From contig SVLK01000001.1 of the NCBI GenBank assembly GCA_015067975.1, positions 21,513-85,512 on the forward strand: a stretch of DNA of 64,000 nucleotides, in the 5' to 3' direction. The stretch is from Oscillospiraceae bacterium. GTDB lineage: Bacteria; Bacillota; Clostridia; Oscillospirales; Oscillospiraceae. Below the pieces are notes generated by a model, which was not told the DNA's origin, ran no database searches, and worked only from the letters and a program-made list of their open reading frames with translations. Of this stretch, positions 1-64,000 are shown in pieces (within the stretch, counting starts at the first letter, position 1; the number at the start of each line of letters is the position of its first letter). Made by a program: the position numbers and the translations under genes.

Positions 1-195
1 ATGTTTATGGAAAATCCGGGAAAAGCTCTCTCCCGTGAGGAAATTTTGGATCTGGTGTGGGGACGCGACTATTTCGGCGAACTGAAGATTGTGGACGTGA
101 ATATTCGTCGCCTGCGTCTGAAGATTGAAGATAACCCCACTAATCCCACGTACATTACCACCGTATGGGGCTACGGCTATAAGTGGGAATTTTAA
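1..195 (+). CDS. OmpR/PhoB-family response regulator, C-terminal winged-helix part (truncated by window start)
   Basis: LSREEILDLVWG...IVDVNIRRLRLKIEDNP..P.YI.TVWGYGY is the Trans_reg_C signature; directly upstream of a sensor kinase. Confidence 0.93.
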   Translation: MFMENPGKALSREEILDLVWGRDYFGELKIVDVNIRRLRLKIEDNPTNPTYITTVWGYGYKWEF

Positions 196-238
196 CCAGG
201 TTATACCTTATTATAATTAGGGAAAGGAGGCGGCAGGA

Positions 239-1666
239 GTGAAAACGAGATTGCTGGAGATCCGCGGTTTGCGCAAGCGTTGGATCATCAATAGTGTTGG
301 TCCTATGATCGTGGTGCTGATGCTGTTGGCGATTTTGGGCGCCTTGGGCATTACCAGCTTTTATTATAGCAGCGCCCTGTCCACGCTGGAGGCGAAAGCC
401 ACGGCCGGTGCAGATTATTTCAACACATACGGTATGAGTAACTATAACGAGTATTACCGCAGTGCTACGTTGTATGCCGCCACCTTTGACAGTGCTGACA
501 GTATAGAATTGCAGTTTATCAACCGTTACGGACGTATTGAAGCATCTACCCGCGGTCTGATGTCGGGCACTGAGCCGAGAACTACGGAAATTGCGCAGGC
601 GATGCTCAGCGGAAAAATGTCTTCGTTCAATGGGGAAGCCCCCCAAACGGGTGAGAAGATTCTGGCAGTCAGCTGCCCGTTGACCTTTAACGGCACGGTG
701 GTGGGCGTGATGCGCTATGTCACCGCAACGCGTAATCTGGACCGGCAGATTTTGCTGACGGCCTTGTCGATTTTGGGTGTGATGCTGGTCATGTGCGGCT
801 TGTTGGCCATTTCCAGCTTGATTTTTATCAATAACGTGGTGGCTCCCGTGGCGGAAGTGACAGAAGCGGCCAAACGCATTGCCGGCGGCAGCTACGGCAT
901 CCAGATTCCTAACCATTACAGCGATGAAATGGGTGAACTGGTGGACAATGTCAACCATATGTCGCTGAAAATCAGTCAAAGTGAAAAAATGCAGACGGAG
1001 TTCATCTCCTCTGTTTCTCATGAACTCCGCACGCCTTTGACGGCAATCAACGGCTGGGGCGAAACGCTGGAGGAAGAGCAGGATCCCGAACAGCTGCGCC
1101 GGGGCATGGGCATTATCACCAAGGAAGCCCGCCGCCTGACCAACATGGTGGAAGAACTGTTGGAGTTCTCCAAAATGCAGGATGGCCGGTTTACACTGCG
1201 AGTGGAGGATATGGACCTGCAGGCTGAACTGGAAGATGCCATTTATACTTACCGCCAGCTGTTCCGACAGGATGGGATTGACCTGACGTATGATGATGGC
1301 GGTGAAATGTACGAAAATCCCATCATTGGCGACCCGGAGCGTATCAAACAGGTACTCTGCAATTTGTTGGATAACGCAGCTAAGCACGGTGGCAGCGGCA
1401 AACGCATTCATGTGACCATGCGCCGTAAGGAAGACGATTACGTGGTACAGATCCGCGACTTCGGCCCCGGTATTCCGGAGGCGGAACTGCCGTTTGTCAA
1501 GCAAAAGTTTTATAAAGGATCCTCTAAGGCTCGTGGCAGCGGTATCGGGCTTGCTGTGTGCGATGAAATTCTGAGTCGCCATGGCGGAGCGCTGCAAATT
1601 GACAATGCAGAGGGTGGCGGCACGGTGGTAAGCGTGATCCTGCCTGTTAAAACAGAAGAAAACTAA
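239..1666 (+). CDS. Membrane sensor histidine kinase (2 TM, HAMP, HisKA, HATPase)
   Basis: H-box FISSVSHELRTPLT, N-box NLLDNAAKH, G1 DFGPGI, G2 GSGIGL; GTG start with AAAGGAGG RBS. Confidence 0.95.
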   Translation: MKTRLLEIRGLRKRWIINSVGPMIVVLMLLAILGALGITSFYYSSALSTLEAKATAGADYFNTYGMSNYNEYYRSATLYAATFDSADSIELQFINRYGRIEASTRGLMSGTEPRTTEIAQAMLSGKMSSFNGEAPQTGEKILAVSCPLTFNGTVVGVMRYVTATRNLDRQILLTALSILGVMLVMCGLLAISSLIFINNVVAPVAEVTEAAKRIAGGSYGIQIPNHYSDEMGELVDNVNHMSLKISQSEKMQTEFISSVSHELRTPLTAINGWGETLEEEQDPEQLRRGMGIITKEARRLTNMVEELLEFSKMQDGRFTLRVEDMDLQAELEDAIYTYRQLFRQDGIDLTYDDGGEMYENPIIGDPERIKQVLCNLLDNAAKHGGSGKRIHVTMRRKEDDYVVQIRDFGPGIPEAELPFVKQKFYKGSSKARGSGIGLAVCDEILSRHGGALQIDNAEGGGTVVSVILPVKTEEN

Positions 1667-1675
1667 GAAAACAAT

Positions 1676-1714
1676 CGAACAAGTGTTGCATTTTTGGAAC
1701 AAGTATGCTATGCT
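1676..1714 (+). promoter_or_regulatory. sigmaA-type promoter overlapped by LexA (Cheo/SOS)-like boxes
   Basis: CGAAC-AAGT-GTTGC (1676-1689) and GAAC-AAGT-ATGC (1697-1708); -35 TTGCAT 1686-1691, 17 bp, TG-n-TATGCT -10 at 1709-1714; heads the gene run containing recA. Confidence 0.5.
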
Positions 1715-1738
1715 TGGCATAGAAAGGAAACCGAACCT

Positions 1739-2698
1739 ATGGCGAAGAAAGAGAGTTCCTGCGCATTTCGCACATCCATTGGCGGACAGGCCCTGATCGA
1801 AGGCATTATGATGCGTGGCCCGGAAAAGCAGGCCATCGTGGTGCGTTCGGCGGACGGCCTTGTAACGAAGGTGGAGGAACTGAAGCTGATCAAAGACAAA
1901 TATCCCATTCTGGGCTGGCCGCTGATTCGTGGCAGTGTCAATTTTTTAAGCTCTATGATCAACGGCGTGAAAGCGCTGATGTTCTCGGCGGACTATTTTC
2001 CTGATGATGAAAATGCGCAGCCCGGTAAGCTGGATCTGTGGCTGGAAAAGCATGTTCCGGCCGAGAAACTGCAATCCGTGCTGATTGCGGTGTCTGTGGT
2101 GTTGGCGGTGGGTATGTCTGTGGGATTGTTCATGGTGCTGCCTGCCTTTATTGCCGGATTGCTGGGTCCCTATATCCATAACACGGCCTTGCTGAACCTG
2201 ATGGAAGGCTTGGTAAAGGTAACGCTCTTTTTGGCCTATCTGATCCTTGTGTCGCGCCAGAGCGATATTAAGCGCGTCTTTGCTTACCATGGTGCTGAGC
2301 ATAAGACTATTTTCTGTTATGAAGCCGGTTTGGAACTGACGGTGGACAATGTGCGTGTCCAGCCGAAGCACCATCCCCGCTGCGGCACCAGCTTTCTTTT
2401 TGTGGTCATCGTGGTGTCCATTCTTTTCAGCAGCGTGGTGTTCTCCTTTGTGGACGGTCACCGTGCATGGATCCGCGTGCTGGTGCATCTGCTGTTGCTG
2501 ATCCCTGTGGTCAGTGTGACATACGAGTTTAACCGCTGCGTAGGCCGCCATGATAATGCGCTGACCCGTATCCTCTCTGCACCCGGTATGTGGCTGCAAA
2601 ACTTTACCACCAATGAACCCGATGACTCCATGATCGAGGTGGCCATTGAGGCTGTGAAACTGGTACTCCCGTCTGAGCAGGGCAAAGATCAGTGGTAA
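1739..2698 (+). CDS. DUF1385 (YqhQ-like) membrane protein
   Basis: IGGQALIEGIMMRGP, FAYHGAEHKTI, HPRCGTSF and TTNEPDDSMIEVAI motifs; start moved to ATG 1739 (RBS AAAGGA). Confidence 0.88.
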   Translation: MAKKESSCAFRTSIGGQALIEGIMMRGPEKQAIVVRSADGLVTKVEELKLIKDKYPILGWPLIRGSVNFLSSMINGVKALMFSADYFPDDENAQPGKLDLWLEKHVPAEKLQSVLIAVSVVLAVGMSVGLFMVLPAFIAGLLGPYIHNTALLNLMEGLVKVTLFLAYLILVSRQSDIKRVFAYHGAEHKTIFCYEAGLELTVDNVRVQPKHHPRCGTSFLFVVIVVSILFSSVVFSFVDGHRAWIRVLVHLLLLIPVVSVTYEFNRCVGRHDNALTRILSAPGMWLQNFTTNEPDDSMIEVAIEAVKLVLPSEQGKDQW

Positions 2699-2728
2699 AT
2701 CCGACAGAAAACGACAACGGAGCGTATT

Positions 2729-3595
2729 ATGGCCATTACATATAACAATTTGTATATGGATATCCGGCAAGAACTGCGAACTGCCGGCATTCAGGCGGCC
2801 ACGCTGGAGGCGCGGGAACTGGTGTGCTACGCATCGGGGAAAACGCGGCAGGAGCTGATGCGCGATGCGCGGCTTTATGTGCCTGCCGCCATCGAGGAGC
2901 AGGTGCGCACTTTGGTACAGCGCCATCTGGCCGGTGAGCCGGTAGCTTATCTTATTGGTGAGTGGGAGTTTTACGGCCTGCCGCTGGATATTTCCGAGCA
3001 TGTGCTGATCCCTCGTCCCGATACGGAAGTGCTGGCAGAGGAAGCCATTAAGTTTGTGCAGCCGTTGGAGGAATGTCGCGTGCTGGATCTGTGCGCCGGC
3101 AGCGGCTGTGTAGGTCTGGCCATCGCATCCCAAGCGCCCAAAGCGCGGGTGGTGCTGGGCGAACTGTCGGAGGGTGCACTGCGGATCTGTCGGCAGAATA
3201 TTCGCCGTAACGGCTTGAGCGGGCAAGTAGTTTCCCTTGCTATGGATGTAATGGCGGGCCCGCCTGCCCACATGGGCGAGTTTGATTGTATTGTGTCTAA
3301 CCCGCCCTATATTCCGCGGGCAGATATTGCCACGCTGGATGTGTCGGTGCGGGACTATGAGCCGCATATGGCGCTGGACGGCGGGGAGGACGGTCTGGAT
3401 TTTTACCGCACCATCTGCCGGGATTGGCAGGCTGTGATGCATGTGGGAACGCGCGTGCTGTTTGAAGTAGGCGTCGGTCAGGCAGACGATGTGCTGCGTT
3501 TGATGCGCAGCGCCGGTTTTGGCGATACCGAAGTGATTGCCGACCCGGCCGGAATTCCTCGCGTAGTGTGTGGTACGTTGTGTGATAGTGTATGA
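2729..3595 (+). CDS. prmC: Peptide chain release factor N5-glutamine methyltransferase
   Basis: GEPVAYLIG, VLIPRPDTE, VLDLCAGSGC SAM motif, IVSNPPYI, ALDGGEDGLDFYR. Confidence 0.96.
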   Translation: MAITYNNLYMDIRQELRTAGIQAATLEARELVCYASGKTRQELMRDARLYVPAAIEEQVRTLVQRHLAGEPVAYLIGEWEFYGLPLDISEHVLIPRPDTEVLAEEAIKFVQPLEECRVLDLCAGSGCVGLAIASQAPKARVVLGELSEGALRICRQNIRRNGLSGQVVSLAMDVMAGPPAHMGEFDCIVSNPPYIPRADIATLDVSVRDYEPHMALDGGEDGLDFYRTICRDWQAVMHVGTRVLFEVGVGQADDVLRLMRSAGFGDTEVIADPAGIPRVVCGTLCDSV

Positions 3596-3683
3596 CCGTC
3601 CCGATTTCGGGACAGATGAGACGATATACTGAGAACACGGTCAAGTGTTTTTGCGATAGAGTGAGATTGAAGGAGGACGTTCC

Positions 3684-4787
3684 ATGGCAGTGAAAAAGGA
3701 AACCGTAACGGCGAGTGCTGTATCCGATAAGAAGAAGGCGCTGGATACCGCCATGCAGCAGATCGAAAAAATGTATGGCAAGGGCTCCATTATGCGCTAC
3801 GGTGAAGATGCCCAGATGAATGTGGAGGCCATCCCCACCGGTTCTCTGGCGCTGGATCTGGCGCTGGGTATCGGCGGTGTGCCCAAGGGCCGCATCGTCG
3901 AAATCTATGGTCCGGAATCCTCCGGTAAAACCACGCTGGCGCTGCATATTCTGGCACAGGCCCAGAAGGCCGGCGGTGAGGTAGCCTTTGTGGATGCCGA
4001 GCATGCGCTGGACCCCACCTATGCCCGTGCTTTGGGCGTGCGGATCGAGGATATGCTGATCTCCCAGCCCGATACCGGTGAGCAGGCGCTGGAAATCACC
4101 GAAGCATTGGTGCGCAGTGGCGCTATCGATGTGGTAGTGGTGGACTCTGTGGCAGCACTGGTGCCCCGCGCTGAGATCGAGGGTGAGATGGGTGACAGCT
4201 TTGTGGGTCTTCACGCCCGTTTGATGAGTCAGGCGCTGCGTAAGCTGACCGGTATCATCAGTAAGACCAACTGCGTGGTGATTTTCATCAACCAGCTGCG
4301 CGAAAAGGTGGGCGTGATGTACGGCAACCCCGAAGTCACCACCGGTGGCCGCGCCTTGAAGTTCTACGCCAGCGTTCGTATCGACGTGCGCCGCGTGGAA
4401 ACGCTGAAAAGCGGCGGCGAGATGATCGGCAACCGCACCCGCGCCAAGGTGGTCAAGAATAAGGTGGCACCTCCCTTCCGCGAGGCGGAGTTTGATATTA
4501 TGTACGGCGAGGGCATTTCTCTGCTGGGTGAGCTGATCGATCTGGGTGTGAAGCTGGATCTGGTGCAGAAGAGCGGCTCGTGGTTCAATATGGGCGAGGT
4601 ACGCCTCGGTCAGGGGCGCGATGCTGCCAAGCAGTATTTCAAGGATCATCCCGAGGAGGCCGACAAGCTGGAGGCTGCAATCCGCCGTGATTTCCATAAG
4701 CTGATGAGCAACCAGTCCCGCATTGCCGCCCGTGCAGCTGGCCGTGCTGTGGATGTGTCCGCTGACGATTTTGACGATGCGGATTGA
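3684..4787 (+). CDS. recA: Recombinase A
   Basis: [16 protein letters not shown] Walker [37 protein letters not shown]. Confidence 0.99.
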
Positions 4788-5403
4788 GAAAATTGAACAA
4801 TCGAAGCATAAGCAGGAGCGAATCTTGGTGTATCTGGAGGGGGGCAGCCTCCTCCGGATCACTGCTGACACGCTCCTGCGCTTTGGCTTGCAGACGGGTA
4901 TGGACTTATCCGAGGAAACTGTGGTACAATTACAAGAAGCGCAGCATCGCTACGAGGTGCGCAGCCGCGGTGCCCATATGGCATCTAACCGCATGCTCTC
5001 AAAAAAGGAACTGACGGACCGCCTTGAACGTCGCGGCGCCAGTGAAGAAGAGGCGGAAGAAACTGCTGATTGGCTGGAAGAGTTGGGTGCATTGGACGAT
5101 GTGGGTTACGCTGCTGCTGTGACGCGCCACTATGGCCGCATGGGCTACGGTGCGCTGCGTGTGCGACAGGAACTGCAGCGCCGCGGCATTGACCGTGTGC
5201 TTTGGGATGATGCGCTGGCGCAGCTGCCCGATACGCAGGAGAGTATCGAACTGCTGCTGCGGCAAAAATGTAAAGGAAAGCAACCGACTGCCGAGGAGGG
5301 GCGCAAGCTCAGCGCTATGCTGCAGCGCCGCGGCTTCACGTGGCAGGAGATCCGCCCGGTACTCAGCCATTTTTTGGAGAACGAAGAGCTGCCGGAAGAT
5401 TGA
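4777..5403 (+). CDS. recX: Regulatory protein RecX
   Basis: Overlaps the end of recA; [28 protein letters not shown] and LQRRGF repeats; start ATG 4777. Confidence 0.9.
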
Positions 5404-5426
5404 ACACAGATTGTGAGGAAACGAAA

Positions 5427-6755
5427 GTGAAAGTATCCTTTATTTCGCTGGGCTGTGCCAAAAATACAGTCAATGCCGAACAGATGATGGCTTTGTGCCG
5501 CGATGCCGGCATGGAACTGCTCAGCGCGCCTGAGGGCGCCGATGTGGTGGTCATCAATACCTGCGGCTTTATCGACAGCGCTAAAAGTGAGGCCATTGAC
5601 AACATTCTGGCCATGGCGGAGCTGAAGGCAGAGGGGCAGATCGGCAAAATTCTGGTCACCGGCTGCCTGAGCCAGCGCTATAAGCAGGAGATCCTCTCCG
5701 AACTTCCGGAGGTGGACGGTATCCTTGGTACCGGCAGCTACAGTGAGATCGTGCCTGCGCTGCAGGAGGTCATGGGCGGCGGCACACCCTGCCGCTTCGG
5801 CAGCATCCATGCGCCGGTGGAGGAGCTGGACCGCGTGCTGACCACTCCCCCCTACGTGGCTTACCTTCGCATCGCCGAGGGCTGCGATAACCATTGCGCC
5901 TATTGCGTGATCCCCTCGCTGCGGGGCAAGTACCGCAGCCGCAAGATGGAAGATGTGCTCGCTGAGGCAAAAAAACTGGCCGATGATGGCGTTAAGGAAC
6001 TGATCATCATCGCGCAGGATATCACCCGCTATGGCATTGATCTCTACGGCAGTAAGAAACTTTCTGCGCTGCTGCGGGAACTGTGTAAGATGGACTTCCA
6101 CTGGATCCGTCTGCACTATCTCTATCCCGATGAGATCGACGATGAGCTGATCGATACCATCGCTGAAGAGCCGAAGATCCTGAAGTATCTGGATATTCCC
6201 ATCCAGCACTGTAACGACGCGGTGCTCAAGGCAATGAACCGCCGCAATACCAAGGAAGAGCTGTTGGAGCTGTTTTATACGCTGCGCGGCCGTATTGATG
6301 GTCTGGTGCTGCGCACCAGCTTGATCGCGGGTCTGCCTTTTGAAGATGAGGATGCTTTTGACGAACTGTGCAGCTTTCTGCGCGAGGTGCGCATTGAGCG
6401 TGCCGGTGTGTTCCCCTACTCTCCGGAGGAGGGGACGGCCGCAGCCAAGATGCTCAACCGTGTGGATACGGCTGAGGCGGAGCGCCGCGCTGAACTGATC
6501 GTGGATGTGCAGTCCGATATTATGGATGATTTCAATGAAAGCCGTATGGGCGAGATCACGGAAGTACTGTGCGAAGGCTGGGACGGCCAGTCCATGAGCT
6601 ACGTTGGACGCAGCTGGGCCGAATCTCCGGATATTGACGGACGCATTTATTTTACCGCTGAGCGGGAAGTGGCCGCGGGCGAATTTGTACCGGTGCGTAT
6701 CACCGGCGCCATGGACGGCGAGCTGACCGGTGAACTTTGGGAGGAAGAAATATGA
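5427..6755 (+). CDS. rimO: Ribosomal protein S12 methylthiotransferase
   Basis: SLGCAKN, INTCGFIDSAKSEAI, radical-SAM EGCDNHCAYC, C-terminal TRAM domain (SPDIDG); GTG start 5427. Confidence 0.95.
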   Translation: MKVSFISLGCAKNTVNAEQMMALCRDAGMELLSAPEGADVVVINTCGFIDSAKSEAIDNILAMAELKAEGQIGKILVTGCLSQRYKQEILSELPEVDGILGTGSYSEIVPALQEVMGGGTPCRFGSIHAPVEELDRVLTTPPYVAYLRIAEGCDNHCAYCVIPSLRGKYRSRKMEDVLAEAKKLADDGVKELIIIAQDITRYGIDLYGSKKLSALLRELCKMDFHWIRLHYLYPDEIDDELIDTIAEEPKILKYLDIPIQHCNDAVLKAMNRRNTKEELLELFYTLRGRIDGLVLRTSLIAGLPFEDEDAFDELCSFLREVRIERAGVFPYSPEEGTAAAKMLNRVDTAEAERRAELIVDVQSDIMDDFNESRMGEITEVLCEGWDGQSMSYVGRSWAESPDIDGRIYFTAEREVAAGEFVPVRITGAMDGELTGELWEEEI

Positions 6756-7276
6756 CAACTGCCAACAAATTGACCATTTTGCGTGTTTTGATGATCCCTG
6801 CTTTTCTGGCAGTGGTCTACTGGGGTTTCCCCGGCAGCACCTATTGGGCACTGGGTATCTATATTGTGGCCTGCCTCACCGACTGGGTGGACGGCTATAT
6901 TGCCCGCCACTATAATCAAGTAACCGATTTTGGCAAATTTATGGATCCGTTGGCTGATAAGTGTCTGGTGGTAGCAGCTTTGTGCTGGTTCGTGGAAAAC
7001 GGCCAAATGGCCGGCTGGGTGCTGGTCGTGGTGCTGGTGCGCGAGTTTGCCGTGTCCGGTATGCGCATGATTGCCGTGGAAAAGGGCCGCGTCATCGCTG
7101 CCGGCTGGTCCGGTAAGGTGAAGACCTCCAGCACCATGGTGTGCATCTGCCTGATGCTCTTCGGAATTCCCGATACGCTGAATCTGGTGTGTCAGGGCAT
7201 TATCCTTGTCACTACTGTTTATTCCGGTATCGAGTATTTTGTCAAGAACATTGACGTGTTTAAAAACATCAAATAA
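6752..7276 (+). CDS. pgsA: CDP-diacylglycerol--glycerol-3-phosphate 3-phosphatidyltransferase
   Basis: ANKLTILR, TDWVDGYIAR...TDFGKFMDPLADK CDP-alcohol phosphotransferase motif; usual rimO-pgsA synteny. Confidence 0.95.
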   Translation: MTTANKLTILRVLMIPAFLAVVYWGFPGSTYWALGIYIVACLTDWVDGYIARHYNQVTDFGKFMDPLADKCLVVAALCWFVENGQMAGWVLVVVLVREFAVSGMRMIAVEKGRVIAAGWSGKVKTSSTMVCICLMLFGIPDTLNLVCQGIILVTTVYSGIEYFVKNIDVFKNIK

Positions 7277-7303
7277 GGGAAAAAGTGATCGAGGGGTGCC
7301 CTC

Positions 7304-7332
7304 TTGACACGTAGAGGAACCTTTGTTACAAT
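7304..7332 (+). promoter_or_regulatory. sigmaA promoter of the T-box/cysS leader
   Basis: TTGACA 7304-7309, 17 bp, TG-n-TACAAT 7327-7332. Confidence 0.8.
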
Positions 7333-7344
7333 GAATTGCAATCA

Positions 7345-7577
7345 AATAGCGCGTTGAGCGGGAAGAGTATGCTTTCCCCTTCGCTCAGAGAGGTGCCGCC
7401 ACCGGCTGAAAGCGGCGCTGCGAAGACAAGCAGAAAGTGCGCCCGGGAGCGCGAGGGATGCAGATGCCCTCCGGCAGGCCACCGTCAACAGGCCAAAAGC
7501 GAGTGACAAACGAGAGTGGAACCGCGATTTTAGCAATGATCGCCTCTCATGCCTGCGGGCATGAGAGGCGTTTTTTT
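7345..7577 (+). ncRNA. T-box riboswitch (Cys) upstream of cysS
   Basis: Stem I with AGTA, AGAGA and GCTGAAA motifs; specifier TGC (Cys) at 7438-7440; T-box AAACGAGAGTGGAACCGCG (7508-7526) with UGGA bulge matching the U73-CCA end of tRNA-Cys; terminator CGCCTCTCATGCC/GGCATGAGAGGCG-T7 (7541-7577). Confidence 0.95.
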
Positions 7578-7615
7578 ATTTCAAAATATTAATTGATCAT
7601 AGAAGGAGACCTGTT

Positions 7616-9067
7616 ATGTATCTGTATAACTCTGCAACCCATAAAAAGGAAGAATTCAAGACCCACACCCCCGGCCGCGTGGAGATGTATACCTGCGGTC
7701 CTACCGTGTACCATTTTGCCCATATCGGAAACCTGCGCAGCTATATCATGGAAGATGTGCTGGAGAAGTACCTGCGCTTTGCCGGCTATGATGTGCACCG
7801 CGTCATGAATATCACCGACGTGGGCCACCTGACCTCTGACGCCGACGAGGGCGAGGATAAGATGCTCAAGGGCGCCAAGCGCGAAAATAAGTCCGTCATG
7901 GATATCGCCAAGTTCTATACCGACGCTTTCTTTGCTGATTGCGCCAAGCTGAACATCAAGACTCCCGATGTGGTGGAGCCTGCTACCAACTGCATCGACA
8001 GCTATATTGAGATCGTCTCCACGCTGATCGAGAAGGAATTTGCCTATGTGGCCGGCGGCAACGTCTATTTTGATTCCTCCAAGCTGGGCCGCTACTATGT
8101 GTTCAACGACCATAACGAGGAAGATCTGGCTGTGGGCGTTCGCGAAGGCGTGGAAGAGGATACCAACAAGCGCAATAAGAACGACTTTGTGCTGTGGTTC
8201 ACCAAGTCCAAGTTCGAAGATCAGGCCCTGAAATGGGATTCTCCCTGGGGTGTGGGTTATCCCGGCTGGCACATTGAGTGCACCGGCATCTCCCTCAAGC
8301 ACAACGGCGAGTATCTGGACCTGCACTGCGGCGGCGTGGATAATGCTTTCCCCCACCATACCAACGAGATCGCTCAGTCCGAGAGCTATCTGGGTCACAC
8401 CTGGTGCCCTCACTGGTTCCATGTGGCACACCTGAACACCACCGGCGGCAAGATGAGCAAGTCCAAGGGCGAGTTCCTCACCGTTTCCCTGTTGGAAGAA
8501 AAGGGTTACGATCCGCTGGCTTACCGTTTCTTCTGCATGCAGAGCCATTATCGCAAGAGTCTGGTATTCTCCTGGGAGAATCTGGACAACGCCGTGGTGG
8601 CTTATAATAAGCTGATCGCCCGCATCGCCGCACTGAAGACCGGCGGCGAGGTGGACAGCGTGGCTTACGATGAGCTGCGCAACAAGTTCGCCATGGTGAT
8701 GGATAACGACCTGAATACCTCCATGGGTGTTACTGTTCTGTACGATGTGCTCAAAGCCAAGACCGACGATGCCACCAAGCTGGCCGTCATTGACAGCCTC
8801 GACAGCGTGCTGAGCCTGAAATTGCTGGAAAAGGCCGCCCAGCTGCGTGCCCAGCAGGCTAAGGCTGCTGCCGCTCCTGCTGCCGGCTTCAGCGTTATCT
8901 CTGAGTCCGGCGAGGAGAACGCCGAGGTGGAGGCACTGATCCGTGCCCGCGCCGATGCCAAGAAGGCCAAGAACTTTGCCGAAGCAGACCGCATCCGCGA
9001 TGAGCTGAAGGCACAGGGCATCGAGATCATCGATGTGGCCGGCGGAGCCAAGTGGAAGCGCGTATAA
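7616..9067 (+). CDS. cysS: Cysteine--tRNA ligase
   Basis: MYTCGPTVY, HIGN (HIGH), GYPGWHIEC, FPHHTNEIAQ, KMSKSKG, ADRIRDEL. Confidence 0.98.
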   Translation: MYLYNSATHKKEEFKTHTPGRVEMYTCGPTVYHFAHIGNLRSYIMEDVLEKYLRFAGYDVHRVMNITDVGHLTSDADEGEDKMLKGAKRENKSVMDIAKFYTDAFFADCAKLNIKTPDVVEPATNCIDSYIEIVSTLIEKEFAYVAGGNVYFDSSKLGRYYVFNDHNEEDLAVGVREGVEEDTNKRNKNDFVLWFTKSKFEDQALKWDSPWGVGYPGWHIECTGISLKHNGEYLDLHCGGVDNAFPHHTNEIAQSESYLGHTWCPHWFHVAHLNTTGGKMSKSKGEFLTVSLLEEKGYDPLAYRFFCMQSHYRKSLVFSWENLDNAVVAYNKLIARIAALKTGGEVDSVAYDELRNKFAMVMDNDLNTSMGVTVLYDVLKAKTDDATKLAVIDSLDSVLSLKLLEKAAQLRAQQAKAAAAPAAGFSVISESGEENAEVEALIRARADAKKAKNFAEADRIRDELKAQGIEIIDVAGGAKWKRV

Positions 9068-9082
9068 AACTAAAGACACAAG

Positions 9083-9118
9083 AAATAGTGCGTCAGCAAT
9101 TGCTGGCGCACTATTTTT
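9083..9118 (+). terminator. Intrinsic terminator after cysS
   Basis: AAATAGTGCGTCAGC-AATT-GCTGGCGCACTATTT followed by T run. Confidence 0.8.
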
Positions 9119-9224
9119 CATACAATTAACGAAAAAATGTATATTTTTCTTGACACACACTGAACATGGGTGTAGGATATTGTCACAAAAAGTCAAAATA
9201 TTGGTAAAAATTGGTGGTGAGTAT

Positions 9225-9779
9225 ATGGAAATCAATCTGGCGGTGGCGGAAAACATCCAGCGCATCCGCAAAGCGCAAAAACTGAGCATCGACCGTGCGG
9301 CGGAGCTGGCCGGCATTTCCAAGAGCATGCTGGGGCAGATCGAGCGCGGCGCTGTGAATCCTACGATTTCCGTACTCTCCAAACTGGCACAGGGGCTGCA
9401 TGTACCGCTGGAAAAGCTGGTGGAACAAAACGAGGAAACACAGGTGGTTCTGCACCGCGGCGTGGACTTCCCCGGTCAGCGGCTCTATGGCGGCAAGGTG
9501 ATCCGCTATTCGTTGTTTCCCTACGATGCCGAGAGCGGCTGTGAGAGCAGTCAGCTGGATATTTTCATCTCCGGGGTTTATGAACTGCCCGATCAGATCC
9601 CCGGTACGCGGGTATATATCATGTTGATCTCCGGCACAGCAGAGGTCTGCATAGGGGAGGAATCTTTCCTTTTGGAAGCGCGGGATTGCCTGACGTTCCC
9701 CGGCAATCTGAAAGCCACCTATACCAATAAGAGCAACACTACGGTTCGCATCATTGAGCGGATCATGTATAAGCAATAA
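9225..9779 (+). CDS. XRE-family HTH + cupin transcriptional regulator (SutR/PuuR-like)
   Basis: LSIDRAAELAGISKSMLGQIERGAVNPTISVL HTH, C-terminal cupin-like strands; ATG 9225; promoter TTGACA 9150 / TAGGAT 9173. Confidence 0.88.
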   Translation: MEINLAVAENIQRIRKAQKLSIDRAAELAGISKSMLGQIERGAVNPTISVLSKLAQGLHVPLEKLVEQNEETQVVLHRGVDFPGQRLYGGKVIRYSLFPYDAESGCESSQLDIFISGVYELPDQIPGTRVYIMLISGTAEVCIGEESFLLEARDCLTFPGNLKATYTNKSNTTVRIIERIMYKQ

Positions 9780-9808
9780 AAAGAAGAGCCATGTGGCTCT
9801 TCTTTTTT
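9778..9808. terminator. Bidirectional terminator between convergent genes
   Basis: AAAAAGAAGAGCCA-TG-TGGCTCTTCTTTTT. Confidence 0.75.
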
Positions 9809-9813
9809 GCTGC

Positions 9814-10389
9814 TTAAAAATCCATTTCCGTGTGGGAGCAGACTTCTTGTATCTTGGCTCGCAGACGTTTTAGATCCACAAAGGTTTCCGGCTTTTTGCT
9901 CGGGTCGCGCAGCAATGCTGCGGGATGGTAGAGCGCCGTATATAAAGTGCCGTTTTTTTCAAAAAACTGTCCGTGTTCCTGTGTGATCTTGAAGTCCGGT
10001 TTGATCATCTCCATAGCGGAAATGCGTCCCAGACACACGATGATCTTGGGCTGCATCAGCTGCAGCTGCCGCTGCAGATAGCCGGCGCAGGCGTCTTTTT
10101 CCGTATTCAGCGGATCTCGGTTGTTGGGCGGGCGACATTTGATGCTATTGGTGATGTAGATGCGGCTGCGGTGCAGCCCGATCATGGCCAGCATGTCGTC
10201 CAGCAGCTGTCCTGCCTTGCCCACAAAAGGCAGCCCCTGTTCGTCCTCAGTGGCACCGGGAGCTTCGCCCACAAACAGAACCTCTGCCTGCGGTGTGCCC
10301 ATGCCGAAAACTACGTGGGTACGGGTCTGCGCCAATGCACAGGCCTGACATTGTAAACACCGCTGTTCCAGCGCTTCCCATTCGCCCAT
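9814..10389 (-). CDS. Uracil-DNA glycosylase, family 4 (4Fe-4S)
   Basis: CxxC (CQAC), [34 protein letters not shown]; ATG 10389 with AAGGAGG RBS. Confidence 0.93.
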
Positions 10390-10496
10390 AGCTGATCCTC
10401 CTTGTTTTTTCTCCAGTGTAGCAGAAAACCGGCCGCTTGGCAACTGCGGTATGAAGTGCGGTACAAGCGGAAAAGATAGACGGGGAGGTGAGAGTT

Positions 10497-11039
10497 ATGG
10501 AGTGGTTTTGGTACTTTTTGCTATATAGTTTTTGGGGCTATCTGTTGGAAAAACTGTTTGCGGCGCTGAGCCGTTCGCCCCATCGCGTGCGCAAATGCCG
10601 TCTTGTGCTGCCGCTTTGCCCCGTGTATGGTCTGGCTATGACGGCGGTACTTCTTTTACCGCAGGACATGACGGATACATTTTGGAAACTATGGCTATAC
10701 GGTGCGCTGATAGTAACGGCGGTGGAATTTGCCGTACATCTTTTCTATGATAAGGTGCTGGGTGTGGCATTCTGGGATTACAGTGCTACCAAAATGGATG
10801 TGGACGGCCGTATCTGCATGCCGTTTTCCATTGCGTGGGGTTTTTTGGTCGTGCTGGCGGTACGCGGCATACAGCCGTGGCTGACCGTCCTTGCCCCACA
10901 GATCCCGCCCGTATGGGCGTGGATCATGCTGGGAATACTGGTGGCGGACACGTTTTTTTCTTTGCGGATTCTACTGCACAGCCGCGATATCGACCTGATG
11001 AGCCTGCCTCGTCTGATACAGTGGCTGCAGCAAACATAA
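10497..11039 (+). CDS. Putative ABC-transporter permease-like membrane protein (CmpB/DUF1113 family)
   Basis: FLLYSFWGYLLE, PLCPVYG, FWDYS, DGRICMPFSIAWG family motifs. Confidence 0.8.
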   Translation: MEWFWYFLLYSFWGYLLEKLFAALSRSPHRVRKCRLVLPLCPVYGLAMTAVLLLPQDMTDTFWKLWLYGALIVTAVEFAVHLFYDKVLGVAFWDYSATKMDVDGRICMPFSIAWGFLVVLAVRGIQPWLTVLAPQIPPVWAWIMLGILVADTFFSLRILLHSRDIDLMSLPRLIQWLQQT

Positions 11040-11064
11040 AAGGAACGGGTTCCCCCGTTCCTTT
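11039..11064. terminator. Bidirectional terminator
   Basis: AAAGGAACGGG-TTCC-CCCGTTCCTTT between convergent genes. Confidence 0.65.
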
Positions 11065-11069
11065 AGCGT

Positions 11070-11999
11070 TTATAGGTGTTGTTCCAGCCAGTGGAGGATA
11101 TCTTCATACACGGTCTGTCGGTGCTGTGTTTCATTGAGGATCTCGTGGCGCAGTGTTGGATAGAGGACCATGTCCACATGTTCCATGCCGGCGGCGAGGA
11201 ACGCATCGCGGGTCTTTTCCACGCCCTTGCCCATAGCACCCACCGGATCATCTGCACCGGAAATCAGCAAAACTGGCAAATCAGTACGCATTTTCCGCAG
11301 GTTTTCTGCTTTTTGATTGAAGCGGAACCCGCCTAACATGTCGTGAAAGAGACCAATGGTAACATCTTGCCCGCACAGAGGATCGTTCACATAGCGGTCC
11401 ACGCTGTCGGGATCAGAGGCGATCCAGTCCACCACAGTGCGGTTGGGAGCAAAAGCTTTGTTGTAGCTGCCAAAGGCCAAAGAGGTAACAAAATCGTTGG
11501 TGGAACGCTTTCCCTGCAGCTTGCCCAGTACGGTGGTGAGCAGTCGTCCGCCGGCAATGGCGGCCTCGCTGTTCCAACCGCTGCCCATGATGATAGCACC
11601 GTCTACGGCATCAGGATAGCGGATCAGCAACGAACGGGCCACAAAGGAACCCATGCTGTGCCCCAACAGGAAATAGGGGAGATCCGGATACTTGGCATGT
11701 GTCTTCTGGCATAGTGTATAGACATCGTCCACCACCTTGGTCCAACCGCCTTTTCCGGCGAAAAAGATCGGCGTGCCGCCGCGGGGAAGAGAATAGCCGT
11801 GCCCCAGATGATCGTGTCCCACCACCACGAAACCCTGCGCTGCCATGAAGCGGGCGAAGTGGTCATAGCGGGCGATGTATTCAGCCACACCGTGAGTCAG
11901 CTGCAAAACGGCACGGGGCGTGGCATCAGTCCATTCCATGGCGTGCAGCTGCGTTGCGCCGTCGCTGGAGAGAAACGTGAATTCCGAAAGATTTGTCAT
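11070..11999 (-). CDS. Alpha/beta hydrolase, lysophospholipase/monoacylglycerol lipase-like
   Basis: HGVAEY..RY, DHLGHG, nucleophile GHSMGS, SGADDPV, RHEILNE; true start ATG 11999, the longer ORF-track start is antisense to glpK. Confidence 0.9.
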   Translation of the reverse strand: MTNLSEFTFLSSDGATQLHAMEWTDATPRAVLQLTHGVAEYIARYDHFARFMAAQGFVVVGHDHLGHGYSLPRGGTPIFFAGKGGWTKVVDDVYTLCQKTHAKYPDLPYFLLGHSMGSFVARSLLIRYPDAVDGAIIMGSGWNSEAAIAGGRLLTTVLGKLQGKRSTNDFVTSLAFGSYNKAFAPNRTVVDWIASDPDSVDRYVNDPLCGQDVTIGLFHDMLGGFRFNQKAENLRKMRTDLPVLLISGADDPVGAMGKGVEKTRDAFLAAGMEHVDMVLYPTLRHEILNETQHRQTVYEDILHWLEQHL

Positions 12000-12018
12000 G
12001 GTCAACGCATCCTTTCTA

Positions 12019-12044
12019 TGGTATACTGTAATAAAAGTATACCA
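12019..12044. promoter_or_regulatory. Inverted pair of extended -10 elements for the divergent hydrolase and glpK genes
   Basis: TGGTATACT (12019-12027, +) and its exact reverse complement AGTATACCA (12036-12044). Confidence 0.55.
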
Positions 12045-12077
12045 CAAAACGGAAGTGAAGGAAAGAGGAGGAGCGTT

Positions 12078-13571
12078 ATGGAATCGTATATTTTGGCGCT
12101 GGATCAGGGGACGACCAGTTCCCGTGCGATTTTGTTTGACCGTACCGGCCGAATTGCCGGCATGGGACAGCATACCTTTCCACAGCACTATCCCCGCCAA
12201 GGCTGGGTAGAGCACGACCCGTGGGAGATTTGGGAAACACAGCGGCAGGCCGCAGCGGAGGCCATCAGTCGACTGAAAGACGGGAAAGTCGCCGGTATCG
12301 GCGTGACCAATCAGCGGGAAACCACCATCTTGTGGGACAAAACCACCGGTCAGCCTGTCTATAACGCCATCGTGTGGCAGTGCCGCCGCACGGCAGAATT
12401 GTGTGAGGAGCTGAAACACCGCGGCCTGACGGAAACGGTGCAGGCGAAAACGGGTCTGCTGATCGATGCGTATTTCTCCGCCACCAAGATCCGCTGGATT
12501 CTGGACAATGTGTCCGGCGTGCGGGAGAAAGCGGAGCGAGGCGAGATTTTGTTCGGCACAGTGGAAACATGGCTGATTTGGCTGCTGACCGGTGAACATG
12601 TGACCGATTGTTCCAACGCATCGCGTACCATGCTCTTTGATATTCATCAACTGTGCTGGGATGAAGAACTGTGCCGCGCATTACAGATTCCCATGGCTAT
12701 TTTGCCCCGTCCCGTCAGCAACAGCGAGGTGTATGGTTATGTGAAAAGCGGCATCCGCGGCTTGGAGCGGCTGGCCGGTGTCCCGGTTTGCGGAGCAGCC
12801 GGCGACCAGCAGGCGGCTTTGTTTGGCCAGACCTGCTTTGAAGCGGGGCAGGCCAAGAATACATACGGTACAGGCTGCTTTACCCTGATCAATGTGGGTG
12901 ACAAGGCGGTGCGTTCCCGTGCCGGACTGGTGACCTCCGTGGCATGGCAGGTGGGCGGCAAAACCACCTATGCGCTGGAGGGCAGTGTATTTAACGGCGG
13001 CAGCACCATTCAGTGGCTGCGGGATGAGCTGCAGCTGGTCGATTCCGCGCCGGAATGTGACCGTCTGGCCGAAACGGTACCGGATGCCGGCGGCGTGGTA
13101 GTGGTACCGGCATTTACCGGCCTTGGTGCACCTTATTGGGATATGTATGCCCGCGGCGCGATCCTCGGTATCACTCGCGGTACGAAGCGAGCCCATATTG
13201 CCCGCGCTGTGCTGGAGAGTATTGCCTTTCAGGTGACTGACCTGATGCTTGCCATGCGGCAGGATGCCGGCTGCGATATCACAGCGCTTCGTGTGGACGG
13301 CGGTGCCAGCGTCAGTGATCTGTTGATGCAGATGCAGGCAGATCTCCTGCGTATTCCGGTGGATCGTCCCGCTATGGTGGAAACCACCGCTTTTGGCGCT
13401 GCGGCGCTGGCCGGACTGAGCTGTGGAGTGTGGAGCGATTTGGAGGAGCTGAAAACGCTGCGGCGCAGCCAGCGGGTGTTTACTGCCCGACGGGTGCAGA
13501 GTGAGTGCGACAGTGATTATCGGCTGTGGAAACGGGCAGTTGGCCGCGCCGGAGACTGGATCGAACATTAA
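12078..13571 (+). CDS. glpK: Glycerol kinase
   Basis: LALDQGTTSSRA, GVTNQRETT, AIVWQCRRT, DAYFSATK, GDQQAALFGQ, AKNTYGTG, PAFTGLGAPYW; ATG 12078. Confidence 0.97.
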   Translation: MESYILALDQGTTSSRAILFDRTGRIAGMGQHTFPQHYPRQGWVEHDPWEIWETQRQAAAEAISRLKDGKVAGIGVTNQRETTILWDKTTGQPVYNAIVWQCRRTAELCEELKHRGLTETVQAKTGLLIDAYFSATKIRWILDNVSGVREKAERGEILFGTVETWLIWLLTGEHVTDCSNASRTMLFDIHQLCWDEELCRALQIPMAILPRPVSNSEVYGYVKSGIRGLERLAGVPVCGAAGDQQAALFGQTCFEAGQAKNTYGTGCFTLINVGDKAVRSRAGLVTSVAWQVGGKTTYALEGSVFNGGSTIQWLRDELQLVDSAPECDRLAETVPDAGGVVVVPAFTGLGAPYWDMYARGAILGITRGTKRAHIARAVLESIAFQVTDLMLAMRQDAGCDITALRVDGGASVSDLLMQMQADLLRIPVDRPAMVETTAFGAAALAGLSCGVWSDLEELKTLRRSQRVFTARRVQSECDSDYRLWKRAVGRAGDWIEH

Positions 13572-13639
13572 ATCTTGCGTATCTGTGAAAAATAGGGTAT
13601 ACTACACCCAAGCGGAACATATGAAAGGAGATTTTTACT

Positions 13640-14062
13640 ATGGCATTTTTTGATAATCTGAGCAAAAAGGCACAGGCTGTGGCCGAAGTGGTCGCCGAAA
13701 AGGCAAAGGACGCTGCAGAAATCGTTTCTGAAAAGGCAAAAGACGTGACCGACAGCGCTAAGCTCAACGTGGAGATCCTGACCGAGCAGCGCGAGATGGA
13801 TAAGAACTATAAGGCCATCGGCGAGTGGTTTGTTTCCGAGTACGAAGGTGAGATCCCCGATGCTGTGAAGGATGTTGTGGCTGCCGTCAATGCTTCCAAG
13901 GCCCGCATTGCCGAACTGGAAGAGAAGAAGGAAGCCGCCAAGGCTGAGAAGGCAGAAGCGGTGGAGGAAGTCGTGGTGGACACCACCCCCGTCTGCCCTG
14001 TGTGCGGCGCCAAGGCTGCCAGCAAGTTCTGCCCCGAGTGCGGCGCTCCCATGGGTGAATAA
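13640..14062 (+). CDS. Hypothetical protein, Ala/Lys-rich helical N-terminus with C-terminal zinc ribbon
   Basis: EKAKD repeats, CPVC...KFCPECG; AAAGGAG RBS. Confidence 0.75.
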   Translation: MAFFDNLSKKAQAVAEVVAEKAKDAAEIVSEKAKDVTDSAKLNVEILTEQREMDKNYKAIGEWFVSEYEGEIPDAVKDVVAAVNASKARIAELEEKKEAAKAEKAEAVEEVVVDTTPVCPVCGAKAASKFCPECGAPMGE

Positions 14063-14073
14063 TTCCAAACGAC

Positions 14074-14102
14074 AAAAAGCGGCCTTGGAAGGCCGCTTTT
14101 TT
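14074..14102 (+). terminator. Intrinsic terminator
   Basis: AAAAAGCGGCCTT-GG-AAGGCCGCTTTTTT. Confidence 0.75.
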
Positions 14103-14166
14103 CTTGTCAAAAGCAGTGACTTGCGCTATCTTAATAGCATAGTCTGTGCGCAATGGAGGAAAACCT

Positions 14167-14994
14167 ATGAAAGATATTAAAATCATTGCATTGGATCTGG
14201 ACGGCACGCTGCTCAACACCAACAAGGAACTGAGCCGGCGCAATTATGAGGTATTGGAAGAGGCTGCCCGCCGCGGCATTGAAATCGTGCCCACCACCGG
14301 CCGGTATTACGGAGCTCTGCCGCAAGTGATCCGACAGCTGCCTTTTGTCAATTATGTGATTACCATCAACGGCGCACAGGTGCGGGATCTGCGCAGCGGC
14401 GAGGTGCTTTACAGTGCCGAGATCCCCTGGCAGCAGGCCATCGAAATCATGTCGTTTCTTGATACCTTACCGGTGATCTACGATTGCTTCCTGCAAGACG
14501 AGGCCTTTATGTCGGCAGCGCAGAAAGAAAAAATCAATGAGCACACAACCGACCCCCACTACCGTAAAATGTTGTATGACCTGCGTCAGCCGGTGCCGGA
14601 ACTGAAAGAGTTTTTGGCCCAGCGGCAGACCGATATCCAGAAAACCCAGTTCTTTACCATGGACAGTGCGCTGAGAGCACGCATGATGCAGGAATTGCCC
14701 CAAAGATTTGAAAATTTGATCGTTTCCTCGGCTTTGATCCATAATGTGGAGATCAACCATATTCGCGGCAACAAGGGTGATGCGGTGCTGGCGCTGGCGA
14801 AACATCTGGGCTATACGGCGGACAATGTGATGTCTTTCGGTGATGGATATAACGATGTGCCTATGCTGCGTGCGGCCGGTCTGGGTGTGGCTATGGCCAA
14901 CGCCTTTGACGATGTGAAACGCTATGCGGACTATATTACCGACGACTGCGACCACGACGGTGTGGCAACGGCGATTGAGAGATTTTGCTGGTAA
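14167..14994 (+). CDS. Cof-type HAD-IIB phosphatase
   Basis: IALDLDGTLL, TTGR, ITINGA, NKGDA, FGDGYNDVPML, AMANA, DGVA. Confidence 0.93.
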   Translation: MKDIKIIALDLDGTLLNTNKELSRRNYEVLEEAARRGIEIVPTTGRYYGALPQVIRQLPFVNYVITINGAQVRDLRSGEVLYSAEIPWQQAIEIMSFLDTLPVIYDCFLQDEAFMSAAQKEKINEHTTDPHYRKMLYDLRQPVPELKEFLAQRQTDIQKTQFFTMDSALRARMMQELPQRFENLIVSSALIHNVEINHIRGNKGDAVLALAKHLGYTADNVMSFGDGYNDVPMLRAAGLGVAMANAFDDVKRYADYITDDCDHDGVATAIERFCW

Positions 14995-15075
14995 TCACCT
15001 GCGAAAGTGTTGCATATATCACGGAAAAATTGGCAACTATCCGTTATGATACGGTAAAAGAAAGGAGGGAAAACC

Positions 15076-15858
15076 ATGGACTTTGAAGTATTTCGGGCTG
15101 TGATGATTCCCTTTGCCGGCACATGCCTTGGTGCAGCGCTGGTGTTTTTTATGAAAGGTGCGATGCCGCGCAGCATGCAGCGTGCCCTGACCGGTTTCGC
15201 GGCGGGCGTCATGGTGGCGGCTTCTGTATGGAGTTTGATCATTCCTGCCATGGACCATGCTGCTCATATGGGCAAACTGGCGTTCTTGCCGGCCTTTATC
15301 GGTGTTTGGGCCGGTGTTCTGTTTTTGCTGCTGTTAGATCATGTTATTCCCCACCTGCACATGAATAGCGAGTGCGTGGAAGGCTGCGACTGCGGCTTGG
15401 GCAAATCCACCATGCTGGTACTGGCGGTAGCGCTGCATAACTTGCCGGAAGGGATGGCCGTGGGCGTGCTGCTGGCTGGTTGGATGAACGGCAGTGAGAG
15501 CATCTCCGGTATGGCGGTGCTGGCGCTGGCCATTGGTATTGCCATCCAGAACGTACCGGAAGGCGCTATTATCTCCATGCCGCTCAAGAGTAACGGCATG
15601 AAGAGCGGTAAGGCCTTTGTGATCGGTGCGCTGTCCGGTATTGTGGAACCCATCGGCGCGGTGCTGACCATTTTGCTGGCCACGCTACTCACACCGGTGC
15701 TGCCCTATGTGTTGGCCTTTGCCGCCGGCGCGATGCTCTACGTGGTGGTGGAGGAGCTGATCCCCGAAATGTCGGAAGGCGAACATTCCAACATCGGTGT
15801 CTTGTTCTTTACCGTCGGCTTTTCGCTGATGATGGTGCTGGACGTTGCTTTAGGATAA
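15076..15858 (+). CDS. ZIP-family (ZupT/GufA-like) metal transporter
   Basis: GFAAGVMVAAS, PHLH, LHNLPEGMAVG, IQNVPEG, SGIVEP, AGAMLYVVVEELIPE. Confidence 0.92.
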   Translation: MDFEVFRAVMIPFAGTCLGAALVFFMKGAMPRSMQRALTGFAAGVMVAASVWSLIIPAMDHAAHMGKLAFLPAFIGVWAGVLFLLLLDHVIPHLHMNSECVEGCDCGLGKSTMLVLAVALHNLPEGMAVGVLLAGWMNGSESISGMAVLALAIGIAIQNVPEGAIISMPLKSNGMKSGKAFVIGALSGIVEPIGAVLTILLATLLTPVLPYVLAFAAGAMLYVVVEELIPEMSEGEHSNIGVLFFTVGFSLMMVLDVALG

Positions 15859-15860
15859 AC

Positions 15861-15905
15861 AGAATAAAGAAAAGACCCGCCTATGGCGGGTCTTTTCTTT
15901 ATTCT
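15861..15905. terminator. Bidirectional terminator (21-bp perfect stem)
   Basis: AGAATAAAGAAAAGACCCGCC-TAT-GGCGGGTCTTTTCTTTATTCT. Confidence 0.85.
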
Positions 15906-17014
15906 GCTACTTTTGGCGTATTGTTCATGTCATTGCGGATCAGCGTGTAGACAGTGGCGGCCAGCGGCACACCCAACAGCATGCCCAGCACGCCCAGTAC
16001 ACCGCCGCCGATGACCACGGCAGCCAGCACCCAGATGCCGGGCAAACCCATGGAAGAGCCAACTACCTTGGGGTAAATCAGGTTGCCTTCCAGCTGCTGC
16101 AAAATCACAAGGAAAATCAGGAAAATCAGCGCCTTGACAGGGGAGACCATCAAAATCATGAATGCACCCACGGCGGCACCGATATAAGCGCCGGCCACAG
16201 GGATCAGTGCTGTGAACGCCACCAGCGCGCCGATCATGGTAGCATAGGGCAGGCGTAGGATCATCATGCCCAGTGCGCACAGCGTGCCGAGGATCACTGC
16301 CTCCAGACACTGACCGGTGATGTAGCGGTGGAAGCAGTTGTTCAGTACGCCCAGTACATACATCGCCTTTTCGTAAAGTGCAGGCTTTAGGTAGTGGCGC
16401 AGCAGCCGCTTGCTCTGTGCTTGCAGCTTGTCACGGCCCATCAGCAGATAGATGGCAAAAATCACAGCCATAAAGCCGGTAATGAGGGCGGAGAACACGG
16501 AGGAGACCGTGGCGATCACCACATTCATTACACTGCCCACGCCGGAAGTTACCACGTTGGCTATGTCGCCGATCTTGGAGTTCCAGTCGATGCCATTCAG
16601 CGTTTCAATCAGATCTTCGGAGAAGAAAGGTAGGGAGTCGAGATAGAGGATGCCTGCCCGGATCGCATCGGGCAGCTGGGAAATCAGCAGTTCTACGCAG
16701 TCTACCAGCTGCGGCAGCACCAACCAGACGATCAGCGTGACGATGGCCAACAGCGAGAAAACAGCGGCCAGCATGCACACCACGCGGCGGCTCTTGATCA
16801 GCCCTGCTCTGGTGGTGTGGGGGAAATAATATTTTTCATAAAAACTCATCAGCAGATTGAGCACATAGGCCAGTGCGCAGCCGATCAGCAGCGGTGCGGC
16901 AGCGCCTAAAAAAGCGCCCAGCAGTCCGGAGATAGCAGGCCAATAATGAATGGCCAGATATAAACCGAAGATGCATCCGGCGATTTTCAAACAGCTTTTC
17001 AGCGAAATATTCAT
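15899..17014 (-). CDS. AI-2E family transporter
   Basis: YITGQCLEA, ALIPVAGAYIG, LQQLEGNLIYPKVVGSSMGLP, GMLLGVP. Confidence 0.92.
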   Translation of the reverse strand: MNISLKSCLKIAGCIFGLYLAIHYWPAISGLLGAFLGAAAPLLIGCALAYVLNLLMSFYEKYYFPHTTRAGLIKSRRVVCMLAAVFSLLAIVTLIVWLVLPQLVDCVELLISQLPDAIRAGILYLDSLPFFSEDLIETLNGIDWNSKIGDIANVVTSGVGSVMNVVIATVSSVFSALITGFMAVIFAIYLLMGRDKLQAQSKRLLRHYLKPALYEKAMYVLGVLNNCFHRYITGQCLEAVILGTLCALGMMILRLPYATMIGALVAFTALIPVAGAYIGAAVGAFMILMVSPVKALIFLIFLVILQQLEGNLIYPKVVGSSMGLPGIWVLAAVVIGGGVLGVLGMLLGVPLAATVYTLIRNDMNNTPKVAE

Positions 17015-17456
17015 GGGAAGGCTCCTTCAAAAAAGGCAGTACTATTGTTGAGGCGGTACGATTATTATAGTATAGCGGTGCGCTTTTGACAATGCGAAGA
17101 AGTGTGAATATTATGTAACATTTTGCAAAAAAGGCCGCACCGCCGCGGGACAGGGCATCAGCCGCGGCGGGCTGTTGGTAAAGCTGAAAGAATACGGTTA
17201 CCAGAAAAAGTGAAAACAGGAGCAAATTTTATACTGTCTATTTTTTGGACAGCATAAAATTTTGGTGCCTAAAAACCGCACAAAATCCGAAAATGACAAA
17301 AAATGAACAAATTTTGTGCAGCTATAGTTCACAAAGATGGGATTTTGTTTTATGCAATTCGTAGAAAAAAACCTCGAATATTGACACGAAAAGAGAGAAA
17401 AGAGTATTATATGAATAACCAGCTTACGCTGGAAATAATGAAAAAGGAGAAACAAC

Positions 17457-18995
17457 ATGAAAAAGGTAATCTCTCTGCTTCTCGCCCTGATCATGGCCCT
17501 GTCTCTGGTCGCTTGCGGCGCCAAGGACGACGGCGGCAAGGATCCCAGCGGCGACCCCGTCATCAAGGAGCGTCTGGTTATTGCCAACGGCAATATGCTC
17601 AGCATCCTGGACACCCACAACAACAACGACCTGTGGTGCGGCCATACCTATAGCCTGACCCACAGCGCACTGGTGGACATCGACTACCAGACCAACAAGA
17701 TGCAGCCTGAGCTGGCTACCGAGTGGAGCTATGATGATGCTACCATGACGTACACCTTCAAGCTGCGTGACGATGTCACCTTCCACAACGGTGAGAAGTT
17801 CACCGCTGCCGACGTCATTTATACCTTCAACCGTGGTATGGGCTTCTCTTTCAAGCAGACCAAACTGAAGTACATCGAGAATATGGAAGCCGATGGTGAC
17901 TACACCCTGAAGATCACCCTGAACACCCCCGCTGCTGAGTTCCTGGAGAGCCTGGACAACATGTGGATCCTCAACCAGAAGGCCATTGAGGCTGATGCCG
18001 AGGCCGGCACTATGGTTGGTACCGGTCCCTATGTCTTCAGCATGGAGAACTTCAAGCCTGACGAGTCCGTCGTGGTGACCCGCAACGAGAACTATTGGGG
18101 TGAGCTGCCCAAGTCCAAGGAGATCGAGTATCGTAAGGTCACTGAGGCTTCTGCCCGCGTTATCGGCCTGCAGACCGGCGAGATCGACATCTGTCTGGAG
18201 GTTCCCGCTATCGAAGCTTCCAACATTGAAAGCTATGAAGGTGTTGAACTGGTCAAGCAGCCCTCCTCCAAGCTGCTGTACATGGCTATGAACATGGGCG
18301 AGAAGGGCCCTGACTTCTTCAAGGATGAGCGCGTCCGCAAGGCTCTGAACTATGCTACCGACAGAGATTCCATCATCCTGGCCATGACTGAGGGCTTTGC
18401 TTCTCCCTCTCAGGGCTGCATCGCTCCCTCCATGTTCGGTCACGATCCCAACGTTGCTACCTATGAGTACGATCTGGAGAAGGCCAAGTCCCTGCTGAAG
18501 GAAGCCGGCTACGATGAGAACAACAAGCTGCGTATCGAGTTCATCTACAAGGGTGGCGTTATGGCTGGTTTCTATGAGATCCTGCAGGCCCAGTGGGCTC
18601 TGGCCAACGTTGACCTGGTTCTGGTGAGCGATGACTCCACCAAGACCGTGGAGATTACCAACAGCAAGGCTTACCACATCTATCAGACCCAGTGGAACTG
18701 GTCCACCACCTGCAACGGTCTGGACTCCCTGTGGAACTCCACCGCCGGCAACAACCGTACTCTGACCAACAATGCCGAGCTGGATGCTATGCTGGCTGAC
18801 GTCTGCTCCGAGATGGACGAGACCAAGCGCGCTGAGAAGATCGGTGCCATCGGTGATTGGCTGAGCGATTACGGCGCCATGATCCCCCTGTATATCGACA
18901 CCCTGCTGACCGGTGTTGGCTCCAATGTCGAGGGTCTGGTTCTGAACTTCAACCAGCAGCACGTGTTCACCTATGCTTACGCTTACGAAAAATAA
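17457..18995 (+). CDS. Peptide/nickel ABC transporter substrate-binding lipoprotein (family 5)
   Basis: Lipobox LVAC, PELATEW, FKLRDDVTFHNGEKFTAADV, GTGPY, RNENYWG, DERVRKALNYA. Confidence 0.95.
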   Translation: MKKVISLLLALIMALSLVACGAKDDGGKDPSGDPVIKERLVIANGNMLSILDTHNNNDLWCGHTYSLTHSALVDIDYQTNKMQPELATEWSYDDATMTYTFKLRDDVTFHNGEKFTAADVIYTFNRGMGFSFKQTKLKYIENMEADGDYTLKITLNTPAAEFLESLDNMWILNQKAIEADAEAGTMVGTGPYVFSMENFKPDESVVVTRNENYWGELPKSKEIEYRKVTEASARVIGLQTGEIDICLEVPAIEASNIESYEGVELVKQPSSKLLYMAMNMGEKGPDFFKDERVRKALNYATDRDSIILAMTEGFASPSQGCIAPSMFGHDPNVATYEYDLEKAKSLLKEAGYDENNKLRIEFIYKGGVMAGFYEILQAQWALANVDLVLVSDDSTKTVEITNSKAYHIYQTQWNWSTTCNGLDSLWNSTAGNNRTLTNNAELDAMLADVCSEMDETKRAEKIGAIGDWLSDYGAMIPLYIDTLLTGVGSNVEGLVLNFNQQHVFTYAYAYEK

Positions 18996-19020
18996 ACACT
19001 AAAATCTTTTCTCCCTGAGG

Positions 19021-19049
19021 GAAGGGGCGGAGATTTTCTCCGCCCCTTC
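19021..19049 (+). terminator. Intercistronic hairpin after the SBP gene (partial terminator or mRNA stabiliser)
   Basis: GAAGGGGCGGAGA-TTT-TCTCCGCCCCTTC. Confidence 0.6.
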
Positions 19050-19073
19050 TTGTAGATTAGAATGGAGGTTACT

Positions 19074-20003
19074 ATGCATCGGTATATCTTGAAGCGCATT
19101 GCGATGCTGCTGCTGGTCATGCTGGGCGTGTCTCTCCTCATCTTCTTCATCATGGACCTGGCTCCCGGCGATCAGGCTTTGATGATTCTGGGTGAAGCCG
19201 CCACGGAGGCAGAGTTGAACGCACTGCGTGAAGAGTTGGGTCTGTTTGATCCGTTTTTTGTCCGTTACGGACGCTATATGCTGAATTTCCTCAAGGGTGA
19301 CCTGGGCTATTCCCATAAGTATTTGTCCAATGTTTTGCCCTTGTATTTGGAGCGTTTGGGCGCAACGGTAGTGCTGGCTCTGGCCGCTGCGATCTTCTCC
19401 CATATTTTGTCCATTCCCATGGGCATTTATGCTGCCCTGAAGCAGGGCAAGGTTTCCGACAACATCGTGTCTGCTCTGGCCATCGTTGGCCTGGCAGCCC
19501 CCAACTTTTGGGTTGGCCTGATGCTTATCATCCTGTTCTCCCTGAAGCTGGGTATGTTCCACTCCGGCGGTTTCGTCCACTGGACGGACGTGATCCTGCC
19601 GGCCATCACTGTCGGCACAGCCAACATGGCTCTGCTGACCCGTACCACCCGATCCGGTATGATCGACGTGCTGCGCTCTGACTATCTGATGCTGGCCCGC
19701 GCCAAGGGCGTCAGTGAGAAGATGGTGGTGCGTAAGCATGCTTTGAAGAATGCACTGATCCCCATCATCACCGTCAGCGGTATCCAGTTCTCCGCTATGA
19801 TGGGCGGCGCTGTGACTACCGAGGCTGTGTTCTCTTTCCCTGGCATTGGTACTTTGTTGGTGGGCGCTATCAAGTCCAAGGATACCGTCTGCGTTACCGG
19901 ATGTCTGATCCTGACCTCTCTGCTGGTCAGCATGATTCTGCTGCTGGTGGACATCCTCTATGCCTATGTGGATCCCCGCATCAAGGCGCAGTACAGTAAG
20001 TGA
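19074..20003 (+). CDS. Peptide ABC transporter permease (DppB/OppB-like)
   Basis: RYILKR, APGD, GDLGYS, DYLMLARAKG EAA loop, HALKNALIP, DILYAYVDPRI. Confidence 0.95.
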   Translation: MHRYILKRIAMLLLVMLGVSLLIFFIMDLAPGDQALMILGEAATEAELNALREELGLFDPFFVRYGRYMLNFLKGDLGYSHKYLSNVLPLYLERLGATVVLALAAAIFSHILSIPMGIYAALKQGKVSDNIVSALAIVGLAAPNFWVGLMLIILFSLKLGMFHSGGFVHWTDVILPAITVGTANMALLTRTTRSGMIDVLRSDYLMLARAKGVSEKMVVRKHALKNALIPIITVSGIQFSAMMGGAVTTEAVFSFPGIGTLLVGAIKSKDTVCVTGCLILTSLLVSMILLLVDILYAYVDPRIKAQYSK

Positions 20004-20012
20004 GGTGAAGGT

Positions 20013-20915
20013 ATGGAAAATACGAATGTGAAAACCGCTGCTGTCTCTGCACAGAAGAAATATAAAAAGCGTACCCCCATGGGCGAAGTGTGGCATCGCC
20101 TGAGAAAGAACAAGGGCGCCATGGTGGGCGGTGCATTTGTGCTGCTGCTGGTGCTGCTGGCTCTTTTCCGTGACGTGATCTACGATTACGATACGCAAAT
20201 CGTGATGCAGGACCTGTCGAAGCGCTTTATCAGCCCCTGCCTGGAGCATCCCTTCGGCACCGATCAGCTGGGTCGCGACCTGTTTGCCCGTGTTGTTTAC
20301 GGTACCGGTTCCTCCCTGCCTGTTGGCGTGGTGGCCGTGTTGGTGGCTCTGACTCTGGGACTGCCCCTGGGTGCCATTGCCGGTTATGCCGGCGGCAAGG
20401 TGGATAATGTGATCATGCGTATCATGGACATTTTCGCCGCTGTTCCCGGCATCCTGATGGCTATCGCCATGGTGGCTGTGCTGGGTACCGGTACGGTCGG
20501 CTTGATGATCTCCATCGGTGTCACGGCTGTGCCCGCCTTTGCCCGTATTACCCGTGCGGCTGTGCTGTCGGTCCGCAACCAGGAATTCGTGGAAGCCGCC
20601 CGCGCCATCGGCTGCAACAATCTGGACATCATTTTCAAGCACATCATCCCCAACTGCCTGTCTCCCATCGTGGTGCAGGTGTCCCTGCGTATCGGTAACT
20701 CCATCATCACTGCCTCCTCCATGAGCTATCTGGGTCTGGGCGTTACGCCTCCCATGCCTGAGTGGGGCAACCTGCTGTCTGCCGGTCGTACCTATATCAA
20801 GGACTATAGCTACCTGACCATGTTCCCCGGTCTGGTGATCATGCTGACCGTTATTGCTTTCAACCTGCTGGGCGACGGTCTGCGCGATGCCATGGACCCC
20901 AAGCTGAAGAAGTGA
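20013..20915 (+). CDS. Peptide ABC transporter permease (DppC/OppC-like)
   Basis: [44 protein letters not shown]. Confidence 0.95.
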
Positions 20916-20925
20916 GGATACGTAT

Positions 20926-21942
20926 ATGAGTAATGAAAATCAGATCATCAATGATACGATCCTTGAGATCAAGGACCTGACGGTCCATTATGTAACGGAA
21001 GATGAGACGGTGGAAGCGGTCAACGACCTGTCGCTGAAGGTTAACCGTGGTAAGTCTCTGGGTCTGGTGGGTGAGACCGGTGCCGGCAAGACCACTACGG
21101 CTCTGTCCATCCTGCGTCTGGTACCCGATCCTCCCGGACGAATCGTCAAGGGCACTGTGGAGATCAACGGTAAGGACATCTATAGCGCTACGAAAACCGA
21201 ACTGGAGCATATCCGCGGTAACGAAGTGGCTATGATCTTCCAGGATCCCATGACCGTGCTGAACCCCGTGTTCACCGTTGGTGAGCAGATCGCCGAGTGC
21301 GTGGAGATCCACGAGCTGTGCAGCAAGGCGGAGGCATGGAACCGTGCACTGGAAATGCTGGAGCTGGTCGGCATTAAGGCTGACCGCGCCAATGACTATC
21401 CCCATCAGTTCTCCGGTGGTATGAAGCAGCGCGTGGTCATCGCCATCGCCCTGACCTGCAACCCCCATCTGCTGATCGCCGACGAGCCCACCACCGCTCT
21501 GGACGTGACCATCCAGGCACAGGTGCTGGAGCTGATGAAGGAACTGAAGGAAAAGACCGGTACCGCCATGATCATGATCACCCACGACCTGGGTATCGTG
21601 GCCGAGACCTGCGACGAAGTGGCCGTGATGTACGCTGGCCGCATCATCGAGCACGGTACGCTGGAAGATGTATTCCGCAACACCCGCCATCCCTACACCG
21701 AGGGCCTGTTCAACTCCCTGCCCAATATCCATGACCGTAAGGCGGAGCTCAAGCCTATCCGTGGCTTGATGCCCGATCCTTCCAACCTGCCCAAGGGCTG
21801 CGCCTTTGCCCCTCGCTGCGAGTACGCCTGTGAGCGCTGCCATGAGGAGCGTCCTGCGCTGGTGAAGCATAGTGAGACCCACAGTGTTGCATGCCTGCGC
21901 TATGAGGAAGACGGATTCCAGATCGAAAGGAGCAAGAAATAA
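20926..21942 (+). CDS. Peptide ABC transporter ATP-binding protein (DppD/OppD-like)
   Basis: [42 protein letters not shown], Cys-rich C-terminus. Confidence 0.95.
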
Positions 21943-22904
21943 TGTCTGATGTGATTTTGGAAGTTAACCACCTGAAAAAGTATTTCAAAACCGCCAAGGG
22001 CATGCTCCATGCGGTGGACGATGTCAGCTTTTCTCTGGAACGCGGTACAACGCTGGGTGTCGTCGGTGAGTCCGGCTGCGGCAAGTCCACACTGGGCCGC
22101 TCCATCCTGCGTTTGATCGAACCTTCCTCCGGCGAGGTGAAGTTTGAAGGCAAAGATGTTGCTGCATTGAGCACCAGAGAAATGCGTGCCATGCGTAAGG
22201 AGATGCAGATCATCTTCCAGGACCCCTATTCCTCTCTGGACCCCAGAAAGACGGTTTACCAGACCATCGCCGAGCCCATTATCAAGCATAAGCTGATTAA
22301 GGACAAGGCTGCTTTGGAAGCCCGTGTGCTGGAGCTGATGGAGACGGTGGGTCTGGCGGAGCGTCTGATCAATACCTATCCCCACGAGCTGGACGGCGGC
22401 CGCCGCCAGCGTATCGGTATCGCTCGTGCTTTGGCGCTGAACCCCAAGTTCATCGTCTGCGACGAACCTGTTTCCGCGCTGGACGTGTCCATTCAGGCTC
22501 AGATTATCAATCTGCTGAAGGAACTGCAGAAGAAGATGGGGCTGACCTACATCTTCATTACCCATGACCTGAGCGTGGTGAACCACTTCTCTGATGAGAT
22601 CGCCGTTATGTATCTGGGCCAGATGGTGGAAAAGGCTCCTGCTGAAGAGCTGTTTGCCAACCCCATCCATCCCTATACCAAGGCACTGCTGTCGGCCATT
22701 CCTGTCCCCGATCTGGACCATAAGACCGAGCGCATCCTGCTGAAGGGCGAGATTTCTTCTCCCATCAACCCTGCGGATGAGTGCCGCTTCAAGAAACGCT
22801 GCTTCGCTGCCTGCGATCAGTGTAACCAGTGCGCTCCTCAGCTGGTGGAAGTATCTCCCAAGCACTTCGTGGCCTGCCATTTGGCGACCAAAGCGGAGAA
22901 CTAA
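21942..22904 (+). CDS. Peptide ABC transporter ATP-binding protein (DppF/OppF-like)
   Basis: GESGCGKST, FQDPYSSL, YPHELDGGRRQR, CDEPVSALD, HFVACH. Confidence 0.95.
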   Translation: MSDVILEVNHLKKYFKTAKGMLHAVDDVSFSLERGTTLGVVGESGCGKSTLGRSILRLIEPSSGEVKFEGKDVAALSTREMRAMRKEMQIIFQDPYSSLDPRKTVYQTIAEPIIKHKLIKDKAALEARVLELMETVGLAERLINTYPHELDGGRRQRIGIARALALNPKFIVCDEPVSALDVSIQAQIINLLKELQKKMGLTYIFITHDLSVVNHFSDEIAVMYLGQMVEKAPAEELFANPIHPYTKALLSAIPVPDLDHKTERILLKGEISSPINPADECRFKKRCFAACDQCNQCAPQLVEVSPKHFVACHLATKAEN

Positions 22905-22923
22905 ATAAACAGTAATCACCGGG

Positions 22924-22974
22924 AAACGACCGGCGGAGGGGTCGCTATACGCTTCCCACTGCCGGTCGTTTTTT
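22924..22974 (+). terminator. Intrinsic terminator after the dpp operon
   Basis: AAACGACCGGC...GCCGGTCGTTTTTT. Confidence 0.7.
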
Positions 22975-23097
22975 AGGTAAATAAAAAAGAGAATTCTGCC
23001 ACAGAACTGGGAAATGGTCTGTGGTTGCTATAGATGAGTTAGTTTGTATAGTCACTATTCAAATATCCGCGGCGATAAAAAGAGAGAAGAGGACGCC

Positions 23098-23331
23098 ATG
23101 AAACTGGAATTTGGATACGGCAACGGCATACAGAGCGTAGAAGTGCCGGAAAAGGATCTCTGTGTCTGCACAATTCGGCCCCGGATTTTCCAACCGCCCT
23201 CCTGCGTCTTCGGCAAACAACTACACCCGTCTGCAACGTATACGAGCGCTGCTGGACGAGCATCTGCGCCAAGGATAAGAACGGTCCTTACGACTGTGAA
23301 TGAATCCATCGTTTCCTCGGATCTGCCGTGA
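23098..23331 (+). pseudogene. Probable remnant of a LarA-family (nickel-pincer racemase/epimerase) gene, N-terminus only
   Basis: RBS AGAAGGA then MKLEFGYGNGIQSVEVPEKDL, which resembles LarA N-termini as recalled; sequence degenerates after about 21 codons. Confidence 0.4.
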
Positions 23332-23523
23332 GTGCTCCAGTGCTGACCGTGGTGCAGTGACTGATCGTGTCTTAGGAAACCGATTTAGAAAAACGCAAGA
23401 AATAAGGGAAAGCTTGGCGCTTTGCAAGGAAAAAACCTGTAAAAACATTGACGGGGTAGGGGGAAGTGCCATACTATAATTAAAATTCATGTGCTACGGC
23501 ACAGGAAAAAGGAGTGCAAAGTC

Positions 23524-25056
23524 ATGCAGCGAGTATTTATTTGTGGGTTTCATCAGGAAACGGCTTCTTTTAATCCCATCCCCAGCACTTGGGAAGATTA
23601 TACCCGCCGCTGTGCCGGTGTTGGTCAGGAACTGATCGACCATGTCCGCGAAGGCGGTGCAGCCCGTGAGAGCGCCTATGGTGCGATCCTTGGCGGAATG
23701 TTGGACGTGGCAGAGAGCCGCGGCTACGAGGTGTTAGCCGGTATGGACATTGGCGCCTATAGCGGTGGTGCCGTACAGCAGAGCGTGGTGGATCGCTTTT
23801 TGAAGGAAAATCTGGCAATGCTGCGCGAGGCCATGCCCGTCAAGGCGGTGGTGGTGGGTCTCCACGGAGCTACTCAGTCCGATGCATCCAACGATGTGTG
23901 CGGAGATATCCTCACTGCCATCCGCGAAACGGTGGGCGAGGACGTGGTGATTGCCGCCTCCTGTGACCTGCACGCCAATGTGACGGAGCGTATGATGCGC
24001 GCCGCTGACTATATCTGTGGCTACCAGACCTATCCTCATCTGGACTTTTATCGCGTGGGCAGTCGTGCCGCCCGTCTGGCGCTGGATAAGGTGGAGGGGA
24101 AAGGACCCAAGATGGCATGGGTCACCCTGCCTCAGATGGCTCCCGCCCATGGTTATACCACGGAAAAGGGTGGACTGAAAAAGCTGATGGACCGTGCTCA
24201 TGCCATGGTGGATGCCGGTGAGATCGTGGACTTCTCCATTTTCCAGGTGCAGCCCTGGTTGGATGTGGACAAGTCCGGCTCCACGATTTTGGTGGCAGCT
24301 TGTGATGAGGCTAAGGCTATTTCCGTAGCTGCGGACCTGGCCGCCGAGGAATTTTCTTTGCGAGAGGAACTGCAGGGACCCAAACTGTGGACTATTGATG
24401 AGGTGGTACAGGCCACCATCGATAACAAGGAAGATAAGCCCGTGGTGCTGGTGGACTCCTCCGACTCCCCCGGCGCCGGTTCTCCCGGCGACAGCGCCGA
24501 AGTGCTGAAGTATCTGCTGCCTTATCGCGACACGCTGCGTGCTGCCGTGACCGTGGTGGATGTAGCTGCCGTGGAGAAGGCCTACGCTCTCGGTGTGGGC
24601 GGCCGCGCTGATTTCGTGCTGGGCGGCACTGTGGCGCCCAGTCTTAGTGCTCCTGTGGAAGTGAAGGACTGCGTGGTCAAGAGCCTGCACAACGGCGAAT
24701 TTGTGCTGGAAGGTCCTGCCAGCCGCGGAGCCAAGAGTAATATGGGCCCCGCTGCCGTGTTGCAGGCCGGCCAGCTGATGATCCTTGTCAACCACGCCGG
24801 CGGCAACTGCAAGGATCCCCAGTTCTACCGCAGCGTAGGCATTGAACCCACTCTGTGCCGTTTGGTGGATGTGAAGGCTTGTACTTCCTTCCGCGCCGCT
24901 TATGAGCCCATCAGCGCCATGATCTGCAACACCATTACGCCCGGTGCCGCCGGTGTGGAGCTCAGGGCACTGCCTTTCAAAAATATTCCCGCGCCCTTCT
25001 ATCCTTTCCAGGAGACCACGGAAGACATGATCCCTACCCCCGTCTGCCTGCGATAA
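23524..25056 (+). CDS. M81-family (MlrC-like) metallo-amidohydrolase, paralog 1
   Basis: HQETASF, LHGA, ASCDLHANV, YQTYPHLD, QPWLDV, SDSPGAG..GD, GIEP; ATG 23524 with AAGGAG RBS. Confidence 0.9.
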   Translation: MQRVFICGFHQETASFNPIPSTWEDYTRRCAGVGQELIDHVREGGAARESAYGAILGGMLDVAESRGYEVLAGMDIGAYSGGAVQQSVVDRFLKENLAMLREAMPVKAVVVGLHGATQSDASNDVCGDILTAIRETVGEDVVIAASCDLHANVTERMMRAADYICGYQTYPHLDFYRVGSRAARLALDKVEGKGPKMAWVTLPQMAPAHGYTTEKGGLKKLMDRAHAMVDAGEIVDFSIFQVQPWLDVDKSGSTILVAACDEAKAISVAADLAAEEFSLREELQGPKLWTIDEVVQATIDNKEDKPVVLVDSSDSPGAGSPGDSAEVLKYLLPYRDTLRAAVTVVDVAAVEKAYALGVGGRADFVLGGTVAPSLSAPVEVKDCVVKSLHNGEFVLEGPASRGAKSNMGPAAVLQAGQLMILVNHAGGNCKDPQFYRSVGIEPTLCRLVDVKACTSFRAAYEPISAMICNTITPGAAGVELRALPFKNIPAPFYPFQETTEDMIPTPVCLR

Positions 25057-25098
25057 AGCGCGTTGCAAAATCATATACGGATAGCCAGTGGCTTTCGG

Positions 25099-25145
25099 AA
25101 TACAACAAAAGCAGCTCCACCAGGTGGGGCTGCTTTTGTTGTATT
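25099..25145. terminator. Bidirectional terminator
   Basis: AATACAACAAAAGCAGCTCCACC-A-GGTGGGGCTGCTTTTGTTGTATT. Confidence 0.8.
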
Positions 25146-25238
25146 TCATCGGTAGACTGTTTCACCGCGCATGGAGGCACGATCAATGTCAGATCTATAT
25201 GGAGTCAGTGAGGACCATCCGTTTGCGGGTAATACAGA

Positions 25239-26165
25239 CTATGCCAAAAAGCCTTTGAGGATGGTATCCTCCGCCTCTTCGGCGGTCAGACCCAGTGTTT
25301 CCAGCTTCAGCAGCTGGTCGCCGGCGATTTTACCGATCGCCGCCTCGTGGATCAGCTGTGCATCAGGATGGTTGGCGGCGATCTCCGGAATGGCGCGGAT
25401 CTTGGCCTCGCCCATAATGATGGAGTCGCACTGCACATGACCGAAGCAAGCGGCGTTGCCCACTACGCGCGGGTAGAACAGCTGCTCGGACTGATCCTGT
25501 GCCACGGAGCGGGAGATAACGCGGCCTTTGGCGTCCTCGCCATTGAGTACGATCTCCATCTCGCTGATGGCTTCCTGCTTGCCGTGGGTCAGCAGACGCT
25601 CAGTAATGACGATCTCGCTGCCCGCCTCGCACACGATCTTGGTGTCGCGCTTGGTGGAGTCGATACCACGGATCTGTACCGTATCCATCTGCATGGTGGA
25701 ATTTTCGCCCAGATGCACGATGGTCTGGGGATTCATCACGTTGGTGCCTTCCCCCTTTTCGTTCAGCTCGCCGTAGTGTTTCTCGGCATAGCGCACGCGG
25801 GAATTCTTTCCCACGTAGAAAGCGTGTACGCCGTCATGGCGGGATTCGTTGCAGCCGGTGTTGTGGATGCCGCAGCCGGCGATGATCTCCACATCGCAGT
25901 CATCACCGATAAAAAAGTCGTTGTAAACCATTTCGCTCAGACCGCTCTTGGTGATGACCACGGGGATGTGACACACTTCGCCGCGGGTGCCGTCCTTAAT
26001 GCGGATGTCAATGCCGGGCTTGTCCTCTTTGTTGGTGATTTGGATATTCTCTGTGCTCTGGCGCGCCTCGCAGCCGCTGTCCTTGCGGATATTGAACGCG
26101 CCTACAGGTTTGCCGGTAAGATCGGCGATCTTTTCCAGCAGCTTGGCGTCGATATCAGTAATCAT
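25239..26165 (-). CDS. SufB/SufD-family Fe-S scaffold (short, SmsB-like)
   Basis: beta-helix repeats, AGCGIH, GHVQCDSI, LIHEAAIGKIAGDQLLKLETLGL; start ATG 26165. Confidence 0.88.
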   Translation of the reverse strand: MITDIDAKLLEKIADLTGKPVGAFNIRKDSGCEARQSTENIQITNKEDKPGIDIRIKDGTRGEVCHIPVVITKSGLSEMVYNDFFIGDDCDVEIIAGCGIHNTGCNESRHDGVHAFYVGKNSRVRYAEKHYGELNEKGEGTNVMNPQTIVHLGENSTMQMDTVQIRGIDSTKRDTKIVCEAGSEIVITERLLTHGKQEAISEMEIVLNGEDAKGRVISRSVAQDQSEQLFYPRVVGNAACFGHVQCDSIIMGEAKIRAIPEIAANHPDAQLIHEAAIGKIAGDQLLKLETLGLTAEEAEDTILKGFLA

Positions 26166-26899
26166 TTGTTTTCCTCCTTGTCCAGAACGGGGCAGCCGCC
26201 CATGGTGTTGGCCAGAATCAGGGGGAAGATCTCTTCGGTGGTGCCGCGGTGGGCAATGCCGCCGTTTGCCACCACCACGATCTCGTCGGCCAGCTGGATG
26301 ATGCGCTCCTGATGGGAGATGATGATCATCGTGGCCTCCTGCTGGCGATGAATCTGCTCGAAGGTTTCTGTCAGCCGTGCAAAGCTCCACAGGTCGATAC
26401 CGGCCTCCGGTTCGTCAAAAATCATCAAAGAACTGTTGCGGGCCAAAATCGTGGCAATCTCAATGCGTTTGACTTCGCCGCCGGACAGACTGACGTCCAC
26501 CTCACGGTCCAGATAGTCGTTGGCGCACAGACCGACCTTGGTCAGATACTGGCAGCAGCGGTCCTTGCTCAGTTTTTCCTCGCCGGCGGAGAGCAGCAGC
26601 AGATCATGCACTGTAATTCCCTTGAAGCGGGGAGGCTGCTGGAAACCGTAGCTGATGCCCAGCTTGGCTCGCTCAGTAATGGTCAGGGCGGTAATATCCT
26701 GCCCATTGAAGAGCACCTGTCCGGACGTGGGCTGTACCAGACCCATGATGATCTTAGCCAGCGTCGTCTTGCCGCCGCCGTTAGGGCCGGTAAATACGAT
26801 CAGCTTGTTGTCGGGGATTGTGATGCTGACATCCTTCAAAATGTCCGTGACCCCTTCGGGGGTGGACACACTAAAATGAATATTCTTTAACTCCAGCAT
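26162..26899 (-). CDS. SufC-like ABC ATPase (SmsC-like)
   Basis: GPNGGGKTT, FQQPPRFKG, SLSGGEVKRIE, FDEPEAGIDL, C-terminal GCP; overlaps the sufB-like start. Confidence 0.88.
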   Translation of the reverse strand: MLELKNIHFSVSTPEGVTDILKDVSITIPDNKLIVFTGPNGGGKTTLAKIIMGLVQPTSGQVLFNGQDITALTITERAKLGISYGFQQPPRFKGITVHDLLLLSAGEEKLSKDRCCQYLTKVGLCANDYLDREVDVSLSGGEVKRIEIATILARNSSLMIFDEPEAGIDLWSFARLTETFEQIHRQQEATMIIISHQERIIQLADEIVVVANGGIAHRGTTEEIFPLILANTMGGCPVLDKEENK

Positions 26900-27120
26900 G
26901 GAATTGTCCTCCTTGCGGTTGATCTATCCTTAGTATAACAGGTGCTTTTGCAACGAAATGTTGCATTTACAACTGATATGAAAAATTTGCCGCATTTTCG
27001 CAGCATTGCTATTTTAACAGAATCTGTAGCGGAAAGCAACGCTTTGCGGCGCTTTTTCCACATCCGCGCACCGAAACAGGGCACTGCACATAGTATAACA
27101 TGAGAAAGGAGTGTTCAGTC

Positions 27121-27681
27121 ATGGAAAAGGAAATGCAAACGGACTATCAGCAGTGGGATCGGGTGTGGCAGAGGGTGGCACCACAGCTGGACCCCTATCC
27201 GGAAGTGCGGCAGGCAATGGCGCTGCAGAATCCTGTCCGACAGGAACAGGACTGCTGTCTGCACCAGGGGGATATGGGGCAGGCAGAACTGATTCGAGGG
27301 TTGATTGAGGAAGAACTGGAAGACCGCCGCACCTATTTGGCTTATGCCCGCTGTGCCCCTAATGTTGAAGGGCGGCGCGTGCTGCGTCAGCTGGCCGTGG
27401 AGGAGCAAAGCCATGCCCGGCGACTGATGGGCATCTATTACATTATGACAGGAGAATGCTATCACCCGGCCGTCTGTACAGCAAAGGCGGAGTTGCTGCC
27501 TTGGTGTCAAATGCTGCGCCACCGCTATCATGCGGAGAGCTACGGTGCCGACCAATATCACCGTATGGCACAGGAAACGCAGGATGTGTGTTTAAGAAAA
27601 TGCTTTGAGCAATTCTCTGAAGATGAGTTCCGTCACGCAGCGGCGCTGCTGCGGCTGTTGGAGGGGAATCTACTTGCATAA
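27121..27681 (+). CDS. Ferritin-like (rubrerythrin-fold) protein, possibly sporulation-associated
   Basis: Paired E..EExxH motifs (EELED...EEQSHA; ESYG...DEFRHA); upstream AC-N17-CATAGTATA resembling a sigmaK promoter. Confidence 0.7.
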   Translation: MEKEMQTDYQQWDRVWQRVAPQLDPYPEVRQAMALQNPVRQEQDCCLHQGDMGQAELIRGLIEEELEDRRTYLAYARCAPNVEGRRVLRQLAVEEQSHARRLMGIYYIMTGECYHPAVCTAKAELLPWCQMLRHRYHAESYGADQYHRMAQETQDVCLRKCFEQFSEDEFRHAAALLRLLEGNLLA

Positions 27682-27734
27682 GAAGGCAAGCTCTGCTACA
27701 ATAACACCCAACAGATACAAAGGAGGATGCCCCT

Positions 27735-28319
27735 ATGAAAGTGTGCATCGACAGAGCGGCAGCACTGGCTGCCCTGCAGGAGTATAATAAAGAGCCCTTC
27801 CACATCCAGCACGCCCTGACGGTGGAGGGTGTGATGCGCTGGTATGCAGAAACCCTTGGCTATGGAGACGACGCCGATTTCTGGGCTACGGTAGGATTGT
27901 TGCACGACATCGACTTTGAGATGTGGCCGGAGGAACATTGTGTAAAAGCGCCGGAACTGCTGGAAAAAGCCGGCTGCAGCGCTGAATTTATCCACGCCGT
28001 CTGCAGCCACGGTTACGGTCTGTGCTGTGATGTAGCACCGGAACATCAAATGGAAAAGGTGCTGTTTGCCGCTGACGAACTGACAGGACTGGTGGGCGCG
28101 GCTGCCCGTATGCGTCCGTCCAAGAGCTGCATGGACATGGAAGTGAGCAGTCTGAAAAAGAAGTTCAAGGACAAAAAATTTGCTGCCGGCTGCTCCCGCG
28201 ATGTGATTCGCCAGGGTGCGGAAATGCTGGGCTGGGAACTGGAAGAACTGATGGAAAAGACCATCGAGGCCATGCGCTCTTGCGAAGCTGCCGTCAATGA
28301 GGCGGTTGCCGCCCTGTAA
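27735..28319 (+). CDS. HD-domain (HDIG-like) hydrolase
   Basis: HALTVEG, GLLHDIDFE, AVCSHG, LFAADELTG, KKFKDKKFAAG. Confidence 0.88.
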   Translation: MKVCIDRAAALAALQEYNKEPFHIQHALTVEGVMRWYAETLGYGDDADFWATVGLLHDIDFEMWPEEHCVKAPELLEKAGCSAEFIHAVCSHGYGLCCDVAPEHQMEKVLFAADELTGLVGAAARMRPSKSCMDMEVSSLKKKFKDKKFAAGCSRDVIRQGAEMLGWELEELMEKTIEAMRSCEAAVNEAVAAL

Positions 28320-28432
28320 AAAACACATAAATAATACCCGCTATTGTCGCAAAATGACAACAGCGGGTACTTTTTGTGGCAAATGATACAATTTGTATAG
28401 GCCCATTACAGGAAAAATTTTCAGAAAATGGA

Positions 28433-28522
28433 TTGACAATATCATAACAGTGCGCTATAATCAAGCAGAAGTTAGCTGTAGCTAACTATATGTTTTAAAA
28501 AGTGGTTAGTCTATGCTAACCA
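28433..28522 (+). promoter_or_regulatory. feoAB promoter with two GTTAG-N6-CTAAC palindromic operators (DtxR/MntR-like)
   Basis: TTGACA 28433-28438, 17 bp, TATAAT 28456-28461; GTTAGCTGTAGCTAAC 28471-28486; TGGTTAGTCTATGCTAACCA 28503-28522. Confidence 0.8.
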
Positions 28523-28546
28523 AAAGAGAGATCAGGGAGGAACAGC

Positions 28547-28768
28547 ATGAAAACACTGCGGGAGATACCTGTGGGCCGGACGGCACAGGTGGTAAAGCTG
28601 CATGGAGAAGGCCCGGTCAGACGCCGTATTATGGATATGGGCATCACCAAAGGCGTAGAGATTTATGTGCGCAAGGTGGCTCCGTTGGGTGATCCTCTGG
28701 AGATAACGGTTCGTGGTTACGAACTGAGTCTGCGAAAGGCAGATGCCGAAATGGTGGAAGTCAACTGA
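28547..28768 (+). CDS. feoA: Ferrous iron transport protein A
   Basis: RRRIMDMGITKG, RKVAPLGDP, VRGYELSLRK. Confidence 0.95.
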   Translation: MKTLREIPVGRTAQVVKLHGEGPVRRRIMDMGITKGVEIYVRKVAPLGDPLEITVRGYELSLRKADAEMVEVN

Positions 28769-28801
28769 CGGCGTAGAGATAACAGAAGTGAGGGAAACGA
28801 A

Positions 28802-30952
28802 ATGAGCATCAAAATTGCGCTTGCCGGCAACCCCAACAGCGGCAAGACCACACTGTTTAATATTCTGACCGGCTCCAACCAGTATGTGGGCAACTGGCCC
28901 GGCGTAACTGTGGAGAAGAAAGAGGGCAAGCTGAAGGGCCGCAGTGATGTGGTGATTCAGGATCTGCCCGGCATTTATTCCCTGTCCCCTTATTCCCCTG
29001 AGGAAGTGGTGACCCGCACCTATCTGGTGGGGGAGCATCCCGACGCGATTTTGAACATCGTGGATGGCACCAATATTGAGAGAAACCTCTACCTGACCAC
29101 GCAGCTCATTGATTTGGGCCATCCGGTGGTGGTAGCGGTAAATATGATCGATCTGGTACGGAAAAACGGCGATAAGATCGATTTGGAAAAGCTGAGCCGT
29201 GCTATTGGCTGCACTTGTGTGGAGATCAGTGCACTGAAAGGTGAGGGCTGCATGGAAGCGGCACAAAAGGCGGTGGAACTGGCTGAAAACCATAGTCACT
29301 GTGATATGCCCCACGTATTCAACGGAAGCGTAGAGCACGCACTGGCCCATATTGAGGAATCCATCGAGGGCAAAGTGGCGGGCAACTATCTGCGCTGGTA
29401 TGCCATCAAGCTGTTTGAGCGCGACGAAATGGTGCGTGCGGAGCTGCAGCTGGAGGAGGAAGTACTGAGCCATTTGGAGAAGCATATCTCCGACTGTGAG
29501 CGTGAGATGGACGATGATGCAGAGAGCATCATTGCTGATCAGCGCTACCGCTATATCTCCAGTTTGGTGGAGCGCGCTGTGGTGAAAAAGAGCAGCAAGC
29601 ATGCCATGAAACTGTCCGATAAGATCGACCGTATCGTGACCAACCGCGTTCTGGCGCTGCCGATTTTCGCCGGTGTCATGTTTTTGATGTATGCCATTGC
29701 CATGGGCAGTTTCCCCTTCTCCATAGGCACCATGGGTACTGACTGGGCCAACGATGTGCTGTTTGGTACATGGATTCCCGGTCTTTTTGACCGTATAATG
29801 ACGGCGCTGGGTGTCAGCGACTGGCTGTACGGCTTGATCATGGACGGCATTCTGGCCGGTGTCGGCGCCGTGTTGGGCTTTGTGCCTCAGATTCTGGTGC
29901 TGAGCCTCCTGCTGAGCATTCTGGAAGATGTGGGTTATATGTCCCGCGTAGCATTTATCATGGACCGTATCCTGCGCAAGTTTGGCCTGAGCGGCAAGTC
30001 CATTATCCCCATGCTGGTAGCGACCGGCTGCGGCGTGCCCGGTATTCTGGCCAGCCGTACGATCGAGCAGGAAAATGACCGTAAGATCACTGTCATGACC
30101 ACCGGTTTTATCCCCTGCGGTGCCAAGATGCCCATCATCGGCCTGTTTGCCGGTGCTGTGTTTGGCAACTCTCCGCTGGTGGCTGTATCTGCTTTCTTCA
30201 TCGGCATCGCCGCTGTGGTGATTTCCGGTGTGATCCTCAAGAAATTCAAGACCTTTGCCGGCAAGCCCGCACCTTTCGTGATGGAGCTGCCTACATACCA
30301 TATGCCTTCTGCCCGTAATGTACTGCGCTCTACACTGGATCGCGGCTGGGATTTTGTCAAACGTGCGCTAACCATCGTGCTGCTCAGCTCGATCGTCCTG
30401 TGGTTCCTGCAGAGCTACGGCTTTGTGGACGGCGTCTTTACTGCCGTAGAGGATAGCAACCACTCCCTGCTGGCTGCCATCGGCAGTGCCATTGCATGGA
30501 TCTTCTACCCCTTGGGTTGGGTGGGTGATATGGCATGGAAAGCAACCGTTGCCACCTTCACCGGCCTCATTGCCAAGGAGGAAGTGGTGATGACCTTCGG
30601 TACACTGTATAACTTTGCCGGCGAGCTGAGCGAAAACGGCGACGAGATCTGGGCGCTGATCGCTGCAGATTTTGGCCCTGTCCGCGCTTACAGCTTCATG
30701 ATTTTCCAGTTGCTGTGCGCTCCCTGCTTTGCTGCCATCGGTGCGATCCGTCGCGAGATGGGAAGCCGGAAATGGACATTGGGCACGGTGGCCTATATGT
30801 GCGGCTTTGCCTATGCCATCTCCCTGATCGTCTATCAAATCGGCGGCCTTTTCACTGCCGAAGCCAGTTTTGGCGTGATGACTGTGGTGGCGATTGCGGT
30901 TTTGCTGGCACTGGCCTATCTGGTGCTGCGCCGCGGTTATCAAGTGAAATAA
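28802..30952 (+). CDS. feoB: Ferrous iron transport protein B
   Basis: GNPNSGKTT, GNWPGVTVE, DLPGIYSL, NMID, GCGVP gate, FVMELPTY, PCFAAI. Confidence 0.98.
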   Translation: MSIKIALAGNPNSGKTTLFNILTGSNQYVGNWPGVTVEKKEGKLKGRSDVVIQDLPGIYSLSPYSPEEVVTRTYLVGEHPDAILNIVDGTNIERNLYLTTQLIDLGHPVVVAVNMIDLVRKNGDKIDLEKLSRAIGCTCVEISALKGEGCMEAAQKAVELAENHSHCDMPHVFNGSVEHALAHIEESIEGKVAGNYLRWYAIKLFERDEMVRAELQLEEEVLSHLEKHISDCEREMDDDAESIIADQRYRYISSLVERAVVKKSSKHAMKLSDKIDRIVTNRVLALPIFAGVMFLMYAIAMGSFPFSIGTMGTDWANDVLFGTWIPGLFDRIMTALGVSDWLYGLIMDGILAGVGAVLGFVPQILVLSLLLSILEDVGYMSRVAFIMDRILRKFGLSGKSIIPMLVATGCGVPGILASRTIEQENDRKITVMTTGFIPCGAKMPIIGLFAGAVFGNSPLVAVSAFFIGIAAVVISGVILKKFKTFAGKPAPFVMELPTYHMPSARNVLRSTLDRGWDFVKRALTIVLLSSIVLWFLQSYGFVDGVFTAVEDSNHSLLAAIGSAIAWIFYPLGWVGDMAWKATVATFTGLIAKEEVVMTFGTLYNFAGELSENGDEIWALIAADFGPVRAYSFMIFQLLCAPCFAAIGAIRREMGSRKWTLGTVAYMCGFAYAISLIVYQIGGLFTAEASFGVMTVVAIAVLLALAYLVLRRGYQVK

Positions 30953-30976
30953 AGACATTCCAAAGGAGGAACAACC

Positions 30977-31102
30977 ATGGGAAATGCTCTCGTTATTGCA
31001 GTATTGGCAGCGGTTGTGGTTCTGATCAGCCGCTCTTTGTGGAAGAATCGTAACAAAGGTGGCTGTAGCGGCAATTGCTCCGCTTGCAAGGGCTGTCGGT
31101 AA
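30977..31102 (+). CDS. FeoB-associated Cys-rich small membrane protein (41 aa; not in ORF track)
   Basis: AAAGGAGG RBS; MGNALVIAVLAAVVVLISRSLWKNRNKGGCSGNCSACKGCR*: one TM plus CxxxCxxCxxC. Confidence 0.88.
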   Translation: MGNALVIAVLAAVVVLISRSLWKNRNKGGCSGNCSACKGCR

Positions 31103-31108
31103 ATACAT

Positions 31109-31146
31109 AAAAAATATCCCGAACCTGTGGGTTCGGGATATTTTTT
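31109..31146. terminator. Bidirectional terminator
   Basis: AAAAAATATCCCGAACC-TGTG-GGTTCGGGATATTTTTT. Confidence 0.85.
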
Positions 31147-32548
31147 ACTTCTCAGGGCAAAAACGGAGAATACTCAAAGCCAGCAGCTCCACCAAACGTT
31201 CCAGATCCTTGAGCGGCAGACATTCGTTGGCCTTGTGGATATTGGTCTCCACACCCGGCGTGGCACGGCCGATGGCGATAGCGCCATCCACAAAGTGGGC
31301 ATAGCTGCCGGCGAAATTGAAGGTGCAGGTGGCGGGTGTCCCGTGGACAAGCTGCCAGATCTCCTTCATGGCCATGACGACATCTGTATCGGGGGATACA
31401 TAGTGCGCATTGTCCATTTGGCTTTTTTCCACCGTGAAGCCTGCGCCGCGCAGCGCGGCATCGATGACGCGGGGATAGTTATCTTCCGTCGCATTGGTAG
31501 GACCGCGGGAGTCAAACTGGCAGACCACACCATCCTCGGTGAGCGTACAGGTGGTGCAATTGACACTGCACGGCCCCATGATTTCATCGCGGACCGTCAG
31601 TCCTAGCGCTGTGCCGTGGCTGTCACCGTAGGGGAACAGTTGCGCTAAAGAGCGGATGGCGCGGGTAGAACCGCAATCCGCCAAGGGCAGCTGTGCCAAC
31701 AGTTCCACCAGAGCCGTTTGACCGTTGCGGCCCAAGTGAGGTTTTCCGATGTGAGCACCTTTTCCGTGGGCGCAGATCTGCAATCCGTTGTCAGTGTCCG
31801 TCAGTGTGAATTGAACGCCGGTTTGCTGCGCCCAGGCATCGGCAAGGGCTTGTACCTCACATGCGTGCAAGCCGGCCACCAGTGCTTCTGCGGTAGGGGG
31901 GATGGCATTTCGTACCCGACCGCCCTGCAGATAGGTGACGCGGGGCAGCACGTCGGAAGCTTCCCATGTGGCAGAGATGGCGGGGCGGTATTTGGCGCTC
32001 TCGCCGTTCATGATGGGATCTACGGTGTCGGGTGTAATGACAAAGTGGGGCATGGTGTGATTTTTCAGCCAATGCTTCAAATCAGCGCTGCCGGTTTCCT
32101 CGGCGGTGCCCAGCCACAAACGGCAGGCGGCTGCGCGCTGCGGGAACAGCTCCCGTACTGCCGCCATGGCATACAGCGAAGCGATGGCAGGCCCTTTATC
32201 ATCGGTGACGCCGCGACCATAGAGGTAACCGTCCTTTTCAGTCAGCACATAAGGATCGGTGTCCCATCCCTCGCCGACGGGGACCACATCCAGATGGGCA
32301 AGGATGGCCAGCGACAGCGGCTCGCTGCCGTTGTCCACAGACAATACGGCGTCTTCGTAGACGGTGGTGGTGAACCCCATGCGCTGCGCCAAAGACTGGG
32401 CATAGCCCAGCGCGTGGCGGCAATCTTTGCCGTATGGCAAACTGTCCGCGCCGGCACGGGACACACTGGGAATAGCAATCAGACCTGCCAGATCCTCCAG
32501 CAGCTCCTGACGGTGCGCGGCGATCCACTGCTGCAGCTGCGCTCTCAT
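31145..32548 (-). CDS. M20-family metallopeptidase (PepV/Sapep dipeptidase-like)
   Basis: LAHLDVVP, LYGRGVTDDKGP, GTAEETG, TPD, NIHKANE; true start ATG 32548. Confidence 0.88.
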   Translation of the reverse strand: MRAQLQQWIAAHRQELLEDLAGLIAIPSVSRAGADSLPYGKDCRHALGYAQSLAQRMGFTTTVYEDAVLSVDNGSEPLSLAILAHLDVVPVGEGWDTDPYVLTEKDGYLYGRGVTDDKGPAIASLYAMAAVRELFPQRAAACRLWLGTAEETGSADLKHWLKNHTMPHFVITPDTVDPIMNGESAKYRPAISATWEASDVLPRVTYLQGGRVRNAIPPTAEALVAGLHACEVQALADAWAQQTGVQFTLTDTDNGLQICAHGKGAHIGKPHLGRNGQTALVELLAQLPLADCGSTRAIRSLAQLFPYGDSHGTALGLTVRDEIMGPCSVNCTTCTLTEDGVVCQFDSRGPTNATEDNYPRVIDAALRGAGFTVEKSQMDNAHYVSPDTDVVMAMKEIWQLVHGTPATCTFNFAGSYAHFVDGAIAIGRATPGVETNIHKANECLPLKDLERLVELLALSILRFCPEK

Positions 32549-32853
32549 TTCGCTGCCTCCTTCTCTGCCAGACGGTCCAGCTTGCGATTGCGGAAATACA
32601 GGCAGAAGTCTGCGCCGACCATGCAGAAGTTGAGGAAATAGAAGAACAGCACATACCACTTTTGCGAGAAAGAGGCCATGTAGGCGGGATTGAGGAACTT
32701 GGAGGCGATACCTGCCACATAACCTAACAAAATCAGACACAAAAAGGCCAGACTTTTACCCTTGGTAGTACGGACTTTCCAGGACTTGATCACGTTCATG
32801 GGCCAGGAGGCACCGAAGCACAGCAGCATCGTGATTTCCAGAATTTCAGACAT
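32545..32853 (-). CDS. Small 3-TM PQ-loop/SemiSWEET-like membrane protein
   Basis: FGASWP...KSWKVRTTKGKS; three hydrophobic helices; stop overlaps the M20 gene start. Confidence 0.65.
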   Translation of the reverse strand: MSEILEITMLLCFGASWPMNVIKSWKVRTTKGKSLAFLCLILLGYVAGIASKFLNPAYMASFSQKWYVLFFYFLNFCMVGADFCLYFRNRKLDRLAEKEAAK

Positions 32854-33001
32854 AAAAATACGCTCCTTTGATAATTTGTTCCATCATATACCGCGAAACC
32901 TGTCATTGTAAAGCATGAATCATAGACATCAACGATCACTTGTAAGTGATGCTATCTTGCATTATAATCATATATAACTGATACTGCGAGGGGGATTTAT
33001 C

Positions 33002-33859
33002 ATGGAATTACTGCAGCTTCGTAAATTTTGTCATGCTGCCCGCAGCGGCAGCTTTGCCAGAACGGCGGAGTATTTCGGTGTTCCCCCCTCAGATATCTCC
33101 CAGACGGTGCGGCGCTTGGAGGAGGAACTGGGCGTACAGCTGTTTGACCGACATCCCAATGCAGTAACGCTCAACGGTCGGGGAGCGATTTTTGCTCAAC
33201 GGGTACAGCAATCACTGCTGACGCTGGAGGGCGCTGTGACATCTGTAACAGATGATGGGGAAAGCGGAGAAGTCCATCTGTGTGTCAACTGTAACCGCCG
33301 GGTGGTTATGACGGCGGTGGAACAATTCCATCGCCGCTGGCCAAATGTTAATCTGCGAACCCGTACTCTCTGCGATCCCACGGAAGAGGGCTTTGATCTG
33401 ATCATTTCTGCAGAGGATGCATCGCTGGAACACTATCACCGACAAAAATTGCTTTCCGAGCAGTTGGCCATTGCTATCAGCGCAGAAGGCCCCCATGCCG
33501 GGTGGAACGGCGACTTACGTCAGCTGGAGACTGCCCCTTTTGTTACGATAGGGGAGAAAAGCAGTATGTACCGTTTGACGCATCAACTATGTGGCGAGGC
33601 GGGATTTATCCCCCGAGTCGCTATCCAGAGCGATGATCCATACTATGTTCGCAAATGTGTGGAACTGGGATTAGGGGTGGCTTTGGTACCACTTTTTTCC
33701 TGGCAAGGACAGTTTGGCTCGGAAGTGATATTGCACCCTCTGCCGGGACAGCTGCGCGATACATGGATTTACATGGCTCCGGGGCGTTACCTGCCTTTAT
33801 GTGCCCGGCGATTCCGTGACTTGCTGATGGAACACTGTGCTACGGCACGGAAAGAATAA
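33002..33859 (+). CDS. LysR-family transcriptional regulator
   Basis: MELLQLRKF...SFARTAE...ISQTVRRLEEELGVQLFDR, VELGLGVAL; divergent from the PQ-loop/M20 pair. Confidence 0.93.
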   Translation: MELLQLRKFCHAARSGSFARTAEYFGVPPSDISQTVRRLEEELGVQLFDRHPNAVTLNGRGAIFAQRVQQSLLTLEGAVTSVTDDGESGEVHLCVNCNRRVVMTAVEQFHRRWPNVNLRTRTLCDPTEEGFDLIISAEDASLEHYHRQKLLSEQLAIAISAEGPHAGWNGDLRQLETAPFVTIGEKSSMYRLTHQLCGEAGFIPRVAIQSDDPYYVRKCVELGLGVALVPLFSWQGQFGSEVILHPLPGQLRDTWIYMAPGRYLPLCARRFRDLLMEHCATARKE

Positions 33860-33883
33860 AAAGAAAGAATTTTGTTCCGCCTA

Positions 33884-33923
33884 TTGACAAATGGAAATCT
33901 AAGTGATATCTTTTTGATATCAC
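33884..33923 (+). promoter_or_regulatory. SPFH-operon promoter with palindromic operator
   Basis: TTGACA 33884-33889, 17 bp, TG-n-TATCTT 33907-33912; perfect inverted repeat GTGATATC-TTTTT-GATATCAC 33903-33923. Confidence 0.7.
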
Positions 33924-33955
33924 AAAGCTACTGGTTAGAAAAAAGGAGGAAAATC

Positions 33956-34963
33956 ATGGAAGAGAAAGTATTACAGCATCGGAAAAACGGTATGCTGGTG
34001 CTGCTGCTGGTGCTGGCAGCTTATATTGTGGCGGTCGCCGGCTTGGCGCTGGGTATCATGGCCAATAGCCTTCTGCTGATGATCGTGTGCATTGTGTGGC
34101 TGGCTTTGGGCTGGATCTTGCTGCCGGGCCTGAAGGTGCTCAAACCGCAGGAAGCGTTGGTGCTGACGCTGTTCGGTAAATATATTGGCACGCTGAAGGG
34201 TGCAGGCTTTTACTGGGTCAACCCCTTTTGTACGGCGGTGAACCCTGCTGCTGCCACCAAGCTCAATCAGAGCGGCGATGTGGATTCCCACGGTAAGGGC
34301 GAGGGCATGACGCTGAATCTCAACGGCCAGGTGACTACTACCATGCCCAACAAGAAGGTCTCCCTGAAGCTGATGACGCTCAATAATGCTCGCCAGAAGA
34401 TCAACGACTGTCTGGGCAACCCTGTAGAGATCGGCATTGCGGTGACATGGCGCGTGGTGGATACGGCCGCTGCCGTGTTCAACGTGGATAACTATAAGGA
34501 ATATCTGTCGCTGCAGTGCGACGCCGCGCTGCGCAACATCGTACGCATCTATCCTTACGATGTAGCACCCAACGTGGATACCACCGGCGACGGCCATGCC
34601 GATGAGGGCAGCCTGCGCGGTTCCAGTGAAGTGGTAGCCGAGCGCATCCGCGCCGAGATCCAGAGCAAGGTGCAGCAGGCCGGTCTGGAGATCGTGGAGG
34701 CCCGTATTACTTATTTGGCTTACGCTCCGGAGATCGCTGCTGTCATGCTGCAGCGTCAGCAGGCTTCCGCCATCATTGACGCCCGCAAGATGATCGTGGA
34801 CGGCGCTGTGGGCATGGTGGAGCTGGCACTGGAGCGCTTGAAGGACGGCGGCATGGTGGAGCTGGACGAAGAGCGCAAGGCCGCCATGGTGTCCAACCTG
34901 CTGGTGGTGCTGTGCGGCAACCACGATGCCCAGCCTGTGGTCAATTCCGGCAGCTTGTATTAA
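33956..34963 (+). CDS. SPFH/band-7 domain membrane protein
   Basis: Two N-terminal TMs, LFGKYIGT, KINDCLGNPVEIG, LAYAPEIAAVMLQRQQA, ERKAAMVSNLLVVLC; ATG 33956. Confidence 0.92.
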   Translation: MEEKVLQHRKNGMLVLLLVLAAYIVAVAGLALGIMANSLLLMIVCIVWLALGWILLPGLKVLKPQEALVLTLFGKYIGTLKGAGFYWVNPFCTAVNPAAATKLNQSGDVDSHGKGEGMTLNLNGQVTTTMPNKKVSLKLMTLNNARQKINDCLGNPVEIGIAVTWRVVDTAAAVFNVDNYKEYLSLQCDAALRNIVRIYPYDVAPNVDTTGDGHADEGSLRGSSEVVAERIRAEIQSKVQQAGLEIVEARITYLAYAPEIAAVMLQRQQASAIIDARKMIVDGAVGMVELALERLKDGGMVELDEERKAAMVSNLLVVLCGNHDAQPVVNSGSLY

Positions 34964-34967
34964 GAAG

Positions 34968-35195
34968 ATGAAGAAAAAGAAAGGTTATCTGGCACCTGTT
35001 CTTGTGGTGGCCTTTATTGTGTTGTACTATATTGGTATAGCGGTGGTGTTCCTTTTGGTCCCCGGTATCCCGGGGTGGGCGAAGGTCCTCTTGTGTCTGA
35101 TCCCTCTGGCGGTGTGCGCGCTGGCGATTCATGTACTGGTGCAGCGCATTCGGGAGATCAAAAATGGAGAAGAAGACGATCTGGAACAGTATTAA
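34968..35195 (+). CDS. Small 2-TM hypothetical protein
   Basis: Two hydrophobic helices, QRIREIKNGEEDDL..Y C-terminus; tightly packed in the operon. Confidence 0.7.
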   Translation: MKKKKGYLAPVLVVAFIVLYYIGIAVVFLLVPGIPGWAKVLLCLIPLAVCALAIHVLVQRIREIKNGEEDDLEQY

Positions 35196-35208
35196 GGAGG
35201 AAACGAAT

Positions 35209-35520
35209 ATGTTGTTGGTAAATACGGATTATATTGCAGGAAAAGAGTTGGAAATGCTGGGGATGGTGAAAGGCAGCACCATCCAGAGCAAGCATCTGGG
35301 CAAGGATATTTCTCAAAGTTTCAAGACCTTGGTGGGTGGCGAGCTGAAGGCCTACAACGATATGATGAACGAGGCCCGCGCGCTGGCCACCAAGCGTATG
35401 TGCCAGGAGGCAGAGGCTATGGGTGCCGATGCTGTGGTGAATGTGCGTTATGCCAGCGCGGCTGTGATGCAGGGTGCTGCGGAAGTGATGGCATACGGTA
35501 CGGCGGTGAAATTCCGCTGA
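35209..35520 (+). CDS. YbjQ/UPF0145 family protein
   Basis: [40 protein letters not shown]. Confidence 0.92.
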
Positions 35521-35723
35521 TGGCAGATAACGGGAAAAAGCAGGTGCCGCTGCGCCTGTCGCCAAAACTGTATAATGCCATTGCTGCGTGGGCGGAGGAC
35601 GATTTCCGCTCGGTAAACGGGCAGATCGAGTATCTGCTGACCGAGTGCGTGCGCCAGCGCAAGAAGAACGGCAAATATGTATCCGACGAGTTGGATATAC
35701 CCATCGAACTGGATATCGAATAA
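35520..35723 (+). CDS. Arc-like ribbon-helix-helix DNA-binding protein
   Basis: [38 protein letters not shown] pattern; TGATG coupling to ybjQ. Confidence 0.82.
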
Positions 35724-35766
35724 ATGCAGACGGCGCAGATACACCGTATCTGCGCCGTTTTTGCAT
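35724..35766 (+). terminator. Terminator closing the SPFH operon
   Basis: ACGGCGCAGATAC-ACC-GTATCTGCGCCGT followed by T run. Confidence 0.75.
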
Positions 35767-35783
35767 CCTAAACAGGAGGAGAA

Positions 35784-36971
35784 ATGAGTAAAATCGTATT
35801 TTTCTGCATCCCTGCCCACGGACATACCAACCCCACGCTGGGCGTGGTACGGGAATTGGTGCGTCGCGGCCATCAGGTGTGGTATTATTCCTATGAACCG
35901 CTGCGCCGTAAGATTGAAAGTACAGGTGCAATCTTCATCCCCTGTGATGATTACGACGGGGAGCTGCACTTGAAACCGGAAGAAACTGCCCGGATCGGCA
36001 AAGATTTAACGCTGTCCACCCGTGTACTGGTAGATACCACGCTGGCGCTGGACGATGTTGTCTGTCGCGCCATGGAGCAGCTGCAGCCGGACTGCATCGT
36101 GGCCGATTCCATGGCAGTGTGGGGCAAGGCGGTAGCCATGAAGCTGGGGATACCTTTTGTTTCGTCCACCACAACCTTTGCCTTTAACGAGCACTCGGCA
36201 AGAGTGATGAAACGCTCGTTGGGAGAGGTGCTGGGCATGCTGTTTTCCATGCCAAAAGTGAACCGGCAGATCAAACGACTGCAGGAGAACGGCTATCCGG
36301 TGAAAAGTGTATTGGATATTCTGCAAAATGACGACCATACCCATACCATCGTCTACACCTCGCGGGAGTTCCAACCGTGTGCCGACACGTTTTCAGAGCA
36401 GTATTATGCCTTTGTCGGTCCTTCACTGCGGCCTGTACAGGAGGAAATCACGAAAACAAGGGAGAAGCTGATCTATATCTCCATGGGAACGGTGAACAAC
36501 GATATGCTGCCGTTTTACCGGGAATGCATTGCGGCGTTTGCGAAATCGACGTATCAGGTGATCCTGTCTACGGGGGATCGGATCACACCGAAAGATTTGG
36601 GACCGTTGCCGGAAAATATCATGGCAGTGCCTCAGGTGGATCAGATCGCCGTGCTGCAGAAGGCGGATGTTTTTGTATCCCATTGCGGCATGAACAGTGT
36701 CAATGAGAGTTTGTATTTTGGTGTTCCGTTGGTGATGCTGCCCCAGACACCGGAACAAAGCGGTGTGGCGGAACGAGTGCTGCAGCTGGGTGCAGGTGAG
36801 AAACTGCCGAAGAGGAGCGCAGCTGCCCTTGCTGCGGCGGTGGAGCAGGTGATACATGAGCCGCGTTACGCAGCAAATGCACAGGCCCTTGCCGGGGGAT
36901 TGCGGAATTGTCCCGGAGCCAAAGGCGCGGCAGATAAAATACTGCAGCTGTGTGGCGAAGAAAAAGAATAA
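35784..36971 (+). CDS. GT1 glycosyltransferase (MGT/YjiC-like)
   Basis: PAHGHTNPTL, IYISMGTV, VDQIAVLQKADVFVSHCGMNSVNESLYFGVP...EQ UDP-sugar motif. Confidence 0.92.
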   Translation: MSKIVFFCIPAHGHTNPTLGVVRELVRRGHQVWYYSYEPLRRKIESTGAIFIPCDDYDGELHLKPEETARIGKDLTLSTRVLVDTTLALDDVVCRAMEQLQPDCIVADSMAVWGKAVAMKLGIPFVSSTTTFAFNEHSARVMKRSLGEVLGMLFSMPKVNRQIKRLQENGYPVKSVLDILQNDDHTHTIVYTSREFQPCADTFSEQYYAFVGPSLRPVQEEITKTREKLIYISMGTVNNDMLPFYRECIAAFAKSTYQVILSTGDRITPKDLGPLPENIMAVPQVDQIAVLQKADVFVSHCGMNSVNESLYFGVPLVMLPQTPEQSGVAERVLQLGAGEKLPKRSAAALAAAVEQVIHEPRYAANAQALAGGLRNCPGAKGAADKILQLCGEEKE

Positions 36972-37004
36972 AAGTGTGGCAGTTGTAAGCAACTGCCACA
37001 CTTT
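36971..37004. terminator. Bidirectional terminator
   Basis: AAAGTGTGGCAGTTG-TAAG-CAACTGCCACACTTT. Confidence 0.75.
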
Positions 37005-37032
37005 GTGTGCATCAACGGCGCATTTTGTGCGC

Positions 37033-38697
37033 TTATTCGATGGAAATAATATAGTAGTACACGGGCTGACCGCCGGGCAGGGCACATACTTCTGCATTGG
37101 GGCAGCGCTGCATGATGATGTCTGCGGCGGCGTTGGCATCGTCTTCGCTGACACCCTCACCGTAGAAAGCGGTGACAAACTCGGCGTTCTGCTCAGCAGC
37201 CACTTCGGCCAGCTGGGAGAGCAGCACGTTGATGTCGCGGTCAGTGCCGAACAGCTTGCCGTTCAGCAGTGCCAGATAGTCGCCCTCATTGATCTCGAAG
37301 CCGTCGAAATCGGAGTTGCGGGCGGCATAGGTGATCTGGGCGGTGGTAACGGTGGCAGCAGCTTCGGCCATGGTCTGAGCGATCACCTGAGGATCAGCTT
37401 CCTCCAGATCCACATTCATCATGGCGGTAATGCCTTGAGGCACGGTGGCGGTGGGTACAACGATGACTTCCTTTTCCGTCAGACCGCGGCACTGCTCGGC
37501 AGCCATGATGATGTTTTTGTTGTTGGGCAGAACGAACACCACTTCGCTGGGGGTCAGATTGACTTCCTTCAAAATGGCCTCGGTGGAGGGGTTCATAGTC
37601 TGACCGCCGCTGACGATGCGATCCACACCCAGATCACGGAAGGCAGCTTCCAAACCGTCGCCGGCACAAACGGCCAGAAAACCGTAACGCTTCTCGGCTT
37701 CGGCGAAGGTGGGCTCTTCTACGGGCATTTCCACTTCGTTGTCCAGATCGTCGGCGCTGATGGTCTTCTTGCCGGCGGCCACATCGTCGGCCTGAATGCG
37801 CATGTTTTCAATCTTGCACACTTCCAGAATACCGTACTTCTGTGCCTCGTTGATGGCGTTGCCGGGAATGTCGGTGTGGACGTGCACCTTAAAGGCATCG
37901 TCGTCCTCGCCGATGACCAAACTGTCACCGATGCTGTTGAGATACTCACGCAGGGAGGTCAGATCCACATTTTCGCTGGCCTTGCGTACGATAAACACGG
38001 TATCGAAGGTAAAGGTGATTTCCTCTTCACTGATGGCGGCAAAGTCGGCCTTAGCACGGCTCTCTTCCACCTGAGGCATCTCCTCGCCGCGCATGGCGCG
38101 CAGCATGCCTTCCAAAATGACAAGGAAACCCTTGCCGCCGGCATCCACCACACCGGCCTTTTTCAGCACGGGATTCATCTCGGTGGTCTGTGCCAGCGTC
38201 TCGTAGCCGGCTTTAATGGTCTCGTCCAGCACGTACTCGGCGCTGTTACACTCGGCAGCGGCGTCGGCGGCACGGACGGCGGCCAGACGGGAAACAGTGA
38301 GTACGGTGCCTTCGGCAGGCTTCATCACGGCGCCGTAAGCTGTGGTGACACCTTCCTGCAGAGCGGCGGCCAACTGTACGCCGTCCATTTCATCCAGACC
38401 CTTGGAGGCCTTGGAAATGCCGCGGAACAACAGGGAGAGAATGACGCCGGAGTTGCCGCGTGCGCCGCGCAGCAGTGCGCTGGCGGTGATCTTGGTGGCC
38501 TCGCCTACCGTGGCAGGCTCGCTCTTGCGCAGCTCGGTGGCGGCGGTCTGAATGGTTAGGCTCATATTGGTGCCGGTATCGCCATCAGGCACCGGAAACA
38601 CGTTCAGGTCATTGATGGGCTGTTTCTGCGCGGTAATGCAGGCGGCACCAAAGAGCACCATCTGTTTAAATGCGCTGCCGCTGATTCTATCTGTCAT
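37033..38697 (-). CDS. fakA: DAK2-domain fatty acid kinase subunit A (YloV-like)
   Basis: INDLNVFPVPDGDTGTNM, GARGNSGVILS, KPAEGT, VDAGG, KVHVHT, GGQTMNPS, GGQPVYYY. Confidence 0.93.
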   Translation of the reverse strand: MTDRISGSAFKQMVLFGAACITAQKQPINDLNVFPVPDGDTGTNMSLTIQTAATELRKSEPATVGEATKITASALLRGARGNSGVILSLLFRGISKASKGLDEMDGVQLAAALQEGVTTAYGAVMKPAEGTVLTVSRLAAVRAADAAAECNSAEYVLDETIKAGYETLAQTTEMNPVLKKAGVVDAGGKGFLVILEGMLRAMRGEEMPQVEESRAKADFAAISEEEITFTFDTVFIVRKASENVDLTSLREYLNSIGDSLVIGEDDDAFKVHVHTDIPGNAINEAQKYGILEVCKIENMRIQADDVAAGKKTISADDLDNEVEMPVEEPTFAEAEKRYGFLAVCAGDGLEAAFRDLGVDRIVSGGQTMNPSTEAILKEVNLTPSEVVFVLPNNKNIIMAAEQCRGLTEKEVIVVPTATVPQGITAMMNVDLEEADPQVIAQTMAEAAATVTTAQITYAARNSDFDGFEINEGDYLALLNGKLFGTDRDINVLLSQLAEVAAEQNAEFVTAFYGEGVSEDDANAAADIIMQRCPNAEVCALPGGQPVYYYIISIE

Positions 38698-38721
38698 CTT
38701 TCTTTCTCCTTTGGCCGTAGG

Positions 38722-39072
38722 TTACACCGTGATGGAGTCCACGCAGACATTCACGTCGCGCACAACTACGCCGGTATTCTTGTTGACCACGTACTTGACC
38801 TCACTCATAATCGAGCGGCAGACGGTGGTGATGTTCACGCCGTTTTCAACCACGATGTGCAGCTGAATGGACACGGAATTATCGTCGTTATAGGTAACTT
38901 TGACACCTTTGCTCATGGACTCGCGGCGCAGCAAATGCACCAAACCATCGGTCATGCTGCGGTAGGCCATTCCCTTGACGCCGAAGCAGTTGGTGGCTGC
39001 GGCGCCGGTAATGGTGGTGAAAACAGCACTGCTGATGGTGATCTCGCCATGACCGGTTTGGACTTTAATCAT
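38722..39072 (-). CDS. Asp23/Gls24 family protein (YloU-like)
   Basis: GAAATNCFGVKGM, KGVKV, GVNI, VKY; usual yloU-yloV synteny. Confidence 0.92.
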   Translation of the reverse strand: MIKVQTGHGEITISSAVFTTITGAAATNCFGVKGMAYRSMTDGLVHLLRRESMSKGVKVTYNDDNSVSIQLHIVVENGVNITTVCRSIMSEVKYVVNKNTGVVVRDVNVCVDSITV

Positions 39073-39161
39073 ATCTTTTTTCCTTTCTGAAAGAGGATGG
39101 GTAGTTCATAAGATATCACCTTATTATATACGAAGTTCCGGATAATAACAAGTAGAAAATG

Positions 39162-39200
39162 AAAAAGGAGATGTTTTATGCGAAAAACATCTCCTTTTTT
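39162..39200 (-). terminator. Intrinsic terminator
   Basis: AAAAAGGAGATGTTTT...AAAACATCTCCTTTTT. Confidence 0.75.
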
Positions 39201-39215
39201 GCAGTTAAAAGCGAC

Positions 39216-40181
39216 TTAATAGCCTCGTTTGCGGTCCACCAGACGCAGCAGCGGCCGACCGGCGGCGTAATTTTCCAGATCTTCGCAGAACATATCCACG
39301 TCCTTGTCGCGGGTTAGAGGCAGTGACATGTTGCCGGAAATATGGGGCGTCAGCAGCAGATTTTTGGTTTCCCACAGCGGGTGATCGATCGGCAGCGGCT
39401 CGGGAACCATCACGTCCAGTGCAGCGCCGGCGATGCGCTCAGCATTCAGCGCCTCCATCAGCGCCTCCTGATCGATGGCGGTGCCGCGGCCCACATTGAC
39501 CACAATGGCTTCGGGAGGAAGCAGGGCGATCCGCTCACGGCTGAGGATGCCGATGGTGTCGGGGGTGGAGGGCAGAGCCATCACCAGTATTTCGGTCTTG
39601 GGCAGTACCTCATTCAGCTCGTCGTGGGTGTAGATGGCATCATAACAGGGATCGCCAGCCTTCTTGCTGCGGCGGACGCCGTAGATCTTGGCGGCACCCA
39701 TAGCCTTGGCGCGGCGGGCAAAGTTGGTGCCGATATCGCCGGTACCCAGTACGGTGATGGTGCTGCCTTGAATGGATCGCATGGGCAGCGACTGCACCCA
39801 GCGGCGCTCACGAACGATTTGCTGGAAATCGGGCATGCGGCGCAGCAGCATCAGCGTTACCATGATGATGTGCTCGGCAATAGTGGTGCCGTAAGCGCCG
39901 GCGGAGTTGGTCAGCAGTACATCGGGATTCGGGTAATACTTGTCGTCTACCACGCTGTCCACACCGGCGAAGCTGGCACAAAACCACTTCAAATTGGTCA
40001 TGGATTTCAGGCAGCGGCGCTTGGGCATACCGAAAATCACCTCATACTCGGCAGCTTTTTCTTCGGGCAGCATGTCGCCGTGGTAGAAATCCACTTCAAA
40101 ACCGCAGCGTGCGGCGGTTTCAGTGATTTTGGCGCGGTGGTTGTCATCCAGAAAAGCGGTGACAGCGGCAATTTTTCTCAT
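39216..40181 (-). CDS. D-isomer-specific 2-hydroxyacid dehydrogenase
   Basis: AGVD, LTNSAG, IAEH, VLGTGDIG, LPSTPDT, VNVGRG, ALDV..PEPLP, LLLTPHISG. Confidence 0.93.
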   Translation of the reverse strand: MRKIAAVTAFLDDNHRAKITETAARCGFEVDFYHGDMLPEEKAAEYEVIFGMPKRRCLKSMTNLKWFCASFAGVDSVVDDKYYPNPDVLLTNSAGAYGTTIAEHIIMVTLMLLRRMPDFQQIVRERRWVQSLPMRSIQGSTITVLGTGDIGTNFARRAKAMGAAKIYGVRRSKKAGDPCYDAIYTHDELNEVLPKTEILVMALPSTPDTIGILSRERIALLPPEAIVVNVGRGTAIDQEALMEALNAERIAGAALDVMVPEPLPIDHPLWETKNLLLTPHISGNMSLPLTRDKDVDMFCEDLENYAAGRPLLRLVDRKRGY

Positions 40182-41764
40182 ATGATACCTCCTGTAATGT
40201 GTTCGGCGCAGCGCATGCCATCGGCTGCGGCAGAGAGGATACCGCCGGCATAACCGGCGCCTTCTCCGCAGGGATACAGGCCGCGGATGCTGGACTGATA
40301 TGTTTCATCGCGGGGAATGCGGACGGGGGAAGAAGAACGGCTTTCCACAGCGGTAAGCAAGGCGTCGCCGTGGGCGTAGCCGGGGAGTTTTTCCTCCAGC
40401 AGCGGCAGTGCCAGCTCCAGCGTTTCAGCCACAAAGGGCGGCAGACACCGGTGCAGGTCGCACCACGTAACGCCGGGGCGATAGCTGGGTTTCACTGTGC
40501 CGGGACCGGTGGATGGGCGGCGCAGCAGGAAATCCTCCACCCGCTGACAAGGCGCGTGATAAGGGGTAGCCCCCATAGCGAAAGCGGCCTCCTCCAGTGT
40601 GCGCTGGAAAGCAATGCCAGCCAGAGGGTGGTCGGTGGGGAAGTCGTGGGGCGTCACATTCACCAGCAGCGCACCGTTGATGTTCTCCCGGTCACGGGCA
40701 TACTCGCTCATGCCGTTGGTGACGGTGCGCCCTGTTTCCGAGGCGGCAGCCACTACCTCGCCGCCGGGGCAGACGCAGAAAGAGAACGCGCTGCGCCCAT
40801 TGGGCAGATGGCAGGAGAGCTTATAGGTGGCGGCCCCCAGTGAGGGATGACCGGCAAACGCCTTGTATTGCACCGCGTCAATCGATGACTGGCTGTGTTC
40901 TATGCGAACACCTACGGCAAAGGGCTTGGGCTCCATGGTGATGCCGCAGCCGTGCAGCATTTCAAAGGTGTCCCGGGCGCTGTGCCCCACGGCCAGCACG
41001 GCGTGGCGGCAGGGAAGATGATACGTCTCCTCACCGGCGCGGACGGTCAGTCCGGTCAACGCTCCGCCTTGCGTATGCACTTGCTCCAAGCGATGGCCAA
41101 AGCGGATGTCGCAGCCCAAATCCTGCAGTTTTTTGCGCAGATTCTGCAGCGTAATGTGCAGATAATCGGTACCAATATGCGGTTTTGCGTCGATGAGAAT
41201 GGATTCCGGTGAGCCGCAGGATACCAGCTGCTCCAGAATCCACCGGTGGCGGATATCCTTGGTGCCGGTGTTCAGCTTTCCGTCGGAGAAAGCGCCGGCG
41301 CCGCCTTCGCCGAACTGCACATTGGACTCGGTGTTCAAAACACCCTCGCTCCAGAAACGCTGCACATCCATAGCGCGTTGTTCGGCACACTGTCCGCGCT
41401 CCAGCAGAATGGGGCGCAGACCGGCATAGGAGAGCAGAAGTGCTGCGAACAGACCGGCGGGGCCGGCACCGATGACCACCGGCGGGATTTCCGGTGTCGG
41501 CTGCGCTGCGGGCGGTGTATAGATCTGCGGCGCATAGCGGCTGACGCGGCGGTCGCGGCAGCGGCGCAGCAGCGAGTCCTCTTTTTTGACTTCCACTGCC
41601 ACGGTATAGACGAAATGCAGCTGTTCACGCCCATCTACGGCGCGGCGAAGGACCTGCAAAGACAGGATCTGCTCCGGTGCAATGCGCAGCACTTTGGCGA
41701 CTTTGGCACACAGTTGGGATTCTTTTTCCTCCGGCATCAAACGCAGTTGATCTACGCGCAGCAT
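40178..41764 (-). CDS. FAD-dependent oxidoreductase (COG2509-like)
   Basis: VVIGAGPAGL, SNVQFGEGGAGAFSDGKL, KPHIGTD, FCVCPGG, GEGAGYAGGI; ATG 41764 (or GTG 41773). Confidence 0.88.
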   Translation of the reverse strand: MLRVDQLRLMPEEKESQLCAKVAKVLRIAPEQILSLQVLRRAVDGREQLHFVYTVAVEVKKEDSLLRRCRDRRVSRYAPQIYTPPAAQPTPEIPPVVIGAGPAGLFAALLLSYAGLRPILLERGQCAEQRAMDVQRFWSEGVLNTESNVQFGEGGAGAFSDGKLNTGTKDIRHRWILEQLVSCGSPESILIDAKPHIGTDYLHITLQNLRKKLQDLGCDIRFGHRLEQVHTQGGALTGLTVRAGEETYHLPCRHAVLAVGHSARDTFEMLHGCGITMEPKPFAVGVRIEHSQSSIDAVQYKAFAGHPSLGAATYKLSCHLPNGRSAFSFCVCPGGEVVAAASETGRTVTNGMSEYARDRENINGALLVNVTPHDFPTDHPLAGIAFQRTLEEAAFAMGATPYHAPCQRVEDFLLRRPSTGPGTVKPSYRPGVTWCDLHRCLPPFVAETLELALPLLEEKLPGYAHGDALLTAVESRSSSPVRIPRDETYQSSIRGLYPCGEGAGYAGGILSAAADGMRCAEHITGGII

Positions 41765-41997
41765 TTCGTTCACCTCAATTCACAGAAAGTTAAAAGATGC
41801 TCGGCAAATCTTAAAGCTTGGCTTAAGGTTTGCCCGTATGATAAAACATAAGAAACGGCTTTTGCCCATCATAGCATATTCTGCACCGCCCCACAAGAAC
41901 GAGGGCGGGGATAATTCAAAAAATGGTTGAGATTTCTTCACATTTTTGACATAATGACGCGGTAAGATAAAGATGAAAATAAAGGAGGATTATCCGT

Positions 41998-43398
41998 ATG
42001 TATAATGAAGAGAACCATACCTACCATTACGGCGGAGACAATTCCCTGCCGAAAGACGATTATCAGCCCCAGCGGGCAGCACAGCAGGAAACACCGCACT
42101 ATCAGCAGCCGGTGTACAGTTATGAAACGCCCAAGCCTGCACCGAAGAAGGAACGCAAGGGCTTGAAAATTGCAGCGTTGGTGCTGGCCTGCGCGCTGAT
42201 CAGCGGAGCTTGTGGTTTTGGCGGTGCCTTGCTGGCACGCAATGTCAGCTTCGGTAAGGCGACGATCCAGCACAGTGACCGTACGGTGGCGGAAGTGGAG
42301 ATCCAAAAGGTGGACGGCAAGAACCTGATGACGGCGGCGGAGGTGTATGCCTCTACGGTGAACAGCGTGGTATCCATCAATGTATCCGCTATGTCTACCA
42401 ACATTTTCGGACAGAAAGTGGAGTCCGCCTCTTCCGGCAGTGGCTTCATTATTACCGCTGACGGCTTTATTGTGACCAACTACCACGTGGTGGAGGGTGC
42501 ATCCTCCATTTCCGTAACGCTCTACAATGGCGACACCTATGCCGCCGAGCTGGTAGGCGGCGACAGTGACTACGATCTGGCTGTGCTGAAAGTGCAGGGC
42601 AAAGATCTGACACCTGTGGTGTTGGGCGACAGCACGAAGGTCAATGTGGGTGACACGGTGCTGGCCATCGGCAATCCGCTGGGCGAGCTGACCTTCAGCC
42701 AGAGCCAGGGCGGCGTTTCCTCGGCCAATCGCGCCATCAATGTGGACGGTACGCCGTTCAACATGATTCAGGTGGACGCCTCCATTAACCCCGGCAACTC
42801 CGGCGGCCCGCTGATGAACCTGTACGGCGAAGTGATCGGCATCGTGTCTGCCAAATACTCCAGCTATGCCGACACGGTGGTGGAGGGATTGGGTTTTGCC
42901 ATTCCCATCAGCGATGTGCAGGCCATCATCACGGACATCATGGAAAACGGACAGGTGACCAATAAGCCGTATTTGGCCATCACCGGCGGCACGATGACGG
43001 AGCAGATGGCAGCGCAGTATCAGATCGACCTGACCGAGGGCGTATTCGTCTACTCGGTGGAAAAAAACGGTGCCGGTTACAACGCAGGTCTGCGTTTGGG
43101 CGACGTGATCACCAAGATGGGTGACAAGGAAATCGCCAGCATGGAGGATCTGACAGCGGCCAAGAAGGGCTACAAGGCCGGCGATACCGTAGAAGTGACG
43201 TACTACCGTGACGGAGAGTATCACACCACGCAGCTGACCTTTGATGAACAGCCTGTGATGAGCGGTACGCAGCAGGAGGAACCTAGCAACCAGCAGGGCG
43301 GTAATGAGCAGTACGGCCAGTATCCCTACTACGGCGGCCAGTATGGCAACGGATTTGACATGTTTGACTTCTACGATTATTTCTTCGGCAGAAACTAA
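41998..43398 (+). CDS. htrA: HtrA/DegP-family membrane-anchored serine protease with PDZ domain
   Basis: One TM, GSGFII, VTNYHVV, DLAVLK, DASINPGNSGGPL, PDZ domain (AGLRLGDVI). Confidence 0.93.
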   Translation: MYNEENHTYHYGGDNSLPKDDYQPQRAAQQETPHYQQPVYSYETPKPAPKKERKGLKIAALVLACALISGACGFGGALLARNVSFGKATIQHSDRTVAEVEIQKVDGKNLMTAAEVYASTVNSVVSINVSAMSTNIFGQKVESASSGSGFIITADGFIVTNYHVVEGASSISVTLYNGDTYAAELVGGDSDYDLAVLKVQGKDLTPVVLGDSTKVNVGDTVLAIGNPLGELTFSQSQGGVSSANRAINVDGTPFNMIQVDASINPGNSGGPLMNLYGEVIGIVSAKYSSYADTVVEGLGFAIPISDVQAIITDIMENGQVTNKPYLAITGGTMTEQMAAQYQIDLTEGVFVYSVEKNGAGYNAGLRLGDVITKMGDKEIASMEDLTAAKKGYKAGDTVEVTYYRDGEYHTTQLTFDEQPVMSGTQQEEPSNQQGGNEQYGQYPYYGGQYGNGFDMFDFYDYFFGRN

Positions 43399-43425
43399 AC
43401 ATTTGACTGTCCCGTTTTTGCAGTG

Positions 43426-43463
43426 AAAAAGCAGCAGCGCCATAAAGCGCTGCTGCTTTTTTT
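43426..43463 (+). terminator. Intrinsic terminator after htrA
   Basis: AAAAAGCAGCAGCGC-CATAAA-GCGCTGCTGCTTTTTTT. Confidence 0.85.
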
Positions 43464-43707
43464 GTGAGGTGGGATTTGCAGATTTTAGTGTTTTTTATCC
43501 AAATACAGATGAAACATCAGCGGAGCAGCGCATTTGCATCAAAATGCAGGGATTTTTTTGTTAAAAAAAGACAGGAAAAAACATAAATAACAGAGGGAAG
43601 TTTTGGATAAAAAGGAAGTATTTGGTGAAAACATACAAAAATAAAGATTAAGTATTGTCATTACAAACAATATTTGAAAGAAGAAGAGTGGAATCTTGCG
43701 ATTGTTA

Positions 43708-43742
43708 TTGCAAATTTCTGCAAATGGCAATATAATTGCCAT
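43708..43742 (+). promoter_or_regulatory. Promoter of the GDPD/ABC operon with a palindrome over the -10
   Basis: TTGCAA 43708-43713, 17 bp, TATAAT 43731-43736; ATGGCAAT-ATA-ATTGCCAT 43724-43742. Confidence 0.65.
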
Positions 43743-43778
43743 GTTATAGAGGTGAGTCAGATGCTTTGGGAGGGTGCG

Positions 43779-45146
43779 ATGAAAAAAAGAGCGCTTTTGC
43801 TTTTGACGCTGGGTGTGTTGACGCTGGCCGTGTCGCTGCTGCTGAGCGGCTGCGGCGGCAAAGCCTCGCTGGAAGACTATACGATCGTCATTGCGGATGA
43901 GGCCGATGAGCGTACGTTCAATGCAGCACGCGAGGTGCAGACATACCTTAAGGAATTGGCAGGAAAAACACCTGCGATGACCGGCGATGCCAGTGCCGGA
44001 ACGGAGCAGGAGATCCTGATCGGTACGCTGAACCGTGCAGAACGGGACAAGGCTGTGGAAGGCGAGCTTGTGACCACCATGGACTATGTGATCAAGGTGG
44101 TGGACAAAAAGATCGTGATTGCAGGTGCCAGTACCTTTGCAACGGCAGCGGCTGCAGATAAGTTTTTGCAGCTGGCGCAGGCGGAGGAACTGCAGCTGAA
44201 GAACGGCTGGTCCTATACATATCATTTTGATCCCGCATGGATGAATCCTCTGTGCAACGATCCGGAATCCTTCGTGCCTGTGTGGGCGGATACTTTTACG
44301 CCGCCGGAGTGGATGCTGGACCCCTATGAGTCCATGTATGCGGTGACCCATGCAACGGACCGCATGGCCAGTCTGGCGCACAGAACAGACTTTGTGTACT
44401 ATCCGGAATGCTCGCTGGAGGGTATGCTCAGCTGCATTATGGCTGGTGTGGATGCCATCGAGTTGGACGTCCGCCTGACCAAAGACAACATTCCTGTGGT
44501 GCTGCATGATGAAAAGCTGAACCGCTTGACCGACTTCGGTTCCAAAGCGGGAAAGGACGGATTGCCTGCCTCGGAATATGTGGGCGACTGGACCTATGAG
44601 CAGCTGCGGGAACTGAATATGCTGATGAGCGACGGTTCTTTGACGGATTACAAGGTGCCTACACTCTATGAGTGCCTGTATCTAGCCGGCCAGTATGACA
44701 CCATGCTGACGCTGGATGAAAAGGCGGATGAAACCGCGACGCCTGTATTTGCTGCGACGGAAACCTCCTGTCTGTTGGATGATATGCAATCCATTGCCGT
44801 ACAGACCGATACGCTGGACAATCTGTTGTACTACTACAGATATTGGAAAAAAGTGGGCAGCAGAGACTACTTCATGAATGTGGAGGGTGGCAGTGATAAG
44901 TACTACGAAATGGTGGAGTTCTGGTTTGACTGCGAGGAAGACGGTGCCCTGAACAAGGTCTGGTCCTTCTGGGGCGACAGCCGGTACAAGAGCTGGGGCC
45001 AGGGCGGCGGTTATGAGAAAGACAGTTTCTGGAAAACGTGGTTTGACGAAGGCATCCGTACCATGTGGTCCAACAAGGCTGTGGACCATGCGATGTATAT
45101 TGCAGAAAACTACAGTCCGGCCGACTATTCGGCATTGAAGAAATAA
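43779..45146 (+). CDS. Surface lipoprotein: GH20/GH67-type N-terminal domain fused to a divergent glycerophosphodiester phosphodiesterase (GDPD) domain
   Basis: Lipobox LSGC; YTIVI..EILIG..NR..YVIK...KIVIAG domain; AHRT...PECSL...VDAIELDVRLTKD..PVVLHD..LNRLT..TYEQLREL..VPTL GDPD motifs; ATG 43779. Confidence 0.82.
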   Translation: MKKRALLLLTLGVLTLAVSLLLSGCGGKASLEDYTIVIADEADERTFNAAREVQTYLKELAGKTPAMTGDASAGTEQEILIGTLNRAERDKAVEGELVTTMDYVIKVVDKKIVIAGASTFATAAAADKFLQLAQAEELQLKNGWSYTYHFDPAWMNPLCNDPESFVPVWADTFTPPEWMLDPYESMYAVTHATDRMASLAHRTDFVYYPECSLEGMLSCIMAGVDAIELDVRLTKDNIPVVLHDEKLNRLTDFGSKAGKDGLPASEYVGDWTYEQLRELNMLMSDGSLTDYKVPTLYECLYLAGQYDTMLTLDEKADETATPVFAATETSCLLDDMQSIAVQTDTLDNLLYYYRYWKKVGSRDYFMNVEGGSDKYYEMVEFWFDCEEDGALNKVWSFWGDSRYKSWGQGGGYEKDSFWKTWFDEGIRTMWSNKAVDHAMYIAENYSPADYSALKK

Positions 45147-45184
45147 TTACCCAAAATGCGATTTTAGAAAAGGAGTGGGGTACA

Positions 45185-46081
45185 GTGAACGAACAGCAGA
45201 TGTTGCATCTGCAGGCAGTGAAGAAGAAGAAACGGCGCAAAAAGGTGCTGCCGTATCTGTTCATTCTTCCGACGGTCCTCATGTATTGCTCGTGGTGTTA
45301 TTTCCCTTTCATCAAGAGCATCGTTTTGTCCATGACGGTCAGTAATGCCCGAGGCGAAATTAAAAAGTGGGTTTGGTTTGATAACTTTATCCGCTTGTTC
45401 CAGGACGAAAAGACATGGAAGATTCTGGGAAATACCTTTAAATTTGCTCTGATGCTGGGCATTGGCACACTGATGGTGTCTATGATCCTCTCTCTGCTGT
45501 CGGTGGAGAAGGTGCGCTTCTGCCGTGTCTACCAGACCATGTATGCATTGCCCATGGCGGTGGCTTCCGTGGCAGCATCCGTGGCCTTCAAGCAGATCTA
45601 TAAGGCAGAGGGCCTGCTCAATGCCGTGATCGGCGGCGAGACCAACTGGCTGCTGCAGGAGAATACGGCCATCTGGGCCGTGGCCGTTGCCAGTATCTGG
45701 TGTGCGGTCGGTTCCAGCTTCCTGTTCTTGCTGGTGGGCTTCCGTAATGTGCCGCTGGATCTGCTGGAGAGCAGCAAGATGGACGGTGCCAACGGTCTGC
45801 AGCGGATCCTCAAGATCATGCTGCCCTGTGCCTCTCCCCAGATTTTCTTTGTTATTTTCCTGAATATCAACAGTTCCTTCAAATCGTTTGCCATGATCCG
45901 TCAGCTGACCGGCGGCGGACCCAACAACTCGACCATGGTGCTGACCTACGAGATCTACTCGCAGGCAATCCTGCACGGACGATTTGAAACAGCTTGTGCC
46001 GAGGCGATGATGCTCTGCCTGATCATTGTGATCTTCCAGCGCATTCAGTTCCGCCTGGAGAACAAGCTGGTGGTATATTAA
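45185..46081 (+). CDS. Carbohydrate ABC permease (UgpA-like)
   Basis: PYLFILP, WVWFDNF, NVPLDLLESSKMDGA EAA loop, LTGGGPNNST; GTG start 45185. Confidence 0.92.
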   Translation: MNEQQMLHLQAVKKKKRRKKVLPYLFILPTVLMYCSWCYFPFIKSIVLSMTVSNARGEIKKWVWFDNFIRLFQDEKTWKILGNTFKFALMLGIGTLMVSMILSLLSVEKVRFCRVYQTMYALPMAVASVAASVAFKQIYKAEGLLNAVIGGETNWLLQENTAIWAVAVASIWCAVGSSFLFLLVGFRNVPLDLLESSKMDGANGLQRILKIMLPCASPQIFFVIFLNINSSFKSFAMIRQLTGGGPNNSTMVLTYEIYSQAILHGRFETACAEAMMLCLIIVIFQRIQFRLENKLVVY

Positions 46082-46093
46082 GGGGGGGGAGCA

Positions 46094-46963
46094 ATGAGTA
46101 CGAGTAATTCTCTGCTGGCGTCTCCCAGCAAGCAGCACATGAAGCGCCGCGCCAAGGCGGTTCTCGCCTTCATTTTTAAGGTCGGTCTCGGTCTGGTGAT
46201 CCTGTTCCCCGTGTTCGTTATGGCATCCTGGAGCTTGCGCCCCGATGCTGAATTGGTGCAGTACGGTGCAACACTGTTTCCCAAGACGTGGACGCTGGAA
46301 TACTACAAGTGGGCTTTTGAAAATCTGAATTTGATTCGCTATATCATGAATAGCTTTATTCAGTTTTTCATCATCTTTGCGGGCCATGTGATCCTCTCCA
46401 GTCTGGCGGCCTATGCTTTCGTCTTCTTTAAGTTCAAGGGTGCTGCGCTGATCTTTACCATGATCCTGGTGGCACAGGTGATCCCCGGCGAGGTAACTGT
46501 CATCGCCAACTACATTACCATTCAGAAGCTGGGCCTGATCGACACCTTTGCCGGTTTGACGCTGCCCTCTCTGGTATCCGGTATGTCCATCTTCATGCTG
46601 CGCCAGTACTTCCTGACGATCCCCAAGGAACTGAAGGAGGCTTCGGAGCTGGACGGCTGCGGCGATGTTCGCTTCCTGCTGAAGATCCTGCTGCCGATCT
46701 CTGTTCCTACATACGCCTCTCTGGCCATTTATGACTTCATCGGCGTGTACAACTCCTGGTTCTGGCCTCTGCTGGTCACCAACTCCGATGATATGCGTAC
46801 GGTGCAGATCGGTCTGGCTCAGGCCATGGGCGGTCAGGTCTACGATGAGTACGGCCGTGTTCTGGCGGCAGCTACCGTGGCGGTTATTCCCACTATCGTG
46901 GTGTTCGTTATCGGTCAGGAATATCTGATCCGCGGCATGGTATCCGGCTCGGTCAAGGGCTGA
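46094..46963 (+). CDS. Carbohydrate ABC permease (UgpE-like)
   Basis: LAAYAF, FMLRQYFLTIPKELKEASELDG, WFWPLLVT, RTVQIGL, GSVKG. Confidence 0.93.
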   Translation: MSTSNSLLASPSKQHMKRRAKAVLAFIFKVGLGLVILFPVFVMASWSLRPDAELVQYGATLFPKTWTLEYYKWAFENLNLIRYIMNSFIQFFIIFAGHVILSSLAAYAFVFFKFKGAALIFTMILVAQVIPGEVTVIANYITIQKLGLIDTFAGLTLPSLVSGMSIFMLRQYFLTIPKELKEASELDGCGDVRFLLKILLPISVPTYASLAIYDFIGVYNSWFWPLLVTNSDDMRTVQIGLAQAMGGQVYDEYGRVLAAATVAVIPTIVVFVIGQEYLIRGMVSGSVKG

Positions 46964-47010
46964 TACAAAAAAGTTTCTTTTTTCACATTTAAAATAACAG
47001 GAGGAAGAAA

Positions 47011-48399
47011 ATGAAAAAGATGAAAAAAATGCTGGCTTTGATGCTGGCTATGCTGATGGCGCTGTCTCTGGTCGCCTGCGGCGACAAGGGCGGAAGCAGC
47101 AAGCCTGACAGCGGCAAGAGCGACGGCCCTGTGGAAGTGCTGGTCTGGTCTGCTTTCCAGGCTCCCATTGATGCAGAGCTGCAGGCTGCTGCCGATGCAT
47201 TCAACGCTTCTCAGGACAAGTATAAGGTCAAGATCCAGTTCCAGGGCCAGTTTACCGAAATTTTCACCAAGCTGACCACGACGCTGAACCAGAAGGACCT
47301 GCCCGAACTGACGGTGGTCAGCACGGAGCTGGCCGGCACCTATGCTATGGCCGAAGGATTGATCCGTCCCCTCAGCCACTACTGCAGTGCTGATGACGAA
47401 GTGTGGGCTAAGCTGAACGGTAACTTGAAGTATGTCTGGGGCAACGGCGATGGCGATCCCATCTACTATCCCTATGGTAACAGCCTGTACGGCAGCTTTG
47501 TCAACGCTGAGATCTTTGAGGCTGCCGGTATTGATCCCTACACCGCACTGACTTCTACCAAGGGCCTGTATGAGGCCTGTAAGAAGCTGGTGGACGGCGG
47601 CTACTGCAAGTACGGTATCGGCGTGGATAGCTGGGGCGGCTTTGTTTGGTATGCTCTGGCTGCTGCCGGTATTCAGGTCATGGATAACAACAATGGCCGT
47701 GACGGTATTCCCACCAAGATGCTGCTGGATACCCCCGAGGTCAGCGCTGCTCTGTACGACTATTTCTATTACTTCCGCAAGATGCAGCAGGAAGGCCTGA
47801 TGGTTCCCTACGGTTCTTCCTGGGGCGATGAGGTCCTGCCCGCATTTGCCAACGGCAGTTGCGCCGTTGCTACCGGGTCCATTGCCGCTTTTATCCGCGT
47901 GGAGACCGCTCTGGCCGCCGATCCCTTTGCGGTAGCTTATGTCCCCTGCTGGTCTGCCGTGGATCTGGGAAGCATCCCCGAAGGTTATTCCGCTTCCGGT
48001 ACCGGTCTGGGTATCGTGGAAAACGGTGACGAGGAAGCCATGGAAGGTGCATGGGAATTCATCAAGTTCACTAGCAATCCTGAGTTCCAGGAGTCCCTGT
48101 GCTTGGCCTCCGGCTATCTGCCCGTCACCAAGGAGGGTTATGAGTCTGCCGGTTATCAGGATTTCGTGACCAACCGTTTCCCCGCCGCTGCCAAGGCTTT
48201 CGAACTGCAGCAGAACGCCGCCATCGATGCCAAGCACATCAATCCTTTGAATCCTGTCAACAACGCTTGCCAGGATGCCACGCAGGAAGCTTGGTCCATG
48301 ATTATGACGGATCTTACCTGCGATATCAATGAGGTCATCGCTACTATGCAGAAGGACACCCAGATCGCTCTGGATCTGTGGCTGGATACCAACACCTAA
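47011..48399 (+). CDS. Family-1 extracellular solute-binding lipoprotein (UgpB-like)
   Basis: Lipobox LVAC, FNASQDKYKV..QFQG, NAEIFEAAGID, AWEFIKF, SGYLPV. Confidence 0.9.
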   Translation: MKKMKKMLALMLAMLMALSLVACGDKGGSSKPDSGKSDGPVEVLVWSAFQAPIDAELQAAADAFNASQDKYKVKIQFQGQFTEIFTKLTTTLNQKDLPELTVVSTELAGTYAMAEGLIRPLSHYCSADDEVWAKLNGNLKYVWGNGDGDPIYYPYGNSLYGSFVNAEIFEAAGIDPYTALTSTKGLYEACKKLVDGGYCKYGIGVDSWGGFVWYALAAAGIQVMDNNNGRDGIPTKMLLDTPEVSAALYDYFYYFRKMQQEGLMVPYGSSWGDEVLPAFANGSCAVATGSIAAFIRVETALAADPFAVAYVPCWSAVDLGSIPEGYSASGTGLGIVENGDEEAMEGAWEFIKFTSNPEFQESLCLASGYLPVTKEGYESAGYQDFVTNRFPAAAKAFELQQNAAIDAKHINPLNPVNNACQDATQEAWSMIMTDLTCDINEVIATMQKDTQIALDLWLDTNT

Positions 48400-48484
48400 T
48401 TAAAACAATAATCCGTGAGGTGCCTGTGCTTGTCACGGGCACCTCGTTCTTTTGAGTTTCTGAAATTGACAGGAGACAAACACC

Positions 48485-49564
48485 ATGAAAAATGTTATCA
48501 TCATTGACGGGGCGACGCCGCAGTGGAAAGGAAATCTGCACCTGCACACCAGCCGTTCCCATGACAGTAAATATCACTATCTGGACGTATTCGATGAGTT
48601 GAAGAGCAAGGGCTACCACTTCTGCGCCGTCACGGACCACGAGGTTTACTGGGATAGCGAGGAGGGGCATACCGACACCTTTATCACGCTGCCCGGCGTG
48701 GAGACGATTTTGAAGACCAATGTGGACCGCGAGTGGAATGTGGATCTGCGGCGCAAGTTTATCCACATCAATGCGATCAAGGATGTGACCCGGGAGTGCG
48801 ATAAGCCCTTCAAACACGATGAACGGATGCTGCGCTGCTACGATCAGGGTCTGGACTGCATGAACGAATATATCCGCTATCTGGTAGAAGAGCGCGGACA
48901 GATCGTGCAGATGAATCACCCGGATTGGTCCCACATGGAGCCGGAAGTGCTGATGGCAACGCACAACATTTTTGCTTTTGAGGTGTTTAACTCCGGCGCG
49001 ATGCGCTATGCCGGCGGACAAACGGATGACTGGCGTTGGGATTTTTGTCTGGAACGTGGACGCAAGTTGTTGGCTACGGCGGCGGATGACTCCCACACTT
49101 ACGGACCTGATCACATTGAGTGCGGAGCAGGCTTTACCATGGTGCACACGGAGGACTTCTCCCGGTACGGTATCGTCAAGGCACTGAAGGAAGGCAAATT
49201 CTATGCCTCCACCGGTCCGAAAATCTATGACATGCGTGTGGAAGACGGTATGCTGAAGATGCAGTTTTCCGATGCGCGGTTCGTGCAGATCGTCGGATTC
49301 GGCTATTCCAGTCACTTCAGTGGCAACCGGGGCAAGAGCTTTGGTGCCCTGCCCGGCCAGGTGCTCAATTCCATCGAGTGGAAAATTGGCGAAAAACTGA
49401 ACTATTTCCGCGTGCGTGTGGTGGATCATCAGGGTGAGGTGGCGTGGTCGCAGCCGGTGTTTGTGGACGAGCTGATCGAGCATCCGCCCATCGAGGGTCG
49501 CGAGACCCGCTCTCCCAGCTGGTCGTTCCCCCGTTATCTGGACGAGATTAAGGAGCAAAATTGA
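48485..49564 (+). CDS. PHP-domain metallo-phosphoesterase (CehA/McbA-like)
   Basis: WKGNLHLHT, AVTDHE, PGVE, HINA, NHPDWS, FEVFN, ADDSH, ALKEGKFYASTGP. Confidence 0.85.
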   Translation: MKNVIIIDGATPQWKGNLHLHTSRSHDSKYHYLDVFDELKSKGYHFCAVTDHEVYWDSEEGHTDTFITLPGVETILKTNVDREWNVDLRRKFIHINAIKDVTRECDKPFKHDERMLRCYDQGLDCMNEYIRYLVEERGQIVQMNHPDWSHMEPEVLMATHNIFAFEVFNSGAMRYAGGQTDDWRWDFCLERGRKLLATAADDSHTYGPDHIECGAGFTMVHTEDFSRYGIVKALKEGKFYASTGPKIYDMRVEDGMLKMQFSDARFVQIVGFGYSSHFSGNRGKSFGALPGQVLNSIEWKIGEKLNYFRVRVVDHQGEVAWSQPVFVDELIEHPPIEGRETRSPSWSFPRYLDEIKEQN

Positions 49565-50271
49565 AAAAGAAGAACGTTTTTTTCAAAAAAATTCAAGAAA
49601 CGGTAAAAAAATGGCATCCGGACTATGTGCCGGCACAGGATCTGACAGAACCGGTGCCGGAGGCAGGCTGGAAGCGCTACGTTTTTTTGCTGCGTAACCA
49701 CTTTGTCAAGTTGTTGTGCTGCAGCTCTGTATACCTGCTCACCTGTATTCCTGTGGTGACGATTCCGGCTGCTACGGCTGGATTGTGCCATGTGATGATG
49801 GAACTGGAACGCAAGGGTAATGTGGTCAGCTGGTGGAATGCCTATTTTGTCGGCTTCCGTGACCGCTTTTTTGACCGGCTACTGCTGGGTCTGGGAAGTG
49901 TTTCAATTCCTTGCTGCATGGCGATTTTGCTGCTGAGCCTGCAGGTCAAAGAAACGGTAGCTTTGTGCATTGCTTTTGGCATATATCTGCTATGCAATAG
50001 TGTGTGGCAGTACTTTCTTGTGCTGCAGGATGTGATGGACCTGAAGTTGGGGCAGAACCTGCGTAATGCGGTGCTTTTGGCGCTGACCAACCTGAAGACA
50101 ACACTGGTTCTGGTGGTCTGTGCGCTGGTCTTTACGGGAATCATTCTGTATTTGTTCCCCTACTGGGTGATCCCGTTTGCCTTTTTTGGCTTTGCCGCAA
50201 AGCAGCTGCTCTTCTGCAGTCTGATCTGGCCCATTGCAAAACAAAGGCTTGTGGTGGAAGAGAACGTATAA
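49561..50271 (+). CDS. YesL/DUF624-like integral membrane protein
   Basis: CIPVVTIPAATAGL, F..F, NAVLLA; several TMs; TTG start overlapping the PHP stop. Confidence 0.72.
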   Translation: MKKKNVFFKKIQETVKKWHPDYVPAQDLTEPVPEAGWKRYVFLLRNHFVKLLCCSSVYLLTCIPVVTIPAATAGLCHVMMELERKGNVVSWWNAYFVGFRDRFFDRLLLGLGSVSIPCCMAILLLSLQVKETVALCIAFGIYLLCNSVWQYFLVLQDVMDLKLGQNLRNAVLLALTNLKTTLVLVVCALVFTGIILYLFPYWVIPFAFFGFAAKQLLFCSLIWPIAKQRLVVEENV

Positions 50272-50320
50272 TTAAAAAAGCAGAAGTCACACATAAAGTG
50301 ACTTCTGCTTTTTTAATTAT
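50268..50320. terminator. Bidirectional terminator (23-bp stem)
   Basis: ATAATTAAAAAAGCAGAAGTCAC-ACATAAA-GTGACTTCTGCTTTTTTAATTAT. Confidence 0.85.
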
Positions 50321-50341
50321 GTGGGAATGTGTGGATGGCAC

Positions 50342-51151
50342 TCAGTCGTCCTGCACTTCATCGGCGGGGTCGTAAATCATGGGAGCAATAATAAGTTCGG
50401 AGCCGAGACTGCGCAGGAATTCTTCATCCTCGGAAGAGAGACGTTCATCAACAACAATGGTGTCTACCTGCGAAATGGGATATACGTTGGAGAAAGCGCG
50501 GGTATGGAGTTTTTCGCTGCTGATGACTAGCACCAATTTCTCAGCGTGGCTATGGATCAAGGAACGGGAAAGGCCGAGATCATCATAGTCGGTGATATAG
50601 CCCTGCTGTGTATCCAGACCAGCACAACTGATAAAGGCGATATCTACATTGAAAAGGCTCAAATTGGAACTGGTGATTTTCCCATAGTAGGTGTATTCTT
50701 CGTGGCTAAGAGAACCGCCCAAAGAATATAGATTGACTTCCGTATCACTGAGTTCGTTGATGACCAACAGGGACGGGGTGACAACAGACAGATCGTGGAT
50801 GTCACGGACGTAGTGGGCCAGATGAGCCATGGTGCGGCCGCCGTCCAGCAGAATAGTGCTGCCGGAACGTACCAACTTGGCAGCGGCTTGTGCGGCGGCC
50901 AGATTCCCAGCGTGGAACTGTCGGCGGAATTTGGGTGTTGCACCGTGAATGGGCGAAGTGTTATCATCCTGCGGGATCAGAACAGCGCCGCCATGTACGC
51001 GCTTGGCTAAGCCGTTTTCCTGTAAAGTTTCCAGATCGCGTCTGGCGGTTTCGTGGGAAACATTGCATAACTGCATGACTTCGGAAACCTTAATGGTGCT
51101 TTTTTCAAGCAATACGCGAGCGATCAGATCATAACGTTCCTGTGCTAACAA
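50342..51151 (-). CDS. DeoR/GlpR-family transcriptional regulator
   Basis: ER..LI, VSHETARRDL..L...G...RVHGGA HTH, ILLDGG.T, DIAFISCAG; TTG start 51151 after AAGGAGGG. Confidence 0.93.
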   Translation of the reverse strand: MLAQERYDLIARVLLEKSTIKVSEVMQLCNVSHETARRDLETLQENGLAKRVHGGAVLIPQDDNTSPIHGATPKFRRQFHAGNLAAAQAAAKLVRSGSTILLDGGRTMAHLAHYVRDIHDLSVVTPSLLVINELSDTEVNLYSLGGSLSHEEYTYYGKITSSNLSLFNVDIAFISCAGLDTQQGYITDYDDLGLSRSLIHSHAEKLVLVISSEKLHTRAFSNVYPISQVDTIVVDERLSSEDEEFLRSLGSELIIAPMIYDPADEVQDD

Positions 51152-51583
51152 AATGCTCCCTCCTTGTGCGCAACGGGTGCGATGCAATTCTTACTTTAAC
51201 AATATAACACAAAAAAGAAAAAGTAAAGAAGAAAATGGGGAATTTTAACAAAAAAGCAAACCATGAGAAGAAAGCCGTGAGCGTTTTTGGGTATATAGCG
51301 GTGCAAAAACAAGCGAAAAATAAGAGAGAAGGTATTTGCTGCGGAAATACGTGCGAGTCTTGGCGCGAAAATGGCGGAAAAGCAAAAAAGTGCAATAATT
51401 GAGTTGACCTTTTTTGCGTTTTCGTGTATCATGTGGTTGTGAAATAATGGAATTATCAACATGGGTACGTATCCGCATTACCTGCGGCAATGACCTGTGA
51501 GACTTTGTTCGGAAAATATTGTCACCGGAAGTGAAAGTAGCCAGTGCGGCCGATTGCTGTGCACGTAGAAGGTGGAGAGAACA

Positions 51584-53053
51584 ATGAGCGGAACAGTTAA
51601 CTACATTTTGTCTTATGACGCGGGAACCAGCGGCATCAAGGCGGTTCTTGTGGGCACAGACGGCAGCATTTGTGCTTCGGCAACAGTGGGATATTCGCTG
51701 CTGCGGCCGCAAGACGGGTGGGCAGAGCAGATCCCTGCGGAATACTGGGACGCGGCGTGCCGCTCGGCACATGCGGTATTGGCACAGGGAAATGTGGCGG
51801 CCGAGCAGGTAATCGGCGTGATTTTCGCTACGCAGTGGAAGGGTATGATTCCGCTGGATGCGGAGGGAAACGTACTGCACAATAGTATTATCTGGATGGA
51901 TACCCGCGGCACGGCGGAAGCTGTGGAACTGGCTGAAAAAACGGGAATGGCCTGTGTTGCTAGAGATTATTGGCCGAGGATCCTCTGGTTTAAGAAGAAC
52001 TGTCCCGAGCAGTACGCGAAGACAGTTTGCTTCCTGGAGGCGAACAGTTATCTGAAATATCGGGCGACCGGCAGCAGGACCATTGACCAGAGCAATCATT
52101 TTACCCGCTCGCCGCTGCCTAAGGTGCAGGCCTTGTTTGATGCCATGCTGGCAGGCGGCGAGATCGCACCGGAATTGTTTCCACCCGTGGTGCAGGCTAC
52201 CGATGAGGTGGGGAGGCTGACGGCTGCAGCGGCGCAGGAGCTGGGACTGAAGGAAGGCACCCCAGTGTTTGGCGGGTTGTGTGATATTCCGGCGGTGACG
52301 ATCGGTGCCGGGGCCTGCGCGGTGGGTGCAGCCCATGTATATCTGGGAACATCCGGCTGGATCGGTGTGACACGTGCGGTCGGAGACGGTGCACCGCGGA
52401 TTCCGGTGGTGTTGTCGCAGGATCGCTGGGCCCATGTGGCCGGTATGCAATCAGCGTGCATGAGCTATGACTGGTGTCTGCGCACCTTTTACAAAGAAGA
52501 AATGGCACGGCTGGGCGATGGGATCTACGGGATGGTGGAAGAAGAGCTTTCGCAGATCCCGGCTGGATCCCTTGGCTTGACGGCACTGCCTTCGCTGAAT
52601 GGAGAAGGTGGGCCCTTTGCGCCTGCCATGCGGGCCGGATTTGTAGGCCTAACGGCTGCGCATGACAGACGCCATATGGTTAACGCGGTGCTGGAAGGTA
52701 TTTGCTGCATTTTACGTCTGCGGAAAGAAGCCATCGAAAAGAGTGTGGGTAAGCCGATTACCTGTATTCGTGTGGTGGGAGGCGGTGCCGGAAGTCCGCA
52801 CTGGATGCAGATGCTGGCCGATGTGCTGCGTGTGGAAGTGATCGTGCCGGAAAATGCCCGCTATGCCGGCGCATTGGGTGCGGCCTACTGTGCCATGATC
52901 GGCTTAGGCTTGTGCGAAAATCTGGAAGAGTGCGCGGAGCGTGCACGGATCAAAGCAAGATATATACCGCGTGACGATGCTGCGGATGTGTATGACAGGC
53001 AGTGGCCTCGCTTCTGGAAAGCGGCGCAGCTGTTGGGAGATGTTGACGCGTAA
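51584..53053 (+). CDS. FGGY-family carbohydrate kinase (xylulokinase-like, divergent)
   Basis: YDAGTSGIKA, WAEQ.P, IIWMDTR, YLGTSGW, AVLEG, VGGGA.S..WMQMLADV. Confidence 0.9.
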   Translation: MSGTVNYILSYDAGTSGIKAVLVGTDGSICASATVGYSLLRPQDGWAEQIPAEYWDAACRSAHAVLAQGNVAAEQVIGVIFATQWKGMIPLDAEGNVLHNSIIWMDTRGTAEAVELAEKTGMACVARDYWPRILWFKKNCPEQYAKTVCFLEANSYLKYRATGSRTIDQSNHFTRSPLPKVQALFDAMLAGGEIAPELFPPVVQATDEVGRLTAAAAQELGLKEGTPVFGGLCDIPAVTIGAGACAVGAAHVYLGTSGWIGVTRAVGDGAPRIPVVLSQDRWAHVAGMQSACMSYDWCLRTFYKEEMARLGDGIYGMVEEELSQIPAGSLGLTALPSLNGEGGPFAPAMRAGFVGLTAAHDRRHMVNAVLEGICCILRLRKEAIEKSVGKPITCIRVVGGGAGSPHWMQMLADVLRVEVIVPENARYAGALGAAYCAMIGLGLCENLEECAERARIKARYIPRDDAADVYDRQWPRFWKAAQLLGDVDA

Positions 53054-53108
53054 ATAACCGGATCCGTATGGCCGGATGGCCGGGACGGGGAAATAATGGA
53101 GGAGAACC

Positions 53109-54584
53109 ATGAGAGTATTTGTGTGTGAGTTTTCGCAGGAGACGAATTCGTTTTGTCCTGTCATTTCTACTCGTGAAGATTTCGGCGAGTGGGATGGCGG
53201 AGGCACCAAGAAAGAAGTACATGGCTTTATCGATGTGATGCTGGAGAACGGCTTTGAAGTGATCCGTGGCCCCATGTACCGTGCACAGGCATCCGGTCCT
53301 GTGAAGCAGGAAGTGGTGGATCAGTTCCTTGAAGAATCCATCCAGCAGCTCAGAGAGATCGGCAAGGCGGACGCTGTTTGCGTAGAGCTGCACGGTTCTA
53401 CCCAGTCTACCGAGAGCGACAATGTGTGCGGTGATATCGTATCTGCGCTGCGTGAAGCGGCGGGCGGTGTGCCTGTGGCAGCCAGCTGCGATCTGCATGC
53501 CAACATCACAAAGAAGCTTTACGAGAACGCTGATTTCATCAGCTCCTATCAGACCTATCCCCACCGTGACGCTTACGAGACCGGTCGCCGCTCTGCAGAA
53601 CTGTGCGTGCGCAAGCTGAAGGGCGAAGCCGTCTTTTCCGCATGTGTCAAGGTGCCGATGATCGTTCCTGCCAGCGGTTACACCACCGAGGGCGGTGCTT
53701 TTGGCGAGGTGGTCAAAAAGGCCCGTGCACTGGTGGCAGAGGGCAAGATCTTTGATTACAGTCTTTGCGTTGTGCAGCCTTGGCTGGATGTGTACGAGTG
53801 CGACTCTGCCGTGCTGGTATATGCAGCAGATCAGGAAGTGGCCGTGCAGTGCGCACAGGAACTGGGACAGGGTATGGCCGCATGCTGCGATGACATGCAT
53901 CCGCAGGTATCCACGGTGGATGAGATCATCGAGCGTGCCCGTGCAAAGAAGGAAGACAAGCCGGTGATCGTGTCCGACTTCTCCGACTCCCCCAATGCCG
54001 GTGCTGCCGGTGACAATGTGGACATTCTGGCAGGCCTGTTGGAGCGCGGCAGCGATCTGAAGGGAGCCGTGATCGTCAATGATGTACTGGCTACCGATGC
54101 TGCCTTTGCCTGCGGCGTGGGCGGTACGGCGAAATTCCGCATCGGCGGTACGCTGGCACCCCATTATTCCAAGCCGGTAGAGGTGGAGGGAACGGTTCGC
54201 TCCCTGCACGACGGCAAGTATGTGCTGGGCGGCCCCATGATGCGCGGTGTGGAAGTGGATGTCGGCCGCGCTGCAGTGATCACTGTGGGCAAGGTGGATG
54301 TGCTCTTGTGCCATGCCATGTGCATCACCGGCGATATCCAGTTGTACCGTCATTTCGGCATTGAGCCTGCCTTCTATCAGGTGGTAGTAGTCAAGGCCAA
54401 TACATCTTTTAAGGCCGTATATTCTGTCGTTTCGGAAGATATCGTATCCTGTGATACGGGTTGTGCCTCTACGGCGGATCTGGCAAGCCTGCCTTGGAAG
54501 CATCTGCCGAAGGAGGGAATGTATCCCTTTATTTCCCTTACAAATTATTGCGCAAAAGACCATACGCTGCAGCGCAGCCTGTAA
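53109..54584 (+). CDS. M81-family (MlrC-like) metallo-amidohydrolase, paralog 2
   Basis: QETNSF, LHGS, ASCDLHANI, YQTYPHRD, QPWLDV, SDSPNAGAAGD, GIEP. Confidence 0.9.
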   Translation: MRVFVCEFSQETNSFCPVISTREDFGEWDGGGTKKEVHGFIDVMLENGFEVIRGPMYRAQASGPVKQEVVDQFLEESIQQLREIGKADAVCVELHGSTQSTESDNVCGDIVSALREAAGGVPVAASCDLHANITKKLYENADFISSYQTYPHRDAYETGRRSAELCVRKLKGEAVFSACVKVPMIVPASGYTTEGGAFGEVVKKARALVAEGKIFDYSLCVVQPWLDVYECDSAVLVYAADQEVAVQCAQELGQGMAACCDDMHPQVSTVDEIIERARAKKEDKPVIVSDFSDSPNAGAAGDNVDILAGLLERGSDLKGAVIVNDVLATDAAFACGVGGTAKFRIGGTLAPHYSKPVEVEGTVRSLHDGKYVLGGPMMRGVEVDVGRAAVITVGKVDVLLCHAMCITGDIQLYRHFGIEPAFYQVVVVKANTSFKAVYSVVSEDIVSCDTGCASTADLASLPWKHLPKEGMYPFISLTNYCAKDHTLQRSL

Positions 54585-54800
54585 TATACAAAAAAGCATC
54601 GATACAGCAATAGACTGAGGGCGACCGTAATACATGCCGCGCAGCAGCATAGCACCTATGAAAGATGCGTGACATACCTGCCGCGGCGGCAAAATGAAAT
54701 TGAGCAGCCCCAGTCTGCGCTGAATGTGCAGTCTGGGGCTGTTATTGTTGCAACACAACTGCAGACCGGCCGGAATGGAGCCGGAGAAAAGGAGAAAGAA

Positions 54801-55850
54801 ATGAACTATTTACAGTGGCTGACCCAAAATACCCCTACCCGGTTCTGGCATGATTCGGCGATTCCTTCCGAAATCGATGCCGCCATCGAGAATGGCGCCA
54901 TGGGCGTGACCACCAACCCCGTACTGACCTATAAGACGCTGCAGGCCGTGCCGGAGTTCTGGCAGCCTCAGGTGGATAAGATCGACAAGGACCTGACTCC
55001 TGCAGAGCACGCTGAGGCACTGCTGCAGATGGTGGCTACCTATGCCGCCGATAAGTTCCGCCCCGTGTTTGAAAAGACCAACGGCCAGCACGGTTACGCA
55101 CTGGGCCAGCTGGATCCCTCCATCTGCATGGACAGTGAGAAGATGTTGGCACAGGGTCTGCGCTATGCTTCCTGGGCAGACAATATCTCCGTGAAGACTC
55201 CATCCATCATGTCGGCACTGCCGCTGGTGGAAGAGCTGGCTTCCCGCGGTATCGCCGTGTGCACCACGCTGAACTTCTCTGTGTCTCAGGCGATGGCGGT
55301 GTGCGAGGCCTACATGCGCGGCCGCGCCAAGGCGGAGGCAGCCGGTATCCAGCCCAAGCCCATTTTCGTGGTGCAGCAGGGCGGCCGTCTGGACGAGTAT
55401 TTGCTGGAGTGCGCTACCGACAACCGCATTGATATCGATCCCGAGATCATCCGCAATGCAGGCAACGCGGTGTGCAAGAAGGTGTACAGCCTGCTGAAGG
55501 AGCGGAACATTCCTGCGGTGGTGATGCCTGCGGGCCTTCGCGGCGTACATCACCTGACCTCTATGGCCGGTGCCGATATGACGTTCTCTCTGCAGGCCCG
55601 TATCCAGCAGATGACCATCGAGGCAGATCCGGAGCGCGTGTGCCACATTGATGACGAAATCCCCGCCGAGGTGATCCGGAAGCTGTACAAGCTGCCGGAG
55701 TTCGTGCGTGCCTATGAAGAGGGCGCACTGAAGCCGGAGGAGTTCATCACCTTCGGTGTGACGCAGAAGACCATGTCCCAGTTCCTGTGGACCGGCTGGG
55801 TCCCGCTGGAGACGTACCAGAAGGCACCTGCCGGTGCCCGCTGGTTCTAA
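54801..55850 (+). CDS. Transaldolase-family protein with non-canonical active site
   Basis: FWHDS, GVTTNP, Schiff-base VKTP, TLNFSVSQ, GRLD; ATG 54801 with AAGGAG RBS. Confidence 0.85.
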   Translation: MNYLQWLTQNTPTRFWHDSAIPSEIDAAIENGAMGVTTNPVLTYKTLQAVPEFWQPQVDKIDKDLTPAEHAEALLQMVATYAADKFRPVFEKTNGQHGYALGQLDPSICMDSEKMLAQGLRYASWADNISVKTPSIMSALPLVEELASRGIAVCTTLNFSVSQAMAVCEAYMRGRAKAEAAGIQPKPIFVVQQGGRLDEYLLECATDNRIDIDPEIIRNAGNAVCKKVYSLLKERNIPAVVMPAGLRGVHHLTSMAGADMTFSLQARIQQMTIEADPERVCHIDDEIPAEVIRKLYKLPEFVRAYEEGALKPEEFITFGVTQKTMSQFLWTGWVPLETYQKAPAGARWF

Positions 55851-55869
55851 GAATGGGGAGGAAATAGAC

Positions 55870-56607
55870 ATGTTGAAGGGTAAACAGGCTTTGATCACCG
55901 GCGGTGCCGGTGAAATGGCATCCACTATCGCGGCAACGTTGGCAAAGCAAGGTGCAGCCATTATTTTGGTGGATCTGAACGCAGAGGCACTGGAGACGGT
56001 GAAAGCGGATCTGGTAGAGCGCTTTGGCGTACCGGTGCATACCTATGTACACAATTTGTGCGATTTTGACGGTCTGGCAGAGATGGTAGACACCATGGAG
56101 CGTGAATGCGGTGCCATTGATATTCTGGTGAATGTGGCCGGTATTACTAATACCATCACTTACCGTGATATTACGCCGGCCGATTGGGACAAAATGATGA
56201 GCATTAATCTGAAGGCACCTTTCTTCCTGACTCGGGAACTGTTCTTCCGTATGGAAGAGCGCGGTTTCGGTCGTATCGTAACACTGGGTTCCATTTCCGG
56301 TGAGCGCGGCGCCAAGTATGCAGGCCCCCACTACTCCATTTCCAAAGCGGGCCTGATCTGCTTTACCAAGGTGCTGGCCAAGCTGGCCGGTGACAGTGGA
56401 GTGACGGCCAATACGGTGTCTCCTGGCATCATTGCTTCCCGTATGACCGATAGTCTGGGCTCTCAGGTGTATTCTTACGATGTGCCCATGAACCGCATGG
56501 GTACACCGCAGGAAGTAGCGGATGCAGTACTGTATCTGGTATCTCCGCTGGCCAACTATGTAACGGGACAGAATCTGAGTGTCAACGGCGGCCAGTCCAT
56601 GCGCTAA
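55870..56607 (+). CDS. Short-chain dehydrogenase/reductase (classical SDR)
   Basis: TGGAGEMA, DILVNVAG, S...YSISK, NTVSPG, PMNRMGTPQEVA, VTGQ...VNGG. Confidence 0.92.
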   Translation: MLKGKQALITGGAGEMASTIAATLAKQGAAIILVDLNAEALETVKADLVERFGVPVHTYVHNLCDFDGLAEMVDTMERECGAIDILVNVAGITNTITYRDITPADWDKMMSINLKAPFFLTRELFFRMEERGFGRIVTLGSISGERGAKYAGPHYSISKAGLICFTKVLAKLAGDSGVTANTVSPGIIASRMTDSLGSQVYSYDVPMNRMGTPQEVADAVLYLVSPLANYVTGQNLSVNGGQSMR

Positions 56608-56619
56608 GACGAAGAAATA

Positions 56620-57650
56620 ATGAAAGGCGTTGTTAAATACGAATTGGGGATGCACGGTGTGGAGCTTCGTGAACTGCCGGAGCCTGCCCCGAAAGAAGGC
56701 GAATGCAAAGTCAAGGTGCTGGCGGCGGGCATCTGCGGCAGCGATATCCATGCGCTGAAGGATGAGCGTTCCGTCACGATGCCTGTGGTGCTGGGTCACG
56801 AGTATGTGGGACAAATCGTAGAAACCTGTGGTGATATTGGCGATCTGCAGGTAGGCGACTGGGTCACCACGCTGCCGGCCTGCTATAGCTGCGGTACATG
56901 TGAACTTTGTCGCGCCGGTGTGGTGACACTATGCCGGCAGCGCAAGTCTATCGGCTCCCACAGAGACGGTGCGATGGCAGATTATGTGGTGGTGCCGGCG
57001 GTGTATACCTATCGCATTCCCAAAGCAGCCGACACGACCGAAAAAAAGATTGCTTATGCGTTGGCGGAGCCGTTGGCCTGCGTGGTGCGAGGCGTCTATG
57101 AGCGCATTGACGTCAAGCCGGGCGATACGGTAGTGGTCAGTGGCCCTGGTGTGATGGGCCAGATGGCAGCACAGGTGTTCAAGTCCCGTGGCGCCTATGT
57201 AATCTTGTCCGGTCTGCTGGAAGATCGTAAGAAACTGGAACTGGCCAAAGAATTGGACGCGGCCGATGCAACGGTGTGCAGTACGGAAGAACTGCGCCAA
57301 GCCGTGTATAGCCGCAATCCCCTTGGGGCAGATATTACTTGCGATTGCACCGGAGTGGTGCATTCCCTGGAAACCTGCGTGGACGTGATCCGCCCTATGG
57401 GAACGCACTTGCAGCTGGGGATGTTCGGCGGCAAAGTGCCCGTCCGGATGGACAGCTTTTTTGACAAGGAAGTGACCTATGTACCCAGCAACTCCAGCAG
57501 CGTAACGGCGTGGAAGACCACCATGGGCTGCTGGAGGGCGGTATTTCGCTGGAACCGTTCGTTTCCATGCAGTTGCCGCTGCAGGAGTGGAGAACGGCAT
57601 TTGACGCCGTGATTGACAAAAGGGTGTACAAAGCAGTGCTGTTGCCGTAA
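56620..57650 (+). pseudogene. Zn-dependent polyol/sugar dehydrogenase (MDR) with an apparent 1-nt frameshift near 57525-57527
   Basis: GICGSD, GHE, C-C-C-C structural Zn site, EPLAC, GPGVMG; the normal MDR C-terminus LLEGGISLEPFVS...AFDAVIDKRVYKAVLLP* lies in the -1 frame and ends at TAA 57648-57650. Confidence 0.8.
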
Positions 57651-57685
57651 GATGGATGTATCGTTGAAAAAGAGGGAAAACGACG

Positions 57686-58054
57686 ATGGAAATTATTGAG
57701 AGAAGGTCTGTGCCTGAGCAGATGCTGCCCGGCCGTTTTATGCAGAAGTTGGTGGGGAAGAAGGAGGATGGTTATCTCTCCGATAGCCGCATCCTGAACA
57801 TCGGCTACTGCCGCTACTGCGCGGAGGCAGGTCCCATGGAGCCTCACATGCACGCCGAGGAGACGGTGCAGGTCCTTGCCAGTGACCGCGCCTGGGTGCG
57901 TTTCGGCCCTGACAAGGATGACCTGCCCCACAAGGTGATGCTGCAACCCAACATGACGCTGCACATTCCTGCCGGTGAATGGCATGTGTTTGAGTACGCG
58001 GAGGGTGGTTCGCTGGAGATTCTCTTCATCTACGGCGCACAGGTACAGTTGTAA
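57686..58054 (+). CDS. Cupin-domain protein
   Basis: PHMHAEE and HIPAGEWHVF metal-binding cupin motifs. Confidence 0.85.
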   Translation: MEIIERRSVPEQMLPGRFMQKLVGKKEDGYLSDSRILNIGYCRYCAEAGPMEPHMHAEETVQVLASDRAWVRFGPDKDDLPHKVMLQPNMTLHIPAGEWHVFEYAEGGSLEILFIYGAQVQL

Positions 58055-58092
58055 GGGTCAAAGTGCTTCCCGGGAAGCAAAAGGAGAATGGA

Positions 58093-59412
58093 ATGAAAGA
58101 AAAAATCATCGTCCTGTCCATGGATGCCATGGTAGGCGAAGACATTGAATACTTAAAAACAAAACCCAACTTTGCACGACTTTTTGAAAAACGTGTGCAG
58201 GTGGGGAAGATGTGTACGGTCTATCCCAGCATCACTTATCCCGCCCATGTCAGCATGATGACCGGCTGCCGTCCGGGAAAGCACGGTATCATCACCAACG
58301 GAAAGTTCAAGACCACACTGGGCAAAGTGGACTGGCATCTGTACAACCATGAGCTGCTGGTAGAGGACGTTTTTGCGGCGGCCAAGCGCGCCGGTTGCAC
58401 CACAGCTTCCGTGTACTGGCCTGTGACGGGCTGCAATCCCAATGTGGACTATCTGATCAATGAGTTTTTCTTCTACGACAACGAGCCGATCGAGGAGACG
58501 TTTGCCGCCATGGGTACCAATGAGGCAACCATGGAGATCGTGCGGGAGAACATGGGTCGCTGGCCCACGGAGCCCGGCGGCAGCGGAAACAGACTGTATC
58601 TGCACAACTCCTTCGACTCCTTCATTGTCGGCTGTATGTGCAGCCTGATCCGCAAACATCAGCCCGATCTGCTGCTGGCCCACAACTGTTGGTTCGACGC
58701 CCTGCGCCACCGCAACGGTGTGTTCGGTGAACTGGTGCACGAGGGGCTGGATCAGATGGATCTGTGGCTGGGTGAACTGATCGAAGCACTGGAAGATGCC
58801 GGGATCTATGAGCAGACCAACTTTTTGCTGGTCAGTGACCATGGTCAGCGGGATTTTGTCCGCCGCATCAAGGTCAACACGCTGCTGCGCCGCGGCGGCT
58901 TTGTGGATGCCAACCAGGACGAGGTGCTGGATTGGCGAGCCTACGGACAGTCCAACGGTATGTCGGCCACCATTTTCCTGAAGGATCCCGATGACAAGGA
59001 ACTGTGGCAGCAAGTATATGACTACCTGCAGGGGCTGGCTGCCGACGGTGTCTGGGGGTTCAACAAGGTATATACCGAGGCTGAAGCACGGGAGCGCTAC
59101 GGCATGTACGGCGATTTTGCCTTTATGCTGGAGTCTGACGGCTACACCTCTTTTGCCGAGTCGTGGAGAGAGCCGGTGATCCATCCGGTGGATCTGACGG
59201 ACTACCGTTTGGGTAAGGCGACCCACGGCTACGAGCCGGAGAAGGGTGCCCAGCCTGTGTTTGTGGCCCGCGGACCTGCGTTCCGCGACGGCGCCTATAT
59301 CGAAAACGCACGGGTGATCGATGAAGCGCCCACTGTTGCCAGAATTCTGGGACAGACCATGCCGCAGGCAGAAGGCCGTGTGCTGGAAGAGCTGCTGGCA
59401 GAAGGCCGATAA
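58093..59412 (+). CDS. Alkaline-phosphatase superfamily nucleotide pyrophosphatase/phosphodiesterase (NPP type), cytoplasmic
   Basis: VLSMDA, YPSITYPAH (Thr nucleophile), DALRH, VSDHG, ATHGY; no signal peptide; ATG 58093. Confidence 0.92.
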   Translation: MKEKIIVLSMDAMVGEDIEYLKTKPNFARLFEKRVQVGKMCTVYPSITYPAHVSMMTGCRPGKHGIITNGKFKTTLGKVDWHLYNHELLVEDVFAAAKRAGCTTASVYWPVTGCNPNVDYLINEFFFYDNEPIEETFAAMGTNEATMEIVRENMGRWPTEPGGSGNRLYLHNSFDSFIVGCMCSLIRKHQPDLLLAHNCWFDALRHRNGVFGELVHEGLDQMDLWLGELIEALEDAGIYEQTNFLLVSDHGQRDFVRRIKVNTLLRRGGFVDANQDEVLDWRAYGQSNGMSATIFLKDPDDKELWQQVYDYLQGLAADGVWGFNKVYTEAEARERYGMYGDFAFMLESDGYTSFAESWREPVIHPVDLTDYRLGKATHGYEPEKGAQPVFVARGPAFRDGAYIENARVIDEAPTVARILGQTMPQAEGRVLEELLAEGR

Positions 59413-59418
59413 AAAGTC

Positions 59419-59459
59419 AAAAAAAGAAAGGGTTCGCACTGCGAACCCTTTCTTTTTTT
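59419..59459. terminator. Bidirectional terminator
   Basis: AAAAAAGAAAGGGTTCGC-ACT-GCGAACCCTTTCTTTTTT. Confidence 0.85.
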
Positions 59460-59467
59460 GTATCGAT

Positions 59468-60565
59468 TCAGCGGGAAGCGTTGATGACCACCTTACCGGT
59501 GACGGCGGGGATGTACACGGTATCTCCGTCAACGTACTTCTTGGTCACGTCCTTGCCGTCCATGGTGACGGTGATATCCAGAGGGACTTCGCGGCCGGCG
59601 GAGAGGATGCACTCCAGAGCGGTGCCGTCCTGCACAACGGTGGGCTGCCCTTCAAGGACGATGACATCCTTCAGCTTATAGCTTACTTCGTGGGTCTTTA
59701 CGGAGTCGTCCACATAGCGGCTATAGTTATAGATGGCAGACACGAAGCAATCGGTGATGGCATCCATGCCGGCTAGACTGGGATGCAGATAATCATCCAC
59801 AATGTGGGCGGCGTAGGAGAGTTCGGACCCGGACATGCCGCTGTCCTTGTACAGATCGACAATATGAGCGCCGCTCTTCTCGGCGATGGTCTTGATGAAG
59901 CCGTTGAAGTAGGAGATGCGGTCGGTATTACCCTTGAGATCCTTGCGATCTAGAATAGTGAAGCAGAAGATCTCGGCGTTGGGATAACGGTGCTTGATGC
60001 GGGCCAACATCAGGGCATAGGCCTCGCAGAAGGATTCGGGATCCTTGTAGGAGCCGTCGGTGGCCACCAACTTGTCGTACTGGATGGTGGCGGGGCTGCC
60101 GTACATGCCGTTGGCGGTATTGAAGTCATTGGTGCCCAGATAGATGGCCACGATATCGGGCTCGCGGCCACTGTTGTCGTGGAGGTTCACGCTGCGGTCC
60201 CGGAAACCCTGAGAACCTTCGCCCTTTTGGGGCAGATAGGTGGTGCTGCCGGACCAGGAGTTGTTAACCAGAATCTCGGCGCCGGTCATCTCGGCGGCCT
60301 GATACCACCATGTATCTTCCAACTCGAAGCCATAGTAACCGCTCTTATAATAGACGGCGTTGTTGCCGATGGTGGAGTTGATGTCGGGGTTGTTGCTCAC
60401 GCCGCCAAAGGTAGAAATACTGTCGCCCATCACAGAAATGGTTTTGCCATCCAGAATACGGATGGGCTCCTTGGAAGAGGCGGAGCCGCCGCAGGCCGTT
60501 AGGCTGACAAGCAAAAGCAAAAGAAGTCCAAAAGACAAAATTCGGCGAAAGATATGACGTTCCAT
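59468..60565 (-). CDS. SGNH/GDSL-family esterase lipoprotein with a small C-terminal beta domain
   Basis: Lipobox LTAC, VMGDSIST, NNSWSG, YLGTND, DYLHP; ATG 60565. Confidence 0.88.
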   Translation of the reverse strand: MERHIFRRILSFGLLLLLLVSLTACGGSASSKEPIRILDGKTISVMGDSISTFGGVSNNPDINSTIGNNAVYYKSGYYGFELEDTWWYQAAEMTGAEILVNNSWSGSTTYLPQKGEGSQGFRDRSVNLHDNSGREPDIVAIYLGTNDFNTANGMYGSPATIQYDKLVATDGSYKDPESFCEAYALMLARIKHRYPNAEIFCFTILDRKDLKGNTDRISYFNGFIKTIAEKSGAHIVDLYKDSGMSGSELSYAAHIVDDYLHPSLAGMDAITDCFVSAIYNYSRYVDDSVKTHEVSYKLKDVIVLEGQPTVVQDGTALECILSAGREVPLDITVTMDGKDVTKKYVDGDTVYIPAVTGKVVINASR

Positions 60566-61111
60566 AGTATCAGATCCTTTCTTGTTGGTAAGATGAAAAG
60601 GGATGCACAAAAAGCCTACCATTAATTGAAGAAAAATGCAACTATTGCGTGAATTTTCTGAGATAAGAAAAGGAATGCAACAAAGTGCAGAAATGCGGCC
60701 GGGAAAAACCAGCTTTGTAAAACGAAGCAGTTTTTTCGCAAAGAGGTGCTTTTAGGGAAAATGTTGATATATTAGGAATAAAATGCGGCATGAAAGTCGG
60801 TGTTGGGGAAATATTTGCGACGTTTTGTGAAAATATACAAATAATAACGAAAAAATTTGCCAAAACAGCCAACTGTTGCTTCCTGTGTGCCGTTTCTTGC
60901 AAATTTTAGTTGCAATAATATGTAGTTTCTGTATAATGGGAAAATAGAAGCACAATCTCTATTTGCCTTGTGGACAAGGAGAAGAATTGCATGAACAAAA
61001 GATGTCTGTTCAGACACGGAAGTTGCCGGTGCTGCGGTAAAGGAAGTGTCGAAAGCAGAATTTCTGTTGTATTCTGCTCAGGAGTGTGCGATTTGAAATG
61101 GAGGAGAAAAT

Positions 61112-64000
61112 ATGGAAAACGATGTTCAGAAGAAACCCGAAACATCGAAGCGCAAGAAACTCTTGCCGCTGCTTCTGATCGTGGCCCTGCTGGTAGTCGG
61201 AGGTATTGTTGCCGGCATCACCCTTCTGGCAGGCCCCTCCCGAAAAACAGAAGTAGAAGTCGGTGATTTTGAAACGCTGAAAGAAGTGGTGGAATCCACG
61301 GAGAGCGAAAGAATCATCACCCTGACAAGTGACATTCAGATGACGGAGTCTATCACGATTCCCGCAAACGTGAAGATCACCATCGTGGACGACGGTACGC
61401 CCCGTACCCTGACCCGTCAGGATATGGATACCTGGATGTTCTGGGTGTCGGAAGATTCTGCACTGGAACTGAAGGGTACAACGGCCAAGGGCCTTGTGCT
61501 TGACGGCAACAGTGGCAATGTCAAGTGCGGTCCCGACGGCGCTATGCTGATTGGTGAATATGCCGAGTTCATGTTGGAAAACGTAATGTTGAAGGACAAC
61601 CGTACTAATAGCGGTATGGGCGGCCTGATGCGTGTTGTGACCTGCGACGTGACGGCAACCAACAGCTCCTTTACCGGCGGTACCTCCAAGAGCGGCGGTG
61701 CCGTGTATGCCATTGAGTCCAATTTGGCTTTTACTAACTGCGATATTTCTGAGAACAGATCTACGCAGGGCCATGGCGGCGCTCTGTATGTGGACAATGC
61801 CAGCACCTTGTCCCTGATGAGCTGCACCATGAACAACAACTACATCAACACCGGTTCCGGCTACGGCGGTGCATTTATCATCACCAACTTCAGCCAGGCC
61901 GAGATCGTGGACACTACCTTCGATGGCAACTATGTTGACCACGATGGCAGCGGTTGCGGCGGCGCTATGTATGTTGCATGGGGCAGCGTGGCTAACCTGT
62001 CGGGTAAGACTGTGGTCTCCAACAGCTATGCCAAGGCCGGTGGCGATACCAATGCTCTGGGTGGTGCTGTCTATATCAATGAAGGCAGCTCTATCAATAT
62101 TGGCGAGGGCGTTCTGTTCAGCGGTAACTCCGGTACCCACGGCGGCGCTATCTACGCCATTGATACCGCTGTGATTAACGTGGACGGTGCCGTTTTTACG
62201 GACAACCATACCACCAAGGGTAACGGCGGCGCCATCTACTGCTGGCGCGGTCCTACGCTGAATGCCAAGAACACTACCTTCCTGAAGAACTACACCAAGT
62301 CCGAAGCCAATGCTTACGGCGGTGCTGTGGCTATTGCCACCGGCGGTGCCAGCGGTACCATCGAGAGCTGCGTGTTCGAAGGCAACTACACGGACAACGT
62401 TGGTTTCTGCAACGGTGGTGCTCTGTTGGTCGGCGCGACCAGCAAGGTGACCATGAGCGGCAACAATGTGTTTAAGGACAACTGGGGCAAGTCCTCCGGT
62501 GGCAAGAACACCTGTGGCGGTGCAATCTACATTTCCGATGCTACGCTTGAGATGAGCGAAGGTACGGTCTTTACCGGCAACTCCGGTACCCACGGCGGTG
62601 CTGTGTATATGAACGCCAACGGCAAGTTCATCGTCGACGGTGCCAAGTTTAAAAACAACAAGTCTTATCTGGGCCACGGTGGTGCCGTTTGCGCCTGGAA
62701 CGGCGGCAGCATCTCTGCAACCAACTGCTCATTCACCAACAATACCATCGATAGTGCTACCGGTGGTTACGGTGGCGCTGTGGCAGTGTATAACGCAGAT
62801 GATCAGAAGAACACCAGTGTTGGTACCTTCACCGGCTGTACCTTTGACAGCAACTACATTGCCCGCTCTGGTAACATCCACACCAACGGTGGTGCCATGT
62901 ACATCGGTATGGGTGCTGATGTGACCGTCAACGGCGGTAGCGTGTTCTCCAACAACTATGCCAAGGTTAATAATGAAGAAGCCAACTGCTACGGTGGTGC
63001 GATCTATCTAAACACCGACAGTGTTCTGAACCTGGGCGCATCCACGTTCACCAACAACTATGCTGAGCTGGGTGGCGCAGTGATGGCCTACGGTGCTGCC
63101 AAGGTGAATGTGAACGGTGCAAGCTTCGTTGGCAACTATACTACTGTCGATCACGGCGGCGCTGTCTACACCATCAAGACACCCACTGCGATTTCCGGCA
63201 GTACATTTACTAAGAACTATGCTGAAAAGCACGGCGGCGCTGTGATGATCGTCGGTGTGGAAGAGGGCGAGAATGTCAGCAATGGCATCATCACTAACTG
63301 CACCTTTAACGGCAACTACAGCAAGACCCAGCGCGGCGGTGCTGTGGCTAGCTTCTATGCCAAGAACCTGGCAATCACCGGCAGTGCCTTTAATGAGAAC
63401 TACACTAACTACGCCCACGGCGGTGCGGTGTTTACGCAGAACATGCCTGTGGAGATTAAGTCCAGCACCTTCGCCAAGAATAGAGTGGAGAGCGAAGCTG
63501 GCGGTTACGGCGGTGCCGTTGCCATTGTCAATACGGAAGTGGCTGTTGCCAAGTCTTCCGGCGTGATTACCGATTGCGTGTTTGACGGTAACTATGCAAT
63601 CCGCACTGCAGGCGACAATGCTGCTTGCGGCGGTGCCGTGTATGCCGGTCTGGGTACTAAGCTGACCATCAACGGCACGAGCGAGTTCAAGAACAACTAT
63701 GTCAAGGCATTCAACCTTGCCAAGGCTTATAACGGTGGTGCCGTGTACGGTAATGACTACACGGAAATCACTGTGGCTGATACTGTCACCTTCACCAACA
63801 ACACCAGCCGTCTGGGCGGTGCTATTTGCACCATCGGCGCAACGAAGCTGGATGTTACCGGTGCCAAGTTCGATGCTAACAGCACCGACTACGGTCACGG
63901 CGGCGCTATCTATGCCGAAAATACCGTCGTTGGTCTGAAAGGTAGCACTTTCAGCAATAACAAGGTGGAATCCACGGCCACTGGTTACGGCGGTGCTGTG
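61112..64000 (+). CDS. Large membrane-anchored Pmp-like (GGA[IVLM]/FxxN repeat) right-handed beta-helix protein, partial (runs off window end; not in ORF track)
   Basis: GGAGGAG RBS; MENDVQKKPETSKRKK + TM LLPLLLIVALLVVGGIVAGITLL; frame read through to 64000 (963 codons) with about 25 F.xN...GGA(I/V/L/M) repeats. Confidence 0.9.
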   Translation, partial: MENDVQKKPETSKRKKLLPLLLIVALLVVGGIVAGITLLAGPSRKTEVEVGDFETLKEVVESTESERIITLTSDIQMTESITIPANVKITIVDDGTPRTLTRQDMDTWMFWVSEDSALELKGTTAKGLVLDGNSGNVKCGPDGAMLIGEYAEFMLENVMLKDNRTNSGMGGLMRVVTCDVTATNSSFTGGTSKSGGAVYAIESNLAFTNCDISENRSTQGHGGALYVDNASTLSLMSCTMNNNYINTGSGYGGAFIITNFSQAEIVDTTFDGNYVDHDGSGCGGAMYVAWGSVANLSGKTVVSNSYAKAGGDTNALGGAVYINEGSSINIGEGVLFSGNSGTHGGAIYAIDTAVINVDGAVFTDNHTTKGNGGAIYCWRGPTLNAKNTTFLKNYTKSEANAYGGAVAIATGGASGTIESCVFEGNYTDNVGFCNGGALLVGATSKVTMSGNNVFKDNWGKSSGGKNTCGGAIYISDATLEMSEGTVFTGNSGTHGGAVYMNANGKFIVDGAKFKNNKSYLGHGGAVCAWNGGSISATNCSFTNNTIDSATGGYGGAVAVYNADDQKNTSVGTFTGCTFDSNYIARSGNIHTNGGAMYIGMGADVTVNGGSVFSNNYAKVNNEEANCYGGAIYLNTDSVLNLGASTFTNNYAELGGAVMAYGAAKVNVNGASFVGNYTTVDHGGAVYTIKTPTAISGSTFTKNYAEKHGGAVMIVGVEEGENVSNGIITNCTFNGNYSKTQRGGAVASFYAKNLAITGSAFNENYTNYAHGGAVFTQNMPVEIKSSTFAKNRVESEAGGYGGAVAIVNTEVAVAKSSGVITDCVFDGNYAIRTAGDNAACGGAVYAGLGTKLTINGTSEFKNNYVKAFNLAKAYNGGAVYGNDYTEITVADTVTFTNNTSRLGGAICTIGATKLDVTGAKFDANSTDYGHGGAIYAENTVVGLKGSTFSNNKVESTATGYGGAV

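Follow-up and report, generated by a model that had tools for sequence, protein, structure and literature searches.

A repressor-flanked 14-gene cluster in an animal-gut Clostridia genome that probably imports and dismantles a phosphate-linked glycerol or polyol compound

The window analyzed here, a 64-kb stretch of an Oscillospiraceae genome, contains a repressor-flanked cluster of 14 genes, whose existence in this animal-gut member of the Clostridia was confirmed. The cluster probably imports and dismantles a phosphate-linked glycerol or polyol compound bearing an amide- or ester-linked group. The more specific reading, in which a DeoR-type regulator governs one functional, modular and accessory island for the catabolism of an imported organophosphate ester (a phosphodiester being the likeliest form), was given an even chance. 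The 14 genes named in a preliminary description of this DNA are all there, each domain call was reproduced, and the proposed two operons were recovered as units (43779-50271 and 51584-59412) flanking a divergent DeoR gene. The same description knew of no characterized pathway with this gene set, and the literature consulted likewise yielded no matching described pathway.

Gene content, boundaries and control sites

The features of the locus, in window coordinates, are:

~43428-43462: terminator (hairpin and T-run) at the 5' boundary, read in the sequence
43708..43736, +: sigma-70-like candidate promoter of operon A, TTGCAA-17-TATAAT, 10/12 matches; block kept in L026
43779..45146, +: GDPD-family phosphodiesterase, surface lipoprotein; Pfam GDPD 77 bits, profile positions 1-92 only
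45185..46081, +: CUT1-type ABC permease (UgpA-like); BPD_transp_1; GTG start with ribosome-binding site
46094..46963, +: CUT1-type ABC permease (UgpE-like); BPD_transp_1
47011..48399, +: lipoprotein solute-binding protein, distantly UgpB-like; SBP_bac_8 112 bits; lipobox LVAC
48415..48447, +: strong hairpin downstream of the binding-protein gene; 14 pairs, 8 of them G-C
48485..49564, +: two-domain PHP-fold metal-dependent phosphoesterase, cytoplasmic; from ligand residues and AlphaFold model
49561..50271, +: DUF624/MusI-like (YesL/MusI-like) membrane protein, CUT1 importer accessory; Pfam DUF624
50277..50316, no strand: bidirectional hairpin and T-run terminator between operon A and convergent deoR, read directly in the sequence
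50342..51151, -: DeoR-family regulator, transcribed divergently to operon B; Pfam HTH_DeoR and DeoRC
51404..51432, +: sigma-70-like candidate promoter of operon B, TTGACC-17-TATCAT; kept in L026, L027 and L018
51584..53053, +: FGGY kinase, xylulokinase-like, not an equivalog; Pfam FGGY_N and FGGY_C
53109..54584, +: M81 (MlrC-like) metallohydrolase, cytoplasmic; DUF1485 229 bits, MlrC_C 151 bits
54801..55850, +: Q-type transaldolase/FSA-fold enzyme (TAL), 349 aa; Pfam TAL_FSA 95 bits
55834..56607, +: short-chain dehydrogenase/reductase (SDR); Pfam SDR; start codon uncertain
56620..57647, +: Zn-dependent medium-chain dehydrogenase, frameshifted; ADH_N and ADH_zinc_N
57686..58054, +: small cupin, 122 aa; cupin motifs; nearest Atlas clusters are cupins (0.97-0.98)
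58093..59412, +: NPP-type (alkaline-phosphatase superfamily) phosphodiesterase, cytoplasmic; Pfam Phosphodiest 149 bits
59418..59460, no strand: terminator (hairpin and T-run) at the end of operon B, 20 pairs

Starts were corrected for GDPD (43779), the first permease (45185), DeoR (51151, minus strand), FGGY (51584), TAL (54801) and NPP (58093), after which the protein lengths agreed with those of homologs. None of the locus enzymes reached an NCBIfam equivalog cut-off. The sites at 43708-43736 and 51404-51432 were the best sigma-70-like sites and both are kept in relatives, and the hairpin at 48415..48447 is a possible intra-operon attenuator. The regulator resembles AgaR, GlpR and SrlR, in each case below the NCBIfam cut-off, and has orthologs (42-63% identity) in the related loci L018, L029, L030 and L050. 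Exact copies of TTTTGTTAAA occur twice in the 64 kb, once in the promoter region of each operon, which weakly suggests a common operator; the candidate operator upstream of the GDPD gene was not conserved in L026.

The GDPD lipoprotein has the lipobox LLSGC and the catalytic motifs AHR, IELDV and LHDE, scores far below the GlpQ/UgpQ equivalog cut-offs, and carries an extra N-terminal domain of ~170 aa, for which a search gave no lead to its identity. The UgpA-like permease shares 88-91% identity with its counterparts in L026/L027 and 65% with the one in L050, and orthologs of the UgpE-like permease were found in related loci including L050. The binding protein scored 80 bits against the UgpB model (cut-off 411), has glycerol-3-phosphate (G3P)-binding proteins as best PDB matches, and is only 33-35% identical to its paralogs in this genome. 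The DUF624 protein matches the NCBIfam MusI family below the cut-off, and its gene also occurs in the paralogous locus L020. No ABC ATPase gene was found in the locus; two TOBE_2-type candidates are encoded elsewhere in the genome.

Recurrence of the core and coupling of the two operons

Conservation of the cassette, which the preliminary description suggested checking, applied to a core but not to the entire gene set. The UgpB-like importer, the PHP-fold phosphoesterase, M81, the FGGY kinase and DeoR recur in at least five architectures, also in other gut and rumen bacteria including MAGs named Spirochaetales, whereas the 14-gene set and whole-locus synteny are limited to close kin (L026-L028). 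Searches of 24 congeners and 400 family genomes gave no M81 ortholog, and a search of 40 relatives gave no TAL ortholog; since both were missing from the congeners searched, the locus is regarded as accessory. GDPD, NPP, SDR and cupin are lineage-specific add-ons.

The proposal that both operons form one system was supported by several arrangements. In the distant locus L029 (M81 48% identical), a 62%-identical binding protein is encoded directly upstream of FGGY-M81, which ties operons A and B functionally. L030, L031, L040, L041 and L048 have PHP-like orthologs either beside M81 or between the binding protein and FGGY/M81; homologs with 41-46% identity occupy the position between binding protein and FGGY/M81 in two architectures besides that of L029, and elsewhere another phosphoesterase (MBL, CbiR-like AP_endonuc_2 or His_Phos_1) takes the place of PHP. 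All three NPP paralogs of this genome adjoin a UgpB-like importer and a DeoR gene, those next to UgpB-like importers including paralogs at 64% and 45% identity. The proposal did not hold throughout, as the modules also occur apart: in L018, neither operon A nor NPP lies within 10 kb of operon B, and L050 has operon A beside a different module, with no FGGY or TAL gene in the 10 kb read beyond. These arrangements imply that the modules can work separately.

A less probable but serious alternative is that two independent systems happen to be adjacent, operon A for Ugp/GlpQ-like scavenging of glycerophosphodiesters and operon B for a free pentitol or ketose, with dehydrogenases, a xylulokinase-like kinase and a transaldolase of the pentose phosphate pathway, M81 and NPP being passengers. 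The separate promoter and terminator of each operon, the gene contents of L018 and L050, and the closest similarity of the kinase to XylB and of the binding protein to UgpB would all fit this arrangement. Against it stand the joining of the binding-protein ortholog to FGGY-M81 in L029, the interleaved PHP-like orthologs, the ties of NPP paralogs to UgpB-like importers, and the recurrence of FGGY-M81 adjacency, including a paralogous pair in this genome.

The hydrolases and the predicted substrate

The PHP assignment was upheld despite a Pfam score below the cut-off (20.2 versus 26.4), because nine His/Asp/Glu ligand positions are invariant across 60 homologs and the AlphaFold model (pLDDT 90.6) has PHP phosphoesterases as best PDB matches (Foldseek: 3e38, RNase AM and TM0559). 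Homologs comprise 1210 representative clusters at E<=1e-10, with identities of 41-46% in L030, L031, L040 and L041 and 92% in L050. In NPP the motif with the Thr nucleophile is present, as are DHG and HGY, and the protein matches NPP and ENPP structures in the PDB. Neither NPP nor PHP has a signal peptide.

In the M81 protein (PDB matches 3iuu and 7ylq), H95, D128, H130 and H152 are invariant, in agreement with the Zn site listed for MlrC (PMC12474180), and an N-terminal Glu is conserved. Microcystinase MlrC is the only characterized M81 enzyme (PMC12474180; PDB 7ylq); both proteins are cytoplasmic and share the two-domain fold family and the His/Asp/His/His positions. Unlike MlrC, the M81 described here scores 128.9 bits against an MlrC cut-off of 999, stands without mlrA, mlrB or mlrD genes, and accompanies a sugar/G3P-type importer, phosphoesterases and a sugar kinase. 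It is one of five paralogs in the genome, where a second, paralogous FGGY-M81 pair follows an amino-acid-type importer. In the phylogenetic tree, importer-/esterase-linked M81s formed two well-supported clades separate from Opp-/Liv-linked paralogs. An M81 enzyme inside a sugar operon had been called unexpected; its presence was confirmed, but loci with M81 beside phosphoesterases and an FGGY kinase recur, so that the theme is no accident. The function of the M81 family is known solely as that of a peptidase (PMC12474180), a record that counts against the reading favored here.

G3P-dehydrogenase-like genes follow M81 in L031 and L047, and their presence in two architectures points to a glycerol unit. 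The FGGY kinase is nearer to xylulokinases than to glycerol kinase (267.8 bits against the XylB model, cut-off 380; PDB matches xylulokinases), a likeness that would fit a pentitol better than glycerol and counts against the glycerol unit.

The predicted substrate would consist of a glycerol or polyol unit joined to a second moiety, to which an amino-acyl or acyl group is bound as an amide or ester; the foremost candidates are pieces of teichoic-acid-like polymers or of phospholipid head groups. The surface GDPD lipoprotein may trim such a polymer or conjugate outside the cell, and the UgpB-like lipoprotein, both permeases and the DUF624 protein, energized by an ATPase encoded elsewhere, would import a fragment that, judging from the importer family and the cytoplasmic esterases, is still phosphoesterified. 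NPP would then cut the diester and PHP remove the phosphate, roles for which fold and ligand residues are established and the substrates are predicted, and M81, with its intact metal site, would presumably release the amide- or ester-linked group. The freed polyol may be oxidized by the SDR and the Zn-dehydrogenase, the FGGY kinase phosphorylating the polyol or its ketose, and the TAL enzyme could feed the carbon into glycolysis by working as an aldolase of the FSA kind or as a transaldolase on an unphosphorylated ketose. Importer, PHP, M81, FGGY and DeoR form the conserved core, and the Zn-dehydrogenase is frameshifted in this strain.

It is unlikely that the substrate is instead an amino acid or peptide conjugated to a sugar or polyol in glycated or opine-like form, as in Amadori- or mannopine-type compounds, with M81 acting on the amino acid part, kinase and dehydrogenases on the sugar part, and the phosphoesterases on kinase products or in secondary roles. 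CUT1 importers for Amadori compounds exist, frlONM of B. subtilis being one; M81 is a peptidase family; in a paralogous locus of this genome, genes resembling those for octopine dehydrogenase and ornithine cyclodeaminase adjoin a UgpB-like importer, a kinase and an NPP; and the second M81-FGGY pair follows the aforementioned amino-acid-type importer. However, deglycase, SIS and amadoriase genes are all absent, three to four phosphoesterase folds accompany the core in every architecture, and the G3P-dehydrogenase genes of two architectures also speak against such a conjugate. An aminopropanol-phosphate or nucleotide-loop-like compound, as in cobamide remodeling or salvage, or another nucleotide-like phosphodiester is highly improbable. 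Accessory genes of related loci weakly match CbiR phosphodiesterase (51 bits) and alpha-ribazole phosphatase (84 bits) best in NCBIfam, and the Zn-dehydrogenase is closest to L-threonine 3-dehydrogenase, but each of these matches falls far below the curated cut-off, the importer is of the CUT1 sugar/G3P type and not BtuFCD-like, and kinase and transaldolase would have no role in such a route.

Carbon-processing enzymes and related systems

Known systems share parts of this inventory. The E. coli Ugp/GlpQ glycerophosphodiester system comprises UgpBAEC, UgpQ and GlpQ and is Pho-regulated; the cluster resembles it in the CUT1-family binding protein with two permeases, the extracytoplasmic GDPD-fold diesterase and glycerol phosphate as likely product, but lacks an ATPase gene, has a DeoR-type instead of a Pho regulator, and adds PHP, NPP, M81, FGGY, TAL and dehydrogenases. 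The Agrobacterium acc operon (AccR, AccA-E, AccF, AccG) serves agrocinopine catabolism with a cytoplasmic diesterase and a binding protein of the peptide/opine family. It shares with the cluster a DeoR-type repressor, an ABC importer and two kinds of enzyme, a GDPD-type phosphodiesterase and a phosphatase, that act (here presumably) on a sugar phosphodiester. In the present cluster, however, the GDPD is a lipoprotein at the cell surface and an NPP-type enzyme is the cytoplasmic diesterase, and the acc operon lacks M81, kinase and transaldolase. In Xanthomonas, XanT-XanP take up and hydrolyze the sugar phosphodiester xanthosan, made by the bacterium's own effector (PMC12807533). That system likewise pairs a dedicated importer with a phosphodiesterase and uses a sugar phosphodiester as food, but differs in having two components, another transporter type and a self-made substrate; GDPD matched the AvrBs2 model weakly (E = 0.0013).

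The TAL enzyme is the sole PF00923 protein of the genome and matched only canonical transaldolases among PDB sequences, with low scores. It retains the Schiff-base Lys132, the TTNP motif and the Asp of E. coli FSA and TalB, missed all TAL and FSA equivalog cut-offs, and has Gln103 in place of the catalytic Glu, invariant in 24 homologs. E. coli FSA has Gln59 at the position of TalB Glu96, and its Tyr131 corresponds to TalB Phe178. TAL shares the Gln at the TalB-Glu96 position with FSA and, unlike FSA and TalB, also has Gln at the FSA Tyr131/TalB Phe178 position. Homologs that are 70-90% identical are found in unrelated neighborhoods, such as next to gap-pgk or to a HypD-like cluster, which counts against a single island. 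The TAL-Zn-dehydrogenase pair recurs in other loci. Eubacterium rectale and Bacillus have a sulfofructose transaldolase pathway (SftI/T/R/X) in which a TAL-fold enzyme is encoded next to a reductase and a functionally unassigned cupin, and the transaldolase acts on an unphosphorylated ketose, releasing an aldehyde that is then reduced (PMC11968277). The combination of transaldolase-fold enzyme, reductase and cupin in a catabolic operon is shared, and Sft chemistry is a possible model for the recurrent pair; isomerase, sulfoquinovosidase and exporter are lacking here, and TAL is a 349-aa Q-type protein.

The Zn-dehydrogenase, closest to L-threonine 3-dehydrogenase (NCBIfam, below cut-off), carries a 1-nt deletion at 57526/57527, as seen by protein alignment, frame check and DNA alignment. 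The deletion scrambles the last ~35 residues, the reading frame stopping at 57612 and the conserved frame at 57647, while related strains have an intact copy. Decay of the pathway in this strain, leaving operon B non-functional or rewired, is rather improbable. It would be consistent with the replaced conserved C-terminus and with the extra A being present in the contigs of two runs, from slightly different strains, and absent from those of two runs otherwise identical to the window. The latter have a depth of ~4, however, and may be the window's own source; moreover, the other 13 genes are full length compared with L026, and a 58%-identical paralog is encoded elsewhere in the genome. The adjacent 122-aa cupin ORF, which had no Pfam match, is 92-93% identical in L026 and L028.

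Gene content and boundaries of the locus

The locus comprises two plus-strand gene units, operons A and B, which lie on either side of a DeoR-type regulator gene on the minus strand. All genes named in the preliminary description, which had claimed two operons around such a regulator, were recovered by ORF listing and by Pfam/NCBIfam scans; the locus is real and its description was correct. Gene starts were re-set by using ribosome-binding sites and homologue lengths.

Features of the locus (window coordinates; genes from the ORF listing and Pfam/NCBIfam scans)
43779-50271, plus strand: operon A, coding for a GDPD lipoprotein, two CUT1 permeases, a lipoprotein solute-binding protein (SBP) with distant likeness to UgpB, a PHP-like protein and a DUF624/MusI-like protein
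50342-51151, minus strand: DeoR regulator
51584-59412, plus strand: operon B, coding for an FGGY kinase, an M81/MlrC-like hydrolase, a transaldolase-fold protein (TAL), an SDR, a Zn-dependent dehydrogenase (ZnDH), a 122-aa cupin and an NPP-type phosphodiesterase
~43428-43462, 50277-50316 (bidirectional) and 59418-59460: hairpin terminators, forming the unit boundaries
43708-43736 and 51404-51432: the two best promoter-like sites, both kept in relatives
48415-48447: strong hairpin of 14 pairs between the binding-protein gene and the PHP-like gene

A search for a common DeoR operator found TTTTGTTAAA and TTATTGCA each at both promoters; these matches, which are poorly conserved 5' of the GDPD gene in the closely related contig L026, are only a hint of a putative shared operator. 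No riboswitch was found by Rfam searches of 43000-60000, where the two sub-threshold chance matches both fell on terminator hairpins. The hairpin within operon A, 3' of which a promoter-like TTGACA occurs at position 48466, is a possible attenuator that would yield surplus binding-protein transcript. The gap between the M81 and TAL genes (54585-54800; 217 nt) is unusually long for operon B and has no Rfam match; the corresponding gap in L026 contains a 37-codon ORF call.

None of the enzymes of the locus reached an NCBIfam equivalog cut-off, and all of them are divergent members of their respective families. In operon A, the GDPD protein scored 77.1 bits with PF03009 (Pfam gathering score 23.6), with only profile positions 1-92 of 244 aligned, and stayed below the GlpQ/UgpQ equivalog level (40.5 bits versus 254; 34.7 versus 264). 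Its translation carries the N-terminal catalytic motifs AHR, IELDV, and LHDE, which represent the catalytic His-Arg, the Glu-x-Asp metal site, and the second His. The Atlas offered no informative match for the N-terminal domain of the protein (score 0.75). Lipoboxes are present on both the GDPD protein and the SBP. The latter misses the UgpB equivalog (80 bits versus a cut-off of 411), and its top PDB matches are G3P-binding proteins (64-81 bits). The locus contains no ABC ATPase gene, and two TOBE_2-type ATPase candidates are located elsewhere in the genome carrying the window (G000). The PHP-like protein scored below the Pfam PHP gathering score (20.2 versus 26.4 bits) and had no match in a PDB sequence search, so that its fold was taken from modelling instead. 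The model (pLDDT 90.6), whose top Foldseek matches are the PHP phosphoesterases 3e38, RNase AM, and TM0559, predicts a PHP fold with a complete His/Asp/Glu metal-ligand set (H19, H21, D27, H52, E73, H94, H145, D202, and H204), and these residues are invariant in 60 homologues.

The M81 protein of operon B contains both Pfam domains of its family (229 and 151 bits) and aligns to PDB 3iuu and to microcystinase C (7ylq). Residues H95, D128, H130, and H152 as well as an N-terminal Glu are invariant, and the His/Asp/His/His positions are those placed around zinc in MlrC, the microcystinase that is the single characterised member of this large family (PMC12474180). The protein scored 128.9 bits against 999 for the microcystinase equivalog, and no mlrA, mlrB, or mlrD-like genes were found among the M81 neighbours. 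A literature search retrieved no paper tying M81 to sugar or phosphodiester catabolism; once shown, the hydrolysis target of an importer-linked M81 would be the first non-peptide role of the family.

The TAL (349 aa) has an invariant Schiff-base lysine, K132, and carries Gln103 at the position of the catalytic Glu96 of TalB. This Gln (“Q-type” TAL) does not vary across 24 homologues, among them a paralogue with 40% identity, and FSA likewise has Gln at this position. The position of FSA Tyr131 also aligns to Gln, across a gapped stretch, and the FSA model yielded 32.8 bits (cut-off 246). Together with the neighbouring reductase and cupin genes, the TAL forms a trio that resembles the sulfofructose transaldolase pathway (PMC11968277). 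With its altered catalytic dyad, the Q-type TAL, which is 70-97% identical across differing contexts, could catalyse an aldolase or transaldolase reaction of a new kind.

The FGGY kinase remained below the XylB equivalog (267.8 bits versus 380.25) and scored 125 bits with the glycerol kinase model (cut-off 590). The NPP protein (Pfam 149.4 bits versus 23) lacks a signal peptide and contains the motifs PSITYPAH, SDHG, and THGY, which supply the Thr nucleophile and metal ligands. The cupin call is backed by sequence motifs and Atlas clusters. The ZnDH gene loses register at 57526/57527, where a single A of L026 and L028 is absent in the window (1-nt deletion); the conserved C-terminal 35 residues are legible in another frame, to 57647. 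Slightly different strains, sampled by two public runs, carry the missing A on their contigs. Since it is absent from contigs of two window-identical runs with a depth of ~4, the frameshift is either strain-specific or an artefact of the low-coverage source.

Occurrence of the cassette and its recurring core

The whole gene order was matched in three metagenome contigs (L026, L027, and L028; M81 85-90% identical), which are close kin, since L026 also carries the downstream GDSL lipase. The complete set is syntenic only in these three contigs. Searches of 24 congeners and of 400 family genomes (134 genera) yielded no M81 orthologue, and 40 relatives (24 congeners and 16 same-order genomes) yielded no TAL orthologue; hence, the locus is an accessory island. 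The same 40 relatives led us to reject the TAL as the housekeeping transaldolase, although it is the only PF00923 gene of the genome. Close M81 relatives numbered only one in a genome-contig scan and 15, mostly on short contigs, in a metagenome scan. The public runs containing the locus are animal gut and faecal metagenomes (~15 studies) with no RNA run listed among them, and an accessory trait of this distribution could mark a niche-defining nutrient.

An Oscillospiraceae MAG (L018; M81 84% identical) has the order DeoR-FGGY-M81-TAL-SDR-SDR-ZnDH, followed 3' by a glyoxalase-family gene, an acetoin-dehydrogenase-like E1/E2/E3 set, and an Fe-ADH; operon A and NPP are absent within 10 kb. This arrangement could be read as a sign that the window locus consists of two independent systems lying side by side. 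We consider such a separation unlikely: G000 encodes three NPP paralogues, each of which adjoins a UgpB-like importer and a DeoR gene, and this ties the NPP of operon B to the importer of operon A.

Distant loci, defined by M81 proteins 44-48% identical to that of the window, had other architectures, among them Types I-III. Type I (L029, L013, L035, L036, and L046), whose proteins carry the source name Spirochaetales, has the order SBP-FGGY-M81-CbiR-like AP_endonuc_2-DeoR-MBL ... TAL-ZnDH-E1. A cobamide-type substrate, which the CbiR-like protein brings to mind, is less probable still than two separate systems. Type II (L031/L037, L038, L039, and L041) contains DeoR, permeases, SBP, PHP-like, FGGY, M81, and MBL genes in this order, after which come another DeoR and three genes of G3P-dehydrogenase-like type (DAO/BFD, PNDR, and DUF1667), and Type III (L030, L048, and L040) has the order SBP-MBL-PHP-like-His_Phos_1-M81. 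The SBP of L029 is 62% identical to that of the window, whereas the SBP paralogues of G000 itself reach only 33-35%. A search begun from the SBP retrieved L050, where a 63-65% identical SBP orthologue is part of a conserved permease-permease-SBP-PHP-like-DUF624-DeoR unit with a Type III-like module on the other side of the regulator. The PHP-like gene of L050 (8792-9871) is 92% identical to that of the window, but the adjacent SBP and permeases are only 65-69% identical, which suggests recombination or module exchange among such loci. In the M81 tree, importer- and esterase-linked copies form two strongly supported clades apart from the Opp- and Liv-linked paralogues of G000.

Based on Types I-III, L050, and the M81 tree, the recurring unit is an importer with a PHP-like or other phosphoesterase, M81, FGGY, and DeoR. 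TAL-ZnDH is its frequent partner, and GDPD, NPP, SDR, and cupin are limited to the window lineage. This unit strengthens the centre of the initial proposal of a catabolic system for a phosphodiester-linked sugar or polyol, namely the association of phosphoester handling with an M81 hydrolase and a sugar-type kinase. Its details are weakened by the lack of conservation of the full cassette, by the exchange of modules, and by the broken ZnDH of the window.

A Q-type TAL is repeatedly followed by a ZnDH (65-71% identical to the window's), as seen in L013-L015, L016 (8963-12110), and L029 (10296-12408). In L016 the TAL is doubled in tandem (second copy 40% identical) and accompanied by an aldehyde dehydrogenase, and in L029 and L013 a sigma-54 activator is located 5' of the TAL-ZnDH pair. 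A GRE cluster beside a TAL homologue (L011) was rejected as a sulfonate route, as its reductase has P5C-reductase domains, in keeping with a hydroxyproline dehydratase cluster.

A candidate route for an imported phosphoester conjugate

The Ugp/GlpQ system, the Agrobacterium acc operon, and Xanthomonas XanT/XanP (PMC12807533) likewise combine an importer with a diesterase for a phosphodiester nutrient, but the window locus appears to belong to none of these. The gene kinds of acc-type systems (DeoR-type repressor, ABC importer, GDPD-type diesterase, and phosphatase) all occur in the window locus, a likeness by gene kind alone; unlike acc, the locus has an extracellular diesterase and a binding protein of a different family.

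From folds, active-site residues, predicted localisation signals, and co-occurrence we infer the following route, including every substrate and the order of steps. The GDPD lipoprotein would trim an extracellular polymer or conjugate, of which a fragment with a remaining phosphoester would enter the cell via the importer. NPP and the PHP-like protein would then cut the diester and subsequently the monoester, M81 would take off an amide- or ester-linked group, and the released glycerol or polyol would be oxidised and phosphorylated before the Q-type TAL connects the product to glycolysis. A glycerol unit is indicated by the G3P-dehydrogenase genes in Type II loci and in L047, and a pentitol or ketose by the xylulokinase-like kinase and the two polyol-type dehydrogenases. 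We give even odds to the general model that the locus dismantles an imported phosphoester conjugate. A broader and more tentative reading, which we hold to be somewhat improbable as a whole, is a modular pathway family shared by anaerobes of the gut and rumen from two or more phyla. It would consist of a CUT1 importer, interchangeable phosphoesterases (PHP, MBL, CbiR-like, NPP, and GDPD), a non-peptidase M81 amidohydrolase/esterase, and an FGGY kinase, and would dismantle an abundant, so far unrecognised phosphodiester nutrient that bears an amide or aminoacyl group, with the Q-type TAL feeding glycolysis. Aminoacylated units of glycerophosphoglycerol or teichoic acid would be candidates for this nutrient. 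Such a family could show which phosphate-linked cell-envelope or lipid head-group fragments feed gut Clostridia and spirochaetes.

Paralogous loci in the same genome

G000 contains five M81 paralogues including the window's. Two copies are located 3' of Opp-type importers and one 3' of a Liv-type importer, with an FGGY kinase directly after it. None of the scanned neighbours of the copy on contig C31 is an importer or esterase gene, and an FGGY paralogue lies ~7 kb off. Within the window, at 17457-25056, a five-gene Opp/Dpp-type peptide ABC importer precedes an M81 paralogue (~23491-25056; 43-45% identical), and one more unit of the Opp-M81 kind (L023) is located directly upstream of the window. 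An acetoin-dehydrogenase-like E1alpha-E1beta-E2-E3 cluster (L051/L023; G000:C38:4230-9522), 78-96% identical to the cluster of L018, is situated on the same contig ~65 kb from operon B and adjoins His_Phos_1, DeoR, and an Opp-M81 unit.

The paralogous locus L019 (G000:C7:66000-84000) encodes two long MBL-fold proteins, a CUT1 importer with a UgpB-like SBP, a third MBL, a GlpK-like kinase (446 bits), an ornithine-cyclodeaminase/mu-crystallin protein, an NPP (64% identical), DeoR, and an octopine-dehydrogenase-like protein. These genes suggest that an opine-type (secondary-amine) glycerophosphodiester is handled here, one candidate for which would be the head group of the N-(1-carboxyethyl)ethanolamine phospholipids of rumen protozoa. 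For the window locus itself, an Amadori/opine-type substrate appears quite improbable compared with the phosphoester conjugate of the general model. A minimal paralogous cassette (L020; G000:C43:3000-14557) consists of a DeoR gene divergent from permease-permease-SBP-NPP (45%)-DUF624. Finally, L021 (G000:C38:156000-174000) contains LysR, SDR, family III CoA-transferase, and thiolase genes, a Liv-type ABC importer, and M81-FGGY-LarA-like racemase-malic enzyme, and thus a second M81-FGGY pair, in a hydroxy-acid-like context.

Follow-up and report, generated by a model that had tools for sequence, protein, structure and literature searches.

The only function assigned so far within the large M81 family is microcystin breakdown, and a literature search for a characterised M81 enzyme other than MlrC (Sphingomonas sp. 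ACM-3962; PDB 7YLQ; MEROPS M81) found none. MlrC is a cytoplasmic two-domain peptidase (DUF1485 plus MlrC_C) that cleaves the Adda-Glu peptide bond; its zinc site is of the Glu/Asp/His/His type (E39, D167, H169 and H191), H133 and D332 are an essential His and Asp, and D341 completes the set of zinc-site and second-shell residues (PMC9982164, PMC12474180). The other solved M81 structure, 3IUU, a putative metallopeptidase from Mesorhizobium sp. BNC1, is a structural-genomics entry without an assigned substrate. At the level of pathway organisation, N-acetylglucosamine use (NagK/NagA) and the DeoR-type AgaR regulons combine a sugar kinase and a metal-dependent de-N-acylase under a sugar-phosphate-sensing repressor. 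The Ugp system (UgpBAEC with UgpQ) and the agrocinopine acc operon both import a phosphodiester through an ABC transporter and cleave it with a cytoplasmic phosphodiesterase; in the latter, the repressor AccR belongs to the DeoR family and AccF is the phosphodiesterase.

The window analysed here is a stretch of 64,000 nt from an Oscillospiraceae bacterium. Because long antisense ORFs in this genome mislead longest-ORF calling, genes were called by codon-trained and conservation-based methods instead. The M81 gene of interest is the second of seven co-oriented genes, separated by gaps of -17 to 84 nt, that constitute operon B:

51404..51432, + strand, promoter-like site of operon B (TTGACC-17-TATCAT, 10/12 matches; a consensus match only)
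51572..53053, + strand, FGGY kinase of the 'QWKG' subtype (FGGY_N and FGGY_C)
53109..54584, + strand, M81 (MlrC-family) zinc hydrolase, the target (Pfam domains, conserved zinc site, AlphaFold model)
54669..55850, + strand, transaldolase/FSA-fold enzyme (TAL_FSA, 7.5e-27)
55834..56607, + strand, short-chain dehydrogenase, SDR (adh_short_C2, 2.9e-52)
56620..57612, + strand, Zn-dependent polyol-type dehydrogenase (ADH_N and ADH_zinc_N)
57686..58054, + strand, 122-aa ORF, earlier labelled a cupin (no Pfam or NCBIfam match)
58063..59412, + strand, NPP-type phosphodiesterase/pyrophosphatase, last gene of operon B (Pfam Phosphodiest, 2.6e-43)
59418..59460, unstranded, bidirectional hairpin terminator closing operon B (20-pair stem, then a T run)

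The original observation, that the M81 gene sits between a sugar kinase and a transaldolase, was confirmed by Pfam on both sides. The kinase gene ends 55 nt upstream of the target, and its best NCBIfam match was XylB (268 bits against a cut-off of 380); the Zn-dehydrogenase best matched threonine 3-dehydrogenase and IolM, both far under the cut-off. A close relationship of the NPP enzyme to PhnA was ruled out, there being no NCBIfam match at 1e-5.

The target ORF encodes 491 aa from an ATG start, with a ribosome-binding site (GGAGGAG) at 53098-53104. Pfam assigned residues 2-277 to PF07364 (DUF1485/M81; 229 bits, 9.3e-68) and residues 288-465 to PF07171 (MlrC_C; 151 bits, 4.2e-44), the domain order that defines the M81 family. 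The metal site was intact: MlrC residues E39, H133, D167, H169, H191, D332 and D341 aligned with E11, H95, D128, H130, H152, D293 and D302 of the target, which were conserved together with R414 and K429; across 103 relatives, and in each of the two groups of the tree, the metal-site residues showed little or no variation. E36 aligned with E70, the proposed general base of MlrC, within a loop (residues 26-38) that is shorter than in MlrC; Glu occupied this column in only 13 of the 34 clade members, among which loop length varied. When the AF2 model (pLDDT 95.8) was compared with both solved M81 structures using Foldseek, 3IUU was the top structural match (TM 0.91, E 8.4e-46), as it was the top PDB sequence match, and the TM score to 7YLQ was 0.84. 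Since no signal peptide-like stretch opens the protein, whose metal ligands begin as early as residue 11, a cytoplasmic location is predicted. The target thus has the M81 domains, the family fold and an intact metal site, and it is probably active in the cytoplasm as a zinc-dependent hydrolase belonging to a separate subfamily of M81.

Although the target shares with MlrC the domain order, zinc ligands and essential His and Asp (phmmer E-value 3.3e-36), identity was only ~26%, as it also was to 3IUU, and its NCBIfam NF041767 score, 128.9 bits, fell below the cut-off of 999 for an MlrC ortholog. The locus lacks the mlrA, mlrB and mlrD context; instead, the neighbours are the FGGY kinase, TAL-fold enzyme, dehydrogenases, NPP and DeoR, with no peptide pathway. 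An exhaustive search found that 4757 clusters at 50% identity match the target. Longer fused forms were not found by a word-index search, whereas the exhaustive search recovered one M81-serine beta-lactamase fusion and one 844-aa form without an extra Pfam domain, both of which are uninformative for the target's clade; a first metagenome scan with the target as sole query gave no match.

Upstream of operon B lie a second operon, operon A, and a divergent regulator:

43554..43566, - strand, 13-mer TTTTAACAAAAAA, candidate operator upstream of operon A (window and genome count)
43674..45146, + strand, GDPD-family phosphodiesterase, first gene of operon A, earlier labelled a surface lipoprotein (Pfam GDPD, 3e-21)
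45065..46963, + strand, two CUT1-type ABC permeases (BPD_transp_1 match on each)
47011..48399, + strand, UgpB-like solute-binding protein (SBP_bac_8 and SBP_bac_1)
48485..49564, + strand, PHP-type metal hydrolase with a CehA/McbA-like domain (NCBIfam NF038032, 66.7 bits, under the cut-off)
49561..50271, + strand, DUF624 (YesL-like) membrane protein (Pfam DUF624, 4.3e-7)
50342..51187, - strand, DeoR-family repressor, divergent from the kinase-M81 operon (HTH_DeoR and DeoRC)
51243..51255, + strand, second copy of the 13-mer TTTTAACAAAAAA, upstream of deoR (window and genome count)

The 13-mer matched twice in the window at one mismatch or fewer, against 0.04 matches expected, and two of its three exact copies in the 1.87 Mb genome lay at the two promoter regions, which makes it a candidate shared operator of both operons. 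In spirochaetes, ABC, PHP, FGGY, M81 and MBL genes form a single operon, with the PHP homolog directly ahead of FGGY-M81 (L022, L024). Operons A and B may therefore be under joint regulation. The CUT1 system was the sole importer near operon B; its binding protein had UgpB as top NCBIfam match, under the cut-off, and UgpB entries (9lff, 4aq4, 6x84) as nearest solved structures. The resemblance to Ugp and acc does not extend further, as neither has an M81 hydrolase or an FGGY kinase and the phosphodiesterases at the target are of the NPP, PHP and MBL types and not cytoplasmic GDPD. Homologs of the CUT1-type permeases adjoined M81 in 8 of 25 lineages, a GDPD homolog followed M81 at one related locus (L028), and a second DUF624 copy was located after the Ugp-like/NPP locus on contig C43.

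In two trees, the target grouped with M81 proteins of gut, rumen and digester anaerobes in a clade with an SH-aLRT of 100 that takes in all five M81 paralogs of its genome. Nine residues (Y147, Y150, D154, R161, P187, D216, H367, D409 and S433) were invariant in and specific to this clade and are not those of MlrC; the signature that they spell, YYDRPDHDS, was present in 105 of ~250 aligned relatives and different in the outgroup. The commonest direct neighbour of M81 in the clade was FGGY, which adjoined it in 12 of the 25 non-redundant lineages, spanning Bacillota, Spirochaetota, Chloroflexota and Bacteroidota, versus 0 of 19 outgroup loci, in a set retrieved via M81 sequence motifs and hence over-sampled for the target's own clade; no FGGY neighbour was seen in the seven clade members from an unbiased sample of the order. 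FGGY/M81 gaps were often -4, -7 or -8 nt, with start and stop codons often overlapping, and the identities of the two proteins co-varied (r 0.57-0.67). Every M81-adjacent FGGY shared the QWKG motif (TQWKGM in the target's neighbour), TQWKGMIPLD replacing the NQRET of glycerol kinases. NQRET, NQGET or HQGET was retained by the true GlpK-like genes that these loci also contain. The adjacent kinase was accordingly rejected as a glycerol kinase acting on glycerophosphodiester products.

DeoR homologs occurred in 12 of the 25 clade lineages, and other recurring neighbours were Ugp-like or Opp-type importers, PHP, MBL and NPP phosphoesterases, PhnW-like aminotransferases, LarA-like racemases accompanied by glycerate kinase or malic enzyme, and the GlpA/GlpB/DUF1667 trio. 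NPP homologs adjoined M81 at four loci (L036, L046, L047, L064), of which L047 belongs to the cultured Cuneatibacter sp. NSJ-177, and two NPP paralogs in the target's genome lay in Ugp-like loci without M81. A phosphonate route was set aside: the PhnW-like gene accompanies other clade members, the genome's own copy is on another contig, beside a DeoR gene, and neither PhnX nor PhnA turned up as a partner. The transaldolase, SDR and ADH genes were likewise rejected as a conserved core, as among related loci they were common only to the 84% ortholog L030. Sister-group M81s sampled from the same order were found amid AraC, GH-like, Gfo/Idh/MocA and TIM-barrel isomerase genes.

As far as sequence can tell, M81s of sugar operons form a group of their own, here the clade in which a dedicated FGGY kinase adjoins M81 in four phyla, and the sister group too lies among sugar-type genes. 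The proposed sugar-amide role was supported in part: the clade and its kinase pairing agree with a carbohydrate-type amide conjugate. The conserved partner is the kinase, along with DeoR, importers and phosphoesterases, and not the transaldolase. N-acetyl amino sugars, aldonamides and Amadori compounds, also put forward as substrates, gained no specific support, and a phosphate-bearing conjugate had not been among the options.

The target M81 probably cuts an amide- (or ester-) linked group off a sugar or polyol compound and does not serve peptide digestion. With moderate confidence, on the strength of gene content, we regard it as a cytoplasmic amidohydrolase that shares with the kinase the processing of an imported sugar or polyol conjugate, one that probably bears phosphate; the bond hydrolysed, the substrate class and the order of steps are what we infer here. 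The M81 subfamily and its dedicated, xylulokinase-like QWKG kinase would act as a two-enzyme unit under a DeoR-type, sugar-phosphate-sensing repressor. The UgpB-like ABC system next door would take up a small conjugate: a sugar, polyol or amino-polyol, probably phosphate-esterified as well, joined by an amide bond to an acyl or aminoacyl group. Its phosphoester links would be cut by PHP and NPP and its amide by M81. The freed hydroxylated moiety would be phosphorylated by the FGGY kinase before the SDR and Zn-dehydrogenases and the transaldolase-fold enzyme act on it. Of these features, it is the Ugp-like importer together with the PHP, NPP and MBL enzymes that suggests a phosphate on the conjugate. 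At the closest ortholog, L030, genes for a Ugp-like importer, PHP or NPP were absent within 10 kb, so that this part of the model depends on relatives more remote than L030. NagK/NagA logic provides a working analogy for the kinase-M81 pair, a functional one only: NagA is a TIM-barrel amidohydrolase and NagK a ROK kinase, neither is homologous to the target or its adjacent kinase, and a TIM-barrel amidohydrolase domain was absent from the target, which had only M81 domains in Pfam and no such structural matches.

Alternatively, the target might be an MlrC-like hydrolase of unusual short peptides (D-, beta- or gamma-linked) supplied by importers elsewhere in the genome, the sugar operon being irrelevant to its chemistry. 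This we consider unlikely, even though the sole characterised M81 enzyme is a peptidase with catalytic residues identical to those of the target. The genome holds four further M81 paralogs, of which two follow Opp/Dpp-type (SBP_bac_5) operons, without a kinase, and one follows a Liv-type ABC system (an amino-acid or amide importer); in addition, an M20 peptidase lies near M81 at L035 and an M24 peptidase beside sister-group M81s. Against such a role, the overlapping kinase adjacency is kept across four phyla, the regulators are DeoR or LysR and not of a peptide type, and most Opp-linked members also have a kinase or DeoR (4 of 7 Opp-linked lineages still have the kinase). Family-5 binding proteins, moreover, also take non-peptide ligands such as agrocinopine. 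The target operon itself was, as originally noted, co-oriented and without a peptide importer (none in a Pfam domain search of its genes), the importer-linked paralogs in the same genome notwithstanding.

An aminoacyl-ester hydrolase is improbable. Such an enzyme would strip D-alanyl or other aminoacyl esters from teichoic-acid polyol-phosphate fragments, or from aminoacyl-phosphatidylglycerol head groups imported by the Ugp-like system, leaving a polyol for dephosphorylation, renewed phosphorylation and oxidation. Teichoic acids do bear D-alanyl esters and are degraded by GlpQ-type GDPDs. At the locus itself, a GDPD enzyme and a UgpB-like binding protein occur alongside PHP and NPP phosphoesterases, with SDR and Zn polyol dehydrogenases in operon B. 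Elsewhere in the clade, a G3P-dehydrogenase-like trio (GlpA/GlpB/DUF1667) adjoins M81 at L025, L036 and L043, and an AspT-type permease (aspartate:alanine exchanger family) lies downstream of M81 at L026 and L041. However, glycerol is an unlikely substrate for the adjacent kinase because the glycerol-binding NQRET motif is missing, no D-alanine-specific gene is nearby, and aminoacyl esters, being labile, might break down without an enzyme of their own; furthermore, the PhnW-like and LarA-like neighbours of other clade members would be left unexplained, and L030 dispenses with importer and phosphoesterases. That the target is catalytically idle or non-hydrolytic, for example a kinase scaffold or regulator, is hardly credible despite the tight coupling of the two genes, as metal ligands and second-shell residues are conserved in >100 relatives, a mark of selection on catalysis.

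Returning to the amidohydrolase-kinase pair, we tentatively propose that M81 and the QWKG FGGY kinase constitute an undescribed, widespread catabolic module of gut and rumen anaerobes for amide-linked conjugates of amino-polyols, of sugars or of the phosphates of either, such as head-group or cell-surface fragments with N-acyl or aminoacyl groups. If so, this would be the first non-peptide activity in the M81 family and a new substrate class for FGGY kinases, and the routine annotation 'microcystin degradation protein MlrC' would need correction for kinase-linked M81s. Should the substrate be a phosphate-bearing polyol or amino-polyol conjugate of lipids or cell walls, these anaerobes would be recycling a necromass pool ignored by pathway maps. 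The conserved kinase pairing under DeoR control, in many cases translationally coupled, offers a testable handle on much of M81 in gut, rumen and digester communities. Elsewhere in the target's genome, a QWKG kinase was paired with a GDSL esterase in place of M81, a comparable pairing that likewise joins a kinase to a deacylase.

The gene at window positions 53109-54584 (+) is an open frame of 491 codons with an ATG start and a ribosome-binding site (GGAGGAG) 5 nt upstream, and its product carries the Pfam domains DUF1485 (9.3e-68) and MlrC_C (4.2e-44), the pair defining peptidase family M81. The original prediction had placed it, co-oriented, between a sugar kinase and a transaldolase in a sugar operon without a peptide transporter. 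Both points were borne out, as the flanking genes are an FGGY kinase and a transaldolase/FSA-fold gene and no peptide importer was found in the locus. From the kinase to an NPP-type phosphodiesterase, seven genes run in one orientation, with a promoter-like site 5' of the kinase gene and a 20-bp hairpin terminator 3' of the NPP gene:

Upstream of deoR, second operon: GDPD phosphodiesterase, CUT1 ABC importer, PHP-type hydrolase, DUF624
50342-51187, divergent from the kinase-M81 operon: DeoR repressor
51572-53053, co-oriented with the M81 gene: FGGY carbohydrate kinase, ending 55 nt before the M81 gene
53109-54584, +: M81 gene (target)
54669-55850, co-oriented: transaldolase/FSA-fold gene, starting 84 nt after the M81 gene
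3' of the transaldolase-fold gene, co-oriented, in order: SDR, Zn-dependent dehydrogenase, 122-aa ORF matching no family, NPP-type phosphodiesterase

The two operons appear to belong together. The 13-mer TTTTAACAAAAAA was present only twice in the window (43554-43566 and 51243-51255, versus 0.04 copies expected). One copy is 108 nt 5' of the GDPD gene and the other 56 nt 5' of deoR, so that they mark both promoter regions at this site, and the whole genome held three exact copies, the third at C35:17985 on another contig. Because of this excess in the window and the three copies genome-wide, we infer from sequence that TTTTAACAAAAAA is a candidate shared operator of both operons. In two spirochaete relatives (L022 and L024), genes for a binding protein, PHP, FGGY kinase, M81 and a metallo-beta-lactamase-fold (MBL) protein form, in that order, a single operon, which ties the two operons of the window together. 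The transaldolase-fold, SDR and Zn-dehydrogenase genes were common only to the target and its nearest ortholog (84% identity; locus L030), which came from an Oscillospiraceae metagenome-assembled genome and had no importer, PHP or NPP gene within 10 kb.

Target membership in M81 is evident because the zinc-site residues align and are conserved and because the predicted structure superposes on both solved relatives, 3IUU (E = 4e-45) and microcystinase C 7YLQ (E = 3e-36), the only ones found. The zinc ligands and essential residues of MlrC, E39, D167, H169, H191, H133 and D332 (PMC9982164; the identical set is numbered differently in PMC12474180), matched target E11, D128, H130, H152, H95 and D293 by pairwise alignment, and these were invariant or nearly so across 103 relatives, being kept in the target's clade (M81 proteins of gut, rumen and digester anaerobes) and in the distant outgroup alike. 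The AlphaFold2 model, built on an alignment of relatives (mean pLDDT 95.8), gave TM scores of 0.91 on 3IUU and 0.84 on 7YLQ, and no other PDB structure was close to it. The target has an intact zinc hydrolase site and a cytoplasmic location. The proposed general base of MlrC, E70, matched target E36 in a loop of variable length, with Glu in 13/34 clade members. An MlrC ortholog was ruled out (129 bits against the NCBIfam MlrC model, cut-off 999; no mlr genes nearby). A literature search found no function for any M81 member other than MlrC, in a family matched by 4757 clusters (50% identity) at E <= 1e-3 and 850 at E <= 1e-30. In one 971-aa protein, P0253, M81 is fused to a domain of the serine beta-lactamase/transpeptidase type, the domain family that includes MlrB, the enzyme preceding MlrC in microcystin degradation.

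Comparison of 51 related loci used tblastn with window proteins, and conservation-based gene calling with clustering; since retrieval relied on M81 motifs, these loci over-represent the target's clade. A tree built from 53 M81 proteins grouped the target with every paralog of its genome and 28 further proteins into this clade, which sits on a long stem (SH-aLRT 100); the 28 derive from gut, rumen and digester members of Bacillota, Spirochaetota, Chloroflexota and Bacteroidota. The clade was unbroken (SH-aLRT 100, 41 rows) after the addition of 25 M81s from an unbiased sample of the order, 18 of which formed a sister group and 7 of which were clade members with no kinase among their neighbours. 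When clade lineages were collapsed at 80% identity (n = 25), an FGGY kinase directly adjoined M81 in 12 and lay within a few genes in 14, versus 0/19 outgroup loci. The two genes lie close together and often overlap (gaps of -4, -7 or -8 nt), and the proteins co-varied in pairwise identity (r = 0.57-0.67). The link of M81 to a special FGGY kinase is conserved and often translationally coupled. The partner kinase is, on its motifs, a distinct xylulokinase-like subfamily, since [ST]QWKG replaces the NQRET of glycerol kinases, while true GlpK-like genes of the same loci retain NQRET, NQGET or HQGET; the best NCBIfam match of the target's kinase was XylB (268 bits, cut-off 380). At another locus of the source genome (L074, C24:2000-16000), a QWKG-type kinase was paired with a cytoplasmic GDSL esterase, without M81, near DctM-like and MFS permeases, LysR and a DAO/Rieske flavoprotein. 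An O-deacylase as a second type of partner for these kinases fits a deacylase-plus-kinase theme.

The source assembly (1.87 Mb, 84% complete) encoded five M81 paralogs of 41-45% mutual identity (window, contigs C38 and C31; loci L017, L018 and L019); in an even sample of the order, 24/401 genomes had any M81, with a maximum of three per genome. Besides the target, one paralog, encoded immediately outside the window on its upstream side, is the last gene of an SBP_bac_5/OppBCDF operon next to which a DeoR gene diverges, and one at 23491-25056 likewise closes an Opp-type operon. Another lies 3' of a Liv-type ABC system, with genes for an FGGY kinase, a LarA-like racemase and malic enzyme after it, and the fifth stands alone.

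Clade importers were Ugp-like CUT1 in 8 lineages and Opp-type in 6, with MFS or AspT-type permeases in others; the binding protein of the CUT1 system in the window was nearest UgpB among solved structures. Around M81 genes of this order, carbohydrate-type neighbourhoods were commoner than peptide-type ones. The conserved context of this known-family member predicts a non-peptide role. An ordinary or unusual peptide hydrolase is an unlikely identity for the target. DeoR repressors, regulators that sense sugar phosphates, occurred in 12/25 lineages, and phosphoesterases were PHP (6 lineages), metallo-beta-lactamase-fold (4) and NPP (6); together with the importers, these esterases suggest ligands that carry phosphate. 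Hydrolysis of aminoacyl esters in teichoic-acid or aminoacyl-phosphatidylglycerol fragments is less probable still, being weakened by the non-glycerol motif of the kinase.

We give about an even chance to M81 acting, together with the kinase, on a sugar, polyol or amino-polyol conjugate. On the simplest reading, M81 would remove an acyl or aminoacyl group from such a compound or split its amino-acid conjugate, and the kinase would add phosphate to the hydroxylated product or, ahead of hydrolysis, to the intact conjugate, a logic resembling that of NagK/NagA. LarA-like 2-hydroxyacid racemases recurred with glycerate kinase or malic enzyme, and a class-V aminotransferase nearest the 2-aminoethylphosphonate transaminase PhnW (287 bits, cut-off 361; best PDB match 1M32) occurred in 6 lineages; these acid-side and amine-side enzymes may dispose of the two halves. 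A trio of DAO/BFD, Pyr_redox_2 and DUF1667 genes, typical of clostridial glycerol-3-phosphate dehydrogenases, also recurred, its link to M81 being seen in loci L025, L036 and L043.

Elsewhere in the source genome, a solitary PhnW-like aminotransferase (L073, C7:36000-42000), 58% identical to those flanking M81 in other genomes, lies beside a divergent DeoR gene. An M81-less sister locus (L071, C7:68000-82500) carries, in order, Ugp-like permease(s), an MBL-fold hydrolase, a glycerol-kinase-like FGGY (HQGET), an ornithine cyclodeaminase/mu-crystallin enzyme, an NPP paralog (64% identity), DeoR and an octopine/nopaline-dehydrogenase-family gene, a gene set suggestive of the breakdown of a phosphodiester head group bearing an opine-like secondary amine. 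N-(1-carboxyethyl)ethanolamine is the head group of a phospholipid of rumen protozoa. At the third such locus of the genome (L072, C43:5000-14500), DeoR control is combined with Ugp-like ABC, NPP and DUF624 genes, with neither M81 nor a kinase. M81 genes of the sister group likewise have sugar-type surroundings. Their neighbours included Gfo/Idh/MocA oxidoreductases and xylose-isomerase-like TIM barrels, and four sister-group loci from the order sample (L083, L085, L090 and L098) shared a conserved context of AraC regulator, M81, M24 (creatinase/prolidase-like) peptidase, ASRT-family small protein and GHL6-like glycosidase. The window also holds the start of an ORF of 2550 aa, with Chlam_PMP repeats and a beta-helix region, just downstream of the target's locus (61112-64000, onward to C38:90276).

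Follow-up and report, generated by a model that had tools for sequence, protein, structure and literature searches.

A widespread transaldolase-fold clade with glutamine at both positions of the catalytic pair

The TAL_FSA superfamily, heavily used in biocatalysis, is the textbook case of a fold in which a pair of active-site residues sets the chemistry: Glu with Phe in the transferases (transaldolases) or Gln with Tyr in the lyases (FSA aldolases). One transferase is Escherichia coli TalB (EC 2.2.1.2), a TIM barrel in which Asn154 and Ser176 bind the C1 hydroxyl of the donor, as in the TalB-DHA complex. The E. coli aldolase FsaA is a short form of 220 aa that assembles into decamers. In FSA, the triad Q59-T109-Y131 positions the catalytic water, protons are shuttled mainly by Tyr131, and Ala129 sits in the donor pocket (PMC13259622). 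A further member, 6-deoxy-6-sulfofructose transaldolase (SF-TAL, also SftT), acts on a non-phosphorylated anionic ketose, and its aldehyde product is either reduced by a reductase of the beta-hydroxyacid-dehydrogenase type or oxidized by an aldehyde dehydrogenase (ALDH) (PMC11659671).

The gene described here lies in a 64,000-nucleotide stretch of the genome of an Oscillospiraceae bacterium (contig SVLK01000001.1); we refer to this whole stretch as the window. It is an intact open reading frame on the plus strand (54801-55850), running from an ATG at 54801 to a TAA at 55848-55850, and encodes a protein of 349 aa (P0001). A Shine-Dalgarno motif, AAGGAG, can be read at 54788-54793 (+), with 7 nt separating it from the start codon, and makes a strong ribosome-binding site. 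Homologs are 348-349 aa long and begin at the same methionine. The names given to genes of this type by annotation sources and the ESM Atlas go no further than 'transaldolase family protein' and 'putative transaldolase'.

P0001 matches the Pfam TAL_FSA profile (PF00923) with 95.4 bits, well over the cut-off of 27, its residues 15-263 covering profile positions 1-225 of 285. The AF2 model has a mean pLDDT of 96.9 and places K132 within strand 129-134, as expected for the transaldolase TIM barrel with the Schiff-base lysine on its fourth strand. By VIA-align, the model superposes on the transaldolase of Neisseria gonorrhoeae (7bbw, 3clm) with Z 37.4 and an rmsd of 2.2 A over 317-318 residues, on that of Corynebacterium glutamicum (3r5e) with Z 36.0 over 327 residues, and on TalB with Z about 31.5. 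The matches to FSA (Z 20.6 over only 195 residues, VIA-align) and to SF-TAL (8bc2-8bc4; Z about 22 over 197 residues) are shorter. The predicted fold is therefore confidently that of a transaldolase. The N. gonorrhoeae (3clm, 7bbw) and C. glutamicum enzymes are also the best PDB sequence matches (E values of 2.6e-13 and about 6e-12), and resemble P0001 in length and, along almost all of the chain, in fold, although identity is only 19-20%. None of the NCBIfam transaldolase and FSA models was reached, and all scores were far under the cut-offs. The models related to these two transaldolases gave 50-80 bits against cut-offs of 234-367, the best being PRK03343 (80.2 bits versus 367), with tal_mycobact at 50.5 versus 233.75. 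For talAB (TIGR00874) the score was 30.8 versus 396.2, and for the FSA model (TIGR00875) it was 33.4 versus 245.95.

To place the active-site residues, P0001 was aligned to TalB and FsaA by profile-sequence hhalign; MAFFT --add, used as a second alignment, gave the same equivalences and also covered the N-terminus. The aspartate of WHD18S corresponds to TalB D17 and FSA D6, the asparagine of TTN39P to N35 and N28, and the lysine of VK132TP to the Schiff-base lysines K132 and K85. In LGQ103LD, Gln103 stands at the position of TalB E96 and FSA Q59, an assignment also obtained by phmmer alignment to PDB sequences. VC154TT156L aligns with N154 and T156 of TalB and L107 and T109 of FSA; V191-Q192-Q193-G-G-R196 with S176-P177-F178-V-G-R181 and A129-P-Y131-V-N-R134; and AG245LR247 with S226 and R228 and with S166 and K168. 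R196 and R247 thus occupy the places of the phosphate-binding arginines in both alignments.

These alignments agree with the residue-level reading of the original prediction, which was made from the sequence alone: the Asp, the TTNP motif, the lysine and the GR arginine are kept, the Glu of STEVD has become Gln in LGQLD, SPFVGR (APYVNR in FSA) has become VQQGGR, CNLTL has become VCTTL and ASFR has become AGLR, so that the protein fits neither the Glu+Phe nor the Gln+Tyr pair. Relative to TalB, D17, N35, K132, T156, R181 and R228 are identical, whereas 5 of 11 active-site residues are altered (E96Q, N154C, S176V, F178Q and S226G) and P177 is replaced by Q192. The N. gonorrhoeae and C. glutamicum transaldolases likewise share the lysine, Asp, Asn, Thr and both arginines with P0001, but their catalytic Glu (in IEVD and LEVS, respectively) aligns with Gln103 and their Phe position with a Gln. 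With FsaA, P0001 shares Gln103 (Q59), T156 (Thr109), R196 (Arg134) and a non-polar donor pocket (C154/V191 versus L107/A129); it differs in having Gln193 for Tyr131 and an arginine for K168. The only FSA partner of the glutamine that is missing is Tyr131. The prediction's headline, that both canonical acid-base residues are lacking, was overstated, since Gln103 is the FSA state and D18, T156 and N39 are kept.

The Gln-Gln pattern is not peculiar to P0001. Among 78 genome loci we found 75 genes that form what we call the QQ clade, named by positions 192-193; because they served to name the clade, these two positions were left out as independent evidence of conservation. The genomes behind these loci are related to one another and mostly uncultured, so the loci do not count as independent; their genes were called with our own composition-scored script. 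D18, N39, Q103, K132, C154, T156, V191, R196 and R247 are present in 75 of 75 genes, at a minimum pairwise identity of 45% and with 59 of 340 columns invariant overall. Since the active site is held constant across such divergence, chance or sequencing error does not account for the pattern. The clade lies inside a broader branch of proteins of about 345 aa, in which Gln103 occurs in 81 of 82 representatives (26-44% identity) and position 193 is M, I, L or Q, with neither Tyr nor Phe. Relatives of the clade are present in more than 500 species genomes. The QQ clade is thus a distinct, widespread and uncharacterized clade of the TAL_FSA superfamily. Fusions of AP_endonuc_2 with the transaldolase domain, and of the transaldolase domain with Cupin_2, occur in the broad branch; among fused forms longer than 611 aa, the sole match was the canonical transaldolase-PGI fusion.

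One alternative that follows the FSA state of Gln103 is that P0001 acts on fructose-6-phosphate or a 1-deoxy analog as an aldolase of the FSA type, releasing or consuming free dihydroxyacetone or hydroxyacetone, with G3P as the partner. Such an enzyme might assimilate dihydroxyacetone after polyol oxidation, or cleave a deoxy-ketose phosphate that a glycyl-radical dehydratase produces. C154 and V191 are indeed nearer to L107 and A129 of FSA than to N154 and S176 of TalB, the operon in the window includes an FGGY kinase, and a Dak1-type dihydroxyacetone kinase was not found in the genome, which is 84% complete. In addition, a glycyl-radical enzyme and its activase precede a 76%-identical ortholog, much as E. 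coli fsaA adjoins ybiW/ybiY. However, glycyl-radical neighbors are rare and absent from the recurrent clusters of the 78 loci, TIGR00875 reaches only 33 bits against 246, and P0001 is a long form of 349 aa rather than a decameric one of about 220 aa (Z 20.6 to FSA versus 37 to long transaldolases). Tyr131, the dominant proton shuttle of FSA (PMC13259622), is a Gln in all 75 clade members. We therefore regard an FSA-type activity as unlikely.

P0001 could also be an ordinary pentose-phosphate transaldolase (S7P + G3P = E4P + F6P) that uses another proton relay. Its genome, 84% complete, contains a single PF00923 match, P0001 itself, and in five other carrier genomes the divergent type is present in 1-7 copies each, with zero matches scoring in the canonical range. 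An 82%-identical ortholog (L006) sits after gap and pgk in one genome, and P0001 retains the two arginines for phosphate binding together with the Asp, Asn and Thr. Against this, 54 of the 61 sampled genera of the same taxonomic family carry no PF00923 gene, so the lineage appears not to need one, while six other genera of the family have canonical, high-scoring forms. The presence of up to seven paralogs per carrier, the 5 of 11 altered residues, the low scores with every transaldolase equivalog model, and the setting of 63 of the 75 genes in catabolic operons, among dehydrogenases, transporters and regulators, also argue against it. A housekeeping role for P0001 is unlikely, and we consider an ordinary transaldolase reaction quite improbable.

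In the window, the gene belongs to an operon on the plus strand. An FGGY sugar kinase of the XylB-like type (51572-53053; 268 bits, below the cut-off of 380) is followed by a gene of the M81 (DUF1485 + MlrC_C) family (53109-54584), which lies upstream of the transaldolase-fold gene. Directly downstream of the latter are an SDR oxidoreductase (55870-56607) and a Zn-dependent alcohol or polyol dehydrogenase (Zn-ADH; 56620-57612), whose best NCBIfam models, Tdh, IolM and IdnD, all fall below their cut-offs. A small protein of 122 aa that we call 'cupinB' follows (57686-58054); it has no Pfam match, some of its homologs match Cupin_2, and it accompanies the transaldolase-fold gene in the closest relatives. 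The last gene encodes a protein of the type I phosphodiesterase/nucleotide pyrophosphatase family (58063-59412).

Across the QQ clade, the commonest neighbor is also an SDR. An SDR or Zn-ADH is adjacent to 40 of 75 genes and lies within six genes of 63. At 31 of 75 there is a tandem paralog of what we term the M type, 35-45% identical to the QQ protein and with the sequence V-[ILVM]-M193; it is mostly directly upstream on the same strand, and downstream in a few loci. Cultured bacteria that carry such a QQ/M pair include Bacillota bacterium Meth-B3 and Treponema sp. TIM-1. A tartronate-semialdehyde reductase or an ALDH of the malonate/methylmalonate-semialdehyde dehydrogenase (MMSDH) type is found near 26 of 75 genes, a GntR/FCD regulator near 18, an IolO-like AP_endonuc_2 near 16 and a TRAP transporter near 10, whereas a sugar kinase (FGGY or PfkB) is near only 6. 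These assignments were compared with curated models. The neighboring reductase passes the cut-offs of the 2-hydroxy-3-oxopropionate reductase equivalogs (420.7 versus 397 and 384.6 versus 340.75) and is under that of sulfolactaldehyde (SLA) reductase (194.7 versus 348). The ALDH passes the cut-off for CoA-acylating methylmalonate-semialdehyde dehydrogenase (543.6 versus 448.5). The AP_endonuc_2 is closest to the 5-keto-L-gluconate epimerase IolO, although below its cut-off (217.7 versus 300), and a tagaturonate epimerase, UxaE (546 bits), is also found next to clade genes. Other sugar-acid markers that adjoin clade genes are an SGL lactonase, RhaM and glycerate kinase; a KDPG aldolase together with PfkB, and FucU, are found there as well.

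The neighborhoods are nonetheless mixed, and no single substrate explains all the loci. Some contain acetoin-dehydrogenase-like E1/E2/E3 components, thiolases, a CoA-transferase and 3-hydroxyacyl-CoA dehydrogenases. Such genes beside or around clade and branch members, together with the absence of the usual acid-base residue, are what might be expected if the lysine Schiff base served a non-aldol reaction, such as decarboxylation or isomerization of a small beta-keto or alpha-hydroxy-keto compound in acetoin or acetoacetate metabolism. We find this highly improbable, because the clade shows no variation in the residues that bind sugar hydroxyls (D18, N39 and T156) or in either of the arginines that bind anions, and the neighborhoods are dominated by sugar and sugar-acid markers. 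One branch member is located next to an iol cluster on a plasmid of Clavibacter; we considered that it replaces IolC/IolJ in inositol catabolism and rejected this, as iolC and an aldolase are present too.

The reading that we prefer, to which we give a probability of roughly 55%, is that P0001 is catalytically competent and works as a class-I enzyme, through a lysine Schiff base, being either a ketol aldolase or a transaldolase; its substrates would be ketoses that dehydrogenases make and that have an anionic tail. Judging from sequence and gene context, the adjacent SDR and Zn-ADH would make the ketose, and P0001 would cleave it or transfer its C3 ketol unit. The C2 carbonyl of the 2-ketose would react with K132 to give the Schiff base, and D18 and N39 would hold and deprotonate the C3 and C4 hydroxyls, leading to C3-C4 cleavage as with Asp17 and Asn35 of TalB. 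R196 and R247 would bind the anionic tail, and C154 and V191 would form an FSA-like, less polar donor pocket. Because this pocket is FSA-like and hydrophobic, a 1-deoxy donor is also conceivable. One product would be a C3 ketol, either dihydroxyacetone or hydroxyacetone, and the other an aldehyde. The positions that hold the catalytic water (Q59-T109-Y131 in FSA, E96-T156 in TalB) are taken by Q103, T156 and Q193. As all three are non-ionizable, the proton relay would have to involve water, D18 or an acid group of the substrate itself. Engineered variants (4rz5, 4rz6, 4rxg, 4xz9) establish that TalB and FSA are crippled when the Glu or the Tyr is lost, so that catalysis at a Gln/Gln site may be slow or of a different kind.

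In many relatives, the gene context makes 3-oxopropanoate (tartronate or malonate semialdehyde) the most likely aldehyde, in which case the substrate would be an unphosphorylated hex-5-ulosonate such as D-fructuronate, 5-keto-D-gluconate or 5-dehydro-2-deoxygluconate. The combination of SDR/Zn-ADH, IolO-like epimerase, tartronate-semialdehyde reductase, MMSDH-type ALDH, TRAP transporter and GntR-FCD regulator suggests carboxylated, non-phosphorylated ketoses for most of them. The operon in the window has no tartronate- or malonate-semialdehyde enzyme and instead contains the kinase, the M81 protein and phosphodiesterases; as the FGGY kinase lies two genes upstream of P0001, its substrate might be a phosphorylated ketose. 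The original prediction had also proposed a different substrate or reaction. Gene context does point away from the pentose-phosphate pair, but the suggested amino-, deoxy- or branched ketose phosphate found no specific support, with kinases at 6 of 75 loci.

The reductase-or-ALDH alternative downstream of QQ/M gene pairs is the same as that described for SF-TAL. SF-TAL differs in being a short-form decamer. In an unsystematic look at the loci, no sulfoquinovosidase or SQ isomerase was noted, and by its scores the reductase near QQ genes in the relatives is more like a tartronate-semialdehyde reductase than an SLA reductase. Tentatively, the QQ enzymes and their tandem M-type paralogs could take part in a kinase-free splitting of sugar acids: oxidation by the SDR/Zn-ADH, epimerization of the IolO/UxaE type, and Schiff-base cleavage of a hex-5-ulosonate to a C3 ketol and tartronate or malonate semialdehyde, without the Glu or Tyr regarded as the indispensable acid-base catalyst of the superfamily, and possibly with the substrate carboxylate aiding the proton relay. 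The tandem arrangement at 31 of 75 loci might alternatively mean that the QQ protein is a subunit of a hetero-oligomer with the M-type paralog, or that the two carry out consecutive half-reactions, the QQ protein alone being inactive or regulatory. This seems very unlikely to us: the genome of P0001 (84% complete) lacks a second PF00923 gene, 44 of 75 loci have no M-type paralog, and K132, D18, N39, T156, R196 and R247 are complete in both paralogs.

In full-text searches of the literature we found no paper on the QQ clade or on a transaldolase-family enzyme with Gln/Gln, nor one on a fructuronate or 5-ketogluconate aldolase, nor one on a transaldolase-fold gene in acetoin-dehydrogenase-like operons. 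A conserved Gln+Gln in a clade of this size implies that the dichotomy between Glu+Phe and Gln+Tyr is incomplete, and gives enzymologists and engineers a third solution that nature has provided. Should our reading of the gene context be true, Clostridia of gut and rumen, spirochaetes and other bacteria would have unrecognized, phosphorylation-independent routes for sugar acids and polyols.

Several candidate regulatory elements surround the operon in the window. A DeoR-family regulator (50342-51187, minus strand) is divergent from it, and a promoter-like site (51404-51432) precedes the FGGY kinase gene. The operon has no more terminator-like sites than chance would give (11 versus 8.3 +/- 3.1). 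The M81 gene and the transaldolase-fold gene are separated by a gap of 216 nt, for which Rfam gave zero matches and which has a folding energy of -75.3 kcal/mol (z = -4.4 versus shuffles). It contains a strong hairpin followed by a T-rich run (54703-54743, +), within which the terminator scan reported a terminator-like site at 54728-54742; this hairpin could be an attenuator, a terminator or a processing site. After the phosphodiesterase gene, a strong bidirectional terminator-like hairpin is found at 59418-59460.

The TAL gene (window:54801-55850, + strand) is an intact open reading frame of 349 codons, with AAGGAG located 7 nt 5' of its ATG. Its start is fixed because more than 120 homologues (70-92% identity) have the same length of 348-349 amino acids. 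The ORF antisense to it (54810-55961) was not called by a composition-scored gene caller and is a composition artefact. The encoded protein, P0001, scored 95.4 bits against Pfam TAL_FSA (cut-off 27), covering only profile positions 1-225 of 285, and all curated NCBIfam transaldolase and FSA (fructose-6-phosphate aldolase) models were far below their cut-offs (best 80 bits vs 367). AlphaFold2, run with an alignment of 96 sequences, gave a model with a mean pLDDT of 96.9. In VIA-align comparisons, this model was closest to the N. gonorrhoeae transaldolase (Z 37.4, rmsd 2.2 A over 317-318 residues, 19-20% identity), followed by the C. glutamicum transaldolase (Z 36.0), E. coli transaldolase B (TalB, Z ~31.5) and FSA (Z 20.6); Foldseek agreed. 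By its profile scores and structural model, P0001 is a long-form transaldolase-fold protein, distant from every solved structure.

To compare active sites, the E. coli talB and fsaA sequences (K-12 record) were aligned to the family profile by hhalign and, independently, by MAFFT --add. Both methods gave an identical residue map, and the by-eye alignment of the original prediction was correct in every motif. The catalytic framework is retained: D18 corresponds to TalB D17 and FSA D6, N39 to N35 and N28, K132 to K132 and K85, T156 to T156 and T109, and R196 to R181 and R134. R247 corresponds to TalB R228 and FSA K168, and G245 replaces a serine in both enzymes (S226 and S166). The other differences are Q103 (TalB E96, FSA Q59), C154 (N154, L107), V191 (S176, A129), Q192 (P177, P130) and Q193 (F178, Y131). 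When P0001 was aligned to 3r5e and 3clm by phmmer, Q103 again fell opposite their strand-end Glu. In FSA, the Q59-T109-Y131 triad holds the catalytic water and Tyr131 is the main proton shuttle (PMC13259622). The prediction that P0001 lacks both canonical acid-base residues needs one qualification. FSA itself normally has Gln at position 103, and P0001 retains the Asp pairing with the C3/C4 hydroxyls; the missing element is an ionisable partner, which is Glu in transaldolases and Tyr131 in FSA. The observation was confirmed, and its interpretation as a different substrate or reaction was supported in part. Swapping these residues interconverted transaldolase and FSA activities, according to Stellmacher et al. 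2015 as cited in PMC13259622, and engineered variants (4rz5, 4rz6, 4rxg and 4xz9) are present in the PDB list of P0001 structure matches. Because C154 and V191 replace the C1-OH binders of TalB and give an FSA-like donor pocket, a hydroxyacetone-type (1-deoxy) donor is possible. FSA position 129 lies in this pocket, and A129S is the improved variant of a study with DHA as donor (PMC13259622).

An exhaustive profile-free search returned 628 representative clusters at E <= 1e-10. We sampled the broad branch of ~345-aa TAL_FSA proteins by 82 full-length representatives (26-44% identity), in which Gln103 (81/82), K132 (82/82) and T156 (79/82) are nearly constant. Position 193 is M, I, L, Q, F or V, position 196 is R in 50 and I in 23, and position 18 is D in 53 and N in 28. 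A pattern search across a single genome of each species yielded 524 relatives. Eighty loci were fetched from these, and the 78 with a TAL-like gene under our own gene caller were analyzed. The tree of their 110 TAL-like genes splits cleanly into a QQ clade of 75 genes (including P0001), with Gln-Gln at 192-193, and an M clade. The 35 M genes have the motif V-[ILVM]-M at 191-193, and their residue 154 is T, V or A. QQ proteins are as little as 45% identical in pairs, and no more than 59 of 340 alignment columns show no variation, all mapped active-site equivalents among them. Carriers are chiefly Oscillospiraceae and other Clostridia of animal guts; Treponema and other Spirochaetales, Chloroflexia, Planctomycetota and Lachnospiraceae also carry the gene. 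No publication on the QQ clade was found in the literature searched, and the clade is a well-conserved, previously undescribed variant inside a known superfamily.

The TAL gene is the single PF00923 match in the window's genome (1.87 Mb, 84% complete). Among 61 sampled genera of the same family, 54 have no PF00923 match, six have canonical forms (201-263 bits) and only the window's genome has the divergent type. Five carrier genomes have 1-7 divergent-type copies each (83-145 bits, partial profile coverage), and none of the five has a PF00923 match in the canonical score range. Such a distribution fits a catabolic enzyme that is accessory and rich in paralogues, not a housekeeping transaldolase.

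Genes at the 78 loci were called and clustered by BLASTP, and cluster representatives were annotated with Pfam and NCBIfam. An SDR or Zn-ADH adjoins the QQ gene at 40/75 loci and lies within six genes at 63/75. An M-type paralogue occurs at 31/75 loci, mostly directly 5' of the QQ gene on the same strand (e.g. L068:8941-11050, L015:4218-6312 and L052:10001-12112). The tandem proteins share 35-45% identity, both keep the full Lys/Asp/Asn/Thr/Arg set, and they may form a hetero-oligomer or catalyze two consecutive steps. Other neighbours are a tartronate-semialdehyde reductase or MMSDH-type ALDH (26/75), a GntR/FCD regulator (18/75), an IolO-like AP_endonuc_2 protein (16/75), a TRAP transporter (10/75), 2-oxoacid/acetoin-dehydrogenase-type E1/E2/E3 (9/75) and an FGGY or PfkB kinase (6/75). 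Three gene orders recur: SDR - AP_endonuc_2 - TAL(M) - TAL(QQ) - reductase, ALDH - TAL(M) - TAL(QQ) - ZnADH, and TAL(QQ) - (SDR) - ZnADH - small cupin. The reductase exceeds the curated cut-offs of 2-hydroxy-3-oxopropionate (tartronate semialdehyde) reductase, and the ALDH that of CoA-acylating methylmalonate/malonate-semialdehyde dehydrogenase; the AP_endonuc_2 protein is closest to 5-keto-L-gluconate epimerase IolO, below the IolO cut-off. Sugar-acid markers seen at single loci include a UxaE tagaturonate epimerase (546 bits) directly 3' of TAL-ZnADH-cupin, SGL lactonases, KDPG aldolase with PfkB, FucU, RhaM and a DUF4147/MOFRL-type glycerate kinase.

Enzymes encoded 3' of the TAL genes use 3-oxopropanoates (tartronate or malonate semialdehyde) as substrates. 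Those encoded 5' are dehydrogenases of polyols, aldoses or aldonates and epimerases of keto-acids, and kinases are rare. We infer from this gene content that the simplest chemistry joining the neighbours would be retro-aldol cleavage of, or C3-ketol transfer from, a hex-5-ulosonate by the TAL enzyme. Such a substrate is a 2-ketose with a carboxylate at its far end (for example D-fructuronate, 5-keto-D-gluconate or 5-dehydro-2-deoxygluconate), and the two invariant arginines would hold this acid group. By our own Fischer-projection reasoning, D-fructuronate and 5-keto-D-gluconate share the D-threo C3/C4 configuration cleaved by the superfamily. Sulfofructose transaldolase (SF-TAL) yields an anionic aldehyde, which then passes either to a reductase of the beta-hydroxyacid-dehydrogenase type or to an oxidising ALDH (PMC11659671). 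The reductase-or-ALDH alternative after the TAL genes parallels this. Keto-sugar-acid cleavage is a concrete, testable hypothesis for a so far uncharacterised enzyme.

The window's own operon differs in part. A promoter-like site (51404-51432) precedes an FGGY kinase (51572-53053) and an M81/MlrC-family gene (53109-54584). The TAL gene is followed by an SDR (55870-56607), a Zn-ADH (56620-57612), the 122-aa cupin-like cupinB (57686-58054) and a type I phosphodiesterase (58063-59412), after which lies a strong terminator-like hairpin. The operon is preceded by genes for a divergent DeoR regulator, an ABC importer, a PHP-like protein, DUF624 and GDPD. Because this TAL gene has a kinase close by, but neither a tartronate- nor a malonate-semialdehyde enzyme was found near it, its substrate may be a phosphorylated ketose instead of a keto-acid. 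Between the M81 and TAL genes, a 216-nt gap (54585-54800) has no Rfam match and folds at -75.3 kcal/mol (z = -4.4 vs shuffles). It contains a 17-bp hairpin (~54703-54743) with a T-rich run behind it, and may serve as an attenuator or as an internal terminator splitting the operon.

In the closest relatives, only TAL, (SDR), ZnADH and cupinB stay together, in differing operons. CupinB matches neither Pfam nor NCBIfam models. It has only 47 homologues in the searches made, a few of them matching Cupin_2, and it accompanies the TAL gene in these relatives. At one locus (L020), TAL(QQ) and cupinB lie inside a thiolase/CoA-transferase/3-hydroxyacyl-CoA-dehydrogenase/ZnADH/UxaE operon. The window's genome has a syntenic operon on another contig (L104, C42:63000-82000; ~72-92% amino-acid identity), with two ABC ATPases, three thiolases, CoA-transferase III, an SDR, two 3-hydroxyacyl-CoA dehydrogenases, a Zn-ADH and UxaE, but unlike L020 it lacks the TAL and cupinB genes. 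Judged by gene order, the TAL gene therefore belongs to a small module that is mobile.

Other arrangements were also observed. A 76%-identical orthologue (L001:5710-11047) lies 3' of a glycyl-radical enzyme-activase pair and a P5C-reductase-like gene, with a sugar ABC importer ahead; E. coli fsaA (L013) similarly adjoins the glycyl-radical pair ybiW/ybiY. Six Clostridia loci have the order TAL-ZnADH-E1a-E1b-E2-E3. On plasmid p1 of Shinella sp. H4-D48 (L097:6804-12890), a broad-branch TAL gene lies between E1-beta and E2 of an acetoin-dehydrogenase-like complex, followed by lpdA, phosphoglycolate phosphatase, a TIM-barrel protein and triose-phosphate isomerase.

About a third of the 82 broad-branch representatives have Asn18. 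One sub-branch (P0173, P0244, P0188 and P0263) combines Asn18 and Ile196 with T-H-I at 191-193; without the catalytic Asp and the first anion-binding Arg, its members may not be aldolases of the usual kind and may have a different function again. Fusions of TAL to an AP_endonuc_2 domain (P0176) or a C-terminal Cupin_2 domain (P0173 and P0244) fall in sub-branches other than that of P0001. Finally, a 495-aa metagenomic protein (P0131) joins an N-terminal Peptidase_M24 fragment to a TAL domain and may be either a true fusion or an artefact of gene calling. It deserves mention because the window's TAL gene lies directly 3' of an M81 peptidase-family gene.
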